A stretch of DNA of 64,000 nucleotides from an uncultured virus (IMG/VR IMGVR_UViG_2875733747_000004) (IMGVR_UViG_2875733747_000004); one strand, 5' to 3'; counted from the stretch's first letter, positions 1-64,000 are shown. The notes: generated by a model from the sequence alone, not told the origin. Program-made: numbers and translations.

Positions 1-915
1 TTATTCTTGATCAAACACACCATATTCTGAAGTGCTTTCACCGTTAAAATTTGGTTTAACCGTATTTATTTTATTGTCCGAAAATTTTATACTAAGCTCT
101 ATACCGTTTGGTATCTCTTTATCTTTTTTTATTTCTTCTGCCATTTTTATTACATTTTCACTGTTACTTTTTTTAGTATAGTTCTTTTTTTTACTAAATA
201 GAGTAGTAGTTACCGAAACTTTAGACTTATCTTTTAATTGCTTCTTAACATTTGACAATTCTTTTGAAAATTCACTGTCACTTTTGTTTAACAATGGTTC
301 AAAATAGTCTCTATACTCAGCTAAATTATAAGGTATGGCCGAAATATAAAAATATTCATTTTCATAACCACTATTTTGCGTCTTATTAATTGCTTCTTTT
401 GTAAATCCTGTATATTGATATTTCTCTTCATTATCTTTGAAAAATTTATATAATTTATCATATTTTTCTTTTTGTGCTCGATATTCAAACCCACTGAGTA
501 CTGCACCAACTAAAGTACTCATATCATCACCTTTATCCTTACTTCTTAATGAGCTATCACTGTCAATAATTGATTTATCAAATGGAATACTCGCATTAAA
601 TACGATGTCGTGGTCATCACAATGCACGAATACTTCTACACCATCGCCACTACCTATAACATTTGTAGCTTTAACTTTTAGACCGAAGTTATCCATAAAA
701 AATTGTTCGCCTCGCTTAGCAATTTTATCTTTATGCTTCTTTGCAAATTCAATCGCATCTTTTTCTGCAGGTGGTTGGAATCCTTGTCCTACATATTTTG
801 AAGCATCCATTTCTTCTGGTACAGATTTTGTTTCTTTGTTGGATTCGTTATTGGTAGTTGAACATCCTGATAGTAGTATCGTTGCCATTAAGATAAATTT
901 TGCTTTTTTAAGCAT
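1..915 (-). CDS. DUF1672-like tandem lipoprotein (copy 1)
   Basis: Lipobox LLSGC after a basic/hydrophobic signal peptide; paralogous to 1129-2067 and 2125-3042. Confidence 0.85.
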   Translation of the reverse strand: MLKKAKFILMATILLSGCSTTNNESNKETKSVPEEMDASKYVGQGFQPPAEKDAIEFAKKHKDKIAKRGEQFFMDNFGLKVKATNVIGSGDGVEVFVHCDDHDIVFNASIPFDKSIIDSDSSLRSKDKGDDMSTLVGAVLSGFEYRAQKEKYDKLYKFFKDNEEKYQYTGFTKEAINKTQNSGYENEYFYISAIPYNLAEYRDYFEPLLNKSDSEFSKELSNVKKQLKDKSKVSVTTTLFSKKKNYTKKSNSENVIKMAEEIKKDKEIPNGIELSIKFSDNKINTVKPNFNGESTSEYGVFDQE

Positions 916-929
916 ATCTCATCACCTAT

Positions 930-1136
930 TTATGCGCTTTTAAAAGTTTCATTTTGTAAATAATTATACTCTCTTAATTTATTTGTGTCTTTTAGTTTCT
1001 CTCTATATAAATCTTCAAATACATCTGCCTGCTTAAATCGTTTTTCGTTAACTGTAAAGTCATTATCTTTATTGATGTCTTGATAAACCCTATAGCTACT
1101 CAATTCTGTTAAATCTCTATCATTTATTTTATTCAT
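930..1136 (-). pseudogene. Short orphan ORF/fragment (MNKINDRDLTELSSY...), probably an N-terminal remnant of the SA1320-like family found at this locus
   Basis: ATG overlaps the stop of the upstream lipoprotein; 68 aa; family assignment from recall only. Confidence 0.4.
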
Positions 1137-2067
1137 CTTCAAATGCTCCAAACGACACTACTTTCTTATCATCAAAACGAGCTTTTTTTGTGCCAATAAG
1201 TTTATTTCCTAATTGAGTAGTTATAGTATTCTTGATTGGCATATCTTTTGTTCTTTCAATTTTCTCGGATAAATCTATTACATTATTTATCTTTTCTTTT
1301 CTATTCCTTTCATCATTCGTACTAAACAACGTTGCTACAGTATTTGTATTAGCAGTATAGTTTAGCTCTTTTCTAGCTCGTTGCATACCTTCTTTAAACT
1401 CTTTATCATTTTTATGTATCAATGGTTCGTAATATTTTCTATATTCTTTTAAATTTCTTGATAAATATGTAATATAAAAATATTCATTTTGATACCCGAC
1501 GTTTTGCGTCTTGTTAATTGCTTCTTTAGTAAAACCTGTATATTGATATTGCTTTTCATTTTCTTTTAAAAATTTATATAAATTATCATACTTTTCTTTT
1601 TGCGCTCGATATTCAAAGCCACTCAGCACTGTACCCACCATCATACTCATATCATCACCGTTGTCATTACTACGCATTGATCCTTTTTGATGGATGGCAT
1701 CTTTGTACAAAGGTAGACTTGCATTAAATACAATGCCATGATCTTCGCAATGCACATAAACTTCTACACCATCATCTTTACCTACAACATTTGTAGCTTT
1801 AACTTTTAGTCCAAAGTTATCTTTAAAGAATTGTTCACCTACTTTTTCAAATTCTTTACGATGCTTCTTCACAAATTCAATCGCATCTTTTTCTGCAGGT
1901 GGTTGAAAGCCTTGTCCTACATATTTTGAAGCTTCCATTTCTTCTGGTACTGATTTTGTTTCTGTATTTGTTTCTGTATTTGTGTCTTTTTTTGATTCAT
2001 TATTCATCGCTGAACATCCTGATAACAGTAGCGTTGCTATTAAGATTAATTTCGCCTTTTTAAACAT
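1129..2067 (-). CDS. DUF1672-like tandem lipoprotein (copy 2)
   Basis: Lipobox LLSGC; paralog of neighbours. Confidence 0.85.
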   Translation of the reverse strand: MFKKAKLILIATLLLSGCSAMNNESKKDTNTETNTETKSVPEEMEASKYVGQGFQPPAEKDAIEFVKKHRKEFEKVGEQFFKDNFGLKVKATNVVGKDDGVEVYVHCEDHGIVFNASLPLYKDAIHQKGSMRSNDNGDDMSMMVGTVLSGFEYRAQKEKYDNLYKFLKENEKQYQYTGFTKEAINKTQNVGYQNEYFYITYLSRNLKEYRKYYEPLIHKNDKEFKEGMQRARKELNYTANTNTVATLFSTNDERNRKEKINNVIDLSEKIERTKDMPIKNTITTQLGNKLIGTKKARFDDKKVVSFGAFEDE

Positions 2068-2124
2068 AGCTCATCACCCATTTATGTGTTTATATAGAAT
2101 ATTAAAAAGCATTTTAAAAAAAAT

Positions 2125-3042
2125 TTATTCATCTTTACGATACACTCCATATTCTATTGGATCATTATCATCATAAAAGGCTTTTTTAGTATTAATAGTA
2201 GGCTTTCCTATTTGAATTGTAATTGTAGATTTTTCTGGCTTATTTTTAAAATTATATAGTTTATCACTCAGTTCAATTACATCATCAACTGTATTGTCTT
2301 TAGTAAAATTTTCCTTTGTACTAAACAATGTTGTTACTGTATCTGTATTAGCAGCGTAATTCACTTCTTTTCTGGCTTGTTCCATTCCTTCTTTAAATTC
2401 TTTATCATTTTTATGAATCAATGGTTCGTAATACTTACGATATTCTTTTAAGCTTCTTGACGAGTAAGTGATATAAAAATATTCATTTTTATATCCGACA
2501 TTTTGCGTCTTGTTTATTGCTTCTTTTGTAAAGCCTGTATATTGGTATTTCTCTTCATTATCTTTGAAAAATTTATATAAATTGTCATACTTTTCTTTTT
2601 GTGTTCGATATTCAAAGCCACTCAACACTGTACCAACTAAAGTACTCATATCATCGCCTTTGTCCTCACTTCTTAATGAGCTATCACTCTCAATTATTGA
2701 TTTATCAAATGGAATACTCGCATTAAATACGATATCGTGGTCATCACAATGCACGAATACTTCTACGCCTTTTCCACTACCTACAACATTGGTAGCTTTA
2801 ACTTTTAGACCGAAATTATCCATAAAAAATTGTTCGCCTCGTTTGGCAATTTTATCTTTATGCTTTTTCGCAAATTCAACCACATCTTTTTCTGCAGGTG
2901 GTTGGAAGCCTTGACCTACATATTTTGAAGCTTCCATTTCTTCTGGCACTGATTTTGTTTCTTTATTAGATTCGTTATTGGTAGTTGAACATCCTGATAG
3001 CAGTAATGTTGCTATTAAGATTAGTTTAGTTCTTTTAAACAT
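2125..3042 (-). CDS. DUF1672-like tandem lipoprotein (copy 3)
   Basis: Lipobox LLSGC; paralog of neighbours. Confidence 0.85.
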   Translation of the reverse strand: MFKRTKLILIATLLLSGCSTTNNESNKETKSVPEEMEASKYVGQGFQPPAEKDVVEFAKKHKDKIAKRGEQFFMDNFGLKVKATNVVGSGKGVEVFVHCDDHDIVFNASIPFDKSIIESDSSLRSEDKGDDMSTLVGTVLSGFEYRTQKEKYDNLYKFFKDNEEKYQYTGFTKEAINKTQNVGYKNEYFYITYSSRSLKEYRKYYEPLIHKNDKEFKEGMEQARKEVNYAANTDTVTTLFSTKENFTKDNTVDDVIELSDKLYNFKNKPEKSTITIQIGKPTINTKKAFYDDNDPIEYGVYRKDE

Positions 3043-3132
3043 AGCTCATCACCCATTTATGTGTTTGTAAAACTTTTATGTTTGAAAAAGCTACTTATTC
3101 TCAATGAAAACAAGTAGCATTTAATAAATTAA

Positions 3133-3336
3133 TTAGTATACAGCTAGTTTTTCTAATTGTTCTTTAACTTGAATTAAGTTTGACCGTATTAGAGAGGCAG
3201 ATTGATCCATCGTTTGAATTGCTTGTCCTTCATTTTCGTTCAAGCCATTACAAACAACTTCAAACTGTTGTGCCATTTGATCAAGACGCGCATGAGCTTG
3301 TGTGTTTAAAATAAACATATCGTCATAATGTGATGG
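3133..3336 (-). pseudogene. 3' remnant of the chromosomal gene interrupted by the prophage
   Basis: Begins with PSHYDDMF, the peptide that also appears near the end of ORF 63025-63912; the att core encodes it. Confidence 0.85.
3312..3336. repeat. Prophage att core, lysin-side junction (attR)
   Basis: TAAACATATCGTCATAATGTGATGG, 24/25 identical to 63069-63093; matches the Sa2int core as recalled. Confidence 0.92.
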
Positions 3337-3429
3337 CGAATAGATAATTCGTCGTTGTATACAAACGTATAAAAACCTTGTCATATCAACGGTTTTGGCA
3401 TTTTTAAACCTCTGTGTTTTCCACGCATG

Positions 3430-3467
3430 TTTGCCCTTATTTAAATAATTTGCCCTTTTTTCGCCCC
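3430..3467. promoter_or_regulatory. Putative integrase arm-type sites
   Basis: TTTGCCCTT at 3430 and 3449, TTCGCCCC at 3460; the same motif occurs twice at 62991-63008 near the other att. Confidence 0.6.
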
Positions 3468-3606
3468 GAAAAAAAAACACAAAAAAATAACCACACTCCT
3501 AAATTAATAGGTGGTGTGGTTTTGTTGATTGTAGGGGTATAAAAATAACCGCATTATTAAAGATACGGTTACTCTGTTATCTGTAAATATAATAGTAGTT
3601 TAAAAA

Positions 3607-3678
3607 TTAGTCGTTATTGTTAGTTCTTTTTTTATCTGATTCTTTTGTTTCTCCTAATTCGCAAACAGGACTCCACAT
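3607..3678 (-). CDS. Candidate 23-aa small ORF MWSPVCELGETKESDKKRTNNND
   Basis: AAAGGAG RBS 9 nt before ATG; terminator-like hairpins follow at ~3490-3575. Confidence 0.35.
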   Translation of the reverse strand: MWSPVCELGETKESDKKRTNNND

Positions 3679-3724
3679 AAAAATCAACTCCTTTATATAC
3701 CATAATGATACTATATTTTCTAGT

Positions 3725-4561
3725 TTATTTCAATTTTTCAGTTTTTAAAAATGAGTTTCTGTTTTTATTTATACGCTTTTCTGTTTTCTTTTTAAATTTT
3801 ATCTTTTTGTTATTCCATTCATTGTAAAATTCTATTAAATTAACATAAAATTTTTCATGCCCTATTTTATTTGTTGATGAGATATCAATGTAAAGACTCA
3901 ATATTGTTTTTAAATAGATTTGATGCAACGACTGATAAACCGTATTACTATCTGCTATATTATTGGTAAAATGCATAGAAAAATATTCTAATTTATTCAT
4001 GCAATATATATGGGTTTCATTATACTTCTTAATGAGTGTATTTATACCTTGCAATACGTCATTACTTTTAATAACAATTTCTTTTTCACCTGTCGAAAAA
4101 GTCCACTGTTTATCTCCTATATTTTCTTTAATTGTTTTCTTGTTGTCAAATTCTAAAATTATAGCCCGTAAACACTCTTCTTTATAATTCTCGTTCTTGA
4201 AAGTACGAAGCAAAATTTTTATAAATTCGGTATTGGTGACTTTTTTATAAGTGTGATATTTTGCAATCTCTTTATCAGTAAAGACTGTTCTTAGTTCGTG
4301 ATTATCAAAACTTAAATTCATCTTATTCTCTAATTCATTAATTTTATCTTGCAAACCAACATTTTCTAAAATTTTCTTGTTTATCTCCCCTATATCAAAA
4401 CTCCTTTTCGAAATTAATTTTGAAAACTCGTCTGCCATTTCAACAGCCTTTTCTTTCCTTTTATACCTTTTGTTAAATTTATGAACCACCGTTGCAGCAT
4501 AATACGATATCCCACCAGATAAAATAGATGATATTATCGGTATGTATATATCACCTTTCAT
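3725..4561 (-). CDS. Moron: 278-aa protein with N-terminal TM helix and DUF4760-like C-terminus; candidate anti-phage protein
   Basis: RBS GAGGTGG before MKGDIY; hydrophobic IYIPIISSILSGGISYYAA; C-terminal MNKLEYF...IAD...VYQ...FYNEW pattern; AT-rich; lysogenic-conversion position. Confidence 0.6.
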   Translation of the reverse strand: MKGDIYIPIISSILSGGISYYAATVVHKFNKRYKRKEKAVEMADEFSKLISKRSFDIGEINKKILENVGLQDKINELENKMNLSFDNHELRTVFTDKEIAKYHTYKKVTNTEFIKILLRTFKNENYKEECLRAIILEFDNKKTIKENIGDKQWTFSTGEKEIVIKSNDVLQGINTLIKKYNETHIYCMNKLEYFSMHFTNNIADSNTVYQSLHQIYLKTILSLYIDISSTNKIGHEKFYVNLIEFYNEWNNKKIKFKKKTEKRINKNRNSFLKTEKLK

Positions 4562-4640
4562 ATTTCCACCTCTTTTAACACAATTAAGTATTATGATACA
4601 CAACTTGCGCAAAAAGATGTAGACAGAACATAATGGCGAA

Positions 4641-4802
4641 CAAAAACAACCACCCAGTAACTAGTATGGGTGGCGTAGCGACTATAACAACTCTATGTTA
4701 TCAAGATATATGTATCGAGTGATGGCAAGGAAGAAGTCTCCTGCGGGACCAACAGTCAGATATATGGCCTCTGCCGGGCTATATAGTTCACTCCTACTAT
4801 AT
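4641..4802 (-). ncRNA. Candidate structured sRNA (~160 nt), unnamed
   Basis: Extended -10 TGTTATACT at 4810-4818; GC-rich multi-helix core; intrinsic terminator GCCACCCA-N10-TGGGTGGT followed by a T-rich tail. Confidence 0.55.
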
Positions 4803-4818
4803 AAAAGTAAGTATAACA

Positions 4819-4969
4819 TAAAAAGCACCCCGTAAACTGTTATACGGGAATGCTAAAGTCATATATACTACGGGGAGTAGTATGAAAACTATGCTCTCTA
4901 TCGTAAGAAAAAACACCCAGTGACATGCTTGGGTGAACAAGGATAGATGTAAATAGTTGATGCATGTGT
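4819..4969 (-). ncRNA. sprX: SprX (RsaOR)-like sRNA
   Basis: Starts ACACATGCATCAACTATTTACATC; three hairpins with a C-rich loop; ends GGGGTGCTTTTT; extended -10 TGTTATGAT upstream. Confidence 0.85.
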
Positions 4970-5013
4970 AACACATCATAACAAAAAACTAGCCCGAAGG
5001 CTAGCTATAACAT

Positions 5014-5141
5014 AAAAAAATAGGCAAGTACCGAAGTACCTGCCAGTTACGCACATTTAAATCTTGAGAGTAATGTTAAAAAGTGTATAGGAATATTAAC
5101 ATCCATCCAAATAGTTATTTAATAACTGTAAGATTCCCTAT
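5014..5141 (-). ncRNA. sprY: SprY-like sRNA
   Basis: ~128 nt between amidase and sprX, as recalled for phi12; terminator GGCAGGTAC-TTCG-GTACTTGCC-T run. Confidence 0.7.
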
Positions 5142-5176
5142 AATTAATGTAGCAAAATTTTTATTCTAAGTAAATA

Positions 5177-6631
5177 CTAAATCGTGCTAAACTTACCAAA
5201 ACTACTTATTCTATTACCTGCCTTGTCTACCTCTCCTGTCGCTATATAACGACGTTGTCCACTATTAGCAATATAAGTAATCCATCTATAGCCATTGATG
5301 CAATATGCGCCGTCATATTTAATTGTTGCGTTATTAGGTAATACACCTGTAATTCTTGAATTAGTTGAATAGCCGTCCCTTACGTTATTACCTTTAACAT
5401 TGGCAACTGTGTAATAACCAGTCTCTTTTTTATACGGTACATTGTTTTTATCAAGTGTATAACCTGCTGGCACTGGTGGATTTTTTTGGTTTTTAGCTGA
5501 TGTTTTAACATTACCAGCTACCAAACCACCTATAGGCTTACCATGAATTGCACCGGCTATTAATTTAGAATACAAGTCATAGTTTTTCTTAATCCAATCC
5601 ATATCATTTTTATTAGTAATAAAACCTAATTCAGATAAACGATAGTTTATATTTATTTCTGCTGATACATTAACGTTTAGTAAATCATTACGAGGTGTTA
5701 CACCTCTTATTTGTCCTAAGTTATTTTTAATAACATCTTGTATACTTTTATCAATAGTATCTGCATTGAATTGACTTGAAATAATAACATGCCCACCACT
5801 TGCACTTTCTCCTGCTGCGTCTAAATGAATCTCTAGAACAATGTCATACCCCTGTGATTTAACCCAATATAAGCCATAATCTTTATTATTTCCTACATTA
5901 ACACCGTAAGCAGTATCTTGATACATATCTTGTGATTGACTTGAGCCACCATATAATGCAACTTCGTGACCTGCATGTCTTAAATACTTAGCGATATTTG
6001 GTGTTATATATTTACGGATAAAATCACGTTCATTTGTTCCGTTTCCGACTGCTCCAGGATCGTTATAACCATGACCGGCTACAAGCATAATTTTTTTAGG
6101 TTTAATTACTGCTTGCTTTTTGGCAGTTGCTTGCTTAATAACGCTTTTAGCTTTATCTCCAACACTTACTTTATCTGGGAAATTTAATCTAATAAAATAC
6201 ATTGGGTCATCGTAATAATGAACATGTCTTGTAACGGTTTCGGGACCCCAACCAGGTTGCGCAACGCCATTTGTCCAACCTTTACCATTCCAATTTTGGC
6301 CAAACGATGTGAAAGTGTTTAGATTAGCGCTCTCAACAATTTCAACATGTCCAGCTCCGCCACCATACTTTGACGGGAAAACGACAATGTCCAACTTTTG
6401 CGGTAAAAAGCTATCATAGTTTTTAATTATTTGCCCGTATTTTTCAATCCTTGCTTTATTATCAAATGGAATATTATAAGCGTATAAACCTTGTAACCTT
6501 TCGCCTGTTGCTATCATAAAAAACATATTTGCGTAATCGTAACACTGAAATCCATAAAACAAATCAGGATTGAACTGCTTCCCTAATGAATTATCAAACC
6601 ATTTTTCTGCTTGGTTTTTTGTTATCAACAT
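5177..6631 (-). CDS. Endolysin (CHAP + amidase_3 + SH3b)
   Basis: QCYDY/GHV CHAP motifs, AGHG...EIHLD amidase motifs, C-terminal SH3b. Confidence 0.95.
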   Translation of the reverse strand: MLITKNQAEKWFDNSLGKQFNPDLFYGFQCYDYANMFFMIATGERLQGLYAYNIPFDNKARIEKYGQIIKNYDSFLPQKLDIVVFPSKYGGGAGHVEIVESANLNTFTSFGQNWNGKGWTNGVAQPGWGPETVTRHVHYYDDPMYFIRLNFPDKVSVGDKAKSVIKQATAKKQAVIKPKKIMLVAGHGYNDPGAVGNGTNERDFIRKYITPNIAKYLRHAGHEVALYGGSSQSQDMYQDTAYGVNVGNNKDYGLYWVKSQGYDIVLEIHLDAAGESASGGHVIISSQFNADTIDKSIQDVIKNNLGQIRGVTPRNDLLNVNVSAEININYRLSELGFITNKNDMDWIKKNYDLYSKLIAGAIHGKPIGGLVAGNVKTSAKNQKNPPVPAGYTLDKNNVPYKKETGYYTVANVKGNNVRDGYSTNSRITGVLPNNATIKYDGAYCINGYRWITYIANSGQRRYIATGEVDKAGNRISSFGKFSTI

Positions 6632-6641
6632 TGGTCAACAC

Positions 6642-6944
6642 CTACCCTAAATCATTTGTGTCGTTCATATTCGTAGGTGTCATTACTTCTTTAATTGGCG
6701 CTTGCCCTGTTGCTTTTCTATACTTGTTTTCAGCTTTATATTTCTTTAGCTTTTGATTTGCCCATTTACCTTCTTGAGATGTTGGATTATCTTTATATGT
6801 AGTATATAAAGCAACAACTGTTAAGATAATCGATGAAACACTTTCTTCATCTACTGGTATCGGACTTATACCTTTATTCGCTAAAAACTGATTGACTAAT
6901 GCTAAGATCAATACGATGTATCTTGTTATTACTTTTGCATCCAT
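6642..6944 (-). CDS. Phage holin (SPP1-like), 100 aa
   Basis: Two TM segments, KDNPTS motif, directly before the lysin; start at MDAKVIT with GGAG RBS. Confidence 0.92.
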   Translation of the reverse strand: MDAKVITRYIVLILALVNQFLANKGISPIPVDEESVSSIILTVVALYTTYKDNPTSQEGKWANQKLKKYKAENKYRKATGQAPIKEVMTPTNMNDTNDLG

Positions 6945-6966
6945 TTGTTTGCTCCTTTTATCCAAA

Positions 6967-6993
6967 ATAAAAAGCCAGTGCCGAAGCACTGAC
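6967..6993 (-). terminator. Intrinsic terminator upstream of holin
   Basis: CAGTGC-TTCG-GCACTG followed by a T run. Confidence 0.7.
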
Positions 6994-7002
6994 TCTTAAC
7001 TA

Positions 7003-7065
7003 TTACTTACACTTACTAAACCAGAAACACGACCAAAAGCTATATCCTAAAATTCCCTTAAGCAT
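7003..7065 (-). CDS. 20-aa hydrophobic peptide MLKGILGYSFWSCFWFSKCK
   Basis: Perfect RBS AAGGAGGTG 6 nt before ATG; followed by a terminator. Confidence 0.55.
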   Translation of the reverse strand: MLKGILGYSFWSCFWFSKCK

Positions 7066-7079
7066 GGTAATCACCTCCT

Positions 7080-7379
7080 TTAAATGCCAAAAATAGTTTT
7101 TAACAAGGCTATAACAAATGTACTTAGAATCGTCCCTATTAATCCTAGAATCCACATCTTGATGTCTCTAATATTTTTAGCATTTTTCTCTTTATTTTTT
7201 TCATCTTCTTCTTTGTCACGCCTTAGTTCTTCGAAATTTCTATCTAACTTGTCATAAATTTTTTCTTGCGTTCTCAGACTGTCTTCTATTCTGTCGAATT
7301 TTTCAAACATAGTCTTATCATTTTCTTCTAATCGCGTTAAACGCCAATCTTGTTCGTGTCGTTTGGTAAATCCAAACAT
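7080..7379 (-). CDS. DUF2951-like coiled-coil/TM protein
   Basis: Coiled coil plus C-terminal TM; usual position before holin. Confidence 0.8.
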   Translation of the reverse strand: MFGFTKRHEQDWRLTRLEENDKTMFEKFDRIEDSLRTQEKIYDKLDRNFEELRRDKEEDEKNKEKNAKNIRDIKMWILGLIGTILSTFVIALLKTIFGI

Positions 7380-7424
7380 TACACCACCCACTTTATTCAA
7401 ATTAAAAAGCCATAAGATTATAAC

Positions 7425-7589
7425 CTATGACTCTAGATTTTCTGGATACTTTTCTCCTGTAATAATTGCATATTCCTCTTTATCTATAACTTCCATATCT
7501 ACATACCACGCTATATCTTCTTTACTATATTCTTTCAATTGATACCATGTTTTAATATCTTCGAATGTTGGTGAAATTAATTTAAGCAT
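7425..7589 (-). CDS. XkdX-family protein (54 aa)
   Basis: MLKLISPTFEDIKTWY...IDKEEYAIITGEKY motif; manually translated. Confidence 0.8.
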   Translation of the reverse strand: MLKLISPTFEDIKTWYQLKEYSKEDIAWYVDMEVIDKEEYAIITGEKYPENLES

Positions 7590-7971
7590 TTTCAGTCTCT
7601 CCTTTAACCTCTTCTAATTTTTTATTAAGTGTCACAAGTTGTTTTGCCATTAGTGCATTTTGCTTATTAACTTGCATCGATAACTTTGTACTTTGAACAA
7701 CTTGTTTCTGCATACTAGCAACCATTTTTCGTAAGATGTCATCAGAAGCGACTGTGTTTTGTTCTTCACTGTCAATCTGTTGATGCAAGTCATCTTTTTC
7801 TTCTGAATAATCTTCGTTAAAAACTATTTCCCCATTTGAATATTTAAAGGCTTTAGGTCTAAAAACTTGAGAGAAATTTTCTGGTAAATTTTCAATATCA
7901 ATACCTTCTTCAAAGCCACCAATGATAGCGTATGAAATTATCTCATTACGCTTGTTAACTAATATTTGCAT
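7582..7971 (-). CDS. DUF2977-like tail-region protein
   Basis: ORF track; conserved staphylococcal phage gene. Confidence 0.75.
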   Translation of the reverse strand: MQILVNKRNEIISYAIIGGFEEGIDIENLPENFSQVFRPKAFKYSNGEIVFNEDYSEEKDDLHQQIDSEEQNTVASDDILRKMVASMQKQVVQSTKLSMQVNKQNALMAKQLVTLNKKLEEVKGETENA

Positions 7972-9437
7972 TATTTTCTCACTCCTATAATTTTGTTAAT
8001 TGTCCCTCTATTTGCGTTCGCACCAGAGCCTCTTTGACTTCCTAAGTCGAAATAGACATCGTTTGATATAGTTAAAGATGTACGACTAGATTTAGTTAAT
8101 CCAAACTCATAAACACCTCCACCATTTCCATCACCATCTGGAAGATTTGAGGGATTCAATGAAATCTTTCCTCCTCCAAAAGGACTGCCAAACTCTGTAA
8201 AGTCACCACCTGGAAAAGTCCCATAAAAAATTAATAAAATAAATTGGTCTAAACTCTCATTTAAGTACAATGTAGAGCCCACACCATTTGCTGTTCCATC
8301 AAAAATAACCGAATACCTTTTATTAAACTTGTCATCTGCGTATAATTTAGCGTTACTTTCGGCCATATTAGCTTTTGATTGGGCACTTTGAACAGTTTCA
8401 AAAGGTGTATTGTAATCATTAATAGCTAATTCTGACCACTCAGACCATGAACCCGCTTCTTTTCTTTTAACAAATACTTTATTTGTACCGTTCGGTCGAT
8501 AAGTCATACGCTTGTAATCTGAAGTTACTACTAAATATTCGACAGTACCGTTAGTACTAACACCTCTTGGATAATTTATAGCTTGCGAAACATAAATAAA
8601 TTGGGTTGAATCACCTATTCTTTGTTCTGGATTATTAAAATCAAATCCAGTAATCTGCATTATCTTACCATCATCTTTAGTAATCTTAGCTTTTTGCCAA
8701 TTTGAAGTAGAACCACTTGTGACTAAACCACCACTATTCACTGACTGCTTGAAGGCTTCATGTTTCTCATCCATATATCGCTTTTGCTCATCGAATGTTC
8801 TTGAATATGCTTGCGCTTTATTTTCCAAATCAGATATATGGCTATTAGCAAGTTGCTTTAATTCATCTATACTTGAAGATTTTGCTATTTGAATATCTGA
8901 TAGACCTTTTTCTTTAGCTTTTTCAATCAGACTCGCATAATCTTCACCATTTTTTATAGCCTCGTCCATTGCTTTCGCACGATCCATAATAGTTTTTTCT
9001 AATTCCTGAAATTCAACAATATAGTGTAATTTTGTTTCAGATGGAATCATGCTAAACAAACTTTTTTCAACGTTAAATGTGATAGTTCTCTCGACAACTA
9101 CCACGTCTGAATTACCTAATTCTGCAACCGAAACTTGAGCTTGATAACTTCCATCTCGTTTAATTACATCATTAGGTAATTGAAATTTTAAAATACCTTT
9201 AAATGGATCTAATATTTCTAGTGGAGCAACTACCATGACTCCTTTACCTCGAATCGCTATTCGTGCTTTGATATTTTCTTCACTCAATAATAACGGTTGA
9301 TTATTTTTAGTGATATTAAAAAGAAGAACAGAAGAATCACTCTCTCCTGTTCTAAAAGTTATATCTAGATTTGAAATATTTCCATAATGCGCTGTGTTTT
9401 CTAAATTTATAGCTACAGATTTCTCTAAATTACTCAT
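7971..9437 (-). CDS. BppU-family baseplate upper protein/fibre
   Basis: N-terminal BppU-like domain, coiled coil, C-terminal fibre domains; start MSNLEK overlaps the upstream stop. Confidence 0.8.
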   Translation of the reverse strand: MSNLEKSVAINLENTAHYGNISNLDITFRTGESDSSVLLFNITKNNQPLLLSEENIKARIAIRGKGVMVVAPLEILDPFKGILKFQLPNDVIKRDGSYQAQVSVAELGNSDVVVVERTITFNVEKSLFSMIPSETKLHYIVEFQELEKTIMDRAKAMDEAIKNGEDYASLIEKAKEKGLSDIQIAKSSSIDELKQLANSHISDLENKAQAYSRTFDEQKRYMDEKHEAFKQSVNSGGLVTSGSTSNWQKAKITKDDGKIMQITGFDFNNPEQRIGDSTQFIYVSQAINYPRGVSTNGTVEYLVVTSDYKRMTYRPNGTNKVFVKRKEAGSWSEWSELAINDYNTPFETVQSAQSKANMAESNAKLYADDKFNKRYSVIFDGTANGVGSTLYLNESLDQFILLIFYGTFPGGDFTEFGSPFGGGKISLNPSNLPDGDGNGGGVYEFGLTKSSRTSLTISNDVYFDLGSQRGSGANANRGTINKIIGVRK

Positions 9438-11347
9438 TAACTTATAATTCTCCCTTCGTGTAAAGTCCATGGCCCTGAACTTGTTTTACTATCATAATTT
9501 TTCAATAGTATCTCAGCAGATGCTGTAACACTATTACGAACTAGCCTATGAACAAAGCCACCTGTGTTTGAAGCTTCTACATATAAGTTCCAACCAGCTA
9601 CCCCTTTACGTTCAGTTGGAAAATCTGTAAAACGTTTTGTATCATCCGTAGTTAAATAAAACGACATGCCTACTATGTTAATATCTGACATTTTTGTGAT
9701 GAATGAAGGTACTCTCTCCCATTTACCACTATTTTTAGGCACATAATTCCAGTCCGAAATGTCTCCAGTTCTTCCAGAAAGCACCCTTTCAAAAGTCATC
9801 ATATTCCTTGCATAACTATTACGCGTCAATATCTGAATTACATCACCGCCAGTTTGTGGTGGCTTAACTTCCAAGAACCAACCTGCATCACGCCATTCTC
9901 TTGGTAATGGGAAATCATCGATTTGAACTGTATGATCAGTGTATAAATAGTAAAGACCTGGCTCTGTTAACATCCCAAGATTCTTAAGTTTATCAGGCCT
10001 CATTGGTAAAGGTTTAACTCTACCACCTGTGTCACTCATGATAAAAGGAACGCCTCTTGAGTGAAGTATTTCTAAAATACCTCTTTGCCCAATCATGAAA
10101 ATACGATGTGTTCTATTTCCATCACCACCGACAGTAACACCTAGCATCAAAGCTTTTTTACCACTATCTTTGTCATAGTATATTTGCAAACCTTCTGCTT
10201 CCGCAAATTCGCCAGGAAATGAATCTAGTGTTCCACCATAGTCAGCATTAACCTGATACGCTTCTTCTCCTGTTTCTAAATCGAAAGCCGTTAAATAGTT
10301 TCTATTATTTGGATTACTGTCTCCTGTATACCAATACAAGTATTTTTCATCAAAAGTCACACCCTGCATTGGTTGGGTTTCGTTTGTTAGTCTCATAGGG
10401 ATACTGATTTTATGCAAAACTTTATCAATATTTTTATCAACATCGTCTAAACTTCTTATCTCTATATAATTCATTGAGTTTTCAAGTTCCCACTGACTTC
10501 TAGGTCTCTCAATTCTGTATAGAATTTTATTTTCTTTTTCATTTATGACAGGGGTGATGTAGGGTTTTTCTGGGTGTCCTGTAAATACATCTTGCATACC
10601 ATACTTGCCATAGCTAATTTCCACATTAGGCGTATACTTGAAACGAACTAATGTATTCTCATTATTACCATTTAAGATAAAACTATAAATCCATAACTCA
10701 TCATCAATATATCTATAACCGTTATGTGTACCATGACCCCCACCTACAATCAATGAGCTGTCTATAAATTGACCATTAGGTCTTAGACGACTTAGCATAT
10801 AGCCATTATTTCTAGCTTGTGTCATGTATACTATGCCTGTTCTATTATCAAACCAGAAGGATTGCATTACTGCATTTGTAAGAGGTGCAAGTTCTGTCAC
10901 AAATAAAAATTCTTGCTTATCAGGTTCAAAACGATACTCGATATCAAGAATTTCTTGTTTGGTCTTATTTAATTCTCTTATAGTTTCCTCTTTATTAATT
11001 TGAGTTTTGGTTTCCCAATCGTCTAAATGTTCTTTTAATGTGTCAAAGGTTTCGCCGTTTACATTAACTCGAGCTTGAACAATCTCATTAGCACTGTTAT
11101 TACGTGGTGCCACAACAAGTGCGTTAATTTGACTTTGTAAAGATTTGTTTACTGCTGCTTGCGATCTACCATTATAATAAATTTGCTCAGCGAAGTGTTG
11201 AATTGTTTTAGCTTTCTGATGCAACTTAAACTCTGTTGTCAAGCCAAGCGCAAATTGCTCTATTCTTTGTAAGTTTTGTATTTCCTTAGCTCTATAATCT
11301 CGACCTGCTAAAGCTCCCAAATCCTTTATTAAATACAAATTTTCCAT
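9437..11347 (-). CDS. Receptor-binding protein (minor structural protein)
   Basis: Stem plus beta-propeller-like region (MQSFWFD, GGGHG, EAEG) and two C-terminal tower repeats. Confidence 0.85.
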   Translation of the reverse strand: MENLYLIKDLGALAGRDYRAKEIQNLQRIEQFALGLTTEFKLHQKAKTIQHFAEQIYYNGRSQAAVNKSLQSQINALVVAPRNNSANEIVQARVNVNGETFDTLKEHLDDWETKTQINKEETIRELNKTKQEILDIEYRFEPDKQEFLFVTELAPLTNAVMQSFWFDNRTGIVYMTQARNNGYMLSRLRPNGQFIDSSLIVGGGHGTHNGYRYIDDELWIYSFILNGNNENTLVRFKYTPNVEISYGKYGMQDVFTGHPEKPYITPVINEKENKILYRIERPRSQWELENSMNYIEIRSLDDVDKNIDKVLHKISIPMRLTNETQPMQGVTFDEKYLYWYTGDSNPNNRNYLTAFDLETGEEAYQVNADYGGTLDSFPGEFAEAEGLQIYYDKDSGKKALMLGVTVGGDGNRTHRIFMIGQRGILEILHSRGVPFIMSDTGGRVKPLPMRPDKLKNLGMLTEPGLYYLYTDHTVQIDDFPLPREWRDAGWFLEVKPPQTGGDVIQILTRNSYARNMMTFERVLSGRTGDISDWNYVPKNSGKWERVPSFITKMSDINIVGMSFYLTTDDTKRFTDFPTERKGVAGWNLYVEASNTGGFVHRLVRNSVTASAEILLKNYDSKTSSGPWTLHEGRIIS

Positions 11348-11362
11348 AATGCACCTTCCTTT

Positions 11363-11653
11363 CTAATAAAATAGCACTGTACCAAGTTTCCCACTATCGT
11401 CAACTGTTATTTTCCACAATTTACCGTTTGGGGATTTCTGTACAATGCTATTTTGAATAATTCCTGCTTCGCCTATTTTTAAATTATCTAATTTATTTTT
11501 ATCATTTACCGAAATGATACCGTCTTGAGGCAATCCATCAATATCACTACTGCCTGCATAAGGTATCCCATTTATAGCTTTCCAATGTGTAGCTGGAAAG
11601 TACTGTTTATCGTTTTCAAGTAGCGCTTTGATTTTAACTTCTTCTGTTGCCAT
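11363..11653 (-). CDS. Phage tail-region hypothetical protein
   Basis: ORF track, coupled to neighbours. Confidence 0.75.
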   Translation of the reverse strand: MATEEVKIKALLENDKQYFPATHWKAINGIPYAGSSDIDGLPQDGIISVNDKNKLDNLKIGEAGIIQNSIVQKSPNGKLWKITVDDSGKLGTVLFY

Positions 11654-13236
11654 TATATTAATACACTCCCTATATCCATTGTCTCGAAAGGAGCATTCAA
11701 AGTACTAGTGTATAAATGATTTATACGATTTGCTTGATAGTTATATCTATTATCTTGTGCAATAACTCGTCTGTTAAGCGCTTGTTGAATTTGTACCATA
11801 TCCTTTATTTCATTGCTGAAAGACACTTCATCTATTGCGTTTACAAATGGATGTGACCTATCAAGTTTAACAACCTTTAATTCAGTGTTATATCCCATTA
11901 ATTCATGAACAAAGAATACGCTATCTCTTGGCTCTATTTTTTCATAACCTATATAATTAACATCTAATTCAGTCTTAGGAGTATCATTTATTTGCTTTTT
12001 TGCAAATTCTAACAGCTTATCCTGTGTTTCGATATCTTCATTTGTTTGCGTATTAGCATATCGAATCCCAAACTGCTTTGCACTATCTGCGACGTAGTCA
12101 ACAATTGCTTTGTATTGATTGCGACCTGAGTTGTCAGCAATTAAATTTAAGACTGTTGATTTTTCAGTTCCAACATACATACAAGGCTTAGCTTTTTTAT
12201 TTGAAGATATATCAATTCTATTTTTGGGGTCTTCTCCTAAAAATATCATTTCTAAAACGTGCTTGCCTTTATCAATATTTTTTATTAAATCTATTGTTTC
12301 AGACTGAACCGACTTAGCAAAACAAGAAATTTGCTTAATTTGCTTGCCGTCTAAAATCAACTTATATATTCCACCTTGAGAGCCCTTTTTTATTGTAAAT
12401 CTAACTGTTTCATTACCATACTTGCAATCAAAGTTAATAGTAGCTTTAGACCCAATTGTTGCGGTACGATAAGTACCTTCTTTTATAAAACCATTTGAAT
12501 ATTTAATGTCAGTTGTTCTAATAGGATTATAATTTTTCTTTTCCTCGGCTGTGTACTTTTTCCCAAAAACTTTTATAGCTGTTCTTAATTCCAACGTACT
12601 GACAGTAGCAGACACAGTATCAGTATTATATTGATACCTTATTACTTTTTCGCTTCTTTGATAGAATGTTTCAGGAGAATAAAAACATATCTCCGTATCA
12701 TTTGGATAAATAATACAACCAAACAAATCTACTGCTTCTTTACAATATTCTAAGCCATTTTTATTACCTAATTCATCAATTGGTATTTTTCTTTTAAAAT
12801 CTCCAATTATTTTATAGGTCATCTTGACTGACGTTTTTTGATTTGCAAATCCATATCTTAAGTACTCATCTAAAGAGTATTCTGGCGTTTTACCAGTTTC
12901 GCTACTGTCGTCATCAAGCTTATTTGATTCCACTGAGTGATTTTGAAATTCATACATTATGTGATATGCCGTAACTTCAATAAAAACTTTATCACCTTCA
13001 ACCTTTGGCGCTGTCTGCTTAATTGTGTATTTTTCACCATGATAAATTATGAAGTTTTCACAAATCAATAAATCAAAAACAAAACTATTATGAGTAGTTC
13101 TATAAACTGTAAAGGTGATGTACCTAGCTTCATTCAGTTCATAATATTCTTTAAAAGAACCGTAATCTACATCTAGTAAATTTTCACAAATCAATTCATT
13201 AAAATCCATTACTGATAAATGATCATGATAATCCAT
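11653..13236 (-). CDS. Tail-associated (Tal/prophage endopeptidase-family) hub protein
   Basis: Position after Dit; family-like sequence. Confidence 0.8.
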   Translation of the reverse strand: MDYHDHLSVMDFNELICENLLDVDYGSFKEYYELNEARYITFTVYRTTHNSFVFDLLICENFIIYHGEKYTIKQTAPKVEGDKVFIEVTAYHIMYEFQNHSVESNKLDDDSSETGKTPEYSLDEYLRYGFANQKTSVKMTYKIIGDFKRKIPIDELGNKNGLEYCKEAVDLFGCIIYPNDTEICFYSPETFYQRSEKVIRYQYNTDTVSATVSTLELRTAIKVFGKKYTAEEKKNYNPIRTTDIKYSNGFIKEGTYRTATIGSKATINFDCKYGNETVRFTIKKGSQGGIYKLILDGKQIKQISCFAKSVQSETIDLIKNIDKGKHVLEMIFLGEDPKNRIDISSNKKAKPCMYVGTEKSTVLNLIADNSGRNQYKAIVDYVADSAKQFGIRYANTQTNEDIETQDKLLEFAKKQINDTPKTELDVNYIGYEKIEPRDSVFFVHELMGYNTELKVVKLDRSHPFVNAIDEVSFSNEIKDMVQIQQALNRRVIAQDNRYNYQANRINHLYTSTLNAPFETMDIGSVLI

Positions 13237-13244
13237 TAAATCAC

Positions 13245-14069
13245 CTACCTATAAATAAAAGGAAACTTAAATGTAGTTTTAATATCACTGACGTCTCCTT
13301 TAATCTTAAATTCATTTTTACCTGGCGCTAATGTTATAATGCCTCTATTTGTATCAATTCCCACTCTGTTTATATCTCGATATGCATACACACCATCTAA
13401 AACAAAATCAGTGTTTTTATCTATACTTTTGTTGTACTTAAAAATATCACCTGTTGTATAATTAACCAGTTCAAATCCTCCACTCGCATTTAAATTAATT
13501 AATATTTTCAAATCGTGCTTGAATCGTGGATTTATCGTATCAGTAGAACCGTTCCAAATAGTAAATTGATTTGATGTATGAGTATATTTAGGTGTGAAAT
13601 CAAGAGGAATTCCATTTTCAAACATCCAATTAGAGTCGAATAAGAACTCGCTATCGGTCCAATTAACTGATTCAGAATACCCTTTATAAACATTTAAACT
13701 TACTTCAATTTCAGTTGAAGAACCATCTTTTAAATTAGATGTAACATTAGCTGTATTCACTGCATATTTAACACCAGGCATTTGAGAAGTAATAACATAA
13801 TAAGGATGTCTGCGATTAAACACAGATCTAAACCAATGCTCAAATAAATTTAAATCTATAACATCTATACCATCATAGCCAAACCTTAATACTAATGAAA
13901 AAGGCGCAAAACTAATTGCGCCCGGTAAAATACCATCTACTCCGTTAATAGTTACACTGTTATCATTGGTGTTTGGACTTTCAGCCCTTGCATCTAAAAA
14001 TATAAGCTGATTAAAATCTGTTATTACTTCTTCCTTGTAACCATCTATGATTTTTACAAAAGATTGCAT
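13245..14069 (-). CDS. Distal tail protein (Dit)
   Basis: Follows TMP; C-terminal LAPGKNEF motif. Confidence 0.85.
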   Translation of the reverse strand: MQSFVKIIDGYKEEVITDFNQLIFLDARAESPNTNDNSVTINGVDGILPGAISFAPFSLVLRFGYDGIDVIDLNLFEHWFRSVFNRRHPYYVITSQMPGVKYAVNTANVTSNLKDGSSTEIEVSLNVYKGYSESVNWTDSEFLFDSNWMFENGIPLDFTPKYTHTSNQFTIWNGSTDTINPRFKHDLKILINLNASGGFELVNYTTGDIFKYNKSIDKNTDFVLDGVYAYRDINRVGIDTNRGIITLAPGKNEFKIKGDVSDIKTTFKFPFIYR

Positions 14070-17000
14070 TAATTAGTCAAACCTCCCATATAATTATTTG
14101 CATTTGCTCTATGCCCACTTTGTTTTGACAATATTTTTTCTAAACCTCTAATTGCATCATTAGAACCTAAGTTATTATCCTGAGAAGAAACAGTTTGAAT
14201 CAACGCATCTGTTAATTTATTTCCTTTATCACTTAACATAACAATTTGTTTCAACAATTTTTCAACTGTAGAAGTATCATTATTTACAGTGATGTTATTT
14301 GGCTTGCCATCCATACCGATGATGCGCATAACCTGTTCAGTTAATTGAATTGCTCGTTTACGTCTAGTTAAAGGGATAACCATCTCCTGTTTATCTCCTT
14401 CACCCACTTCAGCAAGTTGATGCTTTGTAATCAAACCACCATTCGCATATCTTCTTGGACCACTTGGAGACCAACCACCTCTTGGGTTAAACTGTGAGCG
14501 CCAATATCTGTTGTTAAAGAACGCTAATAACTGATCGTAACCACTATATATATTGTTGTGACCTCTAACAGCATAATGTCTAAATGTTTGTGGGATATAT
14601 TGAAGCAATCCTTTTGCTGGATTGCCCTGTAAAACGTTGATGTCTCTAAGCGAACTAGATTGAGTTATACCTGCATTTCCTCCTGATTCGTGTTGAATCA
14701 AGCTAATGATATTTCCTACGTCAGCCGAAGTAACATTAACACCCATTCGTTTTGCTGCACGACGTATATCGCCTGCCCAAGCAGATGCAGCCTTATTAAC
14801 ACCTGAACCACTTCGAACGCCACTACCTTTAAGTGACTTCAACCATTTTTCTGGATCTTTAGCTGTATCATTCCCTGGATGCGACCCTTGCATCAATTGG
14901 AAATGTAAGTGTGCTCCTCTAACGAAATTACCTGTAGCACCTGATTTCCCTATCAGTTGACCAGCTTTAATACGTTGGCCTTGTCTTGCTAATTGCTTAG
15001 ATAAATGCATATACCAGTTCCATTCGTTAGCACCGGTCTTAATTTGTATAGAATTACCGCCACCGTAATCAGTCCATACTTTATCAGCTATACCGCCTTT
15101 AACAGCATAAATGTTCGTTCCTGTAGGCATACCAAAGTCGATACCATAGTGACGACCGCCATTAAAGTTAAGTCCACCTGTGTAACTCCCAAACCTTTGC
15201 CAAATTGGATGGTCAAATAGATAGCTTCCATCGCCTCCGCCACCAAAATCTTCAAACCACGATTTTACTTTGTCTACTAATTTCTTTTTGAGCAATGAGT
15301 ACGCGCCTTTAGCAATTTTTACTGTAGCGTTAGCTCCGCCTCCAAAATTAATATTTAAACCTGACATTACTTTATTTACTAGTTTCCCTGGATGTTGTAC
15401 ATAATCCCACACATCGCCGATTTTATCGCCTAACCAAGATGCACCATCTTTGATTTTATCGCCTGCCGCTTCAACCATTTCTTCTGCACCTTTTTTGATA
15501 TTATGAGCTGTGTTTTTAGCTTTAGAACCGAAGTCCCCTGCTTTTTTACCAAGATTTTCAGTAACTTGTTCCATCCATTTTTTCTTTTTCGTACCACCAT
15601 GGAATTTTGGCAAAACACCCATCCGCTGTAACTTCAGAGTGTCATTGGCATTTATTACACTATCTCCAACTCCTAGTGGAACAACCACATCTCGTCCTTG
15701 GGGTGCATGGAATGTTCCGTCAGCCCTGTGAATTATTTCTTGAACTCCACCACCTGGGGCGTTTCCAGAACCTCTATCATTTAATACAGCAAATGTCGGT
15801 TGCGTTAATGCTCCTGAATTATCGGTAGCTACACCCTTTCCTGCTAAAGTACCAGTAGACAATGTAGGTATTGGCTTGATGAGATTTTTATCAGTAATGG
15901 CTTTAGATATTTTATTAATACCGCCAATCATGCTATTCAAACCGCCAATAGCTTTATTAGCAACATTTTTACCTAAATCAGCCGCAGCTCTTCCCATGTC
16001 TTTACCAATATCTCTAATCCAATCATATGTTTTTGATAGCCATTTTCTAAAACCATTAAATACTGATTTAGCGTTAGACCATGCCGAACTTGAAATTGCA
16101 TCAAAACGATCGTGGGCTCTTGAATACATATCCCCAGTCCAACCTTTTAAAGATTTGTATGAGTTACTAAACCATTTCGATGTTCCTTTCCAAACGGATT
16201 TTGCATTCGACCATGCTGTACTAGAAATATTATCCCATTTCGAGCGCGATTTATTAGCCATATCTATTAGCCAACCCTTTGCACTTTTATATGCGTTGCT
16301 AAACCATTTTGATGTGCCTCTCCAAATAGATTTTGAATGCGCCCAAGCTTTATCTGAGGCATCTGAATACTTTTGCTTAGTTTGATTGTAAATACTTCCT
16401 GTAGTCGATTTAACAGATTGCCAAGCTTTTCCAAACCATTTACCAGTACTATTAGCTATAGCCTTAGTGTGATATCCTACAGAACTTTTGGCTGAGCTCC
16501 AACTTGAACTTAATTTGCTTGGAATTCCTTTGATTCCACTCCACATTTTTTTCATTTCGCCGCCAAAATGATTAGCATTTCTGCCCATTTTACTAAAGGC
16601 TTCACCAGTTTTAGTTTTTACGCCGTCCCAAGCATTTCCAAACCATTTCTTTATATTTTCTCTGTTTCTACGAGCTGTTTCTTCTTGTTCTTTAGCGTAT
16701 TTATCACTTTTCTTCTTTTGGTCTTCTCTAAAGTTAGACCACCAACTTTTAAGACCATTCCACCACTTTTCAGTATTTTTATATACACGTCCACTGGATA
16801 AATCCATTTCTTTATCAATATCTTTATTTTGCTTTTTAACAACGTCTACTACAGCATCTTTTTTAGATTTTGCCTTTCTTACTTCATCCTTATGTCTTTG
16901 ATCAGCAATAGCTAACAATTTATCTTTTTCAGACTTAGAAAGGTTGACGTTATTTTTTATAGCAATGACATCATCTTCATACTGCTTATCCACTTCTTTT

Positions 17001-20000
17001 TTTCTTGCTTTTCTTGCTTTTTCTGCTTCTTTAATTGCTTTGCTCGCTTCGTCTATTGAATAAGCATTTCTGTTTCTTTGCATTCTTACTAAAATACGCT
17101 CTTGCTCTTTTTCAGTCTTACTCAATTCTTTAACAGTGATGTCACGTCTTTGATTTTCAAGCTTTTCAATTTCTTTTCTTTCATTTTCTGAAATCTGACC
17201 ATCACTTAAAGCTTTTTCTTTCAATTCTTTGATTTTCTGATTGAGTTCTTGCTCTTTTTTAATTCGCAAGTCATTTTTTTCTTTAGTTCTAGTTAAAATG
17301 TTTTGCTTTTCTTGTTCATCGAATGCACTATACTTATCAATAAGTTCTTGAGTTTTTTCGAGTTCCTTTTTATTTCTTTTTTCTATTTCAGCTATAAGGT
17401 TATTAGATAAATCCGCTTCAATTTTCAAAAGTTTTTTTGCTTTGTCTTCTGTTATTTGACCCGAGTTTAAACGTACTTTTTCCATGATTCTGTTGTTCTC
17501 TTCAGAATAGTGTACGTATTTTTCTAAAGCTTTTTCTGTTTCTTTTGAAACACCTTTCCCCAACACTTTTACAGTATCAGATGCTTTTTTAGAAGCTGTG
17601 CCCATGGTTTGCATAAATCCTTTAAACTTGTTGACTCCTACTTTCAGAAGGTCATCGTCACTCAAAGATTTATAACCATCTTTCATATCCTTTGAAAACT
17701 TTTCTTTGAAGCTTTTGCCTATACTTCCAAGATAATTTTTAAACTCTCCTAGCTTCCTAACAGCACCGCCAATAATTTTGCCACCAAAAAACTTTATAGT
17801 TTCTCCTAAACCGTTAATACCGTTTCTGAACCATTCCACACGATCATATGCGGTTTTAAAAACTTTATATGCAATTGTAATAGCAGTTATTGTAGCACCT
17901 ATAGGTCCTGTTAAAAACTTTAAGGCTACACCAGCAAATCTTGCGCCTCCACTTACTGCAAATAAGGATTTTGCGGCTAATCCTAAACCGTTTTTCAAAA
18001 GTTTGAACGGTAAAATTGCTAGCTTTGCAGAATTTTTCAAAACATTTATAGGTTTTAAATTAAACAACATAGCTCCGGCTAATCCTTTAAAGCCTTTTGA
18101 CGTTTTTCCTGTTGTAGAACCAAGAAATAATGTTTGAAGACCTAAAGATTTCATTGCTTTTGAATTGGTATTAGAAAGAATTGTATTTTCAGCAATGCGT
18201 CTATTTAATGATGCATAGCCTTTAGCCGCGCTCCCAACTGCACGTATTAATAAGCCACCAGCAAGAACAGCAGGACCAATAGATGCACCAAAAATTGCTA
18301 AGCCTACCGAAGCCTTTCTAACCCAACCAGGAAGATGTGTAAATCCATCAACTAATTTTGTTAATCCTTCCGCACCTGCTCTAATCATAGGCGTTAAATC
18401 TTTACCAACTTCAATTGCTAACGATTCAAAAGCGCCACCTAATTGTTCCAGAGCACCTTTGAGGTTATCTTTCATCAAATCAGCTGCTTTTTTACTTTCA
18501 CCATTAGAGTTCTTCAATGATTTGCTATAGCTATTAATTTTATCTGGACCCGCTTCAATCAAGGCTAAAAATCCACTTGCTGCTTCAGTGCCAACTATTG
18601 TAGCCACTGTTGCTAATTTTTGTTCTCTCGTCATGCCTTTCATGTTATCTTGGAACTGTCTAATCAATTCGCCCATTCCAACAAACTCACCTTTAGCATC
18701 AGACAAATGAATACCTAATTTTTTCATTTCCTTAGCTGTACTTTTACTTGGATTAGCTAGCCTAATAAACGAAGCTCTTAATGCAGTACCTGCTTGAGAC
18801 CCCTCTAAACCTGAGTTAGATAAAACTTCAATTGCTGCAGAAGTGTCCTCTATTGAAACTCCTAATGCTTTTGCTGGAGTACCTGCATATTTTAATGCAT
18901 CTCCCATATATTGAATATCTGCAGCACTATCATTTGCTGATCTCGCAAGTAAATCAGCAACATGATTTGCATCAGATGCTTTTAAACCGAAAGAGTTAAT
19001 CGCTGAAGCCATTACAGTTGCAGTTGTAGCCATTTCTGCACCACTTGCTTCTGCTGCGCTGATAACACCTGGCATAGCCTCCATTGTTTGTTTGGCATTA
19101 AAGCCTAAAGCTGCCAATTCTTCCATACCTTTAGCAACTTCGTTAGCACTTTTACTTGTTTTAGCTCCTAAGTCAACCGCTTGATTAGACATGCTTTTTA
19201 AGTCTTTACTGCTTGCTTGTGCAATCGCTCCAACTCGAGACATTTGCCCTTCAAAGTCTGCACTCGTTTTTAATGCTGCACCTAAACCTAAAGTAATCGG
19301 TGTAGATACGCCCATCGTCATTGTACGTCCCAGGGAAGTCATTTTGTCTCCAATAGAACTAAATTTCTTTGACATGACATCCGCTTGACTTGCAAGTTTA
19401 CCGAAATGACTTTGAGCTATCATTTGTTCTTTGTTAAAAGTCTTCATTTCGGATGAAGCTTTATCTATTGAACGCTCCAAATTATTTAAAGCAGCTTTTT
19501 CTTTATTAACAGCTGTTTCAGCTTTTGCGACATTAGCGCTATGATTCTTAATAGTATTGTTTAAATCATTAAATTCTTTTTCTGTTTGCTTTAATTTAGT
19601 ATTAGTTTTAGCGTAAGAACTTTCAATTTTATCATTTGATTTTGAAAGATTGTCATTTTGCACTTTTAGTTTTTGAACTTGATTGCCTTCTTGTTTATAT
19701 TGTTCAACAAGTGCTTTATGCTTAGCGGACTGCTTCTGTACTGCGTCACTTGCTCTTTTTAGTTGTGCAGTAGTAGCTTGGTTACTATTCTTAAGCTTTT
19801 GTTCTGCATCTCTCAACTGTTTAAGTTTTTGATACGCATCTTGTTTACGTTGATTTGTACGTTTATATTGATTTTCAGCTTTTTTAAGTTCTGTATTCGA
19901 TGATTTTAAGGCTTCTTTAGATTTATCAAGAGCTAATTTTTCTTTTTTATTGGCTTCTACTAACTTTAAATATGCTTTCTCAACATCTTTTACACTGGAT

Positions 20001-20269
20001 TTAGCTTTTTGGTAATTAGCGTTAACTTGTTTAAGCTCATCTTCTACTTGAGAATACATCTTTTTTTGAACTTTAAGCCTATCATTTAACCCCTTAATTC
20101 TCGCCTGATATTTTTCCATTGATTTTTCAGACTTATCAAATGCTGACAGATTAGCTTTCATTTCACTATTAACAACACCTAATTGTCGCTTTAAACCTTT
20201 CATGCCTTCTTGGACACCTAAATGGTCTAATTTCAGCTCCAAGGTCATGCCTTCTACTTTTTCATTCAT
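14069..20269 (-). CDS. Tape measure protein with M23 peptidase and lytic transglycosylase domains
   Basis: 2066 aa; TP901-type core; HYGIDF/HLHF M23 motifs; HESGG/GLLQ SLT motifs. Confidence 0.95.
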   Translation of the reverse strand: MNEKVEGMTLELKLDHLGVQEGMKGLKRQLGVVNSEMKANLSAFDKSEKSMEKYQARIKGLNDRLKVQKKMYSQVEDELKQVNANYQKAKSSVKDVEKAYLKLVEANKKEKLALDKSKEALKSSNTELKKAENQYKRTNQRKQDAYQKLKQLRDAEQKLKNSNQATTAQLKRASDAVQKQSAKHKALVEQYKQEGNQVQKLKVQNDNLSKSNDKIESSYAKTNTKLKQTEKEFNDLNNTIKNHSANVAKAETAVNKEKAALNNLERSIDKASSEMKTFNKEQMIAQSHFGKLASQADVMSKKFSSIGDKMTSLGRTMTMGVSTPITLGLGAALKTSADFEGQMSRVGAIAQASSKDLKSMSNQAVDLGAKTSKSANEVAKGMEELAALGFNAKQTMEAMPGVISAAEASGAEMATTATVMASAINSFGLKASDANHVADLLARSANDSAADIQYMGDALKYAGTPAKALGVSIEDTSAAIEVLSNSGLEGSQAGTALRASFIRLANPSKSTAKEMKKLGIHLSDAKGEFVGMGELIRQFQDNMKGMTREQKLATVATIVGTEAASGFLALIEAGPDKINSYSKSLKNSNGESKKAADLMKDNLKGALEQLGGAFESLAIEVGKDLTPMIRAGAEGLTKLVDGFTHLPGWVRKASVGLAIFGASIGPAVLAGGLLIRAVGSAAKGYASLNRRIAENTILSNTNSKAMKSLGLQTLFLGSTTGKTSKGFKGLAGAMLFNLKPINVLKNSAKLAILPFKLLKNGLGLAAKSLFAVSGGARFAGVALKFLTGPIGATITAITIAYKVFKTAYDRVEWFRNGINGLGETIKFFGGKIIGGAVRKLGEFKNYLGSIGKSFKEKFSKDMKDGYKSLSDDDLLKVGVNKFKGFMQTMGTASKKASDTVKVLGKGVSKETEKALEKYVHYSEENNRIMEKVRLNSGQITEDKAKKLLKIEADLSNNLIAEIEKRNKKELEKTQELIDKYSAFDEQEKQNILTRTKEKNDLRIKKEQELNQKIKELKEKALSDGQISENERKEIEKLENQRRDITVKELSKTEKEQERILVRMQRNRNAYSIDEASKAIKEAEKARKARKKEVDKQYEDDVIAIKNNVNLSKSEKDKLLAIADQRHKDEVRKAKSKKDAVVDVVKKQNKDIDKEMDLSSGRVYKNTEKWWNGLKSWWSNFREDQKKKSDKYAKEQEETARRNRENIKKWFGNAWDGVKTKTGEAFSKMGRNANHFGGEMKKMWSGIKGIPSKLSSSWSSAKSSVGYHTKAIANSTGKWFGKAWQSVKSTTGSIYNQTKQKYSDASDKAWAHSKSIWRGTSKWFSNAYKSAKGWLIDMANKSRSKWDNISSTAWSNAKSVWKGTSKWFSNSYKSLKGWTGDMYSRAHDRFDAISSSAWSNAKSVFNGFRKWLSKTYDWIRDIGKDMGRAAADLGKNVANKAIGGLNSMIGGINKISKAITDKNLIKPIPTLSTGTLAGKGVATDNSGALTQPTFAVLNDRGSGNAPGGGVQEIIHRADGTFHAPQGRDVVVPLGVGDSVINANDTLKLQRMGVLPKFHGGTKKKKWMEQVTENLGKKAGDFGSKAKNTAHNIKKGAEEMVEAAGDKIKDGASWLGDKIGDVWDYVQHPGKLVNKVMSGLNINFGGGANATVKIAKGAYSLLKKKLVDKVKSWFEDFGGGGDGSYLFDHPIWQRFGSYTGGLNFNGGRHYGIDFGMPTGTNIYAVKGGIADKVWTDYGGGNSIQIKTGANEWNWYMHLSKQLARQGQRIKAGQLIGKSGATGNFVRGAHLHFQLMQGSHPGNDTAKDPEKWLKSLKGSGVRSGSGVNKAASAWAGDIRRAAKRMGVNVTSADVGNIISLIQHESGGNAGITQSSSLRDINVLQGNPAKGLLQYIPQTFRHYAVRGHNNIYSGYDQLLAFFNNRYWRSQFNPRGGWSPSGPRRYANGGLITKHQLAEVGEGDKQEMVIPLTRRKRAIQLTEQVMRIIGMDGKPNNITVNNDTSTVEKLLKQIVMLSDKGNKLTDALIQTVSSQDNNLGSNDAIRGLEKILSKQSGHRANANNYMGGLTN

Positions 20270-20282
20270 ATTAACCTCCTTT

Positions 20283-20441
20283 CTAGCTTCCAAAAAGTTT
20301 TCTTAAATCCGTACCTGTAATGACTTTTTGTTCACTTTGTTTTTCTTCAGTCTCTTCTTTATTCTCTTCATTAAGTATTTCTAAAAGTTTTACATACGGC
20401 TGTTTTCTGACTTCAGTTAATGTCCACCCATACTGCTCCAT
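20283..20441 (-). CDS. Tail assembly chaperone second frame (gpT-like, reached by -1 frameshift)
   Basis: Open in the -1 frame from GGGAAAG at 20504-20510 through MEQYGWTL... to stop. Confidence 0.75.
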   Translation of the reverse strand: MEQYGWTLTEVRKQPYVKLLEILNEENKEETEEKQSEQKVITGTDLRKLFGS

Positions 20442-20482
20442 ACAGAAACGTTGTATTTTCTTAATGTTCGATAAAATGTCTT

Positions 20483-20833
20483 TTATTGAGATTGTTCTTC
20501 TGTCTTTCCCATCTCTTCTGGTTCAGTTTCTGAATCTTCTTCATCTTCACCATTGATTTCTCGAAATATATCTTGTAAGGCTTTTGTATAAGTTTTAGTA
20601 CTCATCTTGTTCAGAACATCTTCTTCAGTCAATCCTTCATCTTTAAATAAATCTACTAATAACTGTCGCTCTTTTTGTCTCATTTTTGTTGCGTTAGGTG
20701 CTTCTTTTTTATTCTCTTGATTTACTAATTCTAAATACTCATAGCATTTTTCTGCTTCGCCCATTGTTACATCTTCTTTTGTATAGCTCTCTGTTTTTCC
20801 TGTTTTACGATCTTTAATTTCAAATTTAATCAT
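20483..20833 (-). CDS. Tail assembly chaperone (gpG-like)
   Basis: Position between tail tube genes and TMP; slippery G GGA AAG near the 3' end. Confidence 0.85.
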   Translation of the reverse strand: MIKFEIKDRKTGKTESYTKEDVTMGEAEKCYEYLELVNQENKKEAPNATKMRQKERQLLVDLFKDEGLTEEDVLNKMSTKTYTKALQDIFREINGEDEEDSETEPEEMGKTEEQSQ

Positions 20834-20890
20834 TGTATTAGCTCCTTTTATTCAAATAAAAAAGACGCAGATATACTGCGCCTTAAATCC

Positions 20891-21346
20891 CTATCCGTTT
20901 GTTACTGTCACTGAAATTTGTCCTGACTTATCGCTTCCATCAGTAGACGTAGCAGTGATTACTGAAGTACCTTCAGCTACACCGTGAATTGCTCCTGTAT
21001 TTTCATCTACAGTAACAAATTCTGGATGTTCACTTGTATATTTCAATATTTTATTCGTTGCTGTGCTTGGTGCAATGTTTGGCTCAACATTGTCATCGGT
21101 ATTTACCATAATTGATTTAGTTTCTGGTGTAAATGATACGCCTGAGACTAGAATTGGATTGGTTTTGAATTGAGGTACATCAACTTTACTAGATTCTTTA
21201 CCATTTTCTTCCCATGCCACTTGGTAAGTACCTTTTGGATAAGTTGTATCCGCTTCTAAATTAGATAAAGTTACTGACACTTTGCCTTCACCTTGTTCAG
21301 AAGCTACGACGTCGTCTCCTTTATAAACCTTTAAAGTTTTAGTCAT
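20891..21346 (-). CDS. Ig-like virion accessory protein (N-terminally incomplete FN3-like domain + Big_2 domain)
   Basis: VTLSNLEADTTY..YQVAW..GKES (FN3 E/F/G strands); ATNK..YTS..VTVDENTG..GTSVITAT (Big_2). Confidence 0.8.
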   Translation of the reverse strand: MTKTLKVYKGDDVVASEQGEGKVSVTLSNLEADTTYPKGTYQVAWEENGKESSKVDVPQFKTNPILVSGVSFTPETKSIMVNTDDNVEPNIAPSTATNKILKYTSEHPEFVTVDENTGAIHGVAEGTSVITATSTDGSDKSGQISVTVTNG

Positions 21347-21437
21347 AAATTATTCTCCTTTGATTTATTTTGAAAGCCCCTATTCTGCTGAAACTGTTGC
21401 AGATTTTGAATTAACTGCTACTTCAACATTTTGGGGA

Positions 21438-22079
21438 TTAGCTGGGTAACGAACCTGCAGAATCCTCTGAATGATCTTCACTGTCCGTGTATCCAACGAA
21501 TACTTTTTTGAAGAATTCTGCTTCTCCTTCTTTACCTTCATGATAACCGTATACAATACCTTGTGACGTTCCATCAACATCAACTTTTCTATTCATCCAG
21601 TCACCTGTTAATTTTGTAGGTTCTGGGGCTTCTGCTTTTTCACCTCGTGTTTTAAATTCAATTGAATCTAAACTAAAAGTACCTTTAAGTAAGGCTACAT
21701 ATACCGGCTGACCTGTTAAACCATCTTCCGATTCGCCAATTACTGTTACATACGGTGCTCTTGTATTCTCTCCTACCCAAGATGTACCATTTTTATCTTT
21801 AGTACGTCCAATAACTGTGTTTAAATCATCACTTGGAATATTGAAAATACTCATGTCAGACTTAACTTCATTAGTACCTTGTTTTTTCATCCATACACGT
21901 TTGTTAGATGCAAACATATCTACTAAATCTGGTGCTAAACCTGTGATATTTAGGTCAACTGTACCACCTTTTTCATCTTCCCATGTCATGCGTTTAACTA
22001 CTTTTGTTGCTTCTGGGTTAAAAACTCCAACGTATAATCTTTTAAAACCTACTTTATAAGAACCTTGTCCTTCTGCCAT
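21438..22079 (-). CDS. Major tail protein; probable +1 frameshift extension to 21380
   Basis: phi13-family tail tube protein; ends TTA CCC AGC TAA. Confidence 0.92.
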   Translation of the reverse strand: MAEGQGSYKVGFKRLYVGVFNPEATKVVKRMTWEDEKGGTVDLNITGLAPDLVDMFASNKRVWMKKQGTNEVKSDMSIFNIPSDDLNTVIGRTKDKNGTSWVGENTRAPYVTVIGESEDGLTGQPVYVALLKGTFSLDSIEFKTRGEKAEAPEPTKLTGDWMNRKVDVDGTSQGIVYGYHEGKEGEAEFFKKVFVGYTDSEDHSEDSAGSLPS

Positions 22080-22113
22080 TGCTTATTTCCTCCTTAAAAA
22101 TTAAAAAGCACAC

Positions 22114-22509
22114 CTATTCGATGCGCTGATTTTTATAATATATATTTTTGGGTATGCCTTGATATCGTCTCGACATCACATAACGTTTAGTTTCTTCAAA
22201 ATAAGCATCTAACTGACTAGATGCTTGAATTAAATTTTGTTGATATAACAGGTATCTTATTCGTTTTGTTATATCAATTGTTTTCTGATTATTTGAAGAT
22301 TCTACATCTATTTGAATTAAGTATTCTTCACTGAGATATTTATCAGACATAAAGTCTGAAGGCAAATCATAAACAGGTGTAATAACAACAAAGGGTTTGG
22401 AAGTTTCAGCGTTTTCAGTGACTTTGTAATAGTATATTCTAGAATTTATATGTGTTTTGAGCTCTGCATCAGATAATAAAATTCCTTTTATGGTGTTTAA
22501 TATATTCAT
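22114..22509 (-). CDS. Tail terminator (DUF3168-like)
   Basis: Position; PFVV and QIDV motifs. Confidence 0.8.
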   Translation of the reverse strand: MNILNTIKGILLSDAELKTHINSRIYYYKVTENAETSKPFVVITPVYDLPSDFMSDKYLSEEYLIQIDVESSNNQKTIDITKRIRYLLYQQNLIQASSQLDAYFEETKRYVMSRRYQGIPKNIYYKNQRIE

Positions 22510-22911
22510 TTATCTGGCCAACTCCTTTTTTATAATTTCTCTATACTTACGTTCGCTAGCAGCTAATGTTTTTGCAATAACTCCAAAACCTCTTGGTGTA
22601 TATTTTTTTCCATCTCTTGTATAACCATGTTCATTCAAGTGAATAATGTTTTTGCGATTCATAGGACCTACCCATTCAATTAAAACAGCCCTTTCTTGAC
22701 TACCAACTTTTGTATAAGGCTTAGATTTAGTCATTTCTTCTATACTGGCACCCGTATCTTTAAAGCTCTCGAACTCTTTCTTTAAAGCCTTTATAAAAAA
22801 TTCAGATGCTTCATTTAAAGCTTTATCACTCTTAGCCTGCATTGCTTGTTTACCGTATACCGATTCTAATTTATTCAACACTTCAGGTATCCCTTTAATT
22901 TCTACACTCAT
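22510..22911 (-). CDS. HK97 gp10-like tail completion protein
   Basis: DTG and HLNEHG motifs; position. Confidence 0.8.
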   Translation of the reverse strand: MSVEIKGIPEVLNKLESVYGKQAMQAKSDKALNEASEFFIKALKKEFESFKDTGASIEEMTKSKPYTKVGSQERAVLIEWVGPMNRKNIIHLNEHGYTRDGKKYTPRGFGVIAKTLAASERKYREIIKKELAR

Positions 22912-23240
22912 TTTTCTGATAAAACCACTGTATTATAGCCAATATCTGGTGTATCAATTCTTATTTCTACAATGTTGAATAATTTATCGGAATATAATGC
23001 ACTGTCAATTTTAACTAAGTGATTTGTTTGTGGTAGATATTCAGTTTTAGAAGACCTGACAATTATGGTTAATCCTGATTTTGATTCAGTCGCTTTTAAA
23101 ATTTCTCTATCTTTCATAGAAGGATTATAAATTTTACAAAAGCAACTATACAATTTCATTTTTTCCTCTTCATCTGGATATGGTCCTTTGTTTATATATT
23201 GAAAAAAATACGCGCGATCTTTAAATTCATTAAATTCCAT
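22908..23240 (-). CDS. Head-tail adaptor/closure protein
   Basis: Position in the neck module. Confidence 0.75.
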   Translation of the reverse strand: MEFNEFKDRAYFFQYINKGPYPDEEEKMKLYSCFCKIYNPSMKDREILKATESKSGLTIIVRSSKTEYLPQTNHLVKIDSALYSDKLFNIVEIRIDTPDIGYNTVVLSEK

Positions 23241-23251
23241 TTAAAAATCAC

Positions 23252-23530
23252 CTACCACTTTTTTAATTTCAAAATCATTTTTTGCAATCCTTTTTCATTA
23301 AACACCTTGCTTCTAGATTGGTCATTTGAGTATCCACGACTTTCATAATCTCTTGCAATGATATATTTAATCGCTGTACAAAAAAGCGGGTATTCCAAGT
23401 CATCTTTGTCATAATCTGGAACCCCACTTAATAGTAATTCAGACTTAGCCGATTGAATGAGACCTTCAATTAAATCATTTTCGAAATTATAGTCAATTCT
23501 CAACCACAATTTAATTTCTTCTAAACTCAT
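23252..23530 (-). CDS. Head-tail connector (gp6/gp15-like)
   Basis: LEEIKLWLRID...YESR motif. Confidence 0.85.
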   Translation of the reverse strand: MSLEEIKLWLRIDYNFENDLIEGLIQSAKSELLLSGVPDYDKDDLEYPLFCTAIKYIIARDYESRGYSNDQSRSKVFNEKGLQKMILKLKKW

Positions 23531-23598
23531 TTCATCACCCCTATTCGGCTGATATTACAGCTGATTTAGCCTTAGCTGTTACATTAACCTTTTGGGGC

Positions 23599-24762
23599 TT
23601 AGCTGGGTAATGGACCTGTATTTTCTTTTGCTTTTGCAATTCTGAATGCACTGTCTAATGTACGTTGCTGATCATACCATGCTGTTAATACAAACAAATA
23701 TTCGCCTTTTTTAACATCTTTATCAGTGTCATAAGTTGTTCCATCATAGTTAATTCCAAAATAATTGAAATCTCCCACAATAGGTTTAACTGCTGCATCT
23801 GTAAATACTACTGGTTTGCCAAATACTTTTTCTGCTGGTGTGTCAAAGAAATTTGTTGTTCCATTTGAAAGAACACTAATAATTTTGACATAATCTGCAT
23901 ATCGCATATAAATTGTTGCGTTATCACGATAATCTTCATGTAAATCTGCTAAAGCGTTAATAATAGCATCATACATGTCTGCTCCCTCAACTTCTTTAAC
24001 AGATCCATTATAAAATGACATGTGTTCTAATCCAGATTTAGGACTTACTGCTAAGGCATCTTTACGCTCTTTAGCTGCTAATCCTGATTGTAGTGCGTTT
24101 TCAACCCAGTTTACTAAATCTACATCTGATCCATGAATTACAGTATCTGAAATTGCAGCAAATACTTTGAATTTATTAGTAGTGAACTTGACTGTATCAC
24201 CTTTTGCTTTTAATTCTTTTGCTGTTTCTACGTCTGTAATGAAATCATCATCGTCTAAAGTGTATGAAACTCTTGGAATCTCTAAACCTTTAATGTTAGT
24301 TAGACGAGCTTTTTCACGTAATTGGTTTTTAGCAAATGGTTCTGAAACAATTTCTTTAGAAAGTGTTTTTGGTAAGAGCTTATCTCCACCTGAATCATTT
24401 CCTGTTGGTAAAGCGTGTAATAAACGTTGTGCCTCCATTGAAGGTTTTTCAAATTCATTTGGTAAAATCGCGTGACGATAAAACTCTGCCTTAGCTTTAA
24501 CCATCTTCTCATTATCACTTAAAGATTGATAAGCTTCTCCTTTATCTTTAACTTTCGCTTTTTCTTTTTCTTCAATGTCTTGCACTTGTCTTTCAACAAT
24601 GTTAAATCTTTGTTGTAAACCTGCTTTTTCTGTTTCTAGTTGTTTGATGTCTTCCATATCAATATTTGGATCTGTTGCTTTCTGACTCAATTCATCATTT
24701 TTATTTTTTAATTGTTGTCCAATCATACCTAAGGATTGTTTTAATTCATATAATGTCGGCAT
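23599..24762 (-). CDS. Major capsid protein (HK97 fold with delta domain); probable +1 extension to 23541
   Basis: Start MPTLYEL with GGAGG RBS; coiled-coil delta domain; ends TTA CCC AGC TAA. Confidence 0.95.
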   Translation of the reverse strand: MPTLYELKQSLGMIGQQLKNKNDELSQKATDPNIDMEDIKQLETEKAGLQQRFNIVERQVQDIEEKEKAKVKDKGEAYQSLSDNEKMVKAKAEFYRHAILPNEFEKPSMEAQRLLHALPTGNDSGGDKLLPKTLSKEIVSEPFAKNQLREKARLTNIKGLEIPRVSYTLDDDDFITDVETAKELKAKGDTVKFTTNKFKVFAAISDTVIHGSDVDLVNWVENALQSGLAAKERKDALAVSPKSGLEHMSFYNGSVKEVEGADMYDAIINALADLHEDYRDNATIYMRYADYVKIISVLSNGTTNFFDTPAEKVFGKPVVFTDAAVKPIVGDFNYFGINYDGTTYDTDKDVKKGEYLFVLTAWYDQQRTLDSAFRIAKAKENTGPLPS

Positions 24763-24773
24763 TTCATTTCCTC

Positions 24774-25547
24774 CTAATAATTCATTGTCATTTTTAAAAT
24801 TTCGCATTCGCGTTTAATTTTTTCTCTTTTTTCTTTTTCTTCTAGTGACATACTTTCTTTAGGTGTTTCAACCAATTCAGATGTATCTACATCATCAATT
24901 TTAGTGATTTTGTCTACATCTTTCTTTAAATCTTCTGGGACGTTCTCGAAACGCTTATATTGCTCTTTAGAGATACTAGCAGCTATTTCATTAGCTCCTA
25001 AAATTTCATCTATCAAGCCGAAAGACAAGGCTTCTTCTGCAGTAAGCCAAGTTTCTGCATCTAACATCTGTTTTAAGTGTTCTTGATCTAAATCTTTTGC
25101 TTTATCTAAATAAGCTGAATTACTAACAGCATCTGTTTTTTCAAGTAAATCCGCTGTCTTTCTTAATTCTTCTGCATTACCTACAGTCATAACCCATGAA
25201 TTATGAATCATTAAAAAACTATTTTTGTGCATAAAAATAGTGTCACCACTCATAGCGATAACACTAGCAATTGATGCCGCTAAGGCATCGACATAGATAT
25301 TAATTTTTGCAGGATGCATTTTTAGCATATTGTATATTGCATGTCCTTCAAATACACTGCCTCCAGATGAATTTATATGAACATCTATTTCACTGATGTC
25401 TCCTAGTTCATCTAGTTTATTTTTGAAATCTGTAGCAGTTACATCACTTTCAAACCATTTATCACTTACAATATCACCATAAATGAATATTTCACCTTTA
25501 CTTTTTGATTTTCTTTTCATTTGAAAATACTTAGCTTTCATTGACAT
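24774..25547 (-). CDS. ClpP-like prohead protease
   Basis: INSSGG, AASIAS, MIHN and ETWL motifs. Confidence 0.93.
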   Translation of the reverse strand: MSMKAKYFQMKRKSKSKGEIFIYGDIVSDKWFESDVTATDFKNKLDELGDISEIDVHINSSGGSVFEGHAIYNMLKMHPAKINIYVDALAASIASVIAMSGDTIFMHKNSFLMIHNSWVMTVGNAEELRKTADLLEKTDAVSNSAYLDKAKDLDQEHLKQMLDAETWLTAEEALSFGLIDEILGANEIAASISKEQYKRFENVPEDLKKDVDKITKIDDVDTSELVETPKESMSLEEKEKREKIKRECEILKMTMNY

Positions 25548-26769
25548 TTTTATCACCACCTTTCAAAGATTTTCTTAATTCAAGTGGCGTGTCAATTGGG
25601 TATAAATCACCGCTTATTAGCGGCTTATCTCCACCTTCAACTGGTGGTAAATCTTCCCACTCTCTAATGTCATTTATAGTGTAGTAACCACTACGAACTG
25701 CTTTAAAGTACACTTCTGCTTGTGTTGCACTATCAGCCCTTAAATAAGATTTAACGTTAAATTTAAAATACCTATTTTTTTCTCTGTCTGTTTTAGTAAG
25801 TAGTTTCCGATTAAATTCTTCTTCATACTGTTTGACGATTGGCAATAAGGTATGCTGCAAGTAAAATCTGTTTAACTCTTCATTTTTCGCGAAATTTGTA
25901 TTTGATCTTGCATTTAAGAATATTGAGGGCAATTGAAAAACGTTAGCTACTCTTTCTCTTGTTAAATTCTCGCTTGCCACTATATCTTCAGAGACATATT
26001 TTTTAGGTAAAGGTTCGATTTCAACACCAGGCTCTTGGAATAATATTCCACCGTTTTCTTCATAGTACTGTTTGAAATCTTCTAACACTTGTTGCCTTTT
26101 TTCTGTACTTACATTGGAACCATATTTAAGCATAAAAGAATCTGGTTTTTGCATTTCTGTAAGATTAAAGGTTCTTACTGCATTGTCAAAATCAGTTGTA
26201 TTCTTCAACACATCAATCGGACTAATACCTTGAACCATATTAGATGCCACGATGTGTTTAAAATGCAACATGTCCATATTATGAACAATCAATTTATTTC
26301 CAGTTGCAGCATGAATGGAATAATAAAGTTCACGTGATTGGTTTTCAATTAACATTTCAACAACATCTGGATTTAATAAGAAAAGCTTTGATGGTTGATG
26401 ATAGATGTCTCGTTCAATTAGCACATATGCATTACCTTTTTCATTTCTGATTGTTTCAATTTGATTAATAAAATCAAAACTGCTCAGAGAATTATTCGGT
26501 GACACTGTAAGTAAATCAGATACTTCTGTATTAACTACTTTATAATCTTCATACATTTTCAAGGGCAAACTAGCCATCGAATTAGATAACTTTGTAATAG
26601 CTGAAAATATCGTTTCATTAGTTTCAAGCGTATTATTGATTACACCCCAAAAAGATTTATTTTTCCATGGGCTAAAGTCATAAAGCTTAGAAGCTGACTG
26701 ATCAATCCAATTGTCTATCAATTTTTTCTTTATGCGTGTGACAATATTCTCTTTTGCGATAACATTCAC
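25531..26769 (-). CDS. Portal protein (HK97 family)
   Basis: GNAY, GISPI and INDIREWEDLPP motifs. Confidence 0.95.
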   Translation of the reverse strand: MNVIAKENIVTRIKKKLIDNWIDQSASKLYDFSPWKNKSFWGVINNTLETNETIFSAITKLSNSMASLPLKMYEDYKVVNTEVSDLLTVSPNNSLSSFDFINQIETIRNEKGNAYVLIERDIYHQPSKLFLLNPDVVEMLIENQSRELYYSIHAATGNKLIVHNMDMLHFKHIVASNMVQGISPIDVLKNTTDFDNAVRTFNLTEMQKPDSFMLKYGSNVSTEKRQQVLEDFKQYYEENGGILFQEPGVEIEPLPKKYVSEDIVASENLTRERVANVFQLPSIFLNARSNTNFAKNEELNRFYLQHTLLPIVKQYEEEFNRKLLTKTDREKNRYFKFNVKSYLRADSATQAEVYFKAVRSGYYTINDIREWEDLPPVEGGDKPLISGDLYPIDTPLELRKSLKGGDKNVNES

Positions 26770-26773
26770 CTCC

Positions 26774-28465
26774 TTAACGCATTATATCTTTAATACTAAT
26801 AAATTCTATGTTTCCTTCACCCTTGTCAGAAACAACTTTATTCATAATATCTGTATATGTGTTTAAAAATGCTGCAAAACCATCTATTTTACGATATCTG
26901 CTTTGTTTAGATGGCAGCCAGTTCCCATTTCTGTCTAGTTTCAGCTGAACATTATTGATATACCATTTCATTAAAGGATTATTATTAAATATTATTTTCC
27001 CATCTAAAAACATTTCTTTTAGATCCTTCAATGCAGGGCTCAAGGTCAAAGCCCCTTGTCTTGTTTCTTCTGTTTCAAAGCCATAATTCTTTAACTCTTG
27101 ATTTAATTTAAAAGCATTCGCCCTATCATAAGTGATTTTTTCGACAACATAATGCTCATTCATCTTTATTATCCAATTTAAAACATCTTGGTAGTCTATA
27201 TAAGGATTATCTTGTATTGTTAGTAATCCGTCTTCTTCCCATTCTATATAGGGTATCTTTTCGTTAGAATATTCAACTTTATGCTTAGGAATCCAAGAAT
27301 GTGTTAAGACAGCAACTTTGCCATTATCTAATGCAAAAGTGGCACATGCGGCTGTAAAGTCCTCTGTTTCTGATAAATCATAACCTATAGTACATGGTCT
27401 ACCTTCCAACTCATCTAAGGAAATAATGTCATTATTTTTTTGAAGTGTTGGATAATCAATAAAACTCATCTCATCATTATTAGCAAAGATGTTAAACCTT
27501 TTGGTTATAAAATCTCCACGTTCATCTGGTGTTCTCTTAGCCTTTTCCCACTCTTCTTTCATTTCATCTAAATCGATAGAAACACCTAGGTTAGGATTTG
27601 CTTTAATCCAATTCGACGAATCATTTATATCATCGTCATCATCGAGAGAAGCTAAATAGTAAAAAGTTCTTTCATCTTCGATGATTCGATCTAAGGTGTC
27701 TCTTCCCGCTTCTACCATATTAACAAGTGGTCCATCTAGTTGGTACCCTGCTGTCGTAATGTAGATAAGAAGGGGTTGTAACCTTGCCGCTCTTGAGTTT
27801 TTTATAACTGAAATCAATTTATAATCTTTAAATTCATGAATTTCATCAAAAATGCCCATATGTGTATTTAAACCATCCAACTTATCACTGTCTGAAGCCT
27901 GTGGCATAATTTTAGATATAGTTGCATCGTAATGAATTTCATCTCTCAAAGGTCTAAAATTTTCTCTAAGCTTTGGGCTAGCTTTAATCATCGCCTTAGA
28001 TTCATCAAATAGAATCCTAGCTTGTTTCATTACGTTTGCTAAAAGATGGATTTCAGCGCCGTTTTCTCCATCTTGAGAAACAGCATAGTTAGCAACACCA
28101 GATATAGTAGTTGTTTTACCATTTTTTCGCCCCATAAATATCAAAGCTTCTTTAAACCTGCGCAGTTTTGTTTCTTTATGAACCCAACCAAACAAACTGC
28201 CAATAATAAAATGTTGCCATGGTTGTAATACAAGTTGACGTTTAGGTCCTTTGGAAGGTTTACAAAACTTTTCTATGAATCGAATAGGACGGTGCGCTAA
28301 TTCTTCATCAAATACCCATTTACCTCCATTTTCTAGATATCTAAGGTGTCTCTCACATTCTTTTTTAACATATTTGCTTGTTTTTATTTTCCCTTGAGTG
28401 ACTTGCTCTGCATACCATGTTGTTAATAGTTTTGGTGAAGGTTCATTTAAAACTTTAATAGTCAC
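26774..28465 (-). CDS. terL: Terminase large subunit
   Basis: GRKNGKT Walker A, DEIH Walker B, GYDLS and KIDG nuclease motifs. Confidence 0.96.
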   Translation of the reverse strand: MTIKVLNEPSPKLLTTWYAEQVTQGKIKTSKYVKKECERHLRYLENGGKWVFDEELAHRPIRFIEKFCKPSKGPKRQLVLQPWQHFIIGSLFGWVHKETKLRRFKEALIFMGRKNGKTTTISGVANYAVSQDGENGAEIHLLANVMKQARILFDESKAMIKASPKLRENFRPLRDEIHYDATISKIMPQASDSDKLDGLNTHMGIFDEIHEFKDYKLISVIKNSRAARLQPLLIYITTAGYQLDGPLVNMVEAGRDTLDRIIEDERTFYYLASLDDDDDINDSSNWIKANPNLGVSIDLDEMKEEWEKAKRTPDERGDFITKRFNIFANNDEMSFIDYPTLQKNNDIISLDELEGRPCTIGYDLSETEDFTAACATFALDNGKVAVLTHSWIPKHKVEYSNEKIPYIEWEEDGLLTIQDNPYIDYQDVLNWIIKMNEHYVVEKITYDRANAFKLNQELKNYGFETEETRQGALTLSPALKDLKEMFLDGKIIFNNNPLMKWYINNVQLKLDRNGNWLPSKQSRYRKIDGFAAFLNTYTDIMNKVVSDKGEGNIEFISIKDIMR

Positions 28466-28760
28466 CGAATCCACCTTCTTCTTGAACTATCTTTTTTCTT
28501 TGTGCTGCAGTTAAACCCATAGACTTGAGTAAGTTATTTAGTGTTTGAACTGTTTTTGTCAGTTCTATGCTTAATGGATTCTTAACAATATTGCTCGCAC
28601 CAGCCTTGTTTGTATGCTCTATCATCAAATCACTATTTTTAAGTTCATCTCTTAACCGACAATAAAATTCATACGTTTCTATATACAAATTAATTAATAT
28701 GTCATCAGATTTTTTATAATCCTCTATATATTCTTTCAGCTGTTTTTTTGTTAATTTCAT
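28455..28760 (-). CDS. terS: Terminase small subunit (P27 family)
   Basis: KNP...MGLTAAQR motif. Confidence 0.9.
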   Translation of the reverse strand: MKLTKKQLKEYIEDYKKSDDILINLYIETYEFYCRLRDELKNSDLMIEHTNKAGASNIVKNPLSIELTKTVQTLNNLLKSMGLTAAQRKKIVQEEGGFGDY

Positions 28761-28806
28761 ATAAAGACCCCCTTTCATAAAAGTTTATCCGCGTTGCAAG
28801 CGAAGG

Positions 28807-28816
28807 GCCCCCGCCG
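28807..28816 (-). other. cos site core CGGCGGGGGC
   Basis: GC island between hnh and terS; identical to the phi12/phiSLT cos core as recalled. Confidence 0.8.
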
Positions 28817-28881
28817 GTACCCGTCGAAAAAACATTTTAAGCCGATGGGTAGGGGGCTATAAAAATAAATTATTTTTTTAT

Positions 28882-29196
28882 TTAAATTTTTAATACTCTA
28901 ATTTTCTTAAGATTACTTTTGTCATTATCATTTGCATGAATTTTGTTATGACAGCTATAACAAACTGACATCAAATTATCTAAGTCTAAAGCTTTATTAA
29001 AATCTTCATCAACATAAATAATATGATGCACTATGTTTGCATCTGTTACTATGTCTTCACGTAAACACATTTGACAAAGATGATTATCCCTATCTAATGC
29101 TATCTCTCTTAACTTCTTCCATGCTTTTGAATGATAGAACCAATCGTATTGATATGACTTACGACCATGCTTATAAATGTTATTATGCTTGGTCAT
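28882..29196 (-). CDS. HNH endonuclease (cos-cleavage partner)
   Basis: CQMC...VHH...NL...C..CHNKIH. Confidence 0.93.
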   Translation of the reverse strand: MTKHNNIYKHGRKSYQYDWFYHSKAWKKLREIALDRDNHLCQMCLREDIVTDANIVHHIIYVDEDFNKALDLDNLMSVCYSCHNKIHANDNDKSNLKKIRVLKI

Positions 29197-29330
29197 CTCT
29201 TACACCTCTTTGATTGCATAACAAAAGACACACCGCATAGCGATGTGCCTCGTGTACTTGTGTCGTATAACTTTTAGATAACTTTATACATCTTTCCGAT
29301 ACTATCATATTACTACAGATTTGTAGGCCT

Positions 29331-29351
29331 TTTGCACAATCTTTGCACAAT
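29331..29351. promoter_or_regulatory. Putative RinA-binding direct repeat at the late promoter
   Basis: TTTGCACAAT twice, just downstream of rinA and upstream of hnh. Confidence 0.5.
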
Positions 29352-29352
29352 G

Positions 29353-29790
29353 TTATTTGATACCTGCATGATACGCTACCGCTTTAACAAAGTTCTTTCG
29401 TATAGTAGTAACTGTATTACGATGCATGTGACATGCATCTCCTATTTGCTCTATCTTTAGCTTCTTATCTCTATTCCAATACTTTAGCCTAATTACTTTC
29501 TTATGATCTTCAGGTAACTTTAAGTATTCACTTTCAACTGCTTCGACCATTTCTTCTAGGTTTCGTAACATCTTATTAGTCAATAACCTTGTTGCCATTA
29601 GTTCAGTTGTTCTAACTGGTTCACCTTTTTGCAACGGTCCATACACAATGTTAGTGTCTAGCTCTTTCGTTGGGTTAAGTATCTCCATTCTCAATCTATT
29701 TATCTCTTTCTTGTTCTCTTGTAGGTTATATATCTCTGACTCAATATATTTAAATGTACCTGGCTTAATATCGTATGATGCCTTTCCCAT
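29353..29790 (-). CDS. rinA: RinA-family late transcription activator
   Basis: KYIESE...VIRLKYW...HTH; last gene before packaging. Confidence 0.9.
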   Translation of the reverse strand: MGKASYDIKPGTFKYIESEIYNLQENKKEINRLRMEILNPTKELDTNIVYGPLQKGEPVRTTELMATRLLTNKMLRNLEEMVEAVESEYLKLPEDHKKVIRLKYWNRDKKLKIEQIGDACHMHRNTVTTIRKNFVKAVAYHAGIK

Positions 29791-29802
29791 CTTATACCTC
29801 CA

Positions 29803-30733
29803 TTACTTATGCTTAGCTATTCTTGCTTTAATAGCTTTCATCAATTCTTCTTGCGTTAGTTCTTTATTTTGTAAAGCTTTATATACTCTTTGATCTATTG
29901 TGTTATCGGTCATAATGTGATGAATAATAGTCGTATGATTTTGTCCTTGTCTATATAATCTTGCATTTGCTTGTTGGTATAATTCCAATGACCATGTAAG
30001 TCCAAACCAAACAATAATGTGCCCACCTTGTTGTAAGTTTAATCCATGCCCTGCACTTGCTGGATGTGCTATAAGCAGCTTAATGTCTCCACTATTCCAA
30101 CGTTCTTTATAGTTTGAATCCTCTAATGTGGTTGCTTCCTTAAACCTTTGAAGTATTCTTTCTTTATCATGTTTGAAGTTATAAAACAATAATATTGGTT
30201 GGCCTTGAGACTCCTCTATAATTTCCTCTAACTTATCTAACTTCTTATCATGTATAAGTCTTACATCTTCATCATCTGTATAAACTGCACCGTTAGATAG
30301 TTGAAGTAGTTTTTGACTTAATGATGCCCCATTCTGAGCTACAACTGTTCCTTCTTCTTCCGATTCTAAAATATAGTTTTTTTCTAATTCTGCATATACT
30401 TTTCTTTCTTTTTCAGATAAGACTACTGTTTGTTTAGTATCAACTCTGTCAGGCATATCTAGATAATCTTTCGCTTTCATGCTTAAACATATATCTTCTA
30501 TTCGTTCATATATCTTTTCTTCAGATCCGTCTCTTAGCTCCCAGTTAAAAACATGTTCGCTAACTTGATGTGTTGGTTTAAAGTACCTTTCTCGATAACG
30601 ACTGAATGAAGACTCAAGTCTTTCGCCTCTGTCTATCAAATAAACTTGAGCCCATAAATCCTGTAAACTATTTGGGCTAGGTGTTCCTGTTAATCCTATA
30701 AATCTATTAATGAGTGGTAATTTCTTTTTAATA
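29803..30733 (-). pseudogene. SNF2 helicase, 3' part (interrupted by ICE)
   Basis: IKKKLPLINRFIGLTGTP...HGLNLQ...QANARLYRQGQ; joins 45265-45695 in frame once the ICE and one ATA are removed. Confidence 0.93.
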
Positions 30734-30953
30734 GGCAGTGTGTCAATAGAAAAATGAGAATTTCTTAAATTTTTTTAATAAATATTACTAAAAGAGTACA
30801 GAAGAAGAAAAAGAAGCATTTTACTAGTAATATCTATCAAAAACCACAGATTTAAATAGTATGCTTCTTTTTAGATTATGCATTTTATATACAAAATTTA
30901 TTCGTCCTGTCCTTCCGCGCTCATTGTAAACCATTCGCTTAGATTAACCTATA

Positions 30954-31974
30954 TTAATTGACGGGTTCGTGCCTCACACAGTCATTTAATATAGGTTCAC
31001 AATTTTGTGTGCTTACATGGTACTTTAGCATTTCCTCACTCGATTTATAGTCAAATATCATTCGAGGCCGTGCATTAATTTGTTTAACAGCTTCATCTAA
31101 TGACTTTTGTGTTATATTTGCAAAATCCGTACCTTTAGGATAATACTGTCTTAAAAGTCCATTTGCATTTTCAATAGAACCACGTTGATATGGACAACCC
31201 AAATCACTAAAATAAATACTACAATTCAATTCATCTTCTATTTGTTCAAATAGAGCAAACTCCTTACCTCTATCCATAGTTATACTTTTGGGTAATAATG
31301 GTTTCATAATATTTATAATCTCATTACAAACTACATTGGATTTACGTGTATTTAATCTACCAGCATATAAATATCTTGTCTTTCTTTCAATAATAGTTAA
31401 CAAGCAATATGTTGATGGTCTAACACTCCAAACAGTATCAATTTCATAATGTCCAAATTCTTCACGATTATTAATACTTTTTGAGCCGATACTTTATAAC
31501 ACGAGACCCTACGTCTAATTTGCCACGCTTTTCAGAAGACTTATTATATTTCTTGCCTGCTTGTCTCATATCACGTTTAACATCAACTTTTACCAATCCA
31601 TTGCGAATATATCTATATATAGTAGGATAACTTATATAATACCCTGTATCTTTTTCAATTTGACTTGCTATCTGTCTAGGAGACCATTTTAATGAAAGTT
31701 TTTCTTCAATATATGCTTTTGTTTCATCATTCAAACGTCTACGTTTAGCAACCTGTTCATCTGAAATACTACGCGATTTTATAGCATCTTCTTCAGCCAA
31801 TAAAGGATTATAAACACCATCAACAGAACGCTTATTTACTTCTCTATAGAGAACTGCATCATCACGACCTAAAATCTTAGAAATCTGAATGATGTTTAAA
31901 CCATCATTTAAATACTTTGCGATAGCTAGACGTGTTTTATAGTCTAATTCTTTACGTTTTTTTCTTTTTTTCAT
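30954..31974 (-). pseudogene. IS30-like DDE transposase, split by a frameshift near 31471-31485
   Basis: HTH half (31471-31974) stops at ...YRLKKY*; +1 frame continues INNREEFGHYEIDT...MDRGKEF...RGSIENANG. Confidence 0.88.
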
Positions 31975-32037
31975 GTATATCCTCCTTTACTTTTAAAAAG
32001 GTTATTTATAAAATAAGTTATAAGAGGATATATGTTC

Positions 32038-32086
32038 ATCAACTCCCGATACCACCGCTAAAGCGTATAGGGAGTTGATTCTTTAT
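32038..32086. terminator. Hairpin/terminator between conjugation operon and transposase
   Basis: ATCAACTCCC...GGGAGTTGAT inverted repeat. Confidence 0.55.
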
Positions 32087-32439
32087 TTTTTCATATTATT
32101 TTCTTCATAAACTGGTTTATTATCTTTCTCAAACTTTTCAGCATCAATATTAGAATCTTCTTCATATTTATCGCTAGTCTGATTTATTTTATATACTCTT
32201 GAAACTTTTGTATTACTATCTTTAAAAGGCATATAAGTCATTATAATAACCTCACCATCATTATAAATCTTATAATAACTTTTTGACCGCTCAACATTTT
32301 TATACTTCTTTGTATTTTTCACATCTTGAATACTTTCTTTTTCTAACTTTGTAACTTCATCAATTTCTTTATCATATTTCTGACCACATGCAGATAATAA
32401 TATAACTAATCCTAAAATTAATACAAACCATCGCCTCAT
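32083..32439 (-). CDS. Cystatin-like fold lipoprotein (DUF4467/YddJ-like; candidate entry exclusion)
   Basis: Lipobox LLSAC; last gene of the conjugation operon, as with ICEBs1 yddJ. Confidence 0.7.
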   Translation of the reverse strand: MRRWFVLILGLVILLSACGQKYDKEIDEVTKLEKESIQDVKNTKKYKNVERSKSYYKIYNDGEVIIMTYMPFKDSNTKVSRVYKINQTSDKYEEDSNIDAEKFEKDNKPVYEENNMKK

Positions 32440-32494
32440 GATAAATTCACTCCTTTTTACGTAAATTATATCATTGCTATCGTCTTGAAACAAA

Positions 32495-33085
32495 CTAACG
32501 TCCTAGAGGTTTTAAATTGAAACGTTTTAAATTATCAATACGCCAACCTTCAGCTGTACGAACTAAATCCAATTGTGCAGATGTTTGACGATGTTCAATT
32601 TTATCATCTCCATCTGTTTCAATACGTTCGTCGAACTGAACAAAAACTTTATAACTATCTTTTTTAGGGTCATACGTATCAAAATAAACATGAATATCAT
32701 TAACCGTTATATCATCATATAAATCATATTTATCTTTAGAATCCTTAAATAATGTATCGTAATAATCCTTTGTAACTAAAGGCTTTATTTGTGGTGCTTT
32801 TGATTTAAAAGAAGAATCTTTTTTCATTTCAAACATCTGTTTAACAAAATTTGAAGAAACTTCACGTATTTGTTTTTCTTCATCAGAAATAACTGTTTTT
32901 GATTGTCTCTTTACTAATTTATTTAACTCTCCATTTTTATCTCTTAATATACGTTGTTCTTCCTGCAAATCTTCAATTTGATTTTGTTTCATTTTAACTT
33001 GTTGTTTAGGAATCTGATAACCAATTAAAACAGCACAAAATAATATTATTGTTACAAGAGTAAACATAATAATTTTTTGCTTCAT
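32495..33085 (-). CDS. ICE membrane-anchored conjugation protein
   Basis: N-terminal TM, coiled coil, C-terminal NTF2-like GWRID ending. Confidence 0.7.
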   Translation of the reverse strand: MKQKIIMFTLVTIILFCAVLIGYQIPKQQVKMKQNQIEDLQEEQRILRDKNGELNKLVKRQSKTVISDEEKQIREVSSNFVKQMFEMKKDSSFKSKAPQIKPLVTKDYYDTLFKDSKDKYDLYDDITVNDIHVYFDTYDPKKDSYKVFVQFDERIETDGDDKIEHRQTSAQLDLVRTAEGWRIDNLKRFNLKPLGR

Positions 33086-33091
33086 TTATTT

Positions 33092-34138
33092 TCACTCCTT
33101 ATCATGAATAAAACTATATCCGTCAGTCATTTTCAATGTACGTTCATTAACTTTAAAAGCACCTTCCCAATTCATTTCTGTTATTCTAAATGTTTTACCA
33201 CCATCACTTACACCAATAACAACAGCCACATGACCATAATGCCCATCATGACCGCCTGCACCTTGTTCAGCAATAAATAATGCACCAGGTTCCGGATTTT
33301 TATCAACTTTATAACCCTCAGCTTTAGCTCTATCATTCCATTTATGTGCATCATGCCAATAAGTCGATACAGGTTTACCCATTTTTTGACGCATACCGTA
33401 TGCATACCAAGTACATTGACCAGCAGTGTATAAATTACCTTTTCCAGGGTCATCATTTGACCAATGTGGCAATTTACCATTAAACTTTATAGACTTTCCT
33501 TTACCATTACTACATGACGTTTTAGCTTCTGAACCGCCTAAATCTTTCATAATTTTTTCAACTGTTGGTATCCAACGGGCATTCATATTATTAGGGTCAT
33601 TTGACGCACCAACAGGCGCATATTTGGGACCTATTTTTTTAGGAGTATCTAAACCTTTAGAAATATAAACATCATACAAATTTTTAGCTCCCGCATTAAG
33701 ACCATCTTCAATAGTTGGATATGTTGAATCATGAATCGATTTTGAACCCATAACAGACAAAGGATTATTTTGTCTTGTCGCATTTTCTCCTTTACCCCAT
33801 TGTGATTCACTCGCAATAATGGCCATAAAAATATTCACAGGTACTTTATTTTTTTCTGCAATTTTCTGTATTTCTTTTCCTTTACCCTCTAATTTTCCAC
33901 CTTTAGCATTTTCGTTAAACTTATCAATACCATTTGCCGAAACATTACCGCCACTAACAGTACAACCAGCATCATCTTTACCTTTATTTAAATCAGGCGC
34001 TAACAAAAACATTATAATTACTGGAAATATAAAAAAAGCCACCACACATAAAATGATGATGACTTTCGCTAATTTCAATTTAACGCCTATTGGCGTTTTA
34101 CCTATTACTTTTTTAGCAATATCTTTTTTATTTACCAT
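33092..34138 (-). CDS. Conjugative peptidoglycan hydrolase (lysozyme/glucosaminidase-like + CHAP)
   Basis: AIIASESQWG...NN; GQCTWY...GHVA...EMNW. Confidence 0.9.
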   Translation of the reverse strand: MVNKKDIAKKVIGKTPIGVKLKLAKVIIILCVVAFFIFPVIIMFLLAPDLNKGKDDAGCTVSGGNVSANGIDKFNENAKGGKLEGKGKEIQKIAEKNKVPVNIFMAIIASESQWGKGENATRQNNPLSVMGSKSIHDSTYPTIEDGLNAGAKNLYDVYISKGLDTPKKIGPKYAPVGASNDPNNMNARWIPTVEKIMKDLGGSEAKTSCSNGKGKSIKFNGKLPHWSNDDPGKGNLYTAGQCTWYAYGMRQKMGKPVSTYWHDAHKWNDRAKAEGYKVDKNPEPGALFIAEQGAGGHDGHYGHVAVVIGVSDGGKTFRITEMNWEGAFKVNERTLKMTDGYSFIHDKE

Positions 34139-35975
34139 GCTTATTGATATCCTTTTGCTCTTTTAAACGGTCTTTTGACTGATAATTACGCGTAATAGGT
34201 TGATTACGATTTCCAGATTGTCTACTTTGTTGATTCTGTGTCGCATTTTGTATTTGTCGTTTTTGAACATCAGTATCATAAGCAGTTTGAACTGACTTCT
34301 GTTCTTTACGATTTATTGAATGATTCTCATTATTTAATGGCTGATTAACCACTTGTGGCGACCTTTGTATATCTTTTCGCTGTCTTGTTTCTCGTACTTG
34401 ATGTTCTTGCTGTGATGCTTTTTGTGGTTGTTTAGAATAATTATTTGCATTTGATTCAACAGAAGCAGATTTTACATCGTTACCATTCATTGACTCTTGT
34501 TGTTCTCTGCGCTTATTACCATTTTTTTGATTATCTTTATTTATAAATAAAGGCATTGGTTTATCCTGTTGTCTTCTTCTTAAATCATTATCATTTTGAA
34601 GTGGTGGGGCGGGTTCATCTCTTTGATTTTCTCGTTTAGCTTTCTTATTTTGCGCTTGTTCATGACGAATCTTATTAAAACGTTCTTGTGTTCGATTCAT
34701 CACACCAGCACCAATTGCACTAGGAGAAAAACTAATATTACCACGACTTACAAAATTGATAATTTGAGCCCGTTTTTTATACATTACAAACAATATTACA
34801 ATTATAAATATTGAATTTAAAAAATAAGCATTTTGACTATCCGGTTCAATAAAACTATTTGCAAGCTTGATACACAAACCAACTATCACAAATAAGAATG
34901 TCATACAAGCACTTAAAATAATATAGCCTAACGTTTTTGCAAACGCAGAGAAAACAGATAATTCAAATCCTGGTATAAAACTCACTATCCAACTGAATAC
35001 TAAAAATAAGAATAAAAATAAAGCAAATGTAGAAAAAATCAACTTCGCAAAACTTATTGATAAAAATACTATCGACATAAAAAGTGTAATAATAAAACCA
35101 ATCACTGAAATAGCCAACTTTTGAAATACATAACCTTGCGTCATATATTTATTATTTTTCTTTTCAACCTCATCTTTAACAATATCATCTAATTCTTTTT
35201 CTGATTTTTTATCATAATCAAGTTTTAAAATGTTATCAATACGGTCTTTACCTTTTGCTTTTATCTCTTTTTCGTCGACAGTTCCATAATTCATTACTAA
35301 ATATGTTCTATATATCGTCATATCAAATAATTGATTACGTATATGATTCATACCTGAATTCTCATGAATATAATCAATATTACCATCAATAGAAGATGTA
35401 CTATTCATAATTATATTATTTAAGTCCTTACCAATATTGTTTGTACCACGTATAATATTACCTGCATTCGCAAGTATACCAACACCAAAACCAATTAAAC
35501 ACATAATTAAAAACGCTCGTTTTAATGCTTCTCTTGCATTACCTTGTACACTAAAAATAATAAATGCGTTAAAGCAAACAATAATAAATAATGTTAATGC
35601 TAAATTACTCAATAACTTTTGATATATATCGCCAACAAAATCGCCGATTTTATCCGCAAAATCATTAATAACATCTAGTTGAAATAAATTTTCAATCGCA
35701 TAATCTGTAACACCTGCTAAAATCTTAGTCATAGAAAAGAAAAAATCTGACACATTATTAATTTGTCGTGAAATTTCTTCTTGACCAAACGGATTCCAGT
35801 CGCCTTTTTCACTATATATTGAACGATAATGTGATAAATCATACTTTTCAATTTTTGGCTTAACTGCATGTGAGGGCTCTCCAACTGGATTAGAAACAGC
35901 GTAAGCACTCACAGATGTTAAAAGCAGAATAGGCAAAATTAAAAAGCATAAAAGATACACACTTTTATGCTTCAT
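34128..35975 (-). CDS. VirB6/TcpH-like polytopic conjugation membrane protein
   Basis: Multiple TMs and a Q/N/R-rich C-terminal tail. Confidence 0.8.
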   Translation of the reverse strand: MKHKSVYLLCFLILPILLLTSVSAYAVSNPVGEPSHAVKPKIEKYDLSHYRSIYSEKGDWNPFGQEEISRQINNVSDFFFSMTKILAGVTDYAIENLFQLDVINDFADKIGDFVGDIYQKLLSNLALTLFIIVCFNAFIIFSVQGNAREALKRAFLIMCLIGFGVGILANAGNIIRGTNNIGKDLNNIIMNSTSSIDGNIDYIHENSGMNHIRNQLFDMTIYRTYLVMNYGTVDEKEIKAKGKDRIDNILKLDYDKKSEKELDDIVKDEVEKKNNKYMTQGYVFQKLAISVIGFIITLFMSIVFLSISFAKLIFSTFALFLFLFLVFSWIVSFIPGFELSVFSAFAKTLGYIILSACMTFLFVIVGLCIKLANSFIEPDSQNAYFLNSIFIIVILFVMYKKRAQIINFVSRGNISFSPSAIGAGVMNRTQERFNKIRHEQAQNKKAKRENQRDEPAPPLQNDNDLRRRQQDKPMPLFINKDNQKNGNKRREQQESMNGNDVKSASVESNANNYSKQPQKASQQEHQVRETRQRKDIQRSPQVVNQPLNNENHSINRKEQKSVQTAYDTDVQKRQIQNATQNQQSRQSGNRNQPITRNYQSKDRLKEQKDINKHGK

Positions 35976-35979
35976 CAAA

Positions 35980-37338
35980 TCACTCCTTATTTAATATTTG
36001 TTTCACATCTTCTACAAAATCATACTGTTCCATTAAAGGTGCATCAAATAAAATTGGTTCATTATATTGTCCAAGTATAGAAATATAACCTCGGCCGATA
36101 TCACTATCATGAATCGTTTGAAATTCTTTATCAGTTTGACCAAAGGTCATACGATAACCATCATTTGACAAATTACCTAAAGACACACGTAACCCTAATT
36201 GGTCACGCACATTACCTTTAATCACATCTGCATCTGGTCTTTGTGCTGTTAAAAACATAAATACACCAGCTTGACGACCTTTCATAATAATATTAATTAA
36301 ATAATCATTCATTTCTTGTAATTCTTTTTTATCTAAAGTTGAAGTAAAAGCCGTTACCTCATCAAAAATAATGAAATAGGGGCGCATATCAAAATTACGG
36401 AAATCATTCCCGATTTTATAATCCGAACTATCATTCATTAATCTAAAACGCTCTTCCATTTCATTATTAGCTTCTCTCAATTGTTTTAATATTTGGCCTT
36501 TAGTATCTGCAACTTTATCATCACCAATAACGCGCTTCATAAAGCTCAAATCTGAAACTTTTGGGTCTAATAAACGTACTTCTGAATGTCTACGGAATAA
36601 CTCACGAATCACATAAAATAAAAAATATGTTTTACCACCTCCGGTTATACCTGTAACCAATCCATGAGGTGCTTTCACAAAATCCCAAGTAATTTGATGC
36701 GTAATAGCAATTTTTGTATCATAAAAAATTGTATTTGATTCTTGTTCGCCATTCATAACAATACGCTTTTTATATTTAAGTGGCATAAATTCATATCTCA
36801 AATAACGACCAATATGCTTTTTTTCTACTAATTCAGAATTAAACATTGGTTCAATAATCGTCTCTAACTCTAAATAATTATCTTGAAACCTCGAACCGTC
36901 TTTCTTAATATGAATAACAAAAGATTTTTTACCACGCTTATAAAACATTGTTGGATAATAATCATATTCAGTTTGTTTATAATCAATAGGGATATACTCA
37001 GTTGTTTTCTTGATTACTGTACGATTATGAAACCCTTGTGTTTCAATCATTTCAGCCAAATCTTTTGTTTTAAAACGAATTAAAAGCTGAGCGATAAGCT
37101 TACATATAACAAATATAATTGCTGTACCAATTAATAAATACAATAAATGCGGTTTAAAATATGCAAACAACGTCAATATATCCAATTTTTTATTAACTGA
37201 TTTATAATCAATAAACAAAATGTATATACGATATACCAAAAAAATAAATGCTAATACACCTGCAAACATAAAATCAATATACTTCTGATAAGGCTGTATA
37301 CGTATACCTTTAAATAAAGCAATTTCATTCATTGCCAT
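35980..37338 (-). CDS. FtsK/SpoIIIE-type coupling protein (TcpA-like)
   Basis: PHGLVTGITGGGKT, IIFDE, GRQAG and QRPDA motifs. Confidence 0.92.
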   Translation of the reverse strand: MAMNEIALFKGIRIQPYQKYIDFMFAGVLAFIFLVYRIYILFIDYKSVNKKLDILTLFAYFKPHLLYLLIGTAIIFVICKLIAQLLIRFKTKDLAEMIETQGFHNRTVIKKTTEYIPIDYKQTEYDYYPTMFYKRGKKSFVIHIKKDGSRFQDNYLELETIIEPMFNSELVEKKHIGRYLRYEFMPLKYKKRIVMNGEQESNTIFYDTKIAITHQITWDFVKAPHGLVTGITGGGKTYFLFYVIRELFRRHSEVRLLDPKVSDLSFMKRVIGDDKVADTKGQILKQLREANNEMEERFRLMNDSSDYKIGNDFRNFDMRPYFIIFDEVTAFTSTLDKKELQEMNDYLINIIMKGRQAGVFMFLTAQRPDADVIKGNVRDQLGLRVSLGNLSNDGYRMTFGQTDKEFQTIHDSDIGRGYISILGQYNEPILFDAPLMEQYDFVEDVKQILNKE

Positions 37339-37400
37339 TATATGCACTCCTTTAAAAATAAAAAGCATACACAAATAATGTGCATGCTTAAAACAAAATA

Positions 37401-37667
37401 TTAATTTTCCAATTGTTCTTCCATATTTTTATTATAATCAGTAATACTTTTCTCAAAACATCGATGTGCAAAAAATAAAAGAATTATTGATACAATAAAT
37501 AAAAACATCATAATAAAAAGCTTTCTCTTCCAAGATTTCCATTGATAATACTCAATATAATCATTTTTATAAAAATAATTTAAAACAAAAACACATACTA
37601 TACATAAACTAATAACAATAAAGCCTACAAAAATAAAATTCATTGTTAAATTACTTAAAACTTCCAA
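37401..37667 (-). CDS. ICE cargo: small 2-TM protein
   Basis: AAGGAG RBS, TTG start, two hydrophobic stretches; very AT-rich. Confidence 0.55.
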   Translation of the reverse strand: MEVLSNLTMNFIFVGFIVISLCIVCVFVLNYFYKNDYIEYYQWKSWKRKLFIMMFLFIVSIILLFFAHRCFEKSITDYNKNMEEQLEN

Positions 37668-37904
37668 TATTAAATCGCTCCTTTTACAATATGTGTCAAG
37701 TACTTAACAAGTATTATACCTTATTGTATAATCATTTTAAATTATTTTATGTTTTTAAATATATTTGTTTTTATTTTATTAATTTCAACTTTATGTCTAT
37801 TTTCTTCTTTATCTAGTAAATACTTAATCCGTTTAATCGATAAAAACAAAATAAATAACGAAGCAATACAATTCAAAACAAACATTTGAAAGGATGACCT
37901 CCTT

Positions 37905-38396
37905 ATGAACAAATTTAAATTAAGTTGGTTAAATATTGGTACAGCTTTATTTATATTAACGTATATTAATATAGCTATATTTATCACTTATATATTTATC
38001 ACTTATATATTTCAACCTAAAATACTAGTTGGCATCAAAGATATGTTAAATGCAATTACAAATAACCATATCTCTAAAATTTTTAGTAATATTAATTCTG
38101 ATATGATTTATAATTTATATCTGTTCTATTTTTATCTAATTGGTGTTTGTGCTTGTTTACTTTATTTATCTATACTGCTTTGTGTCTTCAAGATAATAAT
38201 TCCATCTCGAATAGGTGAAATACTTGGATGGTTAATCAGTTTACTAACACAACAATTTAATATTTTTTTAATCGCAAAAATGACTAATGATAAAATAGCC
38301 ACCGACACTTGCATTATTTGTATTTCAGGATTCTTATTCTTTACTTATCTTTATTTAAACAGTCACGATTTTTCAAATAAACATCGTGACGCATAA
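37905..38396 (+). CDS. ICE cargo: 163-aa multi-TM protein, opposite orientation
   Basis: AAAGGA RBS; about 4 TM segments. Confidence 0.55.
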   Translation: MNKFKLSWLNIGTALFILTYINIAIFITYIFITYIFQPKILVGIKDMLNAITNNHISKIFSNINSDMIYNLYLFYFYLIGVCACLLYLSILLCVFKIIIPSRIGEILGWLISLLTQQFNIFLIAKMTNDKIATDTCIICISGFLFFTYLYLNSHDFSNKHRDA

Positions 38397-38514
38397 TTGA
38401 TTCCTTTTCCATATTTTTATGTTTTAACGTTAAATACATACCATAGGGAATAATCCAATAAAAAATTACCCATGCAAATAATATAAATATAAATGATTTA
38501 AATATTTCAATCAT
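38341..38514 (-). CDS. ICE cargo: 57-aa single-TM protein MIEIFKSFIFILFAWVIFYWIIPYG...
   Basis: GAGGTG RBS; manually translated; converges on and overlaps 37905-38396. Confidence 0.45.
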   Translation of the reverse strand: MIEIFKSFIFILFAWVIFYWIIPYGMYLTLKHKNMEKESIMRHDVYLKNRDCLNKDK

Positions 38515-38530
38515 TTATAACACCTCGTTT

Positions 38531-38562
38531 AAAAGATACACTTCAATAAAGTGTATCTTTTT
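38531..38562. terminator. Bidirectional terminator after the VirB4-like gene
   Basis: AAAAGATACACTT-CAATA-AAGTGTATCTTTT. Confidence 0.65.
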
Positions 38563-38568
38563 AATTTT

Positions 38569-41064
38569 TTACATCGCAAATTTTTCTTCTGCTTTAGAAC
38601 TTGCAGAATCTTCTTGTGTTCTAAATGCTTCAGTCATTTCCTCAAATGGACAATGTACAACCATTTTTCCAACACGTCCATAAAAATCACTGAATATACA
38701 TTGACCTTTCTTTAAATCTTTCAACATCTCCATATTTTCAGGAGATTCTTTTGAATATTCTAAGCCTAAAGATTTTAAAATATCCTCACGTTCATCTTTT
38801 TCATCAAATGCAAAATGACAACCAAAGTTACCACCATCATCATCTGCTTTATCTTTTACCGATTGTGTAATAAATACAAGTGAATTATTCTCAGAACGTC
38901 CCGTTCTTTTTATACGCTTACCAACTTTTTTACCTTGTCTTGAAGCACTAAAAGCCCAACCCTCATCAATAAATATAGTCGTTTGAACATCTCTACGAGA
39001 ACCGAATTTCTCTAAAAACTTACCAATTAATAACATTAATGTAATCCCATTTTTCTCACTTGTTGAATAACTTGATGTATCATCATCTGCTTTAGGCATA
39101 TCTAAACCTTTAACCTGTAAAATAGTTGCTTTTTCTTGAATATTTAAAGCTGGATTCGTACCATCACTAAAAACAAGTTTTAAAATATTGTTTTGCGTTT
39201 TTTCAAATAATAAATCGCCTGCATTTTTTACATGCTCATCTTCATTATTCTGTAATTTTTCAATTACATTTAATGAACCAACTTTTTTGCCATTTTCGCG
39301 TTCTTCAACCGTATCAGAAATAGCTTGATAAATTGCCGTTTCAATATGATGATAATTTTCAAAAGATTTAATTTCATCAAACACCGATTTCAACATTTCA
39401 TTGGCTTCAATACCATCTAAAAATACAATAGGGTCTAAACAACCATAATTGGTTGAATCTTCATAATTCAATGTTACATATTTAAATGTTTTTAAATGAT
39501 TAATAAATAGGGGATACTTTTGTTGCATTTCTTCACTTTCTGTTACTCTATCAAACCATTCTGCAAACTCAGATTTTGGATCCCAGTACAACATTTGACC
39601 TTTAAAGAATGATGTATAAATCCACAATAGTTTTGCTAAAAATGATTTACCTTTACCAGTTTGACCAGTAATTAATACATGCGGACTATCACTGACAGCC
39701 CCCTTAATACCTTTTGCTGCCAACAATAAACTAAATAAAATTATATCCCTTGAACTTGCAACAGCTTCCTCACGTGAAACAGAACGTATAAATTTATCAA
39801 TACGCCCTATATAAAAACCCGTTTTTGTTCCCAAACTTTGAGACACACCAAATAAATTCTCTGCTATACCTGTTGCCGTTGTTCTTTGTAACCAATACTT
39901 ATTAATAAATAAATCATTACCATGTAAACATTGATAAAACAATTGTAACTGGTCAGCTAATGGATTAACTGCATATATTTGAGTTTCCTTTAATCGTTTC
40001 ATCAAACGCTTTGCTTTACGTTTACAATCTCTATAATCATCACTTTTAATTACAAACATAAATACCCACTCAATAAATACACCTGAGCCAGTCACTTCTC
40101 GTTCCATTTGATTCAATACAAACAAATTATCTTGAACATCTTCCGAAGCACTGTCGCCAGTATCTTGCTTTTCTTTTGCTTGTTGTTTATGATTTATTTT
40201 CGCACGGTCAAATTTTTTCTTAACTTTCTCATTATTAATGATTTTTGCTTTTACATGGCATTCAACCGGAAAAGGCATATTTTGAGCTTTCTCAAATAAA
40301 TGTGTATATTCCATATCTAACGGAAAATCATCAACAACAACTGTTGTTGTATAAAATTTCTCGTTATCATTTTCAACTTCTAAAACACTCAAGCGAGTAG
40401 GGTCAATTACTGCATTATAAATATCTGTAATAGCTCTTCTTGAAGATTCTTCCTGTACGTCATGTGTTGCATTTGAAATAAAAGGCTTTCTAATAATATA
40501 AGCCAATTCATTCTCAGTTAAACGCTCGCCTCCAATACCTAGAAAACTATCAGCCAAATCTCGTTCAAATGTTTTATACTTATCTAAAATTTTATCGTCT
40601 AAATTCACATCAAAACCAAAATTCGAAACAATACGCTCAGCCGTATCTGATAATGTACTTTTTAAAATCTCTTTAAGTGTAACTGCATCGTCAGCTAATT
40701 CACGTATTTTAACACCCATAACAAAAGAATTATGCGTAATCATTTGTAATTCTTGTTCTAATACGTCAATAGTTTCTTTTGAATAATATTCAGCTACATT
40801 AAAAGCTTCATCATCAAAATCTTTACTAATTTCTTTAAATTTATTTCGCAAATCTAAATCATGGTCATACATTTCAAAATGAAAATCTTGATAACCTTTA
40901 ATCGACTCTAAAAAATAACGCATACGCTTTTTTGATTCTTCTTTTGCATCATAATTTGCTGTTGATATAGACTCAGAACGAACACGATAATACGCCCAAA
41001 CTTCGCCAGTTTTCGTTAATAACAAATTATCTCTTAAACCTGCATACGGTGCTTTTAAATTCAT
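38569..41064 (-). CDS. VirB4-like ATPase (TcpF/ConE)
   Basis: GQTGKGKS, DPKSE, IDEGW and TQS motifs. Confidence 0.92.
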   Translation of the reverse strand: MNLKAPYAGLRDNLLLTKTGEVWAYYRVRSESISTANYDAKEESKKRMRYFLESIKGYQDFHFEMYDHDLDLRNKFKEISKDFDDEAFNVAEYYSKETIDVLEQELQMITHNSFVMGVKIRELADDAVTLKEILKSTLSDTAERIVSNFGFDVNLDDKILDKYKTFERDLADSFLGIGGERLTENELAYIIRKPFISNATHDVQEESSRRAITDIYNAVIDPTRLSVLEVENDNEKFYTTTVVVDDFPLDMEYTHLFEKAQNMPFPVECHVKAKIINNEKVKKKFDRAKINHKQQAKEKQDTGDSASEDVQDNLFVLNQMEREVTGSGVFIEWVFMFVIKSDDYRDCKRKAKRLMKRLKETQIYAVNPLADQLQLFYQCLHGNDLFINKYWLQRTTATGIAENLFGVSQSLGTKTGFYIGRIDKFIRSVSREEAVASSRDIILFSLLLAAKGIKGAVSDSPHVLITGQTGKGKSFLAKLLWIYTSFFKGQMLYWDPKSEFAEWFDRVTESEEMQQKYPLFINHLKTFKYVTLNYEDSTNYGCLDPIVFLDGIEANEMLKSVFDEIKSFENYHHIETAIYQAISDTVEERENGKKVGSLNVIEKLQNNEDEHVKNAGDLLFEKTQNNILKLVFSDGTNPALNIQEKATILQVKGLDMPKADDDTSSYSTSEKNGITLMLLIGKFLEKFGSRRDVQTTIFIDEGWAFSASRQGKKVGKRIKRTGRSENNSLVFITQSVKDKADDDGGNFGCHFAFDEKDEREDILKSLGLEYSKESPENMEMLKDLKKGQCIFSDFYGRVGKMVVHCPFEEMTEAFRTQEDSASSKAEEKFAM

Positions 41065-41098
41065 GTCATCCCTCCAATAAAAATAACCCCAATAGGGG

Positions 41099-41482
41099 CT
41101 ATTTAAATGTTATTTTTTTATCATGATATTCTACTTCTTCATCATAACTTAATTTAACTTTTCTTAATTGCACATTAAAAACAAATATTACAAAATCCCA
41201 TAAGAAGAAAAATAATTTCTTTCCATCTTGTTTTAACTTAACAATATATTTCGTTATATAATAAGGTGCAACCGTAAAGTAAATAAACATAAGTCCACCA
41301 ATCGACATAATTACAGGCTGTAATAAATACCAAAATAACAAAAATAATATAAACCACACAATCAAAAATGTAGCCCAAAAATCTAAACGAAAACCCTTAT
41401 TAATACGAAACTTATCTGTAAATTCATACATAACTATCGGTTGTTCAAAAGTTCGCTTTAAATTATAAGCTTTTTTATCCAA
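41099..41482 (-). CDS. TcpE-family (VirB3-like) protein
   Basis: 2 TMs plus DGK motif, upstream of VirB4. Confidence 0.8.
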   Translation of the reverse strand: MDKKAYNLKRTFEQPIVMYEFTDKFRINKGFRLDFWATFLIVWFILFLLFWYLLQPVIMSIGGLMFIYFTVAPYYITKYIVKLKQDGKKLFFFLWDFVIFVFNVQLRKVKLSYDEEVEYHDKKITFK

Positions 41483-41493
41483 ATGGAATCACC

Positions 41494-41754
41494 TCAACCG
41501 CCAAAAATCATTTTCCAAACACCTGCAATCGCATTAAATACCTGTTCAGGACCTTTAGAAACTAAGAATAAAAAGCCACCAACAACAAATAATATAACCA
41601 TATGCCCATATTTACCACTAGCCCATTTTACAATACCAACAACCAATACTACTAAACCAATACCCGTACCTACTTCATTACTTATCCAGTCACCAACTCC
41701 ACCAAGTGATGGACGGTCAGCACCTAAAACAAAAAAATTAAATAAACCACTCAT
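41494..41754 (-). CDS. TcpD-like small membrane protein
   Basis: Hydrophobic, 86 aa, GGAGG RBS. Confidence 0.7.
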   Translation of the reverse strand: MSGLFNFFVLGADRPSLGGVGDWISNEVGTGIGLVVLVVGIVKWASGKYGHMVILFVVGGFLFLVSKGPEQVFNAIAGVWKMIFGG

Positions 41755-41758
41755 AACA

Positions 41759-42814
41759 TTAACCTCCAATAGAATTAGTCATATTTTTAACGTAATATTT
41801 ACCATCTTTTTTTGTTATATCTAATGTGTAATGCTCCAAATTCTCCAAAGGAGAATCTTTATCTTTCATCAAAATTTCAACTTTAGCAACATAATCATCG
41901 CCTTTTGGATATAACCTAATTTCTCTTATCTGAGAAACTTCTCTAGTTCCTTCTAAGCCCTCAGGGTTATCCATTAAATAGGCCATATCATCAGACTTAC
42001 TAGAAGCATATTTATTAAAGAAATCTTCAATAAAAGCTTTTGCTTTCGGATTGTCTTCCCGTTTATTGTCTTTCAAATTATCCTCAACCATTTTAGCTTT
42101 ATTCAATTGACTATCAGGGATTGGCGTAAAATAAGGATATTCAACAACAACATACTTATTATTTTCACTCTTAATAGGTATATTTATTAAAATGTTTTGA
42201 TTTACTTTACGTTGCTTTTCTTCTGTTTTTGTTTCATACTCATCTTTATCTTTTTCACTTTTCTTTTTCTTCTTAACTTTAACTTCTTTCTTTTCAGTAA
42301 TATTCACATCATAATTAACAATATACTGTATAATTGTTTGTTTATCTTTACGTTTAATATTATAAAATTCTTTACTATTCAATTTTCGTTCTGTATCTGA
42401 AATTTTTTCATCAGGTTTTTTATAATCTGATGGAAAATATTTCAACAATTCTTTTTCTCTAGATTCCAATTCTTTTGAATCTTTCGAGATATTCATATAC
42501 GTATCAATAAACTTATCAGCATATAACTTTAATTTAGGACTATACTGAACTGTATTCGCATTATCTTCATACTTTTTTTGAATCATATTCGTTTTATTAA
42601 CTGCTTCTTTACTGTCATTATTTGCTCTTGTAGCTTTAATAAAAGAAGCTAATAAAAGAATTAACAAAATAGCTAATAATGAGTAAAAACAAATTACAAT
42701 CATCTTACGACGATTTTTAAATTTTGGAATTACTCGGCGTTGTTCTTTAGGAATATCAAAATGCTTTCCGTTTTTAGAAAATCGTGTTAAAATGTACTTG
42801 CTTATTATTTTCAT
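41759..42814 (-). CDS. TcpC-like (VirB8-like) conjugal transfer protein
   Basis: TM plus two NTF2-like halves (FIEDFFNKY); start uncertain (ORF open to 42859). Confidence 0.8.
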   Translation of the reverse strand: MKIISKYILTRFSKNGKHFDIPKEQRRVIPKFKNRRKMIVICFYSLLAILLILLLASFIKATRANNDSKEAVNKTNMIQKKYEDNANTVQYSPKLKLYADKFIDTYMNISKDSKELESREKELLKYFPSDYKKPDEKISDTERKLNSKEFYNIKRKDKQTIIQYIVNYDVNITEKKEVKVKKKKKSEKDKDEYETKTEEKQRKVNQNILINIPIKSENNKYVVVEYPYFTPIPDSQLNKAKMVEDNLKDNKREDNPKAKAFIEDFFNKYASSKSDDMAYLMDNPEGLEGTREVSQIREIRLYPKGDDYVAKVEILMKDKDSPLENLEHYTLDITKKDGKYYVKNMTNSIGG

Positions 42815-42874
42815 AAACGATTTTCTAAAATCCTTTACGAAATTTTTAATAAAAATCACATCCCAGTTATTTTT

Positions 42875-43966
42875 TTAACACTTATCTTTTGATAAGTGCT
42901 TTTTTTGTTTTAAAGCCTCCAAATAATGATTAATTCTATTCGTATGCTCATCATTAAATTGTGAATGCGCTAAAATTTTATCTAAAAAATCAGTATCTGT
43001 AAGCAACCCCTCAGATTGCGCCATACTTTCGGCAGTTAACACTGTATCTAAAGTAGTAGCAACTTGTTTACATAACCAATCAAGATTATCCTCAATGGAC
43101 TTTAATGTTGGTCTAGTAGTTAAATTCAATTTTTCAGTATCTTTAATAAATAACGCCCAAGGTCTATATAATGGCCACCGCTTACGATTTTTATCATTTC
43201 CATCTTTAGGAGGAGAGATAAAACGCAAATTATTATGCAATATAGACTTTACAATTTCGCTTATATTATCTGTTCTACTCAACACTTTCGCACAATTAAC
43301 TGCATATGCCTTTCGCATTTGTATTTCATAACGATTCCATAACCCAATGTCTTCGACATCACAATGACGTTTAAACGCTTGTTCATAATTCTTTTCATAA
43401 AAACGACAATATAAATTGCTTTGTTTAGAACCAATATAAAAAGTAGCGCCTTTACTTCTTCCGTCTGACAAATTAAAACCGTTTATTGCGCTTCCAGCTC
43501 TAAAACGTGAAACACACTCAGCTTTTTCAGCCTTTTTAATTAATAAAGGCACTTTTAAATATGTTTTATAATCATCAATTGCAATATCAATTCTTGTAAA
43601 ATTTGCATTAACTGATAAACATTTATCAAAAAAATCTTGCCAAGTTTTATTCAACTGTTGTAAATGATGTTCAAACTCTCTACAACCTGTACCAGTTAAC
43701 TGTAAGTGAATGCCCATTGATTCATCATCACTTGAATAATACAATTTAATGTTTGAAAATTCATAACCACGATTATAAAAGTAAATGCCACTATTTCGTT
43801 TTTTGAACAACGTTATAGGCAAACCGATAACGTCCTCAATCACTGCTGAAATAGGGGCTATATGGAAAGTGACCTGAACCCAGTCAACAACTGCCTCCAC
43901 GGCACTTTTATTTGTACGCTCTACCCCCCTATTAGTAAGGGGGGTACACTGGCTTTTTAAAGTCAT
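42875..43966 (-). CDS. MOBT relaxase / Rep_trans replication initiator (NicK/Orf20-like)
   Basis: TRIDIAIDD, TFYIGS, RFYEKN and RYE motifs. Confidence 0.92.
   Translation of the reverse strand: MTLKSQCTPLTNRGVERTNKSAVEAVVDWVQVTFHIAPISAVIEDVIGLPITLFKKRNSGIYFYNRGYEFSNIKLYYSSDDESMGIHLQLTGTGCREFEHHLQQLNKTWQDFFDKCLSVNANFTRIDIAIDDYKTYLKVPLLIKKAEKAECVSRFRAGSAINGFNLSDGRSKGATFYIGSKQSNLYCRFYEKNYEQAFKRHCDVEDIGLWNRYEIQMRKAYAVNCAKVLSRTDNISEIVKSILHNNLRFISPPKDGNDKNRKRWPLYRPWALFIKDTEKLNLTTRPTLKSIEDNLDWLCKQVATTLDTVLTAESMAQSEGLLTDTDFLDKILAHSQFNDEHTNRINHYLEALKQKKHLSKDKC
43923..43945 (-). other. oriT nic hairpin (ICEBs1/Tn916 type)
   Basis: ACCCCCCT-TACTAAT-AGGGGGGT with CTAA in the loop, inside the 5' end of the relaxase gene. 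Confidence 0.85.
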
Positions 43967-44006
43967 ATTTATTTATGCCTCCTATCAAATCGCAAGCGAT
44001 TTGATA

Positions 44007-44119
44007 CATGACCGTTCTTGCTTTCTTAACGCGTATTTGTCGCAGGCTCCGCCCAAATGCTTAACGCACTCCGTGCTTGCATTTCTGCGCCTGCATACGC
44101 TAAAAGCTACACGGTCATG
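44007..44119 (-). other. Long nested palindrome, candidate single-strand origin
   Basis: CATGACCGT/ACGGTCATG enclosing GCGTAT/ATACGC, GCAGGC/GCCTGC, AAATGC/GCATTT; TAGCGT on the minus strand. Confidence 0.5.
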
Positions 44120-44140
44120 TTAAATCACTAATACTATATG

Positions 44141-44443
44141 TTAAACATCAATATCGCCAATATAAATACAATCTTCCAAATTCACTTGTAGCATTCTGCC
44201 ATGTCCTGCTTCACTCAAGCTCATACACAATAGACAAAGGTCAGCGTAAATTTTAGGCCGACCTTTTACCGTATTTTCTTTAACGTAACTATCATTAAAT
44301 TTAGACTGTATTTCTTTAGCTAAAGTCATTAATGAAACTTTATCGCCCCAATTTATACGACTAGCAACATAGTTTAAAATAGGTTCACTCAAATTTGAAC
44401 TATTTGTGTAGCGATATAATCTATCTGCTGTATAATAATCCAT
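44141..44443 (-). CDS. ICE hypothetical protein
   Basis: ORF track with AGGTG RBS. Confidence 0.7.
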   Translation of the reverse strand: MDYYTADRLYRYTNSSNLSEPILNYVASRINWGDKVSLMTLAKEIQSKFNDSYVKENTVKGRPKIYADLCLLCMSLSEAGHGRMLQVNLEDCIYIGDIDV

Positions 44444-44456
44444 TTACATCACCTAA

Positions 44457-44777
44457 TTATTTTTGTTTAAGTGCACTATTAGAACCAACTACTTTAATAT
44501 CTTCTGCATTCCAGCTATATGCGATAGTTCCAAAATCGCCTGACATTTGAACATACATTTTAACGTCTGGTTCAACTAATTCGCATTCTTGTAAATAGTT
44601 TAATTCTACTTTATTAGGCGTTTTAACAGTGATTTGTTCGCCTTGCTCTTGACTCGCTAATTTATATGCATAAACAGTTTTATCAGTACGCTCTCCATTT
44701 TCATATTTATATTTTTCATCTACACCTAAAAAGTTTAATTGTCCTAAAGTTTTTTTAATATCCAATACTGGTTTCAT
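44457..44777 (-). CDS. DUF961/HelP-like OB-fold helicase processivity factor
   Basis: Size, position upstream of relaxase, QITVK...AEDI pattern. Confidence 0.7.
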   Translation of the reverse strand: MKPVLDIKKTLGQLNFLGVDEKYKYENGERTDKTVYAYKLASQEQGEQITVKTPNKVELNYLQECELVEPDVKMYVQMSGDFGTIAYSWNAEDIKVVGSNSALKQK

Positions 44778-44927
44778 AATATATCCATCCTTTACAAAAT
44801 TTTTAATAAAATTAAACGACTTCTAAAGGGTCGCACGAATAGGAATAACTCCCGCAAATCCGTACCACTGCATTTTTGATAATGGAGTGTCTATGCTTCT
44901 CCTGACCTATCATATTTTTAATCAAAC

Positions 44928-45212
44928 CTATCGGTTCATCACCTCAAAAAATTCTAAGTCTTCAATTGAAATATGATACATCTTACAAATAAATGTATTA
45001 GACACACCATATTGTTTTAAAAATTTATAATCCTTATAAGTAAATCGATAATCATTCTTTTTTGCCATTTCACAAACTTCTAATATACGAAAATATGCAA
45101 AATTATACATTTTACAAATTTTTCTTTTAGAAATACCATGAAATCTTAAAATTACAAATTTAAGATAATTTAATTGATTTGAACCATCAAAAAAAGGTGT
45201 AAACTCAGTCAT
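44928..45212 (-). CDS. ICE first gene; small protein with a duplicated HTH-like motif
   Basis: GISKRKICKMYNF / GVSNTFICKMYHI internal repeat; AAAGGA RBS. Confidence 0.65.
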   Translation of the reverse strand: MTEFTPFFDGSNQLNYLKFVILRFHGISKRKICKMYNFAYFRILEVCEMAKKNDYRFTYKDYKFLKQYGVSNTFICKMYHISIEDLEFFEVMNR

Positions 45213-45264
45213 AATTATCAATTCCTTTCATAAGAATTAACTGTTAACTAGAGTTTACACCACC

Positions 45265-45695
45265 ATAGATTTAAACCTTTGACTCTTAGGACTTTTAAAT
45301 GTAGACAGTTCATCAATTACAACCATATCAAATGGCCATTCTTTTTTATATTGATCGCATAACCATTTAGTATTTTCTTTATTGGTTACATAGATATCAG
45401 CCTCTGTGTTTAATGCATCATTTCTTTCTTTAGGTGTTCCTAAGACTAAAGACACTTTCAGATGATTTAAATGGTTCCACTTATCAACTTCATCAACCCA
45501 TGTATCTTTAGCAACTTGTTTAGGTGCTATGACTAACATTTTTTTAGTGTCTAACAACTGCAATTCACTAAATGCTGTAAGTGTTGATACTGTTTTCCCT
45601 AGCCCCATATCTAAAAACAAACCGTATTTCTCATTATCAATAACTTTATCTATTGCATACTTTTGATAGCTATGTGGTTTGAAGTCAATCGCCAA
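45265..45695 (-). pseudogene. SNF2 helicase, 5' part (interrupted by ICE)
   Basis: DMGLGKT Walker A and VIDE Walker B; reads into the ICE end (SMVV*). Confidence 0.93.
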
Positions 45696-45975
45696 ATGTT
45701 CCACCTACCATTCTGATAAAAGTATTTACTTGTTCTTTATTCCATAACACATATACTTTATGATCTCTATTTTCAAATTGTCTATGCACATATTTTTGTA
45801 AAGGATGCAACTTTCCTTTTTCTTGCTTCATTTCTACAAAATATGTTTTTCCTTCTGGCATAATAATAATTCTATCTGGCACACCTCTTGTTCCAGGTGC
45901 GACCCATTTTAAACATAAACCGTTTAGCTTTGTTATCTCTTTCACTAAATATTTTTCTAATGTCGATTCTTTCAT
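45685..45975 (-). CDS. VRR-NUC nuclease
   Basis: GVPD...FVEMK...LQ motif. Confidence 0.9.
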   Translation of the reverse strand: MKESTLEKYLVKEITKLNGLCLKWVAPGTRGVPDRIIIMPEGKTYFVEMKQEKGKLHPLQKYVHRQFENRDHKVYVLWNKEQVNTFIRMVGGTFGD

Positions 45976-46014
45976 TTATTCACCTTGTATACAAAATTTA
46001 TATTTGTGTTCCGA

Positions 46015-46286
46015 TGTTGTATCAATTCTTGCCAAACTTTTAAAAATAGCTGTTAGAGGGTTACCCCTATACCCCTTTACTCCCTAACACTACTTTTTAA
46101 ACTTTATAGTGAATTTGATGCAACATTGGAAACAAACAGGGTTGAACCCTACAGCTAGAAAGGAAAGAGGTGTTGTATCATTTGTTGCATCAATGTTGCA
46201 TCACCAAAAATGATACAACACCTACGATTACTTTTTACACTCCCGTGTTGCATCACTCAAAAAATGATGCAACATCTGATACAACA
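46015..46286. repeat. Nine TGTTGYATCA repeats, candidate phage replication origin
   Basis: Forward at 46015, 46171, 46183, 46194, 46246; reverse at 46116, 46211, 46265, 46277. Confidence 0.7.
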
Positions 46287-46315
46287 CTCTAAAATGCATA
46301 TTTATTCAATATTTC

Positions 46316-48763
46316 TTATATTAAATCCTCTAAACTTTCATCTCTTACATAAGCTATCTGTACACCATAATCTTTTCCAAATCGAATTTTCCCACTTTTA
46401 TTACCATCATATACAGACCAATTGTCTAATTGTCTTAAGATGTTTGAAATCTTTCTAATTTCCATAGATCCTCTACTATCTCCCTTATCTTTACCAAAAC
46501 ATTCAACAAACACTTCAAGCGCACAGACTTTATTTCTTTTAACGTAATCTACATTTCCTGTTGGTAACATATCAACATCACCTTGATAAAATCGTCTTCG
46601 TTCAAAGATAGTTAAGTCATCCCAATTGCTAGGAATTGGTGTGTTAAGATATTCATCAATAATGCCTGTATATGGAGATTCCTCAGTATGTTTGCTTTGT
46701 ATTGAACGCATTTCTTCTTCTAGTTCAGGGTTAAGGAATAAATCTTCTCCTTGTTCATAATAGTGTTTAGCTTCTGCCCAAATTTGGTCAATCTCATCTT
46801 TGGTTAGTTTAGACCAGTTCACTTCAACTCTCTCTGGATTTACAGTCATTGGCCAAAAACGTCTTCCACCAGTTTCATCTCTTAAGAAATCAACTTTATT
46901 AGTTGTACCAATGAAAATACATTGCCTTGGAAAATCTTCAATATAATGCCCATAAGCAACACGAAATCGGTCAACTTGTTTAGATATGAAATGCTTAATA
47001 GCTTCAACTTCAGCTTTTCTTGTAGCTGCAAGTTCTGCCATTTCCATTAGCCAAACGCCTTGTAAGGCCTCATAAGCTTCTTTACCTGTAACAGAAACTA
47101 AACTGTCAGAAAACCATGCACCACCTAATTTTTTTAGCAAAGCAGATTTACCTACACCTTGAGGACCATAAAGTGTAAGCATATAGTCAAATTTACATCC
47201 AGGCTCCATTACTCTAGCGATTCCAGCAGTCAATGCTTTTTTGGTAGTTGTTCTATTCACTTCAGTGTCTTCAACACCTAAGTATTTGATAAATAACTTT
47301 TCAAGGCGTTTATGTCCATCCCACGATATTTTATTTAGATAATCCCTTACTGGATGATAAGCATTTTGCATTGCTACGCTTATAATGGCATCTTTTGTTT
47401 TACCTGAATGGTGTATGTCATAAATCTTTTCGATATAACTTCTTAAACTGCTATCATCACCGTCTTGCCATTGACGTGTCTTAAAATTAGTATTCCATGG
47501 CACTTTCCCTAAACATTCAATTTGTTTCGTAAATTCGTTAAAGGCTATTTTTCCTTTTAAATTTGGATCATTACGCAATATAATTTCTATATTTGGGATA
47601 CTAGCTTTGAAAGTACCTTTCGAAGTAATTTCTAACGTCTCAGACCATGCATCATCGCTATTTTCTATTTCATCGAAATCCTGCATTGCATCAGACATTT
47701 TGTCATTAATTAATTGCTTTTTAACAACCTCATCATTTTGCGCTCTTTGCTGCATTGCTTTATAACTAGGTAGTCGATTAACCGGAGTATCTGTTTTAGT
47801 TTCTTCATCTTGAGCACCATATAAGTGTATGCGTACTAAATCAAAACTGTTCACAAGCATACCGCTTACGGGATCCGTATTATGATGAGAATAGGCAAAC
47901 TTGTTATTTTCGTATAACACCAATCCACCTGCAGTTGAACCTTCATGATAGGTATAACGGTTAGTAGAATGTTTTTCGTATAAATCAGGAATAAAAGTTT
48001 CTATAGCTTCTTCTATCGTATAGGCTCTACAAAATGCACCAACAATTCCCGACTTTTCTTCTGGGTCGCCTTGCTTATCTGCTAATCTTTTAGTCTTACT
48101 CTCTTCCCTTGAAGACGTTGGCCATTCTAATGTGTCAGTCCAATCAACATATTCATTTAATATTTTATCTGGGTCTAACAAAGGTAAATCTTCATAGGTA
48201 AAGAAAAATTCCGCATCGTTACTAGTTGAAGGCCAATACATTAACCTATGTGGTTGATAAGTTGTATCATCGAAGTAATCCATGCCAACGATATCTGCGA
48301 CTTTACGCCCAATAGCTTCATACTCATCTGCATTTACATTTCGTTTTAAAGGAATCACTAAACGCAGTCTTGGACTTATCTCTCTATGCTTATGTGTTGA
48401 ATATAAACAATATGCAAAATCATAAAACATAGATAATATGTCAGTCATATCTTGGGCTGCATAATCGATATCAAGTGTTAGCATTGAACGATTCATGACT
48501 TGACCAGCACGCCGTTTGCCTTCTTTTAAATATCCACCGACAAATCCGCCAACATCTTTTATATCGGCTTGTTCAGACTTAGACATTTTATTGTACTCAG
48601 TTAAATCTTCTTTAGTTCTAACTGTTTGTGCTAGCTTCTGCATAAAGTCAGACCAAGCCATATTGTGATTAGTCCAATGTGTAGATAAACGACTAGCAGC
48701 ATAAGAATATGAGACATCACGATCATATTTAATTGTTTCTATTTGAGTGACTTTGTCTAACAT
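46316..48763 (-). CDS. Primase-helicase (virulence-associated E family)
   Basis: LDID primase motif; GPQGVGKS; GTTN...GGRRF. Confidence 0.9.
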   Translation of the reverse strand: MLDKVTQIETIKYDRDVSYSYAASRLSTHWTNHNMAWSDFMQKLAQTVRTKEDLTEYNKMSKSEQADIKDVGGFVGGYLKEGKRRAGQVMNRSMLTLDIDYAAQDMTDILSMFYDFAYCLYSTHKHREISPRLRLVIPLKRNVNADEYEAIGRKVADIVGMDYFDDTTYQPHRLMYWPSTSNDAEFFFTYEDLPLLDPDKILNEYVDWTDTLEWPTSSREESKTKRLADKQGDPEEKSGIVGAFCRAYTIEEAIETFIPDLYEKHSTNRYTYHEGSTAGGLVLYENNKFAYSHHNTDPVSGMLVNSFDLVRIHLYGAQDEETKTDTPVNRLPSYKAMQQRAQNDEVVKKQLINDKMSDAMQDFDEIENSDDAWSETLEITSKGTFKASIPNIEIILRNDPNLKGKIAFNEFTKQIECLGKVPWNTNFKTRQWQDGDDSSLRSYIEKIYDIHHSGKTKDAIISVAMQNAYHPVRDYLNKISWDGHKRLEKLFIKYLGVEDTEVNRTTTKKALTAGIARVMEPGCKFDYMLTLYGPQGVGKSALLKKLGGAWFSDSLVSVTGKEAYEALQGVWLMEMAELAATRKAEVEAIKHFISKQVDRFRVAYGHYIEDFPRQCIFIGTTNKVDFLRDETGGRRFWPMTVNPERVEVNWSKLTKDEIDQIWAEAKHYYEQGEDLFLNPELEEEMRSIQSKHTEESPYTGIIDEYLNTPIPSNWDDLTIFERRRFYQGDVDMLPTGNVDYVKRNKVCALEVFVECFGKDKGDSRGSMEIRKISNILRQLDNWSVYDGNKSGKIRFGKDYGVQIAYVRDESLEDLI

Positions 48764-48814
48764 GTTCGGCTCCTTTCATTATTTTAGATAGAGCAGAGAA
48801 GCCAACGCCTCTCT

Positions 48815-49015
48815 TTAGCTTTTGAATCTTTTTCTAATTCGTTCAACTTCATTTTCATAATCTTCTAAACCTTCAACACCATTATTTTTTACTAACTGCT
48901 TGAAAAGATAAGCATTCATATACTCCAATGCTTCTATGGTTTTCATCTTATGAGAAATGCTACTTAACAAGATCAATAAAAATATAGATAAAACAATTGA
49001 AATGACAATCCACAT
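48815..49015 (-). CDS. DUF1514-like protein
   Basis: MWIVISIVL N-terminal TM; GGAGG RBS. Confidence 0.7.
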   Translation of the reverse strand: MWIVISIVLSIFLLILLSSISHKMKTIEALEYMNAYLFKQLVKNNGVEGLEDYENEVERIRKRFKS

Positions 49016-49082
49016 ATTTACAACACCTCCAGTGCTATTGCTACACACATTAATATAATTAATTCAAAAATGATAATAGCTA

Positions 49083-49235
49083 TTACCATGAAACTTCAGC
49101 TCTGATTTTTTCAAAGTCACTTGGCGCCTCTACATCATCATTAGCCGTCATCATAATATATACTTGCTCAGTTACATACTTACCTAGCTCATACATCGCT
49201 AGTAAGAATAATAGTCTCAAAATTTCTTTAACCAC
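49083..49235 (-). CDS. rinB: RinB-family activator (50 aa)
   Basis: ILRLLFLLAMYELGKYVTEQVYIMMTANDDVEAPSDF; manually translated. Confidence 0.8.
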   Translation of the reverse strand: MVKEILRLLFLLAMYELGKYVTEQVYIMMTANDDVEAPSDFEKIRAEVSW

Positions 49236-49237
49236 CA

Positions 49238-49444
49238 CTAAACACCCCATGTTAATTTATCGATAATTTGTATAGCTTGTTTTAATGCGTCTCTTTTTTC
49301 TTCGATATCTCTATTATCGCCATCTTCATCAGCTGACATTAACTCACTGTCATATTCATATAATAGTTCTGATATTTCATTACTAGCTACTACTAATAAG
49401 TTTTCATCTACATCAATCGTTACCGTTTTCTTTGGCATCTCCAT
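49238..49444 (-). CDS. Phage hypothetical protein
   Basis: ORF track. Confidence 0.6.
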   Translation of the reverse strand: MEMPKKTVTIDVDENLLVVASNEISELLYEYDSELMSADEDGDNRDIEEKRDALKQAIQIIDKLTWGV

Positions 49445-49601
49445 CTCTCCTTATCTTAACTTGTGCCTCGTATTTGCGCTCAGCTTCTTCTTTACTCTCT
49501 GCCTCAATAACTGTAAACGTCTGATTATCTCTAGCCACAGTAATATGTTCATGTGGTCGTCCTGTTGAATCTTTGAATGTTGTGACTAAGTATTGCGTCA
49601 C
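49413..49601 (-). CDS. DUF1381-like protein
   Basis: TQYLVTTFKDSTG...EAESKEEA. Confidence 0.8.
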   Translation of the reverse strand: MTQYLVTTFKDSTGRPHEHITVARDNQTFTVIEAESKEEAERKYEAQVKIRRDGDAKENGND

Positions 49602-49637
49602 TTCCCCAAAACCTCCTTAACTCGATCTAAGATGTCT

Positions 49638-50180
49638 TTACACTCCGCTACTTCCGAAGCCTTTTGCTCCACGTTCTGAAACACTTTCGAATTCCTCCAC
49701 TTGCTTTAGTTCCGGTGTCCATATAGGCACGATAACCAATTGAGCTAGTTTATCGCCTTTGTTGATTTGGTAAACTCTTCTTATGCCTCTTCCATCTTGT
49801 ACATAGTTACCTTTTATATCTAAAATGCTTATTAATCCATCTTCTAATTCAGCGTCTATATCATCATATAAAAAGGGTATTCCATCACGTTCTTCATCAT
49901 TCTTGATATTAATCCCTAAATTGCCATGATATCCCGCGTCTATCTTGCCTGTTTCAATCACTAAATACGTTTTACTACTTACACCACTACGACTAGTTAA
50001 TAGTCCGACATAGCCCTCTGGTATACTCACAGCTACATCTGTTTTGATCACTGCTTTTTCTTGTGGTTCGAGTACGACAGTTTCAGCTGAGAATATGTCA
50101 TAACCTGCATCCGTCTTATGATTTCGTTCGGGCATTCTAGCATTTTTTGATAATAGTTTTACTTGTAATGTGTTAGTCAT
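49638..50180 (-). CDS. dut: Trimeric dUTPase with variable motif VI insert
   Basis: AGYD, RSG, GKIDAGYHG, AQL and RGAKGFGSSG motifs. Confidence 0.95.
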   Translation of the reverse strand: MTNTLQVKLLSKNARMPERNHKTDAGYDIFSAETVVLEPQEKAVIKTDVAVSIPEGYVGLLTSRSGVSSKTYLVIETGKIDAGYHGNLGINIKNDEERDGIPFLYDDIDAELEDGLISILDIKGNYVQDGRGIRRVYQINKGDKLAQLVIVPIWTPELKQVEEFESVSERGAKGFGSSGV

Positions 50181-50184
50181 TTTC

Positions 50185-50421
50185 CTATTCCTCCTCATAT
50201 TTATAGACAACTTGACCTGCCATAATCCCTACTGCTTCATCAAGTTCAATACCTTCTTTAACTGAATGTTGAATAGCATTTGTCATTCCCTCAAGTATTT
50301 CATCAAACGCTTGCGCTTTCTTATACACGTCCTCAATCTCTTTTAGCAACCCCTCTGTGTCATTACCGTTATACGCACTAGCACTAATAACGGACTGTTC
50401 GATTTTTTCGCGATTATTCAT
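50185..50421 (-). CDS. DUF1024-like protein
   Basis: VYKKAQAFDEI motif. Confidence 0.75.
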   Translation of the reverse strand: MNNREKIEQSVISASAYNGNDTEGLLKEIEDVYKKAQAFDEILEGMTNAIQHSVKEGIELDEAVGIMAGQVVYKYEEE

Positions 50422-50722
50422 TTGTGTCATCCTCCATAAAAATTTTATTGTTTAATTCCATTCCGAATTTAACTCTTTCATCATCGTTACCGAATTCGTT
50501 TATTAAATCTTTTTCAACGCTCTTGCAATACCTATCCCATGCGCTTGCTTTCTTCTCCAGTTCTTTGTTACAATCTCGTAACTTCGCTATATCCCCAATA
50601 AGCTCATCTCGTTGCTTCTTGTACTCTTCACGATCTTTTAATGCTTTGTGAAGTTTATCTAATAACTTGTTAGAGTTAGTACAAAGATTTTTATATTGTT
50701 CATCTGATAAGGTGAACGTCAT
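50414..50722 (-). CDS. Phage hypothetical coiled-coil protein
   Basis: ORF track, coupled to neighbours. Confidence 0.65.
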   Translation of the reverse strand: MTFTLSDEQYKNLCTNSNKLLDKLHKALKDREEYKKQRDELIGDIAKLRDCNKELEKKASAWDRYCKSVEKDLINEFGNDDERVKFGMELNNKIFMEDDTNE

Positions 50723-51066
50723 CTCATAACCTCCAATAGCATCTCATTTTCAAAAATATTTCCAACAATTTCAATAATATCGTCATTTTCACTTAGTAAT
50801 TCAGTTACATTGCTAAAAGTTATATAAAAGGCTCCTTCTTTAAACTCGATAAAACTTACTTCTCTCGAATAACAATCTTGAACAATATCCCCTTCATAAA
50901 TCTCCACACCGTGCACATCTTTAAATCCTGTGTATTGTAATAGTTTTACTTCATTGAAACTTTTATAACCTGTTGAAATCAAAATGTACCCACTATTAAA
51001 ATCGATTTCGTCAATAATACTCATAACTTTTTTATCTTTATCCCAAGCTTTAAATTTCAACATCAT
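50719..51066 (-). CDS. YopX-family protein
   Basis: KFKAWD...QYTG.KD..G.EIYEGDIV...EIVGNIFEN. Confidence 0.9.
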   Translation of the reverse strand: MMLKFKAWDKDKKVMSIIDEIDFNSGYILISTGYKSFNEVKLLQYTGFKDVHGVEIYEGDIVQDCYSREVSFIEFKEGAFYITFSNVTELLSENDDIIEIVGNIFENEMLLEVMR

Positions 51067-51464
51067 ACTAGCAACTCCCCATCTTTCCAGATTAACGTCA
51101 TAGTTAGGTCATCGTTTAAGATGTAGAATGCTTTGGTAGGCACACATCTGCCATATAAACATTCTTTTATACTAGTGTTCTCATATAGTGTAGAGTTATA
51201 GTCTCCTTCTTGAATCTCGAATAATTCAATCAACCTATCAACCTTAGTCTCTTCCGTTACTTCTTTTTCAATATCAACTATGAAGGGGATATCAATTGGA
51301 ATAAAACTTGACGTCGAACACTTATTTGTATTTGGATGAAAACGAACGAATCCATCACTAAATCCTGTTGAAAAAAATATTTTTCCTTGTGATAGATCCG
51401 GATTTTCTCGCGCCCATTTAATTAATTCATCTAATCTCATTTCTTTTTTAACTTTGATTTTCAT
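51063..51464 (-). CDS. Phage hypothetical protein (PVL orf52-like)
   Basis: ORF track. Confidence 0.7.
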   Translation of the reverse strand: MKIKVKKEMRLDELIKWARENPDLSQGKIFFSTGFSDGFVRFHPNTNKCSTSSFIPIDIPFIVDIEKEVTEETKVDRLIELFEIQEGDYNSTLYENTSIKECLYGRCVPTKAFYILNDDLTMTLIWKDGELLV

Positions 51465-51466
51465 TG

Positions 51467-51673
51467 TTATATCTCCTCTTGAACAGTAAATTTATCGTTA
51501 ATTGATACGTATCCAGTCACATTACATAAGATGCTATCAACATCAAAAGTCACACAACAGTTGCGTTCAACATCATTTGAATAGAATCTTTTATTACCTG
51601 ATAACTTGGGGTTATCCCAAGCCCATTGGATAAGTTCAGGTAAATTCATTTCTTTTTCAATTTTGATTTTCAT
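51467..51673 (-). CDS. Short paralog of 51063-51464
   Basis: Shared N-terminus MKIK..KEM.L.ELI.WA..NP.LS. Confidence 0.65.
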   Translation of the reverse strand: MKIKIEKEMNLPELIQWAWDNPKLSGNKRFYSNDVERNCCVTFDVDSILCNVTGYVSINDKFTVQEEI

Positions 51674-51686
51674 TGTTTCCGCCCTT

Positions 51687-51935
51687 TTAAAATAAAGTTA
51701 GTTGCTTCTGTTCCTCATATTCCAAATCACTTTGCTTTATATATGTTTCAAGCTCTTCCGCTGTATCAAATGTCTTTTTCACACCTTGCCAACCTGGCAC
51801 GATATGACCGTGAAAGTAATAAGTGCCATTTACTACATGGATATGTGCCACTCGTTCGTTATCCTGATACAGATATCTCTTAGATCCAAAGAATTGATTT
51901 AGGTATTCTTTACGCGCGCTATCTGTCATGGTCAT
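51687..51935 (-). CDS. PVL orf51-like protein
   Basis: KRYLYQDNERVAHIHVVNGTYYFHGH. Confidence 0.75.
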   Translation of the reverse strand: MTMTDSARKEYLNQFFGSKRYLYQDNERVAHIHVVNGTYYFHGHIVPGWQGVKKTFDTAEELETYIKQSDLEYEEQKQLTLF

Positions 51936-51943
51936 CACTCCTT

Positions 51944-52144
51944 TTAACAATTAGGCAGACCAAACGACATGCATTCGTCGTATAGCTCTTCATTACTTAT
52001 GCTTGCCTTATAGTTTTCAATCACATTGCTAACTTCTTTATGACTCATTGCTTTAACTTGTTCGTCTGTATATTTTTCGCAGTCTTCTAATTCCAGTTGC
52101 TCCTGTAATGACATCACATATTCAACTTGTCTTTGGGTTGCCAT
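51944..52144 (-). CDS. Phage hypothetical protein
   Basis: GGGAGG RBS; MATQRQ start. Confidence 0.65.
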   Translation of the reverse strand: MATQRQVEYVMSLQEQLELEDCEKYTDEQVKAMSHKEVSNVIENYKASISNEELYDECMSFGLPNC

Positions 52145-52146
52145 CG

Positions 52147-52404
52147 TTAACCCTCCCACAAGTCAAAAGCTCTTTGGACGTAAAACTTCGCCTTTGCTAA
52201 ATCCTCATGACCATTCTTTAACGGTGCTCTAGACAAGTATTTGATTGCATTACCTATTGCGAATGCTAGTTGAGGTGGATACTGTGCCGTAACCTGTTCG
52301 ATAAAATCTATAATTTCAATGTCGCCGTATGTGTAGTGCGCTGGTTGCTTAACATTGTCTTGCGCTTCGTTCATATCTACTTTTCTGTTACTGATTACGC
52401 TCAT
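52147..52404 (-). CDS. DUF3310-family protein
   Basis: PAHY...GNAIKYLSRA..KNG.EDL.KA.FY. Confidence 0.88.
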   Translation of the reverse strand: MSVISNRKVDMNEAQDNVKQPAHYTYGDIEIIDFIEQVTAQYPPQLAFAIGNAIKYLSRAPLKNGHEDLAKAKFYVQRAFDLWEG

Positions 52405-52808
52405 TATGCTTCACTCCATTTCTTGAACATTTGGTTATAAGTGACATCGAACCAGTACGGATCACGTGAATGTTTTTGTGGCGTTCCATCATAAAGCCAT
52501 GGTCTTAATCTTCTCTTTCTTTCCTGTTCATATTCCGCTCTCACATTTCGTTGGTATCGGTTCAAAATCGCTTTTTTTCTGATTTTTTCTCTCCCTTTTT
52601 CTTCATCTTTTATTTGACTCTTCATATATTCAACTTCTTCTTTAGATTTTGAGTCCTTTCTTCCACACAATAATTCATCGCCGCGCATTTTATGTTTGTA
52701 TCTATATCTAAGAAGTTCTGGAGATATATGATATTTTTCTGAAACTTCTCTCAATGTCATTAGTTTTCCTTTAATACGCACTCTTATAACTTTTCTTCTA
52801 GCCATCAT
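52404..52808 (-). CDS. PVL orf50-like protein
   Basis: PWLY..PQKHSR motif. Confidence 0.75.
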   Translation of the reverse strand: MMARRKVIRVRIKGKLMTLREVSEKYHISPELLRYRYKHKMRGDELLCGRKDSKSKEEVEYMKSQIKDEEKGREKIRKKAILNRYQRNVRAEYEQERKRRLRPWLYDGTPQKHSRDPYWFDVTYNQMFKKWSEA

Positions 52809-52990
52809 TCCACCTCTAAATCTAAAACCTTGATATTTATAACGTTATATTTTAATAGTTCACCTGGATTATTAAATAAATAGTCCGCCAAATTTTCTTT
52901 TTCTTTATCAATCTGATTGTAATTAACACTTTCGACTTCTGTAGGAATTCTAATGTCAACAGAAGCATTGATATAAGCTTGATGTTGCAT
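52805..52990 (-). CDS. DUF3113-like protein
   Basis: QAYINAS.DIRIPTEV. Confidence 0.7.
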   Translation of the reverse strand: MQHQAYINASVDIRIPTEVESVNYNQIDKEKENLADYLFNNPGELLKYNVINIKVLDLEVE

Positions 52991-53002
52991 GCAATCACAC
53001 TC

Positions 53003-54964
53003 CTAATCCTTCATATAAAACGGAGAAGTAAACCCGTCACTATTCAAATTCAATCCTTTTGCCCAATCAACAGGCTTATTCATGATAGTTTCGATTTCCT
53101 TAAGTCCATTTGAACCTCTAGGTATTTCTACAATTACTTCATCATGGACATGGCCAACTATTTTAAAACCTAATGCTTCAAGCCTTGCTATAGAAATCGC
53201 AAGTAAATCCCTTGCAGTTGCTTGAACAATATTCTCGACTAACTTCCCACCATACGTTTTTAACTTTGACCATTTACGGTTAAGATCTAACCCCATAAAT
53301 TCAACAACTTGACTACCCCAACTATTTTCACCAACTAAAGCTTTTGGATAAGCTAAAGCTCTTCCACTAGGCAGTTCAATCATTAGAAAACCTTTTTTCA
53401 TATAAAATCTAAGTCCATGTGTATGATGCGTCTTTCGGGATTTTACAGTATTAATTGCAGCCTCTTGGCAAGCCTTCCAAAAATTAACTATGTTAGGATT
53501 TGCGTTACGCCAACTATCAACTAAACCTTGTAACTCGTTTTCTTCAATGCCCATTTCCAATGCACCCATTGCTTTTAAAGCTCCAGCGCCACCTTGATAG
53601 CCTAAAGCTAATTCGGACACTTTTCCTTTTTGTCTGAGAGGGTCGCCTTTAGTTATGCTTTCTACCGGTACATTAAACATTTGAGAAGCCGATGCTTCAT
53701 ATATCTTTCCGTGTGTGTTGAATACATCTAAACGCCATTGTTCTTTTGCATACCATGCTATGACTCTTGCCTCTATTGCAGAAAAATCACTTACTGCTAG
53801 TTCATTACCTTCTTCAGCAGTAAATGTCGTCCTAACTAATTGACTTAATAAGTCTTGAGGATGAACATTGAGTAATAAATCTAAATCATCAAAACGTTGT
53901 TCTTTAATAAGATCTCTTGCTATTTCTAATTCAGTATCTGAAATATAATGCTTTGTTAAATTCTGAAGTTGTACACCTCTACCTGCCCATCTTCCAGTAC
54001 CGGCACCGTAAAATTGAAACAGACCTCTTACCCGTTCATCACTGCACATCATGTCATGCATTTTGTTGTATTTTTTCACACTGGTTTTAGACATTTGCAA
54101 TCTAATTTCTAGCATTTTTTTAGCTTTTCCTGTTGCTTCTTTTAAGTACTCCTGAACCGTTTTCTTTTGTAAATTAGGTATATCTAATCCTTGTTCATCC
54201 TTTAACCAAGCCAATAACTGTGTAGGACTATTAGGATTTTCTAAACCTGTTATATGTTTAGCTTGTTTAAGCAATTCTTCTTTACTCTGCTTATCGAGCA
54301 CATTAGCTCCTAACATCAATGATTTAGAAAGCTTAATACCTCTGTCGTTTATATGTTGGTCAAAAACCCAATATGTTTGTTCAATTGCAGTTACTGGAAA
54401 GTCTTTAATTTTATTAGCAATCGCCATTTCTACTTCTACATCTCGAATACAGTAATCTATAAATTGTTGCCATTTTTCAAGATCATGTTCAGGTAGGTTT
54501 CTTGTTCTTCCTCCATTAACTTTTGTTGGTTTACAAGGTATAGAGAAATAACGAATTAAATTTTTACCTGCTTTATCTTTTTGGCTTTGTAGTCTTAAAA
54601 CTTCTCCAACTTTATCAAGCGAAGCAGGTAAGCCAATACGCATTGAATTAACCATTGTGCAAATCCATTCTTCAGGTGGCATCTGTTTATTAAAATGTTT
54701 AGCAAGACAAGTTCTTTCGAAATTAGCATTGAATGCATACTTTTTTACAGCAGGGTCAAATAGAGCAATTTTAAACGTCTCATAATCAGCGTGGAAAGGC
54801 TCATTATCTACTTTAGTCATGTCAATCGCACTAATCGCTCCACCATCTATCGAATAAGCTATAATTAAAATTTCGAAATCTTCAGCTTCTGTGTATTTAT
54901 AGGCACCACATTTCGAAATATCGTTACTGCTGTATGTTTCAATATCTATATTCATAAATTTCAA
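53003..54964 (-). CDS. Phage DNA polymerase, family A
   Basis: DIET exonuclease, DFSAIEAR motif A, RQKGK..ELALGY motif B, HVHDE motif C. Confidence 0.95.
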   Translation of the reverse strand: MKFMNIDIETYSSNDISKCGAYKYTEAEDFEILIIAYSIDGGAISAIDMTKVDNEPFHADYETFKIALFDPAVKKYAFNANFERTCLAKHFNKQMPPEEWICTMVNSMRIGLPASLDKVGEVLRLQSQKDKAGKNLIRYFSIPCKPTKVNGGRTRNLPEHDLEKWQQFIDYCIRDVEVEMAIANKIKDFPVTAIEQTYWVFDQHINDRGIKLSKSLMLGANVLDKQSKEELLKQAKHITGLENPNSPTQLLAWLKDEQGLDIPNLQKKTVQEYLKEATGKAKKMLEIRLQMSKTSVKKYNKMHDMMCSDERVRGLFQFYGAGTGRWAGRGVQLQNLTKHYISDTELEIARDLIKEQRFDDLDLLLNVHPQDLLSQLVRTTFTAEEGNELAVSDFSAIEARVIAWYAKEQWRLDVFNTHGKIYEASASQMFNVPVESITKGDPLRQKGKVSELALGYQGGAGALKAMGALEMGIEENELQGLVDSWRNANPNIVNFWKACQEAAINTVKSRKTHHTHGLRFYMKKGFLMIELPSGRALAYPKALVGENSWGSQVVEFMGLDLNRKWSKLKTYGGKLVENIVQATARDLLAISIARLEALGFKIVGHVHDEVIVEIPRGSNGLKEIETIMNKPVDWAKGLNLNSDGFTSPFYMKD

Positions 54965-55023
54965 ATTCTTGACACCTCAATTTCTTTAAAATTAAAGTGG
55001 GGCTAAAAACCCCACCTATTGAC

Positions 55024-55581
55024 TTATAAGAAATCCTCATCATCAGTGTCTAATTCATCAAAATCATCTTCTGCTGCACTTGCACCGCCAAGAGGTTCGC
55101 CTTTTTCTACAAGTTGAATGTTGTTCAATCCAACTGCGATACCCTTATTACCATTTGTGTTGAATGGAAATAAATTGATTGAAGCTCTAATATAGTCACC
55201 ACTTACAATAGTTCCAGAATCCGTTAATCTAATTTTGTTTTGGTCAATAATACCAGGTGCTTGTTTGCTTGATGCGTTAATAAAATAAGCGTCTTGATAA
55301 TTCACATCATCTTCTCTTTCAGTATCTCCATCACGTAATGGAAGTTTCAGATTTGCAGGAACTTTGCCTCCAAACTTACTAACTTTTCCTTCTTCTTTAG
55401 CAGCTTCTATAGCTTGTTCAATGGCTTTTATCGTACTTGTATCTGATTTAGGAATGATTAAACTGATTGAATACTTTGCTTCTTGCCCTTCTTGCATACT
55501 GTGAGGTTCAAAAATATGTGCATATGATGCTCTTACTTTTCCTGTAATCACTTTAGTTTTATTTAATACTTTTGCTTTCAT
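55024..55581 (-). CDS. DUF2815 ssDNA-binding protein
   Basis: LRDGD, GLNNIQ and acidic tail. Confidence 0.88.
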   Translation of the reverse strand: MKAKVLNKTKVITGKVRASYAHIFEPHSMQEGQEAKYSISLIIPKSDTSTIKAIEQAIEAAKEEGKVSKFGGKVPANLKLPLRDGDTEREDDVNYQDAYFINASSKQAPGIIDQNKIRLTDSGTIVSGDYIRASINLFPFNTNGNKGIAVGLNNIQLVEKGEPLGGASAAEDDFDELDTDDEDFL

Positions 55582-55606
55582 GTTTATATACCGTCCTTTT
55601 TAATTT

Positions 55607-56773
55607 TTATAGTTTGTCAAAATCATCTTCAGCAGATTGCTTTATAGCTGGTCGTTTATCAGACTCGGTAGCAAGTGTTAATTTACCTTGTGGCTTTTCT
55701 ATAAAGCCCTCTGTAATTTTAGAAAATGCTTTTTTACCAATTAATTTTTCTAATTTCGTAATGCTAAGTAACTTGGTTTCTGTAATATCTTCAGGTTTAT
55801 AACCCGCTTCAACTAACTTTTCAAGCGTTGCTTTTGTATCAGTTATCATTCTTCGCGAACGACCTTCTACAAGCTTCCAACCAGGATAGTTTTTATCATT
55901 TCCTTTCGCTTGATCTAGCGCATAATGTTCTACTTCATCAGCCCATTTTTTGATATCAGGCAGTTTATATAAAAGTTCTGCAATCTCTTCATCACTTAAC
56001 AAATGTGGTGGCTTTTGAGGCACATTTTGCATGTATTCTGCACGTGTTCTACATGAATGCTTTATCTTACAGAATCTACAATGACTACCTGCTTTAAACT
56101 CACCTTCACCGTTATAAGCAAGTCTGGCTAATGGTTTAACAAAATCGGTTCCCCATTGAAGTAATCTTGATATTGGTAACTCTTCAGTAGAAAAGTTATC
56201 TATTCGTGGTTGTATGATAGTCATGCGAACTGTATGAATGTCATACATTAAACTAAGCAGTTCATATGCGCCCAAGCCATATAATCTAAGTTGAGGATTA
56301 TCTATAGCTGAAACTTCAATGCCTTTACCGTATTTAAGGTCAATAATTTCAAGTACACCACCTGAAAATATAATGACATCACCAGTACCAAAAGATTCAG
56401 GGACGTATTTACCTAAATCCAATTTTGTTTCAAATAAAGCTATTACATCGTCATCTCTACTCAAAGCCTCGTTATACTTTTCTTCTACATTAGCTACGTA
56501 CTCTTCAACATATTCGCGCAACTCTTCACTGTAATATTGATTTCGCTTATAATTTTGAAAAGCTTTATTAAACTCAAACTGTGTTAGGCCTTCATATTTA
56601 AGACTGAAATATAACTCACTTAACTCATGAGCGAATGTACCTTCTTCAGCAAAAACTGAACTTTTATCTGCAATACCTTCACTTGCCTTAATACTCGGTG
56701 GACAGTTTAGCCATTGTTTTGCTCCACTTGCACTAAGCTTTGCATGAGCTCTATTTGAGTGATCTAGTTTCAT
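55607..56773 (-). CDS. DUF2800 PD-(D/E)XK (Cas4-like) nuclease
   Basis: GTGD...IDLKYG...QL.LY; HCRFC. Confidence 0.88.
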   Translation of the reverse strand: MKLDHSNRAHAKLSASGAKQWLNCPPSIKASEGIADKSSVFAEEGTFAHELSELYFSLKYEGLTQFEFNKAFQNYKRNQYYSEELREYVEEYVANVEEKYNEALSRDDDVIALFETKLDLGKYVPESFGTGDVIIFSGGVLEIIDLKYGKGIEVSAIDNPQLRLYGLGAYELLSLMYDIHTVRMTIIQPRIDNFSTEELPISRLLQWGTDFVKPLARLAYNGEGEFKAGSHCRFCKIKHSCRTRAEYMQNVPQKPPHLLSDEEIAELLYKLPDIKKWADEVEHYALDQAKGNDKNYPGWKLVEGRSRRMITDTKATLEKLVEAGYKPEDITETKLLSITKLEKLIGKKAFSKITEGFIEKPQGKLTLATESDKRPAIKQSAEDDFDKL

Positions 56774-57132
56774 GCATTAATTCTCGCCTTCATGAAATCA
56801 ACAATTTTTTCATAATGCTCTTCTTTGATAGTAGATAGCTTATCCGCACCAAGTTCGTTAAGTTTATTTCTAAATTCTTTCTTATCAGAAGTGTCTGCTT
56901 TTTTAAGGAACTCTTTTCCTACTGATAAAACATAATCTTTAGTCAAATCAGCAGAAGTTTCCTTAACTTCTTCAATTGATTCCAGTTGAGCTGTTTCTTC
57001 TTTTGGCATTGGTGCTTCTTTAACTTTCTCTTGTACAATTGATGAATCTACAGTTGACAGTTCAGTGTTTAACACACGTAAATTCTTATTTAATAGTTTT
57101 AATTCTTCAAAAATATCTTCTAATACTGCCAT
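56770..57132 (-). CDS. Phage hypothetical protein
   Basis: ORF track; GGAGG RBS. Confidence 0.75.
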   Translation of the reverse strand: MAVLEDIFEELKLLNKNLRVLNTELSTVDSSIVQEKVKEAPMPKEETAQLESIEEVKETSADLTKDYVLSVGKEFLKKADTSDKKEFRNKLNELGADKLSTIKEEHYEKIVDFMKARINA

Positions 57133-57146
57133 TGATTAACTCCTCC

Positions 57147-57470
57147 TTAAAATTGGTTAGCTAGACGAATCATTAACTTGATACGTTCTTCTATTTCTCT
57201 AGGGTCATCACTTTGTTCATTTAATCTTGCTAACAATTCAAATTGTTCTTCTAAAATTTCTTTTTTACGTTCGACTACACTTAAATGCAATTGCGATTCA
57301 ATAACACGCCAGATACCCCAACTTTCCATTTCAATCTTTCCTTTTTTCTTAAGTTTTGAAAGAGTGGATTTTGCATGTGTTTTAGATATCCCAAAATTTT
57401 CAACAACACCATCAGAATTGAAATTGTCATATGTTGCAAAATGTGATAGTATTTTTTGTTGTAAGGTCAT
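57147..57470 (-). CDS. Winged-HTH-like phage protein
   Basis: FGISKTHAKSTLSKLKKKGKI. Confidence 0.7.
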   Translation of the reverse strand: MTLQQKILSHFATYDNFNSDGVVENFGISKTHAKSTLSKLKKKGKIEMESWGIWRVIESQLHLSVVERKKEILEEQFELLARLNEQSDDPREIEERIKLMIRLANQF

Positions 57471-57548
57471 ATTAATAACTCCTTATATAATTATTTAAGA
57501 CAATTGCTCATCTTGCACTGTTACTTGCTCCAACAAGTAGCAGTTTCT

Positions 57549-57710
57549 TTATTCTTCATAAAAGTATTCCTTATAAAATGTGAATGTTGCGATACTTGCG
57601 AATCCCGCAATTGACCATGCTGTAGTGAAGTATAGAAACGGCATGAGTACAATCGCTAAGACTGTGAAGCACAGTACTGCTATTAAGTAGCTTTTATAAA
57701 TGTTGCTCAT
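57549..57710 (-). CDS. DUF1270-like membrane protein (53 aa)
   Basis: MSNIYKSYLIAVLCFTVLAIVLMPFLYFTTAW...; manually translated. Confidence 0.8.
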   Translation of the reverse strand: MSNIYKSYLIAVLCFTVLAIVLMPFLYFTTAWSIAGFASIATFTFYKEYFYEE

Positions 57711-57721
57711 TTAATATCCTC

Positions 57722-57985
57722 CTAATACCATTTTTTATGCTTTCTGATCAAATACTCTTCCAATTTAGAAATATTAATCAGAGTGCCTGTTGGTGAATAA
57801 TCAATGTATAAATTTTCTACACCTAAATTATCTTTGCGGTAATATTTCAACCAGTTGTATACTGTACTTCTACATACTCCAAACAATTGATGGATTTGTG
57901 TAGGTGTTGCGTATAACTTTTTCACAAATTTTTCTTCGCCTCTATATGTGTTTTCTGGTGTTGGTGGTACTATGATTTTTGGCAT
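57722..57985 (-). CDS. HTH DNA-binding protein (excisionase-like)
   Basis: IHQLFGVCRSTVYNWL HTH. Confidence 0.7.
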   Translation of the reverse strand: MPKIIVPPTPENTYRGEEKFVKKLYATPTQIHQLFGVCRSTVYNWLKYYRKDNLGVENLYIDYSPTGTLINISKLEEYLIRKHKKWY

Positions 57986-58009
57986 CTCTATCACTCCTTT
58001 CGATAAATG

Positions 58010-58225
58010 TTAAATTTTGCTATTATTCGCTCTGTATTGAAGTTCTCTATCTAATACATAGAAGACTTTGTTTATTTCTAAGTAGCTGTAATAACCTTTT
58101 TTAATACTTTCTAATATTTCCTTTCTTAGTCGACCTTCATTTTCTGTTAAAGATTCTACTGGCGCGTGATCTCTTCTGAAAACCCTTGGTATGCTGATGT
58201 CTAACCCTTCTGATTTTTTGTTCAT
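58010..58225 (-). CDS. Phage hypothetical protein
   Basis: AAGGTGG RBS. Confidence 0.6.
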   Translation of the reverse strand: MNKKSEGLDISIPRVFRRDHAPVESLTENEGRLRKEILESIKKGYYSYLEINKVFYVLDRELQYRANNSKI

Positions 58226-58280
58226 TTGTTGTTCCACCTTTCGTGTATAATGTTGTTATCAACCTAAGGAGGTGATAAGT

Positions 58281-58511
58281 ATGCATAAGAGATTGCTCAC
58301 TCAATATTTAGATAAAGAAAACGTTACTTCTTTAGATTTACATTTAATTAATGGTGAAGTTATTAAAGTACAAGAACATATAAAAGATGCTGAAAGCAAA
58401 ACTCTACACATCATTCATCCAAAAGATAGAGTTGTCAGTTTAGATCATGTTTTGTATTTCGACATTAACGTTAAAGGTGAAAAGAATAACGATAGTCCTT
58501 ACCCATCTTAA
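58281..58511 (+). CDS. Counter-oriented hypothetical protein inside the early operon
   Basis: TATAAT at 58246 and AAGGAGGTG RBS. Confidence 0.7.
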   Translation: MHKRLLTQYLDKENVTSLDLHLINGEVIKVQEHIKDAESKTLHIIHPKDRVVSLDHVLYFDINVKGEKNNDSPYPS

Positions 58512-58684
58512 AATCCATAGTGCTTATAGTTATTTGCTATTTGTTGACAGTTATAACTGGCAAGTCCTACCTTGTCAGCTTGGTAACTGTATTGATTATT
58601 TACTTCATTTACTAATCGATTCCATTCGTCTCTTGGTACGTCTTCAAGAAGTAAAAGAATCATCTTTAATTTTTCTTCGTTCAT
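58508..58684 (-). CDS. Phage hypothetical protein (58 aa, MNEEKLKMILLLLEDVP...)
   Basis: AAAGGAGG RBS; manually translated. Confidence 0.65.
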   Translation of the reverse strand: MNEEKLKMILLLLEDVPRDEWNRLVNEVNNQYSYQADKVGLASYNCQQIANNYKHYGF

Positions 58685-58772
58685 TTGTTGTTCCTCCTTT
58701 TAAGATCTTTGTTTATGTCCATTTGTTACATTACCTAAAAGTTATAAAAAGTTATACGAAGGTCAAAAAAAT

Positions 58773-58964
58773 TTAGACCTTTATCTGGTCTACCTCAATA
58801 TCATATAACTTTGCTAAAGCGTAAACTGTAACATTACTTAAATTAGTGTCATCCTTTTCCCAATGACCAACTGTCTTTGCATTGACGCCCAATATATCTG
58901 CTACTTCTTGCTGTTTCAAGTCCCTTACAAGTCTCCATTTTCTTACGGATAATTGTTCCGGCAT
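58773..58964 (-). CDS. cro: Cro-like XRE repressor
   Basis: QQEVADILGVNAKTVGHWE HTH; divergent from cI. Confidence 0.85.
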   Translation of the reverse strand: MPEQLSVRKWRLVRDLKQQEVADILGVNAKTVGHWEKDDTNLSNVTVYALAKLYDIEVDQIKV

Positions 58965-58987
58965 GTCGTCCACCTCCCTTTCACACG

Positions 58988-59074
58988 TATAACTTTATAT
59001 TACTTTGTATTACTTGTCAACAGATAAAGTTATATTTATTCATAAAAAGTTATAAAAAGTATTGTAAAGTAATG
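58988..59074. promoter_or_regulatory. cI/cro divergent promoter-operator region
   Basis: AAAGTTATA-like motifs at 10-bp spacing; also present at 58738 and 58748. Confidence 0.6.
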
Positions 59075-59124
59075 TCGGTTATGGTAAGTTAATATTACAT
59101 TAAGTAATATTAAAGGAGACAACT

Positions 59125-59454
59125 ATGGAGAATAATAAAGTCAGAAAAATTTTATCTGAAAACCTTCAAGAACTTATGAATGATAAAAATATTGATCAGA
59201 GAGAACTTGCTGAAGCTATTGGAGTTTCTCAACCTACAGTCTCCAATTGGATTCAACAAACTAAATATCCACGAATTAAAAGAATTCAACAACTTGCAGA
59301 TTACTTCAATGTACCGAAATCAAGAATTACTGAATCAAAAAAAGATATACATCAAGAAACAATTGCTGCTCATTTTGATAAAGAGGGATTAACTGAAGAA
59401 GAGATTGAAGAAGTAAATAGATTCATTGAATGGGTTAGAAATAGAGACAAATAA
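59125..59454 (+). CDS. CI/ImmR-like repressor (HTH only, no S24 domain)
   Basis: QRELAEAIGVSQPTVSNW; TIAAH motif typical of ImmA-cleaved repressors. Confidence 0.9.
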   Translation: MENNKVRKILSENLQELMNDKNIDQRELAEAIGVSQPTVSNWIQQTKYPRIKRIQQLADYFNVPKSRITESKKDIHQETIAAHFDKEGLTEEEIEEVNRFIEWVRNRDK

Positions 59455-59466
59455 AGGGTGTTTATA

Positions 59467-59928
59467 TTGGGATTATACGAAGAACTTTGCATAAATAACG
59501 AAAAAATAAAGATAGAAGAAACTGACCAGCTTCCAAATTTCCAACCTGGATGCTATATGAACGGAAAAATTTATATAAGGCGTAATTTATCAGAAGTACG
59601 TAAAGCAGAAGTGTTATATGAGGAACTTGCCCACCACAAGTTGACGTATGGCAACATTTTAGACCAATCAAAATGGATTAATAGAAAATTTGAAAATTAT
59701 GCACGTAGACATGGTTTTACTTCAGCTGTACCGCTACATGAAATTGTAGAAGCTCACAACTACGGTGTTCGTAATTTGTACGAGTTGTCAGAGTATCTGC
59801 AGTTGAGTGAATCATACATACTAGAAGCTATAGAACAATATAAAAAGATATATGGTATTGGAACTCACTATGGCGAGTATTCTATTACGTTTGAGCCGTT
59901 GAGAGTTTTTAAATATAAGGAAATATAA
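59467..59928 (+). CDS. ImmA/IrrE-family metallopeptidase (anti-repressor)
   Basis: YEELAHH...E..A motif directly after the repressor. Confidence 0.85.
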   Translation: MGLYEELCINNEKIKIEETDQLPNFQPGCYMNGKIYIRRNLSEVRKAEVLYEELAHHKLTYGNILDQSKWINRKFENYARRHGFTSAVPLHEIVEAHNYGVRNLYELSEYLQLSESYILEAIEQYKKIYGIGTHYGEYSITFEPLRVFKYKEI

Positions 59929-59945
59929 ACAAAGGAGAGATACAT

Positions 59946-60380
59946 ATGAAAAAAGTAATCGGACTGCTACTAGTAAGTACATTAGCTTTAACAGCTTGTG
60001 GTGAAAAAGAAAAACCAAAAAAAGAAGAAAATAAAAAGTCACAAACACAAAAACACAAAGGTAGCAAACCAAAAACGCAACAAGAAAAAATGAAAAAAGT
60101 TGAAGATAAAAATCCACCTAATAATAGCATACAAAATAATTCAAACAATCAAAACCAATCACAAAACAATCAACTTAATAATAATTCAGATCCATCTAAT
60201 AATACTCCTGCAAATATAAATGAAAACGATTCACAAAATACTAATTTAAATGATGAGTATGTCGTTTCGCCTGGCTGGACTAAAGATGAACAGGCTAAAG
60301 CTTTTGAAGAGTACAAAAAAGGAAAAGAAGAGGAAGCAAGAGCTGGTGCTAGCGCAGTACCAGGAGCCAATATTAACTAA
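59946..60380 (+). CDS. Lysogeny-module lipoprotein (possible superinfection exclusion)
   Basis: Lipobox LTAC; K/N/Q-rich linker. Confidence 0.75.
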   Translation: MKKVIGLLLVSTLALTACGEKEKPKKEENKKSQTQKHKGSKPKTQQEKMKKVEDKNPPNNSIQNNSNNQNQSQNNQLNNNSDPSNNTPANINENDSQNTNLNDEYVVSPGWTKDEQAKAFEEYKKGKEEEARAGASAVPGANIN

Positions 60381-60408
60381 TAAAACAATATAAGAAAGAA
60401 GAGCTAAT

Positions 60409-60804
60409 ATGGAAACAAATAAAACAATCGATTTAATGAATTATGTGAAATTTCCAAAAAGATACACAGAGGCAAAAGGCAAATTAGTTGCACAACCAAT
60501 AACTACTATAAATAGCGCAAGAAGAGTTGAAAATGAAGATATGACTGTTTGCTACATTTTAGATCAGGATGATGATGTAATGGACTTTATCTTTGACAGA
60601 GATATAATTACTGTTTACTGTCCTGAAAACGGAACTGCGACTGATGAATATTTTTGTGAAATTATATTTAACTCAGATGACACATTTACCCTAAAGCGAT
60701 TATCTAATTACGTTACCATTAAAGATAGAAGCTACCCAATGTCAAAAATAAATGACGTAAACATTACGGGCAAAGTCGTCAGATTATTTAGAGATTTTAA
60801 ATAA
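60409..60804 (+). CDS. Stand-alone degenerate S24/LexA C-terminal-like protein
   Basis: FTLKRL and VNITGKVV motifs. Confidence 0.55.
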   Translation: METNKTIDLMNYVKFPKRYTEAKGKLVAQPITTINSARRVENEDMTVCYILDQDDDVMDFIFDRDIITVYCPENGTATDEYFCEIIFNSDDTFTLKRLSNYVTIKDRSYPMSKINDVNITGKVVRLFRDFK

Positions 60805-60914
60805 ACTTGGCTTTAATTACGATTAAAAGTACCTATATAGCGTGACGAGAAAAAGGATTAAAAAAAATTCAAAAACGCCTACTAGTGTAGACGTTGAATG
60901 GTGGTGAGAATTTT

Positions 60915-61040
60915 ATGGCGGATAAAAACAAAAAACAAGAAGCTACCCGTAGTAACCCAATAAACAAAAGTTTTGAAAAGCCGGGTGCCAGCGAAAACTT
61001 AAAAAGCACTTTATCAGAAAAAGCTAAGAAAAAAGATTAA
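60915..61040 (+). CDS. 41-aa basic small ORF MADKNKKQEATRSNP...
   Basis: GGTGGTG RBS; manually translated. Confidence 0.45.
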   Translation: MADKNKKQEATRSNPINKSFEKPGASENLKSTLSEKAKKKD

Positions 61041-61651
61041 TATTCATTCATTAAATATAAATCCAATTTAATTTGTTGTTTAAGGTCTACAAGTGTATGT
61101 TTAATATACAATTCATCGTTTGACGCTAAATCAGATACTTTGAAATCTTGTCGCTCAACCTCTAGTAAATCGAAATCGCTACCAGCTGAATTATAGGTTT
61201 TAAGTTCACCCTCTTCAATGATTCTGTTTTCAAAGTCTTTAATAACTATAAATACTGGTTTACCGTTGTTATTAAACAACTTGTCTCTTTTGTCTAATAA
61301 GCTTATACAATCCAAATTCATAAACTTTCTTGTTTCATTAATTAACCAGATAATGAATTTAACAATTAAAGGATTAAATACAAGCACTGTTAAAACAAAA
61401 ATAATTAGAAACCAAATATTTGCTTTTAGACCTGTAAGCAACTGAAGTAAACTCAAATTTTTTAAATCAACATTATTAAAAATTATAAAAGTATAAAACC
61501 ATATCAAACATGTTTCAATAGAAAAAATCAATAATACAGGAGTATTGATAATCTTGTTTTTTTCACTAACTAAACCTATCATTGTTAGATATTTATATGG
61601 TATGTAACCTAAAACTCCTGTAAGAAGAAGCGCCCCTAGAAATTGAGTCAT
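61037..61651 (-). CDS. Membrane protein divergent from integrase (OrfC-like)
   Basis: Three TM segments; AGGTG RBS. Confidence 0.75.
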   Translation of the reverse strand: MTQFLGALLLTGVLGYIPYKYLTMIGLVSEKNKIINTPVLLIFSIETCLIWFYTFIIFNNVDLKNLSLLQLLTGLKANIWFLIIFVLTVLVFNPLIVKFIIWLINETRKFMNLDCISLLDKRDKLFNNNGKPVFIVIKDFENRIIEEGELKTYNSAGSDFDLLEVERQDFKVSDLASNDELYIKHTLVDLKQQIKLDLYLMNEY

Positions 61652-61707
61652 CTTATCACCTACTTTTTATTTTATTATAACATATTTAGTACCTAGTACT
61701 AAATTTT

Positions 61708-61760
61708 GGGTAGCCCACCTACCCTTATTATTTTTTACAAATTTACAGAACGTACGTTCT
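61708..61760 (+). promoter_or_regulatory. Conserved int leader: SigH-associated element plus SOS-box-like palindrome
   Basis: GGGTAGCCCACCTACCCTTATTATTTTTT; AGAACGTACGTTCT at 61747-61760. Confidence 0.6.
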
Positions 61761-61776
61761 CTCAGGAGGTATAAAC

Positions 61777-62982
61777 ATGTGGATTGAAAAATTTAAAAAC
61801 AAAAATAACGAAACTAAATACAGATACTACGAGAAGTATAAAGATCCATACACAGATAAATGGAAGCGCGTAAGTGTTGTGTTGAACAAGAATACAAAAC
61901 AATCACAAAAAGAAGCAATGTTTCGTTTAGAAGAAAAAATAAAAGAAAAACTAAACAACAAGTCGTCAAGCGAATTAAAAACTTTGACTTTTCACGCGCT
62001 ATTAGATGAATGGCTTGAATATCATATAAAAACATCAGGTTCAAAGTTGACTACTCTTAATAATATAAAAATAAGAATTAGAAACATTAAACGATACAGC
62101 TCTGAGAACTTGCTTTTAAACAAACTAGATACAAAATATATGCAGATATTTATTAATAAATTATCAGATATCTATTCTCAAAATCAAGTAACCCGTCAAC
62201 TCGGAGATATGAAAGGAGCTATTAAATATGCAGTTAAATTTTACAATTATCCAAATGAATATTTGTTAACTAATGTCAAAATTCCTAAAAGAAGAAAAAC
62301 AATAGAGGATATCGAAAAAGATGAATCTAAAATGTACAACTATTTAGAAATGAACCAAGTCCTACAGATACGTGATCATATACTAAATGATAATAAGTTA
62401 CACAAGCGAAATCGCATTTTAATTGCCAGCATCTTAGAAGTACAGGCTTTAACTGGTATGCGCATAGGAGAACTACAAGCACTGCAGGAAAAAGATATAG
62501 ATTTATTAAACAAAACTATCAATATAACAGGTACAATTCACCGCATTAAATACGAGGAAGGATTCGGATACAAAGACACTACAAAGACTATAAGTTCAAA
62601 AAGAAGTATCAGCATCAATTCTAGAACCGTAGAAATTTTTAAAAAGATAATACTGGAAAACAAAATGTTGAAAAGATGGAATTCGAGCTATGTTGACAGA
62701 GGGTTCATATTCACAACAAAAAAAGGGAATCCTTTATGTAATAATCAAATCGCCGGTGTGCTTAAGAAAACTACAAAAGCTTTAAATATGAATAAGAAAG
62801 TTACCACGCACACATTTAGACATACACACATAACTTTATTAGTAGAAATGAATGTTTCTTTAAAAGCAATTATGAAAAGGGTAGGACATGTAGATGAAAA
62901 AACAACCATTCGCATATATACTCATGTAACTGAAAAAATGGATAGAGAACTAACTCAAAAACTCGAAAACATTCCAAGTTAG
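61777..62982 (+). CDS. int: Tyrosine integrase (Sa2int)
   Basis: TGMRIGE, HTFRH, VGH and IYTH catalytic motifs intact. Confidence 0.96.
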   Translation: MWIEKFKNKNNETKYRYYEKYKDPYTDKWKRVSVVLNKNTKQSQKEAMFRLEEKIKEKLNNKSSSELKTLTFHALLDEWLEYHIKTSGSKLTTLNNIKIRIRNIKRYSSENLLLNKLDTKYMQIFINKLSDIYSQNQVTRQLGDMKGAIKYAVKFYNYPNEYLLTNVKIPKRRKTIEDIEKDESKMYNYLEMNQVLQIRDHILNDNKLHKRNRILIASILEVQALTGMRIGELQALQEKDIDLLNKTINITGTIHRIKYEEGFGYKDTTKTISSKRSISINSRTVEIFKKIILENKMLKRWNSSYVDRGFIFTTKKGNPLCNNQIAGVLKKTTKALNMNKKVTTHTFRHTHITLLVEMNVSLKAIMKRVGHVDEKTTIRIYTHVTEKMDRELTQKLENIPS

Positions 62983-63024
62983 CTTAAATCTGCCCTTTTT
63001 TTGCCCTTATATTTTTTACAAGCT

Positions 63025-64000
63025 TTATAAAACGCTTGAGAACACTGGCGTTAAAGCTTTTCTTGAATTAAACATATCATCATAATGTGATGGTTCAAAT
63101 ATCATTTGTACAATCAAAGGCTTCATGTTCTTAACAATATCATCTAAATGGTTATCTAAAATTGGTGACACTGCTTTTAAATCATTAAGAAAAGGCTCCC
63201 ATTTGCCTAAAGTATTATCTAATTCTTCTAATTTAGTTTTAATATAATTACAAGTTACATTAGGAATCAGGGACAAAAATTCTTTCTTTTTTACATTTAA
63301 CATTTCAATTGCATGTCTTAAATTCTTACGTATTTTGGGAATTGTATTAATCAAATATTTTATTACATCGACAATTTTCGATGCATATTCATCATATATA
63401 CCTTGAACATAGTCTGCTATTTTTTTAATACCATCATCGATATGGTCTTTTAATATTTTCATTTTTCTTCCTAAATAATTAGAAGGTATAACTAGACCCT
63501 GTACCATATTTTCGCCGCTACAATTAATTTGAAAATTTCCATCTAAAATTGTTGCATCTTGTTGTTTCATAATACTTCTAATATCTGCAATTTGCCTACC
63601 ATAAATATCATTTTGATTTTTTATTTGGTCTATATTCTGTTTCACTACTTTCAAATGTTTCATCATTTCTTCAGATACTCCATCTCTGAAGTCGTGATCT
63701 ATATTTTTGAAAATTTCTAAAATTTCATTATCTATACTATCATACACTTTTTCTATAAAAGATTTTATACCTTTAAACAACTCATTAATTCTTTCTTTTA
63801 ATGCATCCAATGCAAAATCAGGTAATAAGTGTTTAACAGCACTAATACTTTCTATTGTTTCATCTGCAACTTCTTCAAGTGAGTTTATTTTACTAATTAA
63901 AGTTCTTTCCATTTCTTCTAACTGAAATAAGTTAATCTTATCCTTAAATCCTTCTGATAATTGTTTCTTTCTATCTGCAAAATTTTTATTTTCATTTTCT
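63025..64000 (-). pseudogene. 5' part of the interrupted chromosomal gene (SA1320-like, helical), fused to a short phage-encoded tail; starts beyond the window
   Basis: ...FEPSHYDDMF|NSRKALTPVFSSVL*; native continuation is ILNTQAH... at 3133-3311. Confidence 0.8.
63069..63093. repeat. Prophage att core, integrase-side junction (attL)
   Basis: TAAACATATCATCATAATGTGATGG. Confidence 0.92.

Follow-up and report, generated by a model that had tools for sequence, protein, structure and literature searches.

An ICE6013 element lies within an Sa2 prophage

The window, the whole 64,000-nucleotide stretch of DNA analysed here, was confirmed to carry a Sa2-integrase cos prophage of the phi12/vB_SauS_690 type (Triavirus) in Staphylococcus aureus, with an ICE6013 element inside its SNF2 helicase gene as an ordinary nested insertion. 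The principal features are as follows.

3312..3336: att core on the lysis-end side, a hybrid site (G at 3322, A in the phage)
3337..30733, minus strand: prophage arm 1, assigned from Pfam and PHROG matches and comparison with phi12 and vB_SauS_690
within arm 1, minus strand: endolysin, holin, tail, head, portal, TerL, TerS and HNH genes (Pfam and PHROG)
3725-4612, minus strand: accessory ORF of arm 1
29353-29790, minus strand: RinA-like activator of arm 1
29803-30639, minus strand: C-terminal 278 codons of the SNF2 helicase (Helicase_C)
30731..30733: target-site duplication, copy 1 (TAT on the minus strand), from the phi12 empty-site comparison
30734..45264, minus strand: complete ICE6013 of 14,531 bp, cargo-bearing 14.5-kb type
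45255-45704, minus strand: N-terminal 146 codons of the SNF2 helicase, then 3 codons into the ICE end and a stop
45265..45267: target-site duplication, copy 2, from the same comparison
45265..63068: prophage arm 2, assigned from Pfam and PHROG matches and comparison with vB_SauS_690
within arm 2: VRR-NUC, VirE-like primase, dUTPase, PolA, DUF2800 nuclease and ssDNA-binding protein genes
59125-59454: HTH repressor, lysogeny module of arm 2
59458-59928: metalloprotease, lysogeny module of arm 2
61777-62982, plus strand: Sa2 integrase of arm 2
63069..63093: att core on the integrase side, from the attP alignment overlap and sequence

Phage vB_SauS_690 (OM439667.1) aligned to the window at 3312-29027, 28879-30734, 45265-49608, 50177-62982, and 62983-63093. 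A 25-bp self-overlap of the alignments in its attP region placed the att cores at 3312-3336 and 63069-63093, with a single G/A difference between window and phage at 3322, and returned prophage limits identical to those (3312..63093) of an earlier, sequence-only reading. The attP core is common to vB_SauS_690, phi12, and the window prophage. vB_SauS_690 is described as mitomycin C-induced, plaque-purified on RN4220, equipped with a cos-type TerL, and classed under Sa2 (PMC9430571). Relative to this phage, the arms differed by 13 substitutions, two 1-bp indels, and one swap of the dUTPase region, with at least 99.9% identity over all arms; one indel was intergenic near att and the other lay at the swap edge, leaving the structural genes free of both. 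Arm 1 accounted for seven of the substitutions and the intergenic indel, and over 4380-30734, a 26-kb structural arm, only five substitutions and no indel separated it from phi12 (99.98% identity). The lysogeny module (58200-61000) was 100% identical to that of vB_SauS_690 and the integrase gene nearly identical to that of this viable phage, in agreement with the earlier view that integrase, att cores, and repressor switch look intact. The window prophage differed from vB_SauS_690 in the ICE within its helicase gene and a phi12-type dUTPase-region allele at 49609-50176, and from phi12 in the same ICE and a 690-type lysogeny module. Its packaging module, comprising an HNH endonuclease, TerS, and an HK97-type TerL, is of the cos type.

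The match to phage ended at 30734 and restarted at 45265. Between these points, the ICE ends GGTGGTGT... and ...CACACTGCC were flanked on both sides by a duplicated TAT, while phi12 supplied the uninterrupted target; these ends and the duplication, set against the phi12 empty site, define an ICE of 14,531 bp (30734-45264). The terminal inverted repeats, GGTGGTGT and GGCAGTGT, were alike at six of eight positions. ICE6013 papers of 2009 and 2017 reportedly describe short imperfect terminal inverted repeats and a 3-bp target duplication, and the window ICE shows both. The interruption of the SNF2 helicase, a 455-aa protein in vB_SauS_690, by an ICE6013-like element was thus recognised correctly from sequence, as was the rise in length from ~45.2 to ~59.8 kb: the att-to-att distance is 59,782 bp, compared with 45,248 bp once the ICE and one TAT are removed (+32%).

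Gene content and relatives of the ICE

Outside the transposase, the ICE carries the following features.

32083..37374, minus strand: lipoprotein (DUF4467), 196-aa ORF, CHAP/glucosaminidase hydrolase, CD3337/EF1877 membrane protein, and FtsK/TcpA-like coupling protein
37389-37363, minus strand: terminator-like hairpin between virB4 and the coupling-protein gene
37375..38568: 1.2-kb cargo with two small minus-strand ORFs and one plus-strand 163-aa ORF
37905-38396, plus strand: the cargo 163-aa ORF, with its own promoter-like and terminator-like sites
38569..43966, minus strand: VirB4/TcpF-like ATPase, TcpE, TcpD, TcpC, and MobT (Rep_trans) relaxase
44007..44119, minus strand: predicted oriT-like region, G+C-rich, upstream of the relaxase gene, read from sequence
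44141-44443, minus strand: 100-aa ORF, no family match
44457-44777, minus strand: DUF961 protein
within 44141..45221, minus strand: 97-aa ORF at the ICE left end

The element was 96.9-99.4% identical in nucleotide sequence to the circular ICE6013 record SAP077B (13,342 bp) and 99.3% and 97.7% identical to the 14,501-bp copy in the S. aureus species-representative genome (G035). The latter copy shares its ends with the window ICE and shows an ATT duplication of 3 bp. In SAP077B, 3 bp link these two ends, and this joining, together with the circular record, suggests that SAP077B is an excised circle. Open frames of at least 60 aa, among them those for MobT, the coupling protein, VirB4/TcpF, TcpC/D/E, and the CHAP hydrolase, equalled these references in length with two exceptions, one frame of 61 aa and the lipoprotein gene (139 versus 134). 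The relaxase, coupling-protein, virB4, and other transfer ORFs are open, as had been claimed. The MobT relaxase, TcpA-type coupling protein, and MPF-FATA transfer gene set of the window ICE are family traits (PMC7563843), and the putative oriT, flanked by the two arms of a 9-bp inverted repeat (44119-44111 / 44015-44007), occupies the position upstream of MobT described for this ICE superfamily (PMC7563843). The 1.2-kb cargo was missing from SAP077B and present in the G035 copy; its ORFs matched no Pfam, NCBIfam, or PADLOC family, one weak sub-threshold Pfam match aside. The window ICE belongs to the 14.5-kb type that carries two additional genes for small membrane proteins, as does ICE6013-MSHR1132 (14,419 bp; PMC3175761). 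Apart from the plus-strand cargo ORF, the ICE genes lie on the minus strand, as do the early and late phage genes, which upholds the co-orientation of the ICE with the phage early operon noted previously.

The window ICE shares with SAP077B and the G035 copy its ends, the 3-bp duplication, a two-ORF IS30-like transposase, MobT, the TcpA-like protein, VirB4, TcpC/D/E, and CHAP, and differs from known ICE6013 only in its insertion site, the prophage helicase gene. Known sites comprise chromosomal genes, intergenic sites, and a plasmid (PMC3175761 among other sources), and no prophage site was found in the available parts of the literature mentioning ICE6013.

The transposase is encoded in two overlapping frames

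The transposase region comprises two frames and a candidate shift site.

31974-31471, minus strand: transposase orf1, HTH DNA-binding part, 167 aa (Pfam HTH_32/HTH_38; NCBIfam IS30 profile positions 3-123)
31493-30954, minus strand: transposase orf2, IS30-type DDE catalytic part, 179 codons, in the +1 frame relative to orf1 (NCBIfam IS30 positions 125-266)
31485-31471, minus strand: candidate +1 shift site CTC AAA AAG TAT TAA

The sequence-only reading had taken this transposase to be frameshifted. Two frames are indeed present, yet they do not reflect damage, as SAP077B and all 11 family loci share the layout. Over the whole transposase gene, no indel separated the window from SAP077B, and the G035 genome has the same arrangement. 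The element was found in 7 of 113 Staphylococcaceae species genomes searched, and orf2 stood in the +1 frame of orf1 at every one of the 11 loci from these seven species, five of them copies in one genome. The exact window orf1 protein occurred on at least 1000 public contigs. In an alignment of 12 orf1 sequences (the window and 11 chosen from 35 matches, 51-72% identical), the stop positions differed by no more than a few residues and always lay just past a conserved YR(P/L/S). No fused relative of orf1 (294-2000 aa) was present among 1117 candidates, and the best fused relatives of orf2 (best 120 of 976) were at most 47% identical and named as IS30 transposases of other genera. On these comparisons, the two-frame transposase is the normal family form and not a lesion. 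A dead transposase was accordingly rejected as the reason for a stuck ICE, the layout being the same in excised circular and multi-copy relatives.

How the two frames would be joined is indicated by their boundary. On full-length IS30 transposases, the part of orf1 that ends at residue 161 directly adjoins the part of orf2 that begins at residue 5, orf2 being alignable from residue 153 of these proteins onward. A Lys AAA codon preceded the orf1 stop by 0-2 codons in all nine distinct loci, a count that leaves out L019 and L021 as likely duplicates of L018 and L020 (near-identical match rows). At 6 of 10 loci, the interval from the +1-frame upstream stop to the first catalytic Asp lacked any ATG, GTG, or TTG. 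The frame overlap reads AAAAAG in the window, in G035, S. intermedius, and S. agnetis, versus AAAAAA in SAP077B. No stimulatory element for frameshifting was identified. The Lys AAA always just ahead of the orf1 stop and the abutting frames suggest programmed frameshifting, and a +1 shift at this codon most likely yields the full-length transposase. Programmed +1 frameshifting is known from prfB, whereas the two-ORF transposases of IS1 and IS3 use -1 shifts on A6G-type heptamers. As in these systems, two overlapping frames must join to give the full enzyme and the shift site is near the 0-frame stop, which directly follows AAA in several ICE6013-family loci. Unlike in IS1/IS3, the shift needed in ICE6013 is +1 and in an IS30-type enzyme, for which our literature search found no case.

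The ICE is predicted to excise and to unlock the phage

Because the two-frame layout is universal and present in the excised circular copy, self-excision of the ICE, with restoration of the phage, is to be expected. In read run X1, very deep reads spanned the same pair of ICE ends, separated by 2-8 variable letters, as expected of circle junctions. By analogy with its relatives, the window ICE should remain capable of circular excision, with 3 bp as coupling sequence, and of independent conjugation. A 2017 study by Sansevere is said to have found that excision is required for ICE6013 conjugation. Loss of ICE6013 is recorded from a USA300 FPR3757 stock (PMC4197248) and in sequential clinical isolates (PMC6090636).

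With the ICE present, spread of the phage in virions is probably blocked, as its helicase is split and its cos-delimited unit reaches 132% of the normal size for cos phages of the phi12 type. phi12 packages its DNA by cos, and cos-packaged units are subject to size limits (PMC5052747). The earlier claim that neither partner can move alone thus probably holds for the phage as a virion, but its premise for the ICE, a dead transposase, is contradicted.

The reading we consider probable is a recent ICE6013 transposition into a resident Sa2 cos prophage, in which the ICE is functional and the phage reversibly locked until the ICE excises. A complete, ordinary ICE6013 would have transposed into an AT-rich site in the SNF2-helicase gene, duplicating 3 bp, and would make its IS30-like transposase at full length via the +1 shift at Lys AAA, retaining both its own conjugation and excision to a circle closed by a 3-bp coupling sequence. 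While resident, it would disable the phage as a virus through the split helicase and the 132% cos-to-cos unit, and would also part the RinA activator and late genes from the early genes by 14.5 kb with terminator-like hairpins. Departure of the ICE would restore the 45.2-kb prophage, nearly identical to a plaque-forming phage. Since excision would return a near-wild phage, the nested pair would be a reversible lock rather than a new 60-kb conjugative unit.

A dead end, in which both elements are locked in practice and the composite persists as decaying vertical cargo with a silent or poorly expressed ICE and a defective prophage, appears unlikely. The junction looked unique to this genome in all searches and the transfer operon in this cargo variant contains a terminator-like hairpin, as such decay might predict, but the same variant is present in the species-representative genome (G035), there is no private lesion, and every ICE frame equals the references. 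Moreover, the phage arms are only 13 substitutions and two 1-bp indels from a viable phage, with no indel in a structural gene. So few differences and the lack of a private lesion point to an event so recent that decay has not set in.

Movement of the two elements as one unit

Alternatively, Int, with excisionase, could excise a 59.8-kb circle that the ICE relaxase nicks at oriT, the T4SS transfers, and Int inserts at the Sa2 attB of a recipient, the ICE alone being stuck and the phage unpackageable. All the physical parts are there (att cores, a near-identical integrase, the oriT-like region, MobT, the coupling protein, and a full MPF set), and an Int-excised circle would, as the sequence-only reading held, have the predicted oriT and complete transfer gene set aboard. 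In addition, the ICE is co-oriented with the phage early operon, with no minus-strand terminator-like site detected between 46136 and 40349, and spread of prophages via conjugative megaplasmids has been proposed (PMC12934698). That proposal (bioRxiv 2026) shares the idea of a prophage spread by conjugation machinery and not by its own virion; there, however, the vehicle is a plasmid of >300 kb carrying the prophage, while here it would be a 14.5-kb ICE inside the prophage, with excision dependent on Int (PMC12934698).

We nevertheless regard this route as very improbable. The family-wide two-frame layout contradicts its dead-transposase premise, and no excisionase gene was identified. Excision by Int/Xis would normally accompany induction, which would also switch on lysis genes in the donor, and in a repressor-free recipient the incoming prophage would face the lysis-lysogeny decision and zygotic induction. 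The junction, which the sequence-only reading had proposed to look for in unrelated lineages, had no second occurrence in the collections searched. The ICE was present in none of 50,697 phage records, a 36-base junction word had no exact match in viral_contigs or metagenome_contigs, and none of eight start variants of the junction-specific N-terminal helicase remnant occurred in a collection of 15 billion proteins. The junction was found in none of four read runs (the run index sampled just two words of the query), and the nearest provirus record (G001) matched on the phage side only. Nothing supports movement of the whole composite.

Equally remote is Hfr-like transfer, whereby the integrated ICE nicks its oriT and drags prophage DNA into recipients, to recombine there with a related resident prophage, perhaps boosted by read-through on induction. 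TnGBS2, a transposase-type ICE, is reported to mobilise its flanking DNA in this way, and the same has been proposed for ICE6013 (PMC4036114); the ICE and phage early genes are, in addition, co-oriented. However, no cis-mobilisation was seen for an IME lodged in an ICE of the superfamily, nor was that nested pair seen to transfer as one unit (PMC7563843). The window itself gives no evidence for such transfer. Excision, moreover, is the reported prerequisite for ICE6013 conjugation.

The reversible lock favoured here resembles other nested elements in this ICE superfamily, in which the host element is expected to be functional again only after its guest departs (PMC7563843). Tn552 inside the ICE6013 transposase gene and IME_oriT inside an ICE oriT likewise place one mobile element in an essential gene or site of another. 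Unlike in those cases, here the ICE is the guest and the phage its host.

Limits of the Prophage and of ICE6013

The window is Staphylococcus aureus DNA, and alignment to the temperate phage vB_SauS_690 (OM439667.1) placed the prophage limits at two 25-bp att cores. Both prophage ends were matched by the attP region of that phage with a 25-bp overlap, and the core carries a single G/A difference at 3322, as expected of a hybrid site. By every sequence-level test this is an Sa2 phi12-type cos prophage. Phage phi12 differed from the 26-kb structural arm by 5 substitutions and no indels, while the closest record over all arms was vB_SauS_690, with 13 substitutions, one swapped dUTPase-region allele, and two 1-bp indels, of which one lies between genes near att and the other borders the swapped allele. 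vB_SauS_690 encodes an Sa2 integrase and a terminase of the cos type, and it was plaque-purified on RN4220 after mitomycin C induction (PMC9430571). That so little separates the prophage from a viable phage speaks for a recent insertion of the ICE.

Prophage features:
3312-3336 and 63069-63093, 25-bp att cores
from about 58 kb down to about 5 kb, minus strand, phage genes from the early region to the lysis genes
61777-62982, plus strand, integrase
59125-59928, plus strand, repressor/metalloprotease pair
49609-50176, swapped dUTPase-region allele

The phage alignment breaks off at 30734 and picks up at 45265. Read against the uninterrupted phi12 helicase gene, the two junctions showed that the element ends are GGTGGTGT... 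and ...CACACTGCC and that TAT is duplicated on either side, which sets the extent of ICE6013 at 30734-45264 (14,531 bp). The element was 97 to 99% identical to NC_013341.1 ("plasmid SAP077B"). In that circular record of 13,342 bp the same two ends are joined via 3 bp, and it is best read as an ICE6013 circle. The copy in a second, apparently S. aureus, genome, G035 (14,501 bp, ATT duplication), had the same ends and was 99.3% identical overall and 99 to 100% identical in the transposase parts. No sequence-level test set the window element apart from ICE6013; it passed every one.

Its gene set comprises the MobT relaxase, a TcpA/FtsK-like coupling protein, a VirB4/TcpF-like ATPase, TcpC, TcpD, TcpE, a CHAP/glucosaminidase hydrolase, and a CD3337/EF1877 membrane protein. 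The transfer ORFs are open, as the sequence-only reading had it: frames of at least 60 codons were equal in length to those of both references (SAP077B and G035), save one 61-codon frame and the lipoprotein gene. A G+C-rich stretch between the two arms of a 9-bp inverted repeat upstream of the relaxase gene was read from the sequence as a putative oriT region, and the oriT of this ICE superfamily is located upstream of the relaxase gene (PMC7563843). A 24-base near-perfect palindrome with two 11-base arms (43983-44006, minus strand) immediately precedes the MobT ribosome-binding site and is possibly an operator or attenuator.

A 1.2-kb cargo (37375-38568) is common to the window and G035 copies and lacking in SAP077B. 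It matches the published 14.4-kb ICE6013 variant with two extra small membrane-protein genes, as that variant is described in PMC3175761. The plus-strand cargo ORF fell in no Pfam, NCBIfam, or PADLOC family, and PADLOC gave no defense-system match for ICE cargo or phage accessory ORFs.

Features of the cargo region:
37905-38396, plus strand, 163-aa ORF, opposite to all other ICE genes
37704-37732, best promoter-like site of the region, belonging to the 163-aa ORF
38531-38561, terminator-like hairpin of the 163-aa ORF
37389-37363, minus strand, terminator-like hairpin between virB4 and the coupling-protein gene

Two-Frame Transposase of the ICE6013 Family

The IS30-like transposase had been called frameshifted and the ICE, for that reason, unable to excise. 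Two frames are indeed present, but the interpretation of this layout as a lesion did not survive comparison with relatives.

Transposase features:
31974-31471, minus strand, orf1, HTH part, 167 aa
31493-30954 (open), minus strand, orf2, DDE part, in the +1 frame of orf1

No indel separates the window from SAP077B across the whole transposase gene. Seven of 113 species genomes of the Staphylococcaceae carry the element, one of them in five copies, and orf2 lay in the +1 frame of orf1 at all 11 loci compared (L009-L012 and L016-L022; 7 species). Searching genome contigs with orf1 alone returned no loci and an alignment-based repeat returned 4; public contigs with the exact orf1 protein of the window number at least 1000. 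The orf1 relatives retrieved, with identities as low as 51%, were all about 165 to 180 aa long (35 hits among 126 candidates), and when the window's orf1 was aligned with 11 full-length relatives, the stops of all 12 lay no more than a few residues apart, just past a conserved YR(P/L/S). A length-restricted search found no orf1 relative among longer proteins (1117 candidates), and the longer relatives of orf2, among 120 listed of 976 hits, were ordinary IS30 transposases of other genera at no more than 47% identity. Against full-length IS30 transposases, orf1 runs to residue 150 and orf2 picks up at residue 153; on the NCBIfam IS30 profile, the two cover positions 3-123 and 125-266. Nothing is missing from the transposase, and shifting by +1 within the short overlap would give canonical spacing.

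In all nine distinct loci inspected, an AAA Lys codon stands 0 to 2 codons ahead of the orf1 stop, often immediately ahead of it (TGA, TAA, or TAG); the ends found were AAA TGA, AAA TAA, AAA TAG, AAA GCG TGA, AAA ACG TGA, and AAA AAG TAT TAA. At 6 of 10 loci, the +1 frame has no ATG, GTG, or TTG before the first catalytic Asp; hence, the two frames must be joined for a complete enzyme. The simplest reading would be that programmed +1 shifting, or else RNA slippage, is conserved at the Lys codon, and the segment 31471-31493 (minus strand) looks like such a site for programmed +1 frameshifting of an IS30-type enzyme. Together, these comparisons show that the split transposase is the normal state of the ICE6013 family and no private lesion.

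Excision of ICE6013 had been said to need an uninterrupted transposase. The "interruption" at issue in a 2017 ICE6013 abstract is reportedly a Tn552 insertion and not the split seen here. That of the 2009 paper was likewise a Tn552 insertion according to PMC7563843. The portions of the literature examined do not mention the ICE6013 transposase frameshift, which the primary ICE6013 papers may already report. The conserved two-frame layout is the more useful by-product of this analysis: a two-frame ICE6013 transposase should not count as a pseudogene when the mobility of a copy is judged, and a split conserved across species looks like a recoding signal worth testing.

Probable Effect of the Insertion on the Phage and Expected Excision of the ICE

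As first described from the sequence, ICE6013 sits inside the prophage and splits the SNF2 helicase gene. The cut falls after codon 146, leaving pieces at 45255-45704 and 29803-30639, and the att-to-att length grows from 45,248 to 59,782 bp (+32%). The reported co-orientation with the phage early operon was also found, the ICE genes other than the 163-aa cargo ORF all being co-oriented with both the early and the late phage genes. Phages of the phi12 type package cos-delimited units, for which strict size limits are described (PMC5052747). Given a 59.8-kb unit at 132% of normal, a cut helicase, and a RinA-like activator and late genes now set off from the early region by 14.5 kb of ICE with its terminator-like hairpins, infectious particles would not be expected while the ICE is in place.

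The proposal that neither partner can move alone thus held for the phage, at the level of expectation, and found no support for the ICE, which seems no less fit than its relatives. Loss of ICE6013 copies from genomes is on record (PMC4197248; PMC6090636). In sequencing run X1, very deep reads joined 45259-45265 to 30734-30740 via many differing 2- to 8-letter inserts, and coverage, mapped to window positions 29000-47000, was amplicon-like and confined to the two ICE ends. This is how deep-sequenced circle junctions of ICE6013, drawn from many insertion sites, are expected to look. The coupling sequence taken by the circle is 3 bp, as long as the duplication, so excision would be expected to restore the helicase gene. 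The nested pair would then be a natural case, of local interest, of a reversible lock placed by an ICE on a prophage that otherwise hardly differs from a viable phage.

Proposed Transfer as a Composite

The nested pair had been proposed to act as one 60-kb conjugative prophage, excised by Int, conjugated via the ICE oriT, and established as a lysogen at Sa2 attB, with read-through from the early operon on induction possibly switching on the ICE transfer genes. If true, a tailed phage would gain a way into new hosts that needs neither virion nor receptor, and, in S. aureus, prophages and their cargo would have a new way across phage-receptor barriers. The parts needed are present; however, the motivation for composite transfer is gone and no trace of spread was found, and we regard it as highly improbable. 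Int excision is normally accompanied by induction and donor lysis, zygotic induction threatens once the DNA arrives in a recipient that lacks repressor, and no excisionase was recognized near int among ORFs of at least 40 aa. The analogy with TnGBS2 (PMC4036114) makes an Hfr-like route, starting at oriT while the ICE is still integrated, conceivable, but it is equally unsupported.

Searches for the same junction elsewhere, suggested with the original proposal, were thin and came back empty. None of 50,697 phage records contains the ICE, a 36-base junction word had no exact match in viral or metagenome contig collections, and the junction-specific helicase remnant, in any of its 8 possible start forms, did not occur among 15 billion proteins. 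The nearest provirus record matched on the phage side of the junction only. The 278-aa C-terminal helicase remnant occurs on 4 contigs, which may or may not hold the same insertion. The run search sampled 2 words of a 75-base junction query and returned 11 runs with one word, making it a weak guide to true frequency, and the junction was found in none of the 4 runs aligned. Run X5 held phage and ICE apart, with one contig skipping from 30730 to 45265 and the ICE having other flanks; runs X3 and X4 held neither, and X1 held only ICE-end circle junctions. Nothing found indicates that the composite moves by conjugation. ICE6013 inserts at many sites (PMC7563843), and new here is only the insertion site, one more for a promiscuous ICE; the portions of the literature examined name no prophage insertion site for ICE6013, although the primary ICE6013 papers may already have one.

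Two look-alikes were set aside. Protein P0174 (145 aa, a member of the helicase cluster, at least 1000 contigs) was treated as a clustering artifact and not as a junction protein, since its length and its listing as window-encoded suggest that it is the neighboring 145-aa RinA-like ORF (29353-29790). Phage record 2PHSA1 (OL690335.1; 59,779 bp) is a phage joined to a SaPI, without the ICE: this circular record consists of a Triavirus genome and a SaPI-like island with its own integrase, and is probably a co-assembly whose likeness in length to the composite is chance.

Further Observations on the Prophage and Its Relatives

The dUTPase region at 49609-50176 is the phi12 allele in an arm otherwise like vB_SauS_690, a small mosaic swap; the dUTPase gene acts as a SaPI derepressor. 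The lysogeny module (59125-59928), which pairs a short HTH repressor with a metalloprotease (PHROG 87) behind it, was 100% identical to that of vB_SauS_690 and takes the place of phi12 positions 2196-5595. We take its arrangement to resemble ImmR/ImmA rather than the cI-like repressor of phi12. The vB_SauS_690 record carries, at about 19821-20117, a tandem 149-bp duplication adjoining the HNH gene that is lacking in the window, possibly an assembly overlap near the cos region. Against phi12 (AF424782.1), window positions 46556-46867 showed 13 single-base indels clustered in the VirE-like primase gene. As the 815-aa primase frame is open in the window and identical to phage 47 there, these are likely errors of the old 2002 phi12 record. 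Beside the Sa2 attachment site, positions 1-3042 encode three tandem DUF1672 lipoprotein paralogues (304, 312, and 305 aa).

Follow-up and report, generated by a model that had tools for sequence, protein, structure and literature searches.

Listeria phage PSA carries programmed +1 frameshifts in both its capsid (cps) and its tail (tsh) gene (Zimmer 2003 and Dorscht 2009, cited via PMC5009743). In Bacillus phage SPP1, a frameshift adds an FN3 domain to the tail tube protein to give gp17.1*, which occurs at a 3:1 ratio and is dispensable (Auzat 2008, cited via PMC8718954), and the role proposed for the FN3 decoration is weak binding to cell-wall carbohydrate (PMC8718954). Enterococcus phage phiEf11 ORF10 gives two head-protein bands, for which the explanation proposed was a stem-loop and a −1 frameshift that lengthens the protein by 21 residues; the accessible sections of that paper link the extension neither to the adjoining Ig-like gene nor to a split domain (PMC5221750). 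Here we describe an arrangement in Staphylococcus phage phi12 in which a split FN3-like domain appears to be distributed between frameshift extensions on two structural proteins (the tag) and a separately encoded protein (the catcher). No description of such an arrangement in phi12 was found in the literature searched.

The window, meaning the whole 64,000-nt stretch of DNA analysed, is the phi12 prophage, and the region studied is 100% identical to phi12. Gene calls and Pfam matches, all on the minus strand, identified the major capsid protein gene gp33 (23599..24807; 402 aa, HK97-type and bearing a delta domain at the N terminus, identical to phi12; PF05065, E 5e-16), the major tail (tube) protein gene gp37 (21438..22079; 213 aa; PF04630, E 9e-14), and a 151-aa product, gp38, from the gene that follows gp37. 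Residues 66-151 of gp38, with the stop codon (20891..21151), form a Big_2 Ig-like domain (PF02368, matched at residues 67-140; 37.6 bits, cut-off 22.8), and residues 1-65 (21152..21346) are assigned by structure model and profile comparison to strands C, C′, E, F, and G of an FN3 half-domain. The gp33 gene ends CAGGTCCATTACCCAGCTAAGCCCCAAAA on its coding strand, with the motif TTACCCAGCTAA at 23599-23610, the gp37 gene ends CAGGTTCGTTACCCAGCTAATCCCCAAAA at 21438-21449, and both terminate TTA-CCC-AGC-TAA. The CCC codon (23605..23607, codon 401 of 402, in gp33; 21444..21446, codon 212 of 213, in gp37) is the only one in either gene, and CCC makes up 6 to 8% of the proline codons in the window. 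At both sites the CCC is followed by A, such that the overlapping +1 codon, CCA, can re-pair with tRNA-Pro. A +1 frame of exactly 21 codons plus TAG (66 nt) opens at each CCC, spanning 23541..23606 for the capsid tag (PSSM score 56.0) and 21380..21445 for the tail tag (PSSM score 71.8), and the two frames share the ending GAATAGGGG. The tag peptides, PAKPQKVNVTAKAKSAVISAE for the capsid and PANPQNVEVAVNSKSATVSAE for the tail, are identical at 12 of 21 residues. Moreover, the 64 kb contain the 21-nt core TTACCCAGCTAANCCCCAAAA at exactly two places with up to three mismatches allowed; 0.01 matches were expected, and two matches arose in none of 100 shuffles. The twin gene-end motifs, the equal-length extensions with a common ending, and the Big_2 domain of the next gene product had been claimed by an earlier, sequence-only reading of this DNA, and all were confirmed, coordinates included. 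We infer that +1 slippage on the CCC codon is the cause of the extensions.

Each tag is encoded within a predicted RNA hairpin, at 23538..23597 for the capsid and 21377..21436 for the tail. The two hairpins have the same architecture, with a CCCC:GGGG outer stem, an internal loop, and a long inner stem; the MFE for the tail hairpin is −19.6 kcal/mol over a 94-nt stretch. The gene that follows uses the GGGG of the capsid hairpin as its ribosome-binding site. At frameshift-type tags generally, the hairpin encloses the tag and begins 7 nt downstream of the slip codon. When these contexts were aligned, 86.1% of cells were paired, compared to 74.6% in shuffled alignments, and changes on both sides of a pair were found in 99 cells, compared to 45.3 (for each, none of 500 shuffles was as high). 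Compensatory changes affected 12 of the 16 inner pairs, and controls in which the pairing was slid were 37 to 50% paired. We conclude that frameshift-type tags are enclosed by a covarying hairpin, which is likely a frameshift stimulator. That a hairpin encodes the tag is new in this analysis and was absent from the earlier reading.

To relate the predicted products to virions, calculated masses were compared with published virion masses, the latter taken from other studies. The mass calculated for gp37 without Met, 23,294.7 Da, agrees with a published mass of 23,293 to 23,298 Da, and that calculated for frameshifted gp37, 25,204.7 Da, lies within 3.5 Da of an unassigned signal of 25,208 Da shared by Triavirus virions, which was recorded in close relatives (phage 47 and others) rather than in phi12 itself. 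No ordinary open reading frame of the window falls within 12 Da of that signal. Published cleavage of gp33 at R128/L129 gives 30,374 Da, and the corresponding calculated masses are 30,374.8 Da for mature gp33 and 32,310.1 Da for its frameshifted form. The capsid protein is reported in virions as two bands, of 29.5 and 32.6 kDa, both without the N-terminal peptides, and the authors of the published phi12/SaPIbov5 procapsid study attributed the second band to secondary cleavage. A 32.3-kDa species is absent from the shared MALDI signals in the published portion available, and the accessible virion data report no junction peptide. Finally, gp38 has been reported as a virion protein of 15,871 to 15,875 Da, free and with its Met removed. 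Consistent with the proposal that extended products enter virions, the published masses thus fit the tail product and are compatible with the capsid product. We conclude that published data support the presence of the frameshifted tail protein and of gp38 in virions and that, on the same kind of data, the frameshifted capsid protein is probably present as well.

To examine how tag and gp38 might fit together, AlphaFold2 was given the tag, the natural read-through spacer, and gp38 as one covalent chain. The resulting model had a mean pLDDT of 92.8, with 92 to 96 across the tag, and in the tag residues 8-11 and 15-20 formed strands. From residue 1 to about residue 97, the model resembled solved FN3 structures (1k85, Z 10.2, 81 residues aligned at an rmsd of 2.1; 2w1n, Z 10.4, 83 residues; 7jgu, Z 10.0, 80 residues; 4n68, Z 9.7, 86 residues) and, at the level of the model, formed the seven-strand beta-sandwich of that fold, with sheets A-B-E and C′-C-F-G. 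The Big_2 part matched 7quz (Z 14.6) and the Ig-like domain of T5 pb6 (5ngj, Z 12.6). A profile of tag plus catcher matched intact tandem repeats of distant homologues (Prob 98.6), with the local alignment extending into the tag; the tag by itself was not significantly similar to strands A-B in those repeats. Neither tag plus gp38 nor gp38 residues 1-65 matched Pfam fn3 (PF00041) at E values up to 10, and an intact-repeat homologue scored 24.4 bits against a cut-off of 25; the class is therefore an FN3-like fold rather than membership of PF00041. The earlier proposals that the tag supplies strands A and B, that gp38 starts at strand C, and that tag and gp38 residues 1-65 make a complete FN3 were borne out in the covalently joined model, in which gp38 contributes strands C, C′, E, F, and G. 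We conclude that tag and catcher are modelled as one FN3-like fold and that the piece missing from the gp38 half-domain in this model is a two-strand A-B hairpin, not a single strand.

Because the tag resembles the two strands missing from the gp38 half-domain, one accessory protein can probably plug onto both head and tail. In the explanation that we favor, some ribosomes would slip +1 on the lone CCC codon at the ends of gp33 and gp37 as the peptidyl-tRNA-Pro re-pairs from CCC to CCA, a slip that the strong hairpin 7 nt downstream would promote. The slipped ribosomes would add 20 new residues and halt at the TAG inside the hairpin, and the added peptide would be the A-B beta-hairpin of an FN3-like domain. 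Separately translated gp38 would supply the remaining strands together with its Big_2 domain and would fold noncovalently onto the tag, completing the sandwich. One gene could thereby decorate head and tail with a copy number set by frameshift efficiency, and the Big_2 cargo would probably be a weak surface adhesin. We assign this two-layer explanation, +1 recoding of tags and docking of gp38 in trans, a probability of about 0.72. Within it, gp38 would dock physically on the tag, and both its attachment to the head and what the decoration does may be as described.

If tag and catcher act together, they should be found together, and their distribution bears on the alternative that survives best. 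In 31 of 33 cassette types, corresponding to 88 of 91 sources, a CCC slip site and an exact 21-codon +1 frame lie just upstream of a gp38-like gene, and a search that started from the tag pattern found the catcher gene at 75 of 77 loci. Thus, the co-occurrence of motif, extension, and accessory gene anticipated by the sequence-only reading holds in both directions, and its expectation that the +1 frames are conserved was upheld in distant relatives, which keep both length and peptide. Two tags on structural genes were present in 26 of 28 sources scanned, and a tag scan of the minus strands of all sources gave 0 matches. The layout is almost always a head/tail pair of tags with one catcher gene, and in 79 library relatives the catcher domain starts mostly at residues 1-5 of short proteins. 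The slip context is CCC-TAA or CCC-TAG in most relatives, commonly preceded as ACA-CCC, whereas phi12 has a Ser codon before the stop (CCC-AGC-TAA), and at one relative locus the stop lies three codons later. In Enterococcus phage phiSHEF5, two +1 tags of 22 residues each come with a short hairpin of another kind.

The frameshifts could be real and yet the 21-residue tails could act alone, as inter-subunit clasps or flexible surface tails, with gp38 joining the tail by another surface and its N-terminal domain folding unaided. Consistent with that possibility, AlphaFold2 models gp38 without the tag at a pLDDT of 95.8, and at such confidence the program gives no proof that the tag is needed. 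Moreover, gp38 has been published as a "minor tail protein," with the head unmentioned in the text available, and the accessible part of the phi12/SaPIbov5 procapsid study (maps at 8.2 and 4.0 Å) does not mention a decoration. Tails that act alone, however, would not account for the two-way co-occurrence described above, nor for a catcher gene that moves with a tag, lying behind the capsid gene in some phages and behind the tail gene in others. In addition, the strands absent from the catcher are exactly the two that the tag supplies, the segment of the E strand is not a strand when gp38 is modelled without the tag, and some catcher proteins bear a C-terminal tag of their own. We consider it unlikely that the tails act alone.

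Alternatively, the tags might be relics of a frameshift extension that was continuous in an ancestor (FN3 plus Big_2, as in SPP1) and was later interrupted by a stop codon, a ribosome-binding site, and a new start, with gp38 attaching otherwise and the stubs kept for the hairpin only. The tag stop and the gp38 start do share a frame in phi12 and many relatives, with a single TAG between them at a few loci, and most of the tag sequence is constrained by the hairpin. Across 64 contexts, however, the first, second, and third codon positions of the tag frame had entropies of 0.605, 0.535, and 1.231, such that third positions are the most variable, which indicates that selection acts on the peptide. 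Furthermore, 10 true in-frame tags keep the peptide motif without any hairpin (MFE −3.6 to −9.2, z −1.05 to +1.28), compared to a mean MFE of −23.0 and a mean z of −4.88 for 38 frameshift tags. Some capsid genes are tagged without an adjacent catcher gene, and tags sit on unrelated proteins, at least three capsid families and at least two tail-tube families; among 15 loci, tagged capsid proteins occurred in 14 (13 PF05065 and 1 PF03864) and tagged tail-tube proteins in 14 (13 PF04630 and 1 PF06199). We conclude that the tag is under peptide-level constraint, and an origin as mere relics seems improbable.

A further explanation dispenses with a functional peptide altogether, the hairpins being RNA elements that stabilize or attenuate mRNA behind the two genes with the highest expression, and the +1 frames being incidental. 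The strength, conservation, and covariation of the structures would suit such elements, as would the CCCC and TAGGGG sequences, which are invariant in nucleotides across tag contexts. Incidental frames, on the other hand, would not be expected to show codon periodicity or to run for exactly 21 codons, always from a rare CCC at a gene end. The same peptide motif is also found where this hairpin is missing, either in frame or after a −1 site, and a virion mass matches the +1 product as described above. We regard an RNA element without a coding role as very unlikely. Lastly, fusion of tail protein, tag, and gp38 into one polypeptide by stop-codon read-through or ribosome hopping, for which the tag frame is in phase with gp38 in phi12, at 36 nt from TAG to ATG, is hardly credible given the three stop codons between tail tag and gp38, a tag-to-catcher spacer that varies among 32, 33, and 34 nt in close relatives and from 11 to 34 nt overall, a gp38 gene with its own ribosome-binding site and start whose product occurs free, minus its Met, at 15,871 Da, and the lack of a gp38 gene behind the capsid tag.

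The two-layer explanation places phi12 close to PSA. Like those proposed for phi12, the +1 shifts of PSA come as a pair, one near the 3′ end of the capsid gene and one near that of the tail gene, each on a CCC proline codon and in a low-GC host in which CCC is rare; in PSA they are stimulated by a 3′ RNA structure or a stop codon (PMC5009743). The PSA cps site, ACA_CCC (PMC5009743), is the ACA-CCC context of most phi12-type relatives. As in PSA-type cases, the slip codon of phi12 is a CCC that can re-pair with tRNA-Pro, and a probable stimulatory RNA structure is predicted 3′ of it at a distance of a few nucleotides. PSA-type extensions as reviewed supply C-terminal Ig-like domains (PMC5009743), whereas those of phi12 supply 21 residues and two strands, with the remainder of the domain in a separate protein. 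SPP1 likewise has an FN3-type decoration on a siphophage tail tube whose occupancy is set by frameshifting, but its FN3 is complete, in cis, and on the tail only (PMC8718954), whereas that of phi12 would be split over the extension and a second gene product, with a tag also on the head. More broadly, cis-added Ig-like domains (SPP1 gp17.1*, PSA, T3, and A2) are complete domains, which the two-strand extension of phi12 is not. Separate decoration proteins of the capsid or tail, such as T4 Hoc and T5 pb6 with its Ig-like domain, present Ig-like cargo on the virion surface (PMC10385173), as proposed for gp38; Hoc, however, binds by its own folded capsid-binding domain, whereas gp38 would complete a half-domain with a peptide of the structural protein. 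In phiEf11, the capsid extension is tag-like, an in-frame tag closes the tail-tube protein, and a gp38 homologue is encoded by the gene after it, but the capsid tag is reached by a −1 shift on a run of A residues.

The nearest analogies for a beta-sandwich that is reconstituted from a short peptide and the unfinished rest of the domain are SpyTag/SpyCatcher and the donor strands of chaperone-usher pili. SpyCatcher forms a covalent isopeptide bond, and chaperone-usher pilins lack a single G strand and require a chaperone. The published free masses of gp38 (15,871 to 15,875 Da) and of the species that fits the extended tail protein (25,208 Da) argue instead for a noncovalent link in phi12. At the level of the models, an incomplete fold that is completed in trans has support. 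The element missing from gp38 would be an A-B hairpin rather than strand G, the pilin comparison is an analogy only, and no chaperone or usher genes were found in the structural module examined. We know of no homology of the phi12 tag and catcher to either system. A trio of genes over which FN3 domains are divided, open to the same tag-plus-catcher reading, is present in the myophage Kayvirus phage 812, where the tags lie in frame at protein C termini; in phi12, by comparison, ribosomes would reach the tags of the capsid and tail-tube genes by a +1 frameshift, and an RNA hairpin encloses the tag sequences.

The window was identical to Staphylococcus phage phi12 over the 4 kb tested (100% identity), and the 4-kb query matched 107 phage records, 102 of them with at least 80% query coverage. 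On the minus strand, the gene listing runs from the major capsid gene gp33 (23599-24807; PF05065) through four head-tail genes to the tail-tube gene gp37 (21438-22079; PF04630) and on to gp38 (20891-21346), which encodes an Ig-like virion protein of 151 aa and is followed by the tail chaperone genes and the tape-measure gene. Two small open reading frames (ORFs), 41 nt apart, lie between gp38 and the tape-measure gene (20283-20833) and encode 116 aa (PF23857, tail chaperone) and 52 aa. Both gp33 and gp37 have TTA-CCC-AGC-TAA as their 3′ end, and +1 reading from CCC gives 21 codons and then TAG in each, the two +1 ORFs sharing the end GAATAGGGG. The 21-nt core motif occurred only at the gp33 and gp37 sites in the 64 kb, against 0.01 expected matches. 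Moreover, the slip codon is the sole CCC codon of gp33 and of gp37, and CCC accounts for 6-8% of the proline codons in the window. Staphylococci have a single tRNA-Pro(UGG). Transcriptional slippage was rejected because the run at the shift site is CCC only and the CCCCAAAA run lies 3′ of the stop in the normal gene frame (0-frame). The sequence-only reading had claimed twin +1 extensions of equal length on capsid and tail tube and a neighboring 151-aa product with a Big_2 domain; both extensions are 21 codons plus TAG, Pfam placed Big_2 at gp38 residues 67-140, and the observation is confirmed. We refer to the 21-residue extension, read as FN3 strands A-B, as the tag, to gp38 residues 1-65, read as FN3 strands C, C′, E, F, and G, as the catcher, and to the Big_2 part as cargo.

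DNA around gp38 relatives was taken from 10 loci of genomes with the N-domain, 80 loci from IMG/VR, and the window, and these 91 sources reduce to 33 distinct cassette types. In 31 of the 33 types, a CCC codon lay no more than 4 codons from the 0-frame stop and led into a +1 ORF that was exactly 21 codons long, with 11-34 nt between the end of the +1 ORF and the start of the gp38-like gene; one exception has a premature +1 stop and the other an extra small ORF between tag and gene. Thus, the +1 frames, which the sequence-only reading needed to be conserved, are conserved in relatives. The slip contexts were ACA-CCC-TAA or TAG, TTA-CCC-AGC-TAA, TTA-CCC-TCG-TAA, and a few others. When the collected tags were turned into a position matrix, 26 of 28 sources proved to hold a second tag, 2.1-2.5 kb off, where the other major structural gene ends, and the matrix gave 0 tag matches on the minus strands of all sources. 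The 15 loci checked with Pfam held 14 tagged capsid genes (13 PF05065, 1 PF03864) and 14 tagged tail-tube genes (13 PF04630, 1 PF06199). Phi12 has its catcher gene behind the tail gene; phage 187, VL4, and others have theirs behind the capsid gene. An extra ORF of ~234 nt separates tail tag and catcher gene in loci L133 and L142 (about 5767-6000). In a staphylococcal prophage (L007, about 5905-5920), the capsid +1 frame stops after 4 codons, an apparent decay of the capsid tag, and the tail tag, read in frame, is intact.

IMG/VR was also scanned from the tag side with the conserved outer-stem bases of the tag hairpin only, which gave more than 170 stretches, and 77 loci were examined. A catcher half-domain was encoded in 75 of the 77 (HMM E up to 0.001), such that motif, extension, and accessory gene co-occur. 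Of the two catcher-less loci, the first was rejected as a chance pattern match without a tag peptide and the second was a truncated phi12-like remnant. Because the association of tag and catcher is tight and mobile, it is unlikely that the 21-residue tails act alone and likewise unlikely that the tags are relics.

The excerpts of PMC5923470 available to us report virion signals common to six Triavirus phages at 7,936, 11,645, 12,598, 15,871, 23,295, 25,208, and 30,373 Da, with 23,295 assigned to a tail protein and 15,871 to an Ig-like protein. Calculated masses were 23,294.7 Da for gp37 without Met, 15,871.2 Da for gp38 without Met, and 30,374.8 Da for the mature capsid protein; those of the +1 forms of gp37 and of the mature capsid protein were 25,204.7 and 32,310.1 Da, respectively. 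No ordinary window ORF, with any start, fell within 12 Da of 25,208, a signal published for phage 47 and other Triavirus relatives rather than for phi12. A −2 shift after the Ser codon was rejected, as the one extra Ser would give an estimated ~25,292 Da (+87 Da), a poorer fit to 25,208. The 12,598 signal has several ordinary ORFs within 12 Da and was therefore rejected as independent evidence. For phi12, the sections of PMC8569155 at hand describe capsid protein in two gel bands of 29.5 and 32.6 kDa, N-terminal peptides being absent from both, and the authors read the bands as secondary cleavage. The same sections report ESI masses of 30,374 and 23,293 Da, further minor peaks described as ones that "could not be ascertained", and gp38 as a prominent band named minor tail protein; the paper nowhere uses the word "frameshift". 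Within these partial sources, gp38 and the 25.2-kDa species have their free masses, which argues against a covalent link.

The tag region folds as a conserved hairpin starting 7 nt 3′ of the slip codon. The outer stem pairs CCCC with a GGGG immediately 3′ of TAG, and beyond an internal loop codons 6-11 and codons 15-20 pair as an inner stem of 9-17 bp, in a register that sets third codon positions against third positions. In a covariation test of 38 diverse sequences against 500 shuffles, 86.1% of cells were paired versus 74.6% in shuffles (0/500 as high), and 99 cells were changed on both sides versus 45.3 (0/500). Compensatory changes were found at 12 of 16 inner pairs, and pairing fell to 37-50% in a control with the 3′ partners slid. 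The sole tag without both CCCC and GGGG (L015 5914-6007) has CCTAA and TTAGG at those places, a compensatory replacement of the outer stem. Rfam held no family matching the hairpin and returned only a chance lncRNA match (E 0.97). The hairpin is a plausible frameshift stimulator, similar to the 3′ RNA structure reported for the capsid site of Listeria phage PSA in the available part of PMC5009743. The invariant TAGGGG closing the capsid tag is also the ribosome-binding site of the head-tail connector gene (window 23530-23546), the ATG of which lies 5 nt beyond. This double use recurs after most capsid tags in relatives, and tail tags have a separate ribosome-binding site ahead of the catcher gene.

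The hairpin alone could account for the conserved length and sequence of the tag. Variability by tag-frame codon position was 0.605, 0.535, and 1.231 in 64 contexts, the third position being about twice as variable as the others. Moreover, tags occur in frame at the C terminus of the 187/VL4-type tail-tube protein and at the C termini of some catcher proteins, where they keep the motif without CCCC, TAGGGG, or a stable fold. Ten in-frame tags, a set that leaves out two sequences that were frameshift tags, had MFEs of −3.6 to −9.2 and z of −1.05 to +1.28; 38 frameshift tags had a mean MFE of −23.0 and a mean z of −4.88. Enterococcus phages reach the tag by other routes. The capsid and tail genes of phiSHEF5 (L311 3860-4225, 6235-6310) both end GCA-CCC-TAG and carry 22-residue +1 tags with a different, short hairpin of 6-7 bp. 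The phiSHEF5 catcher is a 73-residue half-domain alone, and the missing cargo domain suggests that the split itself, not the cargo, is what matters. In phiEf11 (L312 4570-4700, 6640-7190), the head gene gains a 21-residue tag via an A-rich −1 site, proposed in the portion of PMC5221750 available, the tail-tube protein bears its tag in frame, and a gp38 homologue comes next. We conclude from the periodicity, the hairpin-less in-frame tags, and the alternative routes that the tag peptide is under a separate constraint. An RNA-only element is contradicted by the codon periodicity, the in-frame tags, and the virion mass.

Residues 1-65 of gp38 had 79 relatives in a 1.84-billion-protein library (E up to 0.001), most of them short proteins in which the N-domain begins at residues 1-5. 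Intact tandem copies occur in a few large relatives, with a two-strand segment directly ahead of the gp38-homologous part. A profile of tag, spacer, and N-domain matched 26 intact units at Prob 98.6-98.7, the local alignment covering query 7-97 and including most of the tag. When searched against the 79 library proteins, a tag-only profile found three C-terminal cis tags and no A-B segments of intact repeats, and hhalign gave the tag, too short to score, Prob 0.3. The case for homology of tag and A-B strands is thus made by the joint alignment together with the fold model. Pfam made no fn3 call on the phi12 tag or gp38 pieces.

For the fold model, window DNA was translated as one chain comprising tag, natural 12-codon spacer, and gp38, with X at three stops, and 15 rows from loci with tag and gene in phase, read likewise, were added to the alignment. 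Mean pLDDT was 92.8 (tag, 92-96), the spacer was disordered, and the tag formed strands at residues 8-11 and 15-20. Model residues 1 to ~97 aligned with solved FN3 domains (1k85, Z 10.2, rmsd 2.1; 2w1n, Z 10.4; 7jgu, Z 10.0; 4n68, Z 9.7) over 80-86 residues, exceeding what the 65-residue N-domain could provide, and residues 98-184 matched Big_2 domains, that of T5 pb6 among them. The model of gp38 alone was likewise confident (pLDDT 95.8), and in it the tag-pairing segment (E strand) was no longer a strand. Of the fold claims made from sequence, the FN3 fold of tag plus gp38 residues 1-65 stands in the covalently joined model, and the narrower assignment of the tag to strands A-B is favored by joint alignment and model but drew nothing from tag-alone searches. 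We conclude that the split-domain reading is supported and that docking is predicted. Read-through from tag into gp38 is excluded: three stops intervene, close relatives have spacers of 32-34 nt, and gp38 comes with a ribosome-binding site of its own and occurs in free form at its own mass.

Some catcher proteins carry an in-frame acidic C-terminal tag of their own (L015 6001-6270, L011, L133, L138, P0021, P0022). One of them, an 89-residue catcher-tag unit, has a linker of ~4 residues, too short for fold-back, which suggests head-to-tail chaining. In Kayvirus phage 812 (L144 2337-3746), three consecutive genes encode Gp155, with an acidic in-frame tag at its end, Gp156, made up of a catcher half-domain, Big_2, and a C-terminal tag of its own, and Gp157, a 75-residue catcher only; the three possibly form a tag-to-catcher chain. 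They appear to be the abundant Kayvirus virion proteins of 23,069, 17,718, and 7,818 Da with consecutive accessions in the accessible text of PMC5923470, and the part of the phage 812 neck paper available assigns the trio to no density. Library protein P0026 (744 aa) and its relatives P0028, P0052, and P0062 have the split half-domain from residue 1 and then intact tandem copies, and may be large cargo docking on a tag.

We propose that phages of Gram-positive cocci have in common a modular tag-and-catcher system of natural origin, the basis of which is a split FN3 domain; to this proposal, with its four elements taken jointly, we give about even odds. An A-B hairpin tag of 21-22 residues would be put on any structural protein, in frame or via a +1 or −1 frameshift that would set tag occupancy. 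The tag would recruit any protein beginning with the five-strand remainder, whether that protein is a cap and nothing more, has one to three Big_2 domains, or brings larger cargo, and catcher proteins with their own C-terminal tag would link up head to tail as fibres. Where the tag is reached by frameshifting, a single RNA hairpin would both stimulate the slip and encode the beta-hairpin, one arm per strand, making a compact example of RNA and protein constraints that overlap, with third positions paired to third positions. If true, the proposal would explain the second phi12 capsid-protein band, published as secondary cleavage, and the unassigned 25.2-kDa signal common to Triavirus virions, and may explain the two phiEf11 head-protein bands. 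The efficiency of frameshifting would fix the dose, and cargo would be freely exchangeable. The predicted non-covalent peptide-domain docking pair, present on many phages, would be relevant to phage display and phage engineering.

In the literature searched, neither a frameshift in phi12-like phages nor a domain divided between a frameshift tag and a decoration protein encoded separately was reported. Phage PSA is a known case of twin +1 frameshifts on CCC, one in the capsid gene and one in the tail gene (PMC5009743, in part), and an FN3 domain put on the tail tube by frameshifting is known from SPP1 (PMC8718954, in part). Recoding is a known phage route for putting Ig-like domains on heads and tails, whereas in the phi12 type it would add a two-strand tag only, and one diffusible protein would complete the domain on head and tail alike.
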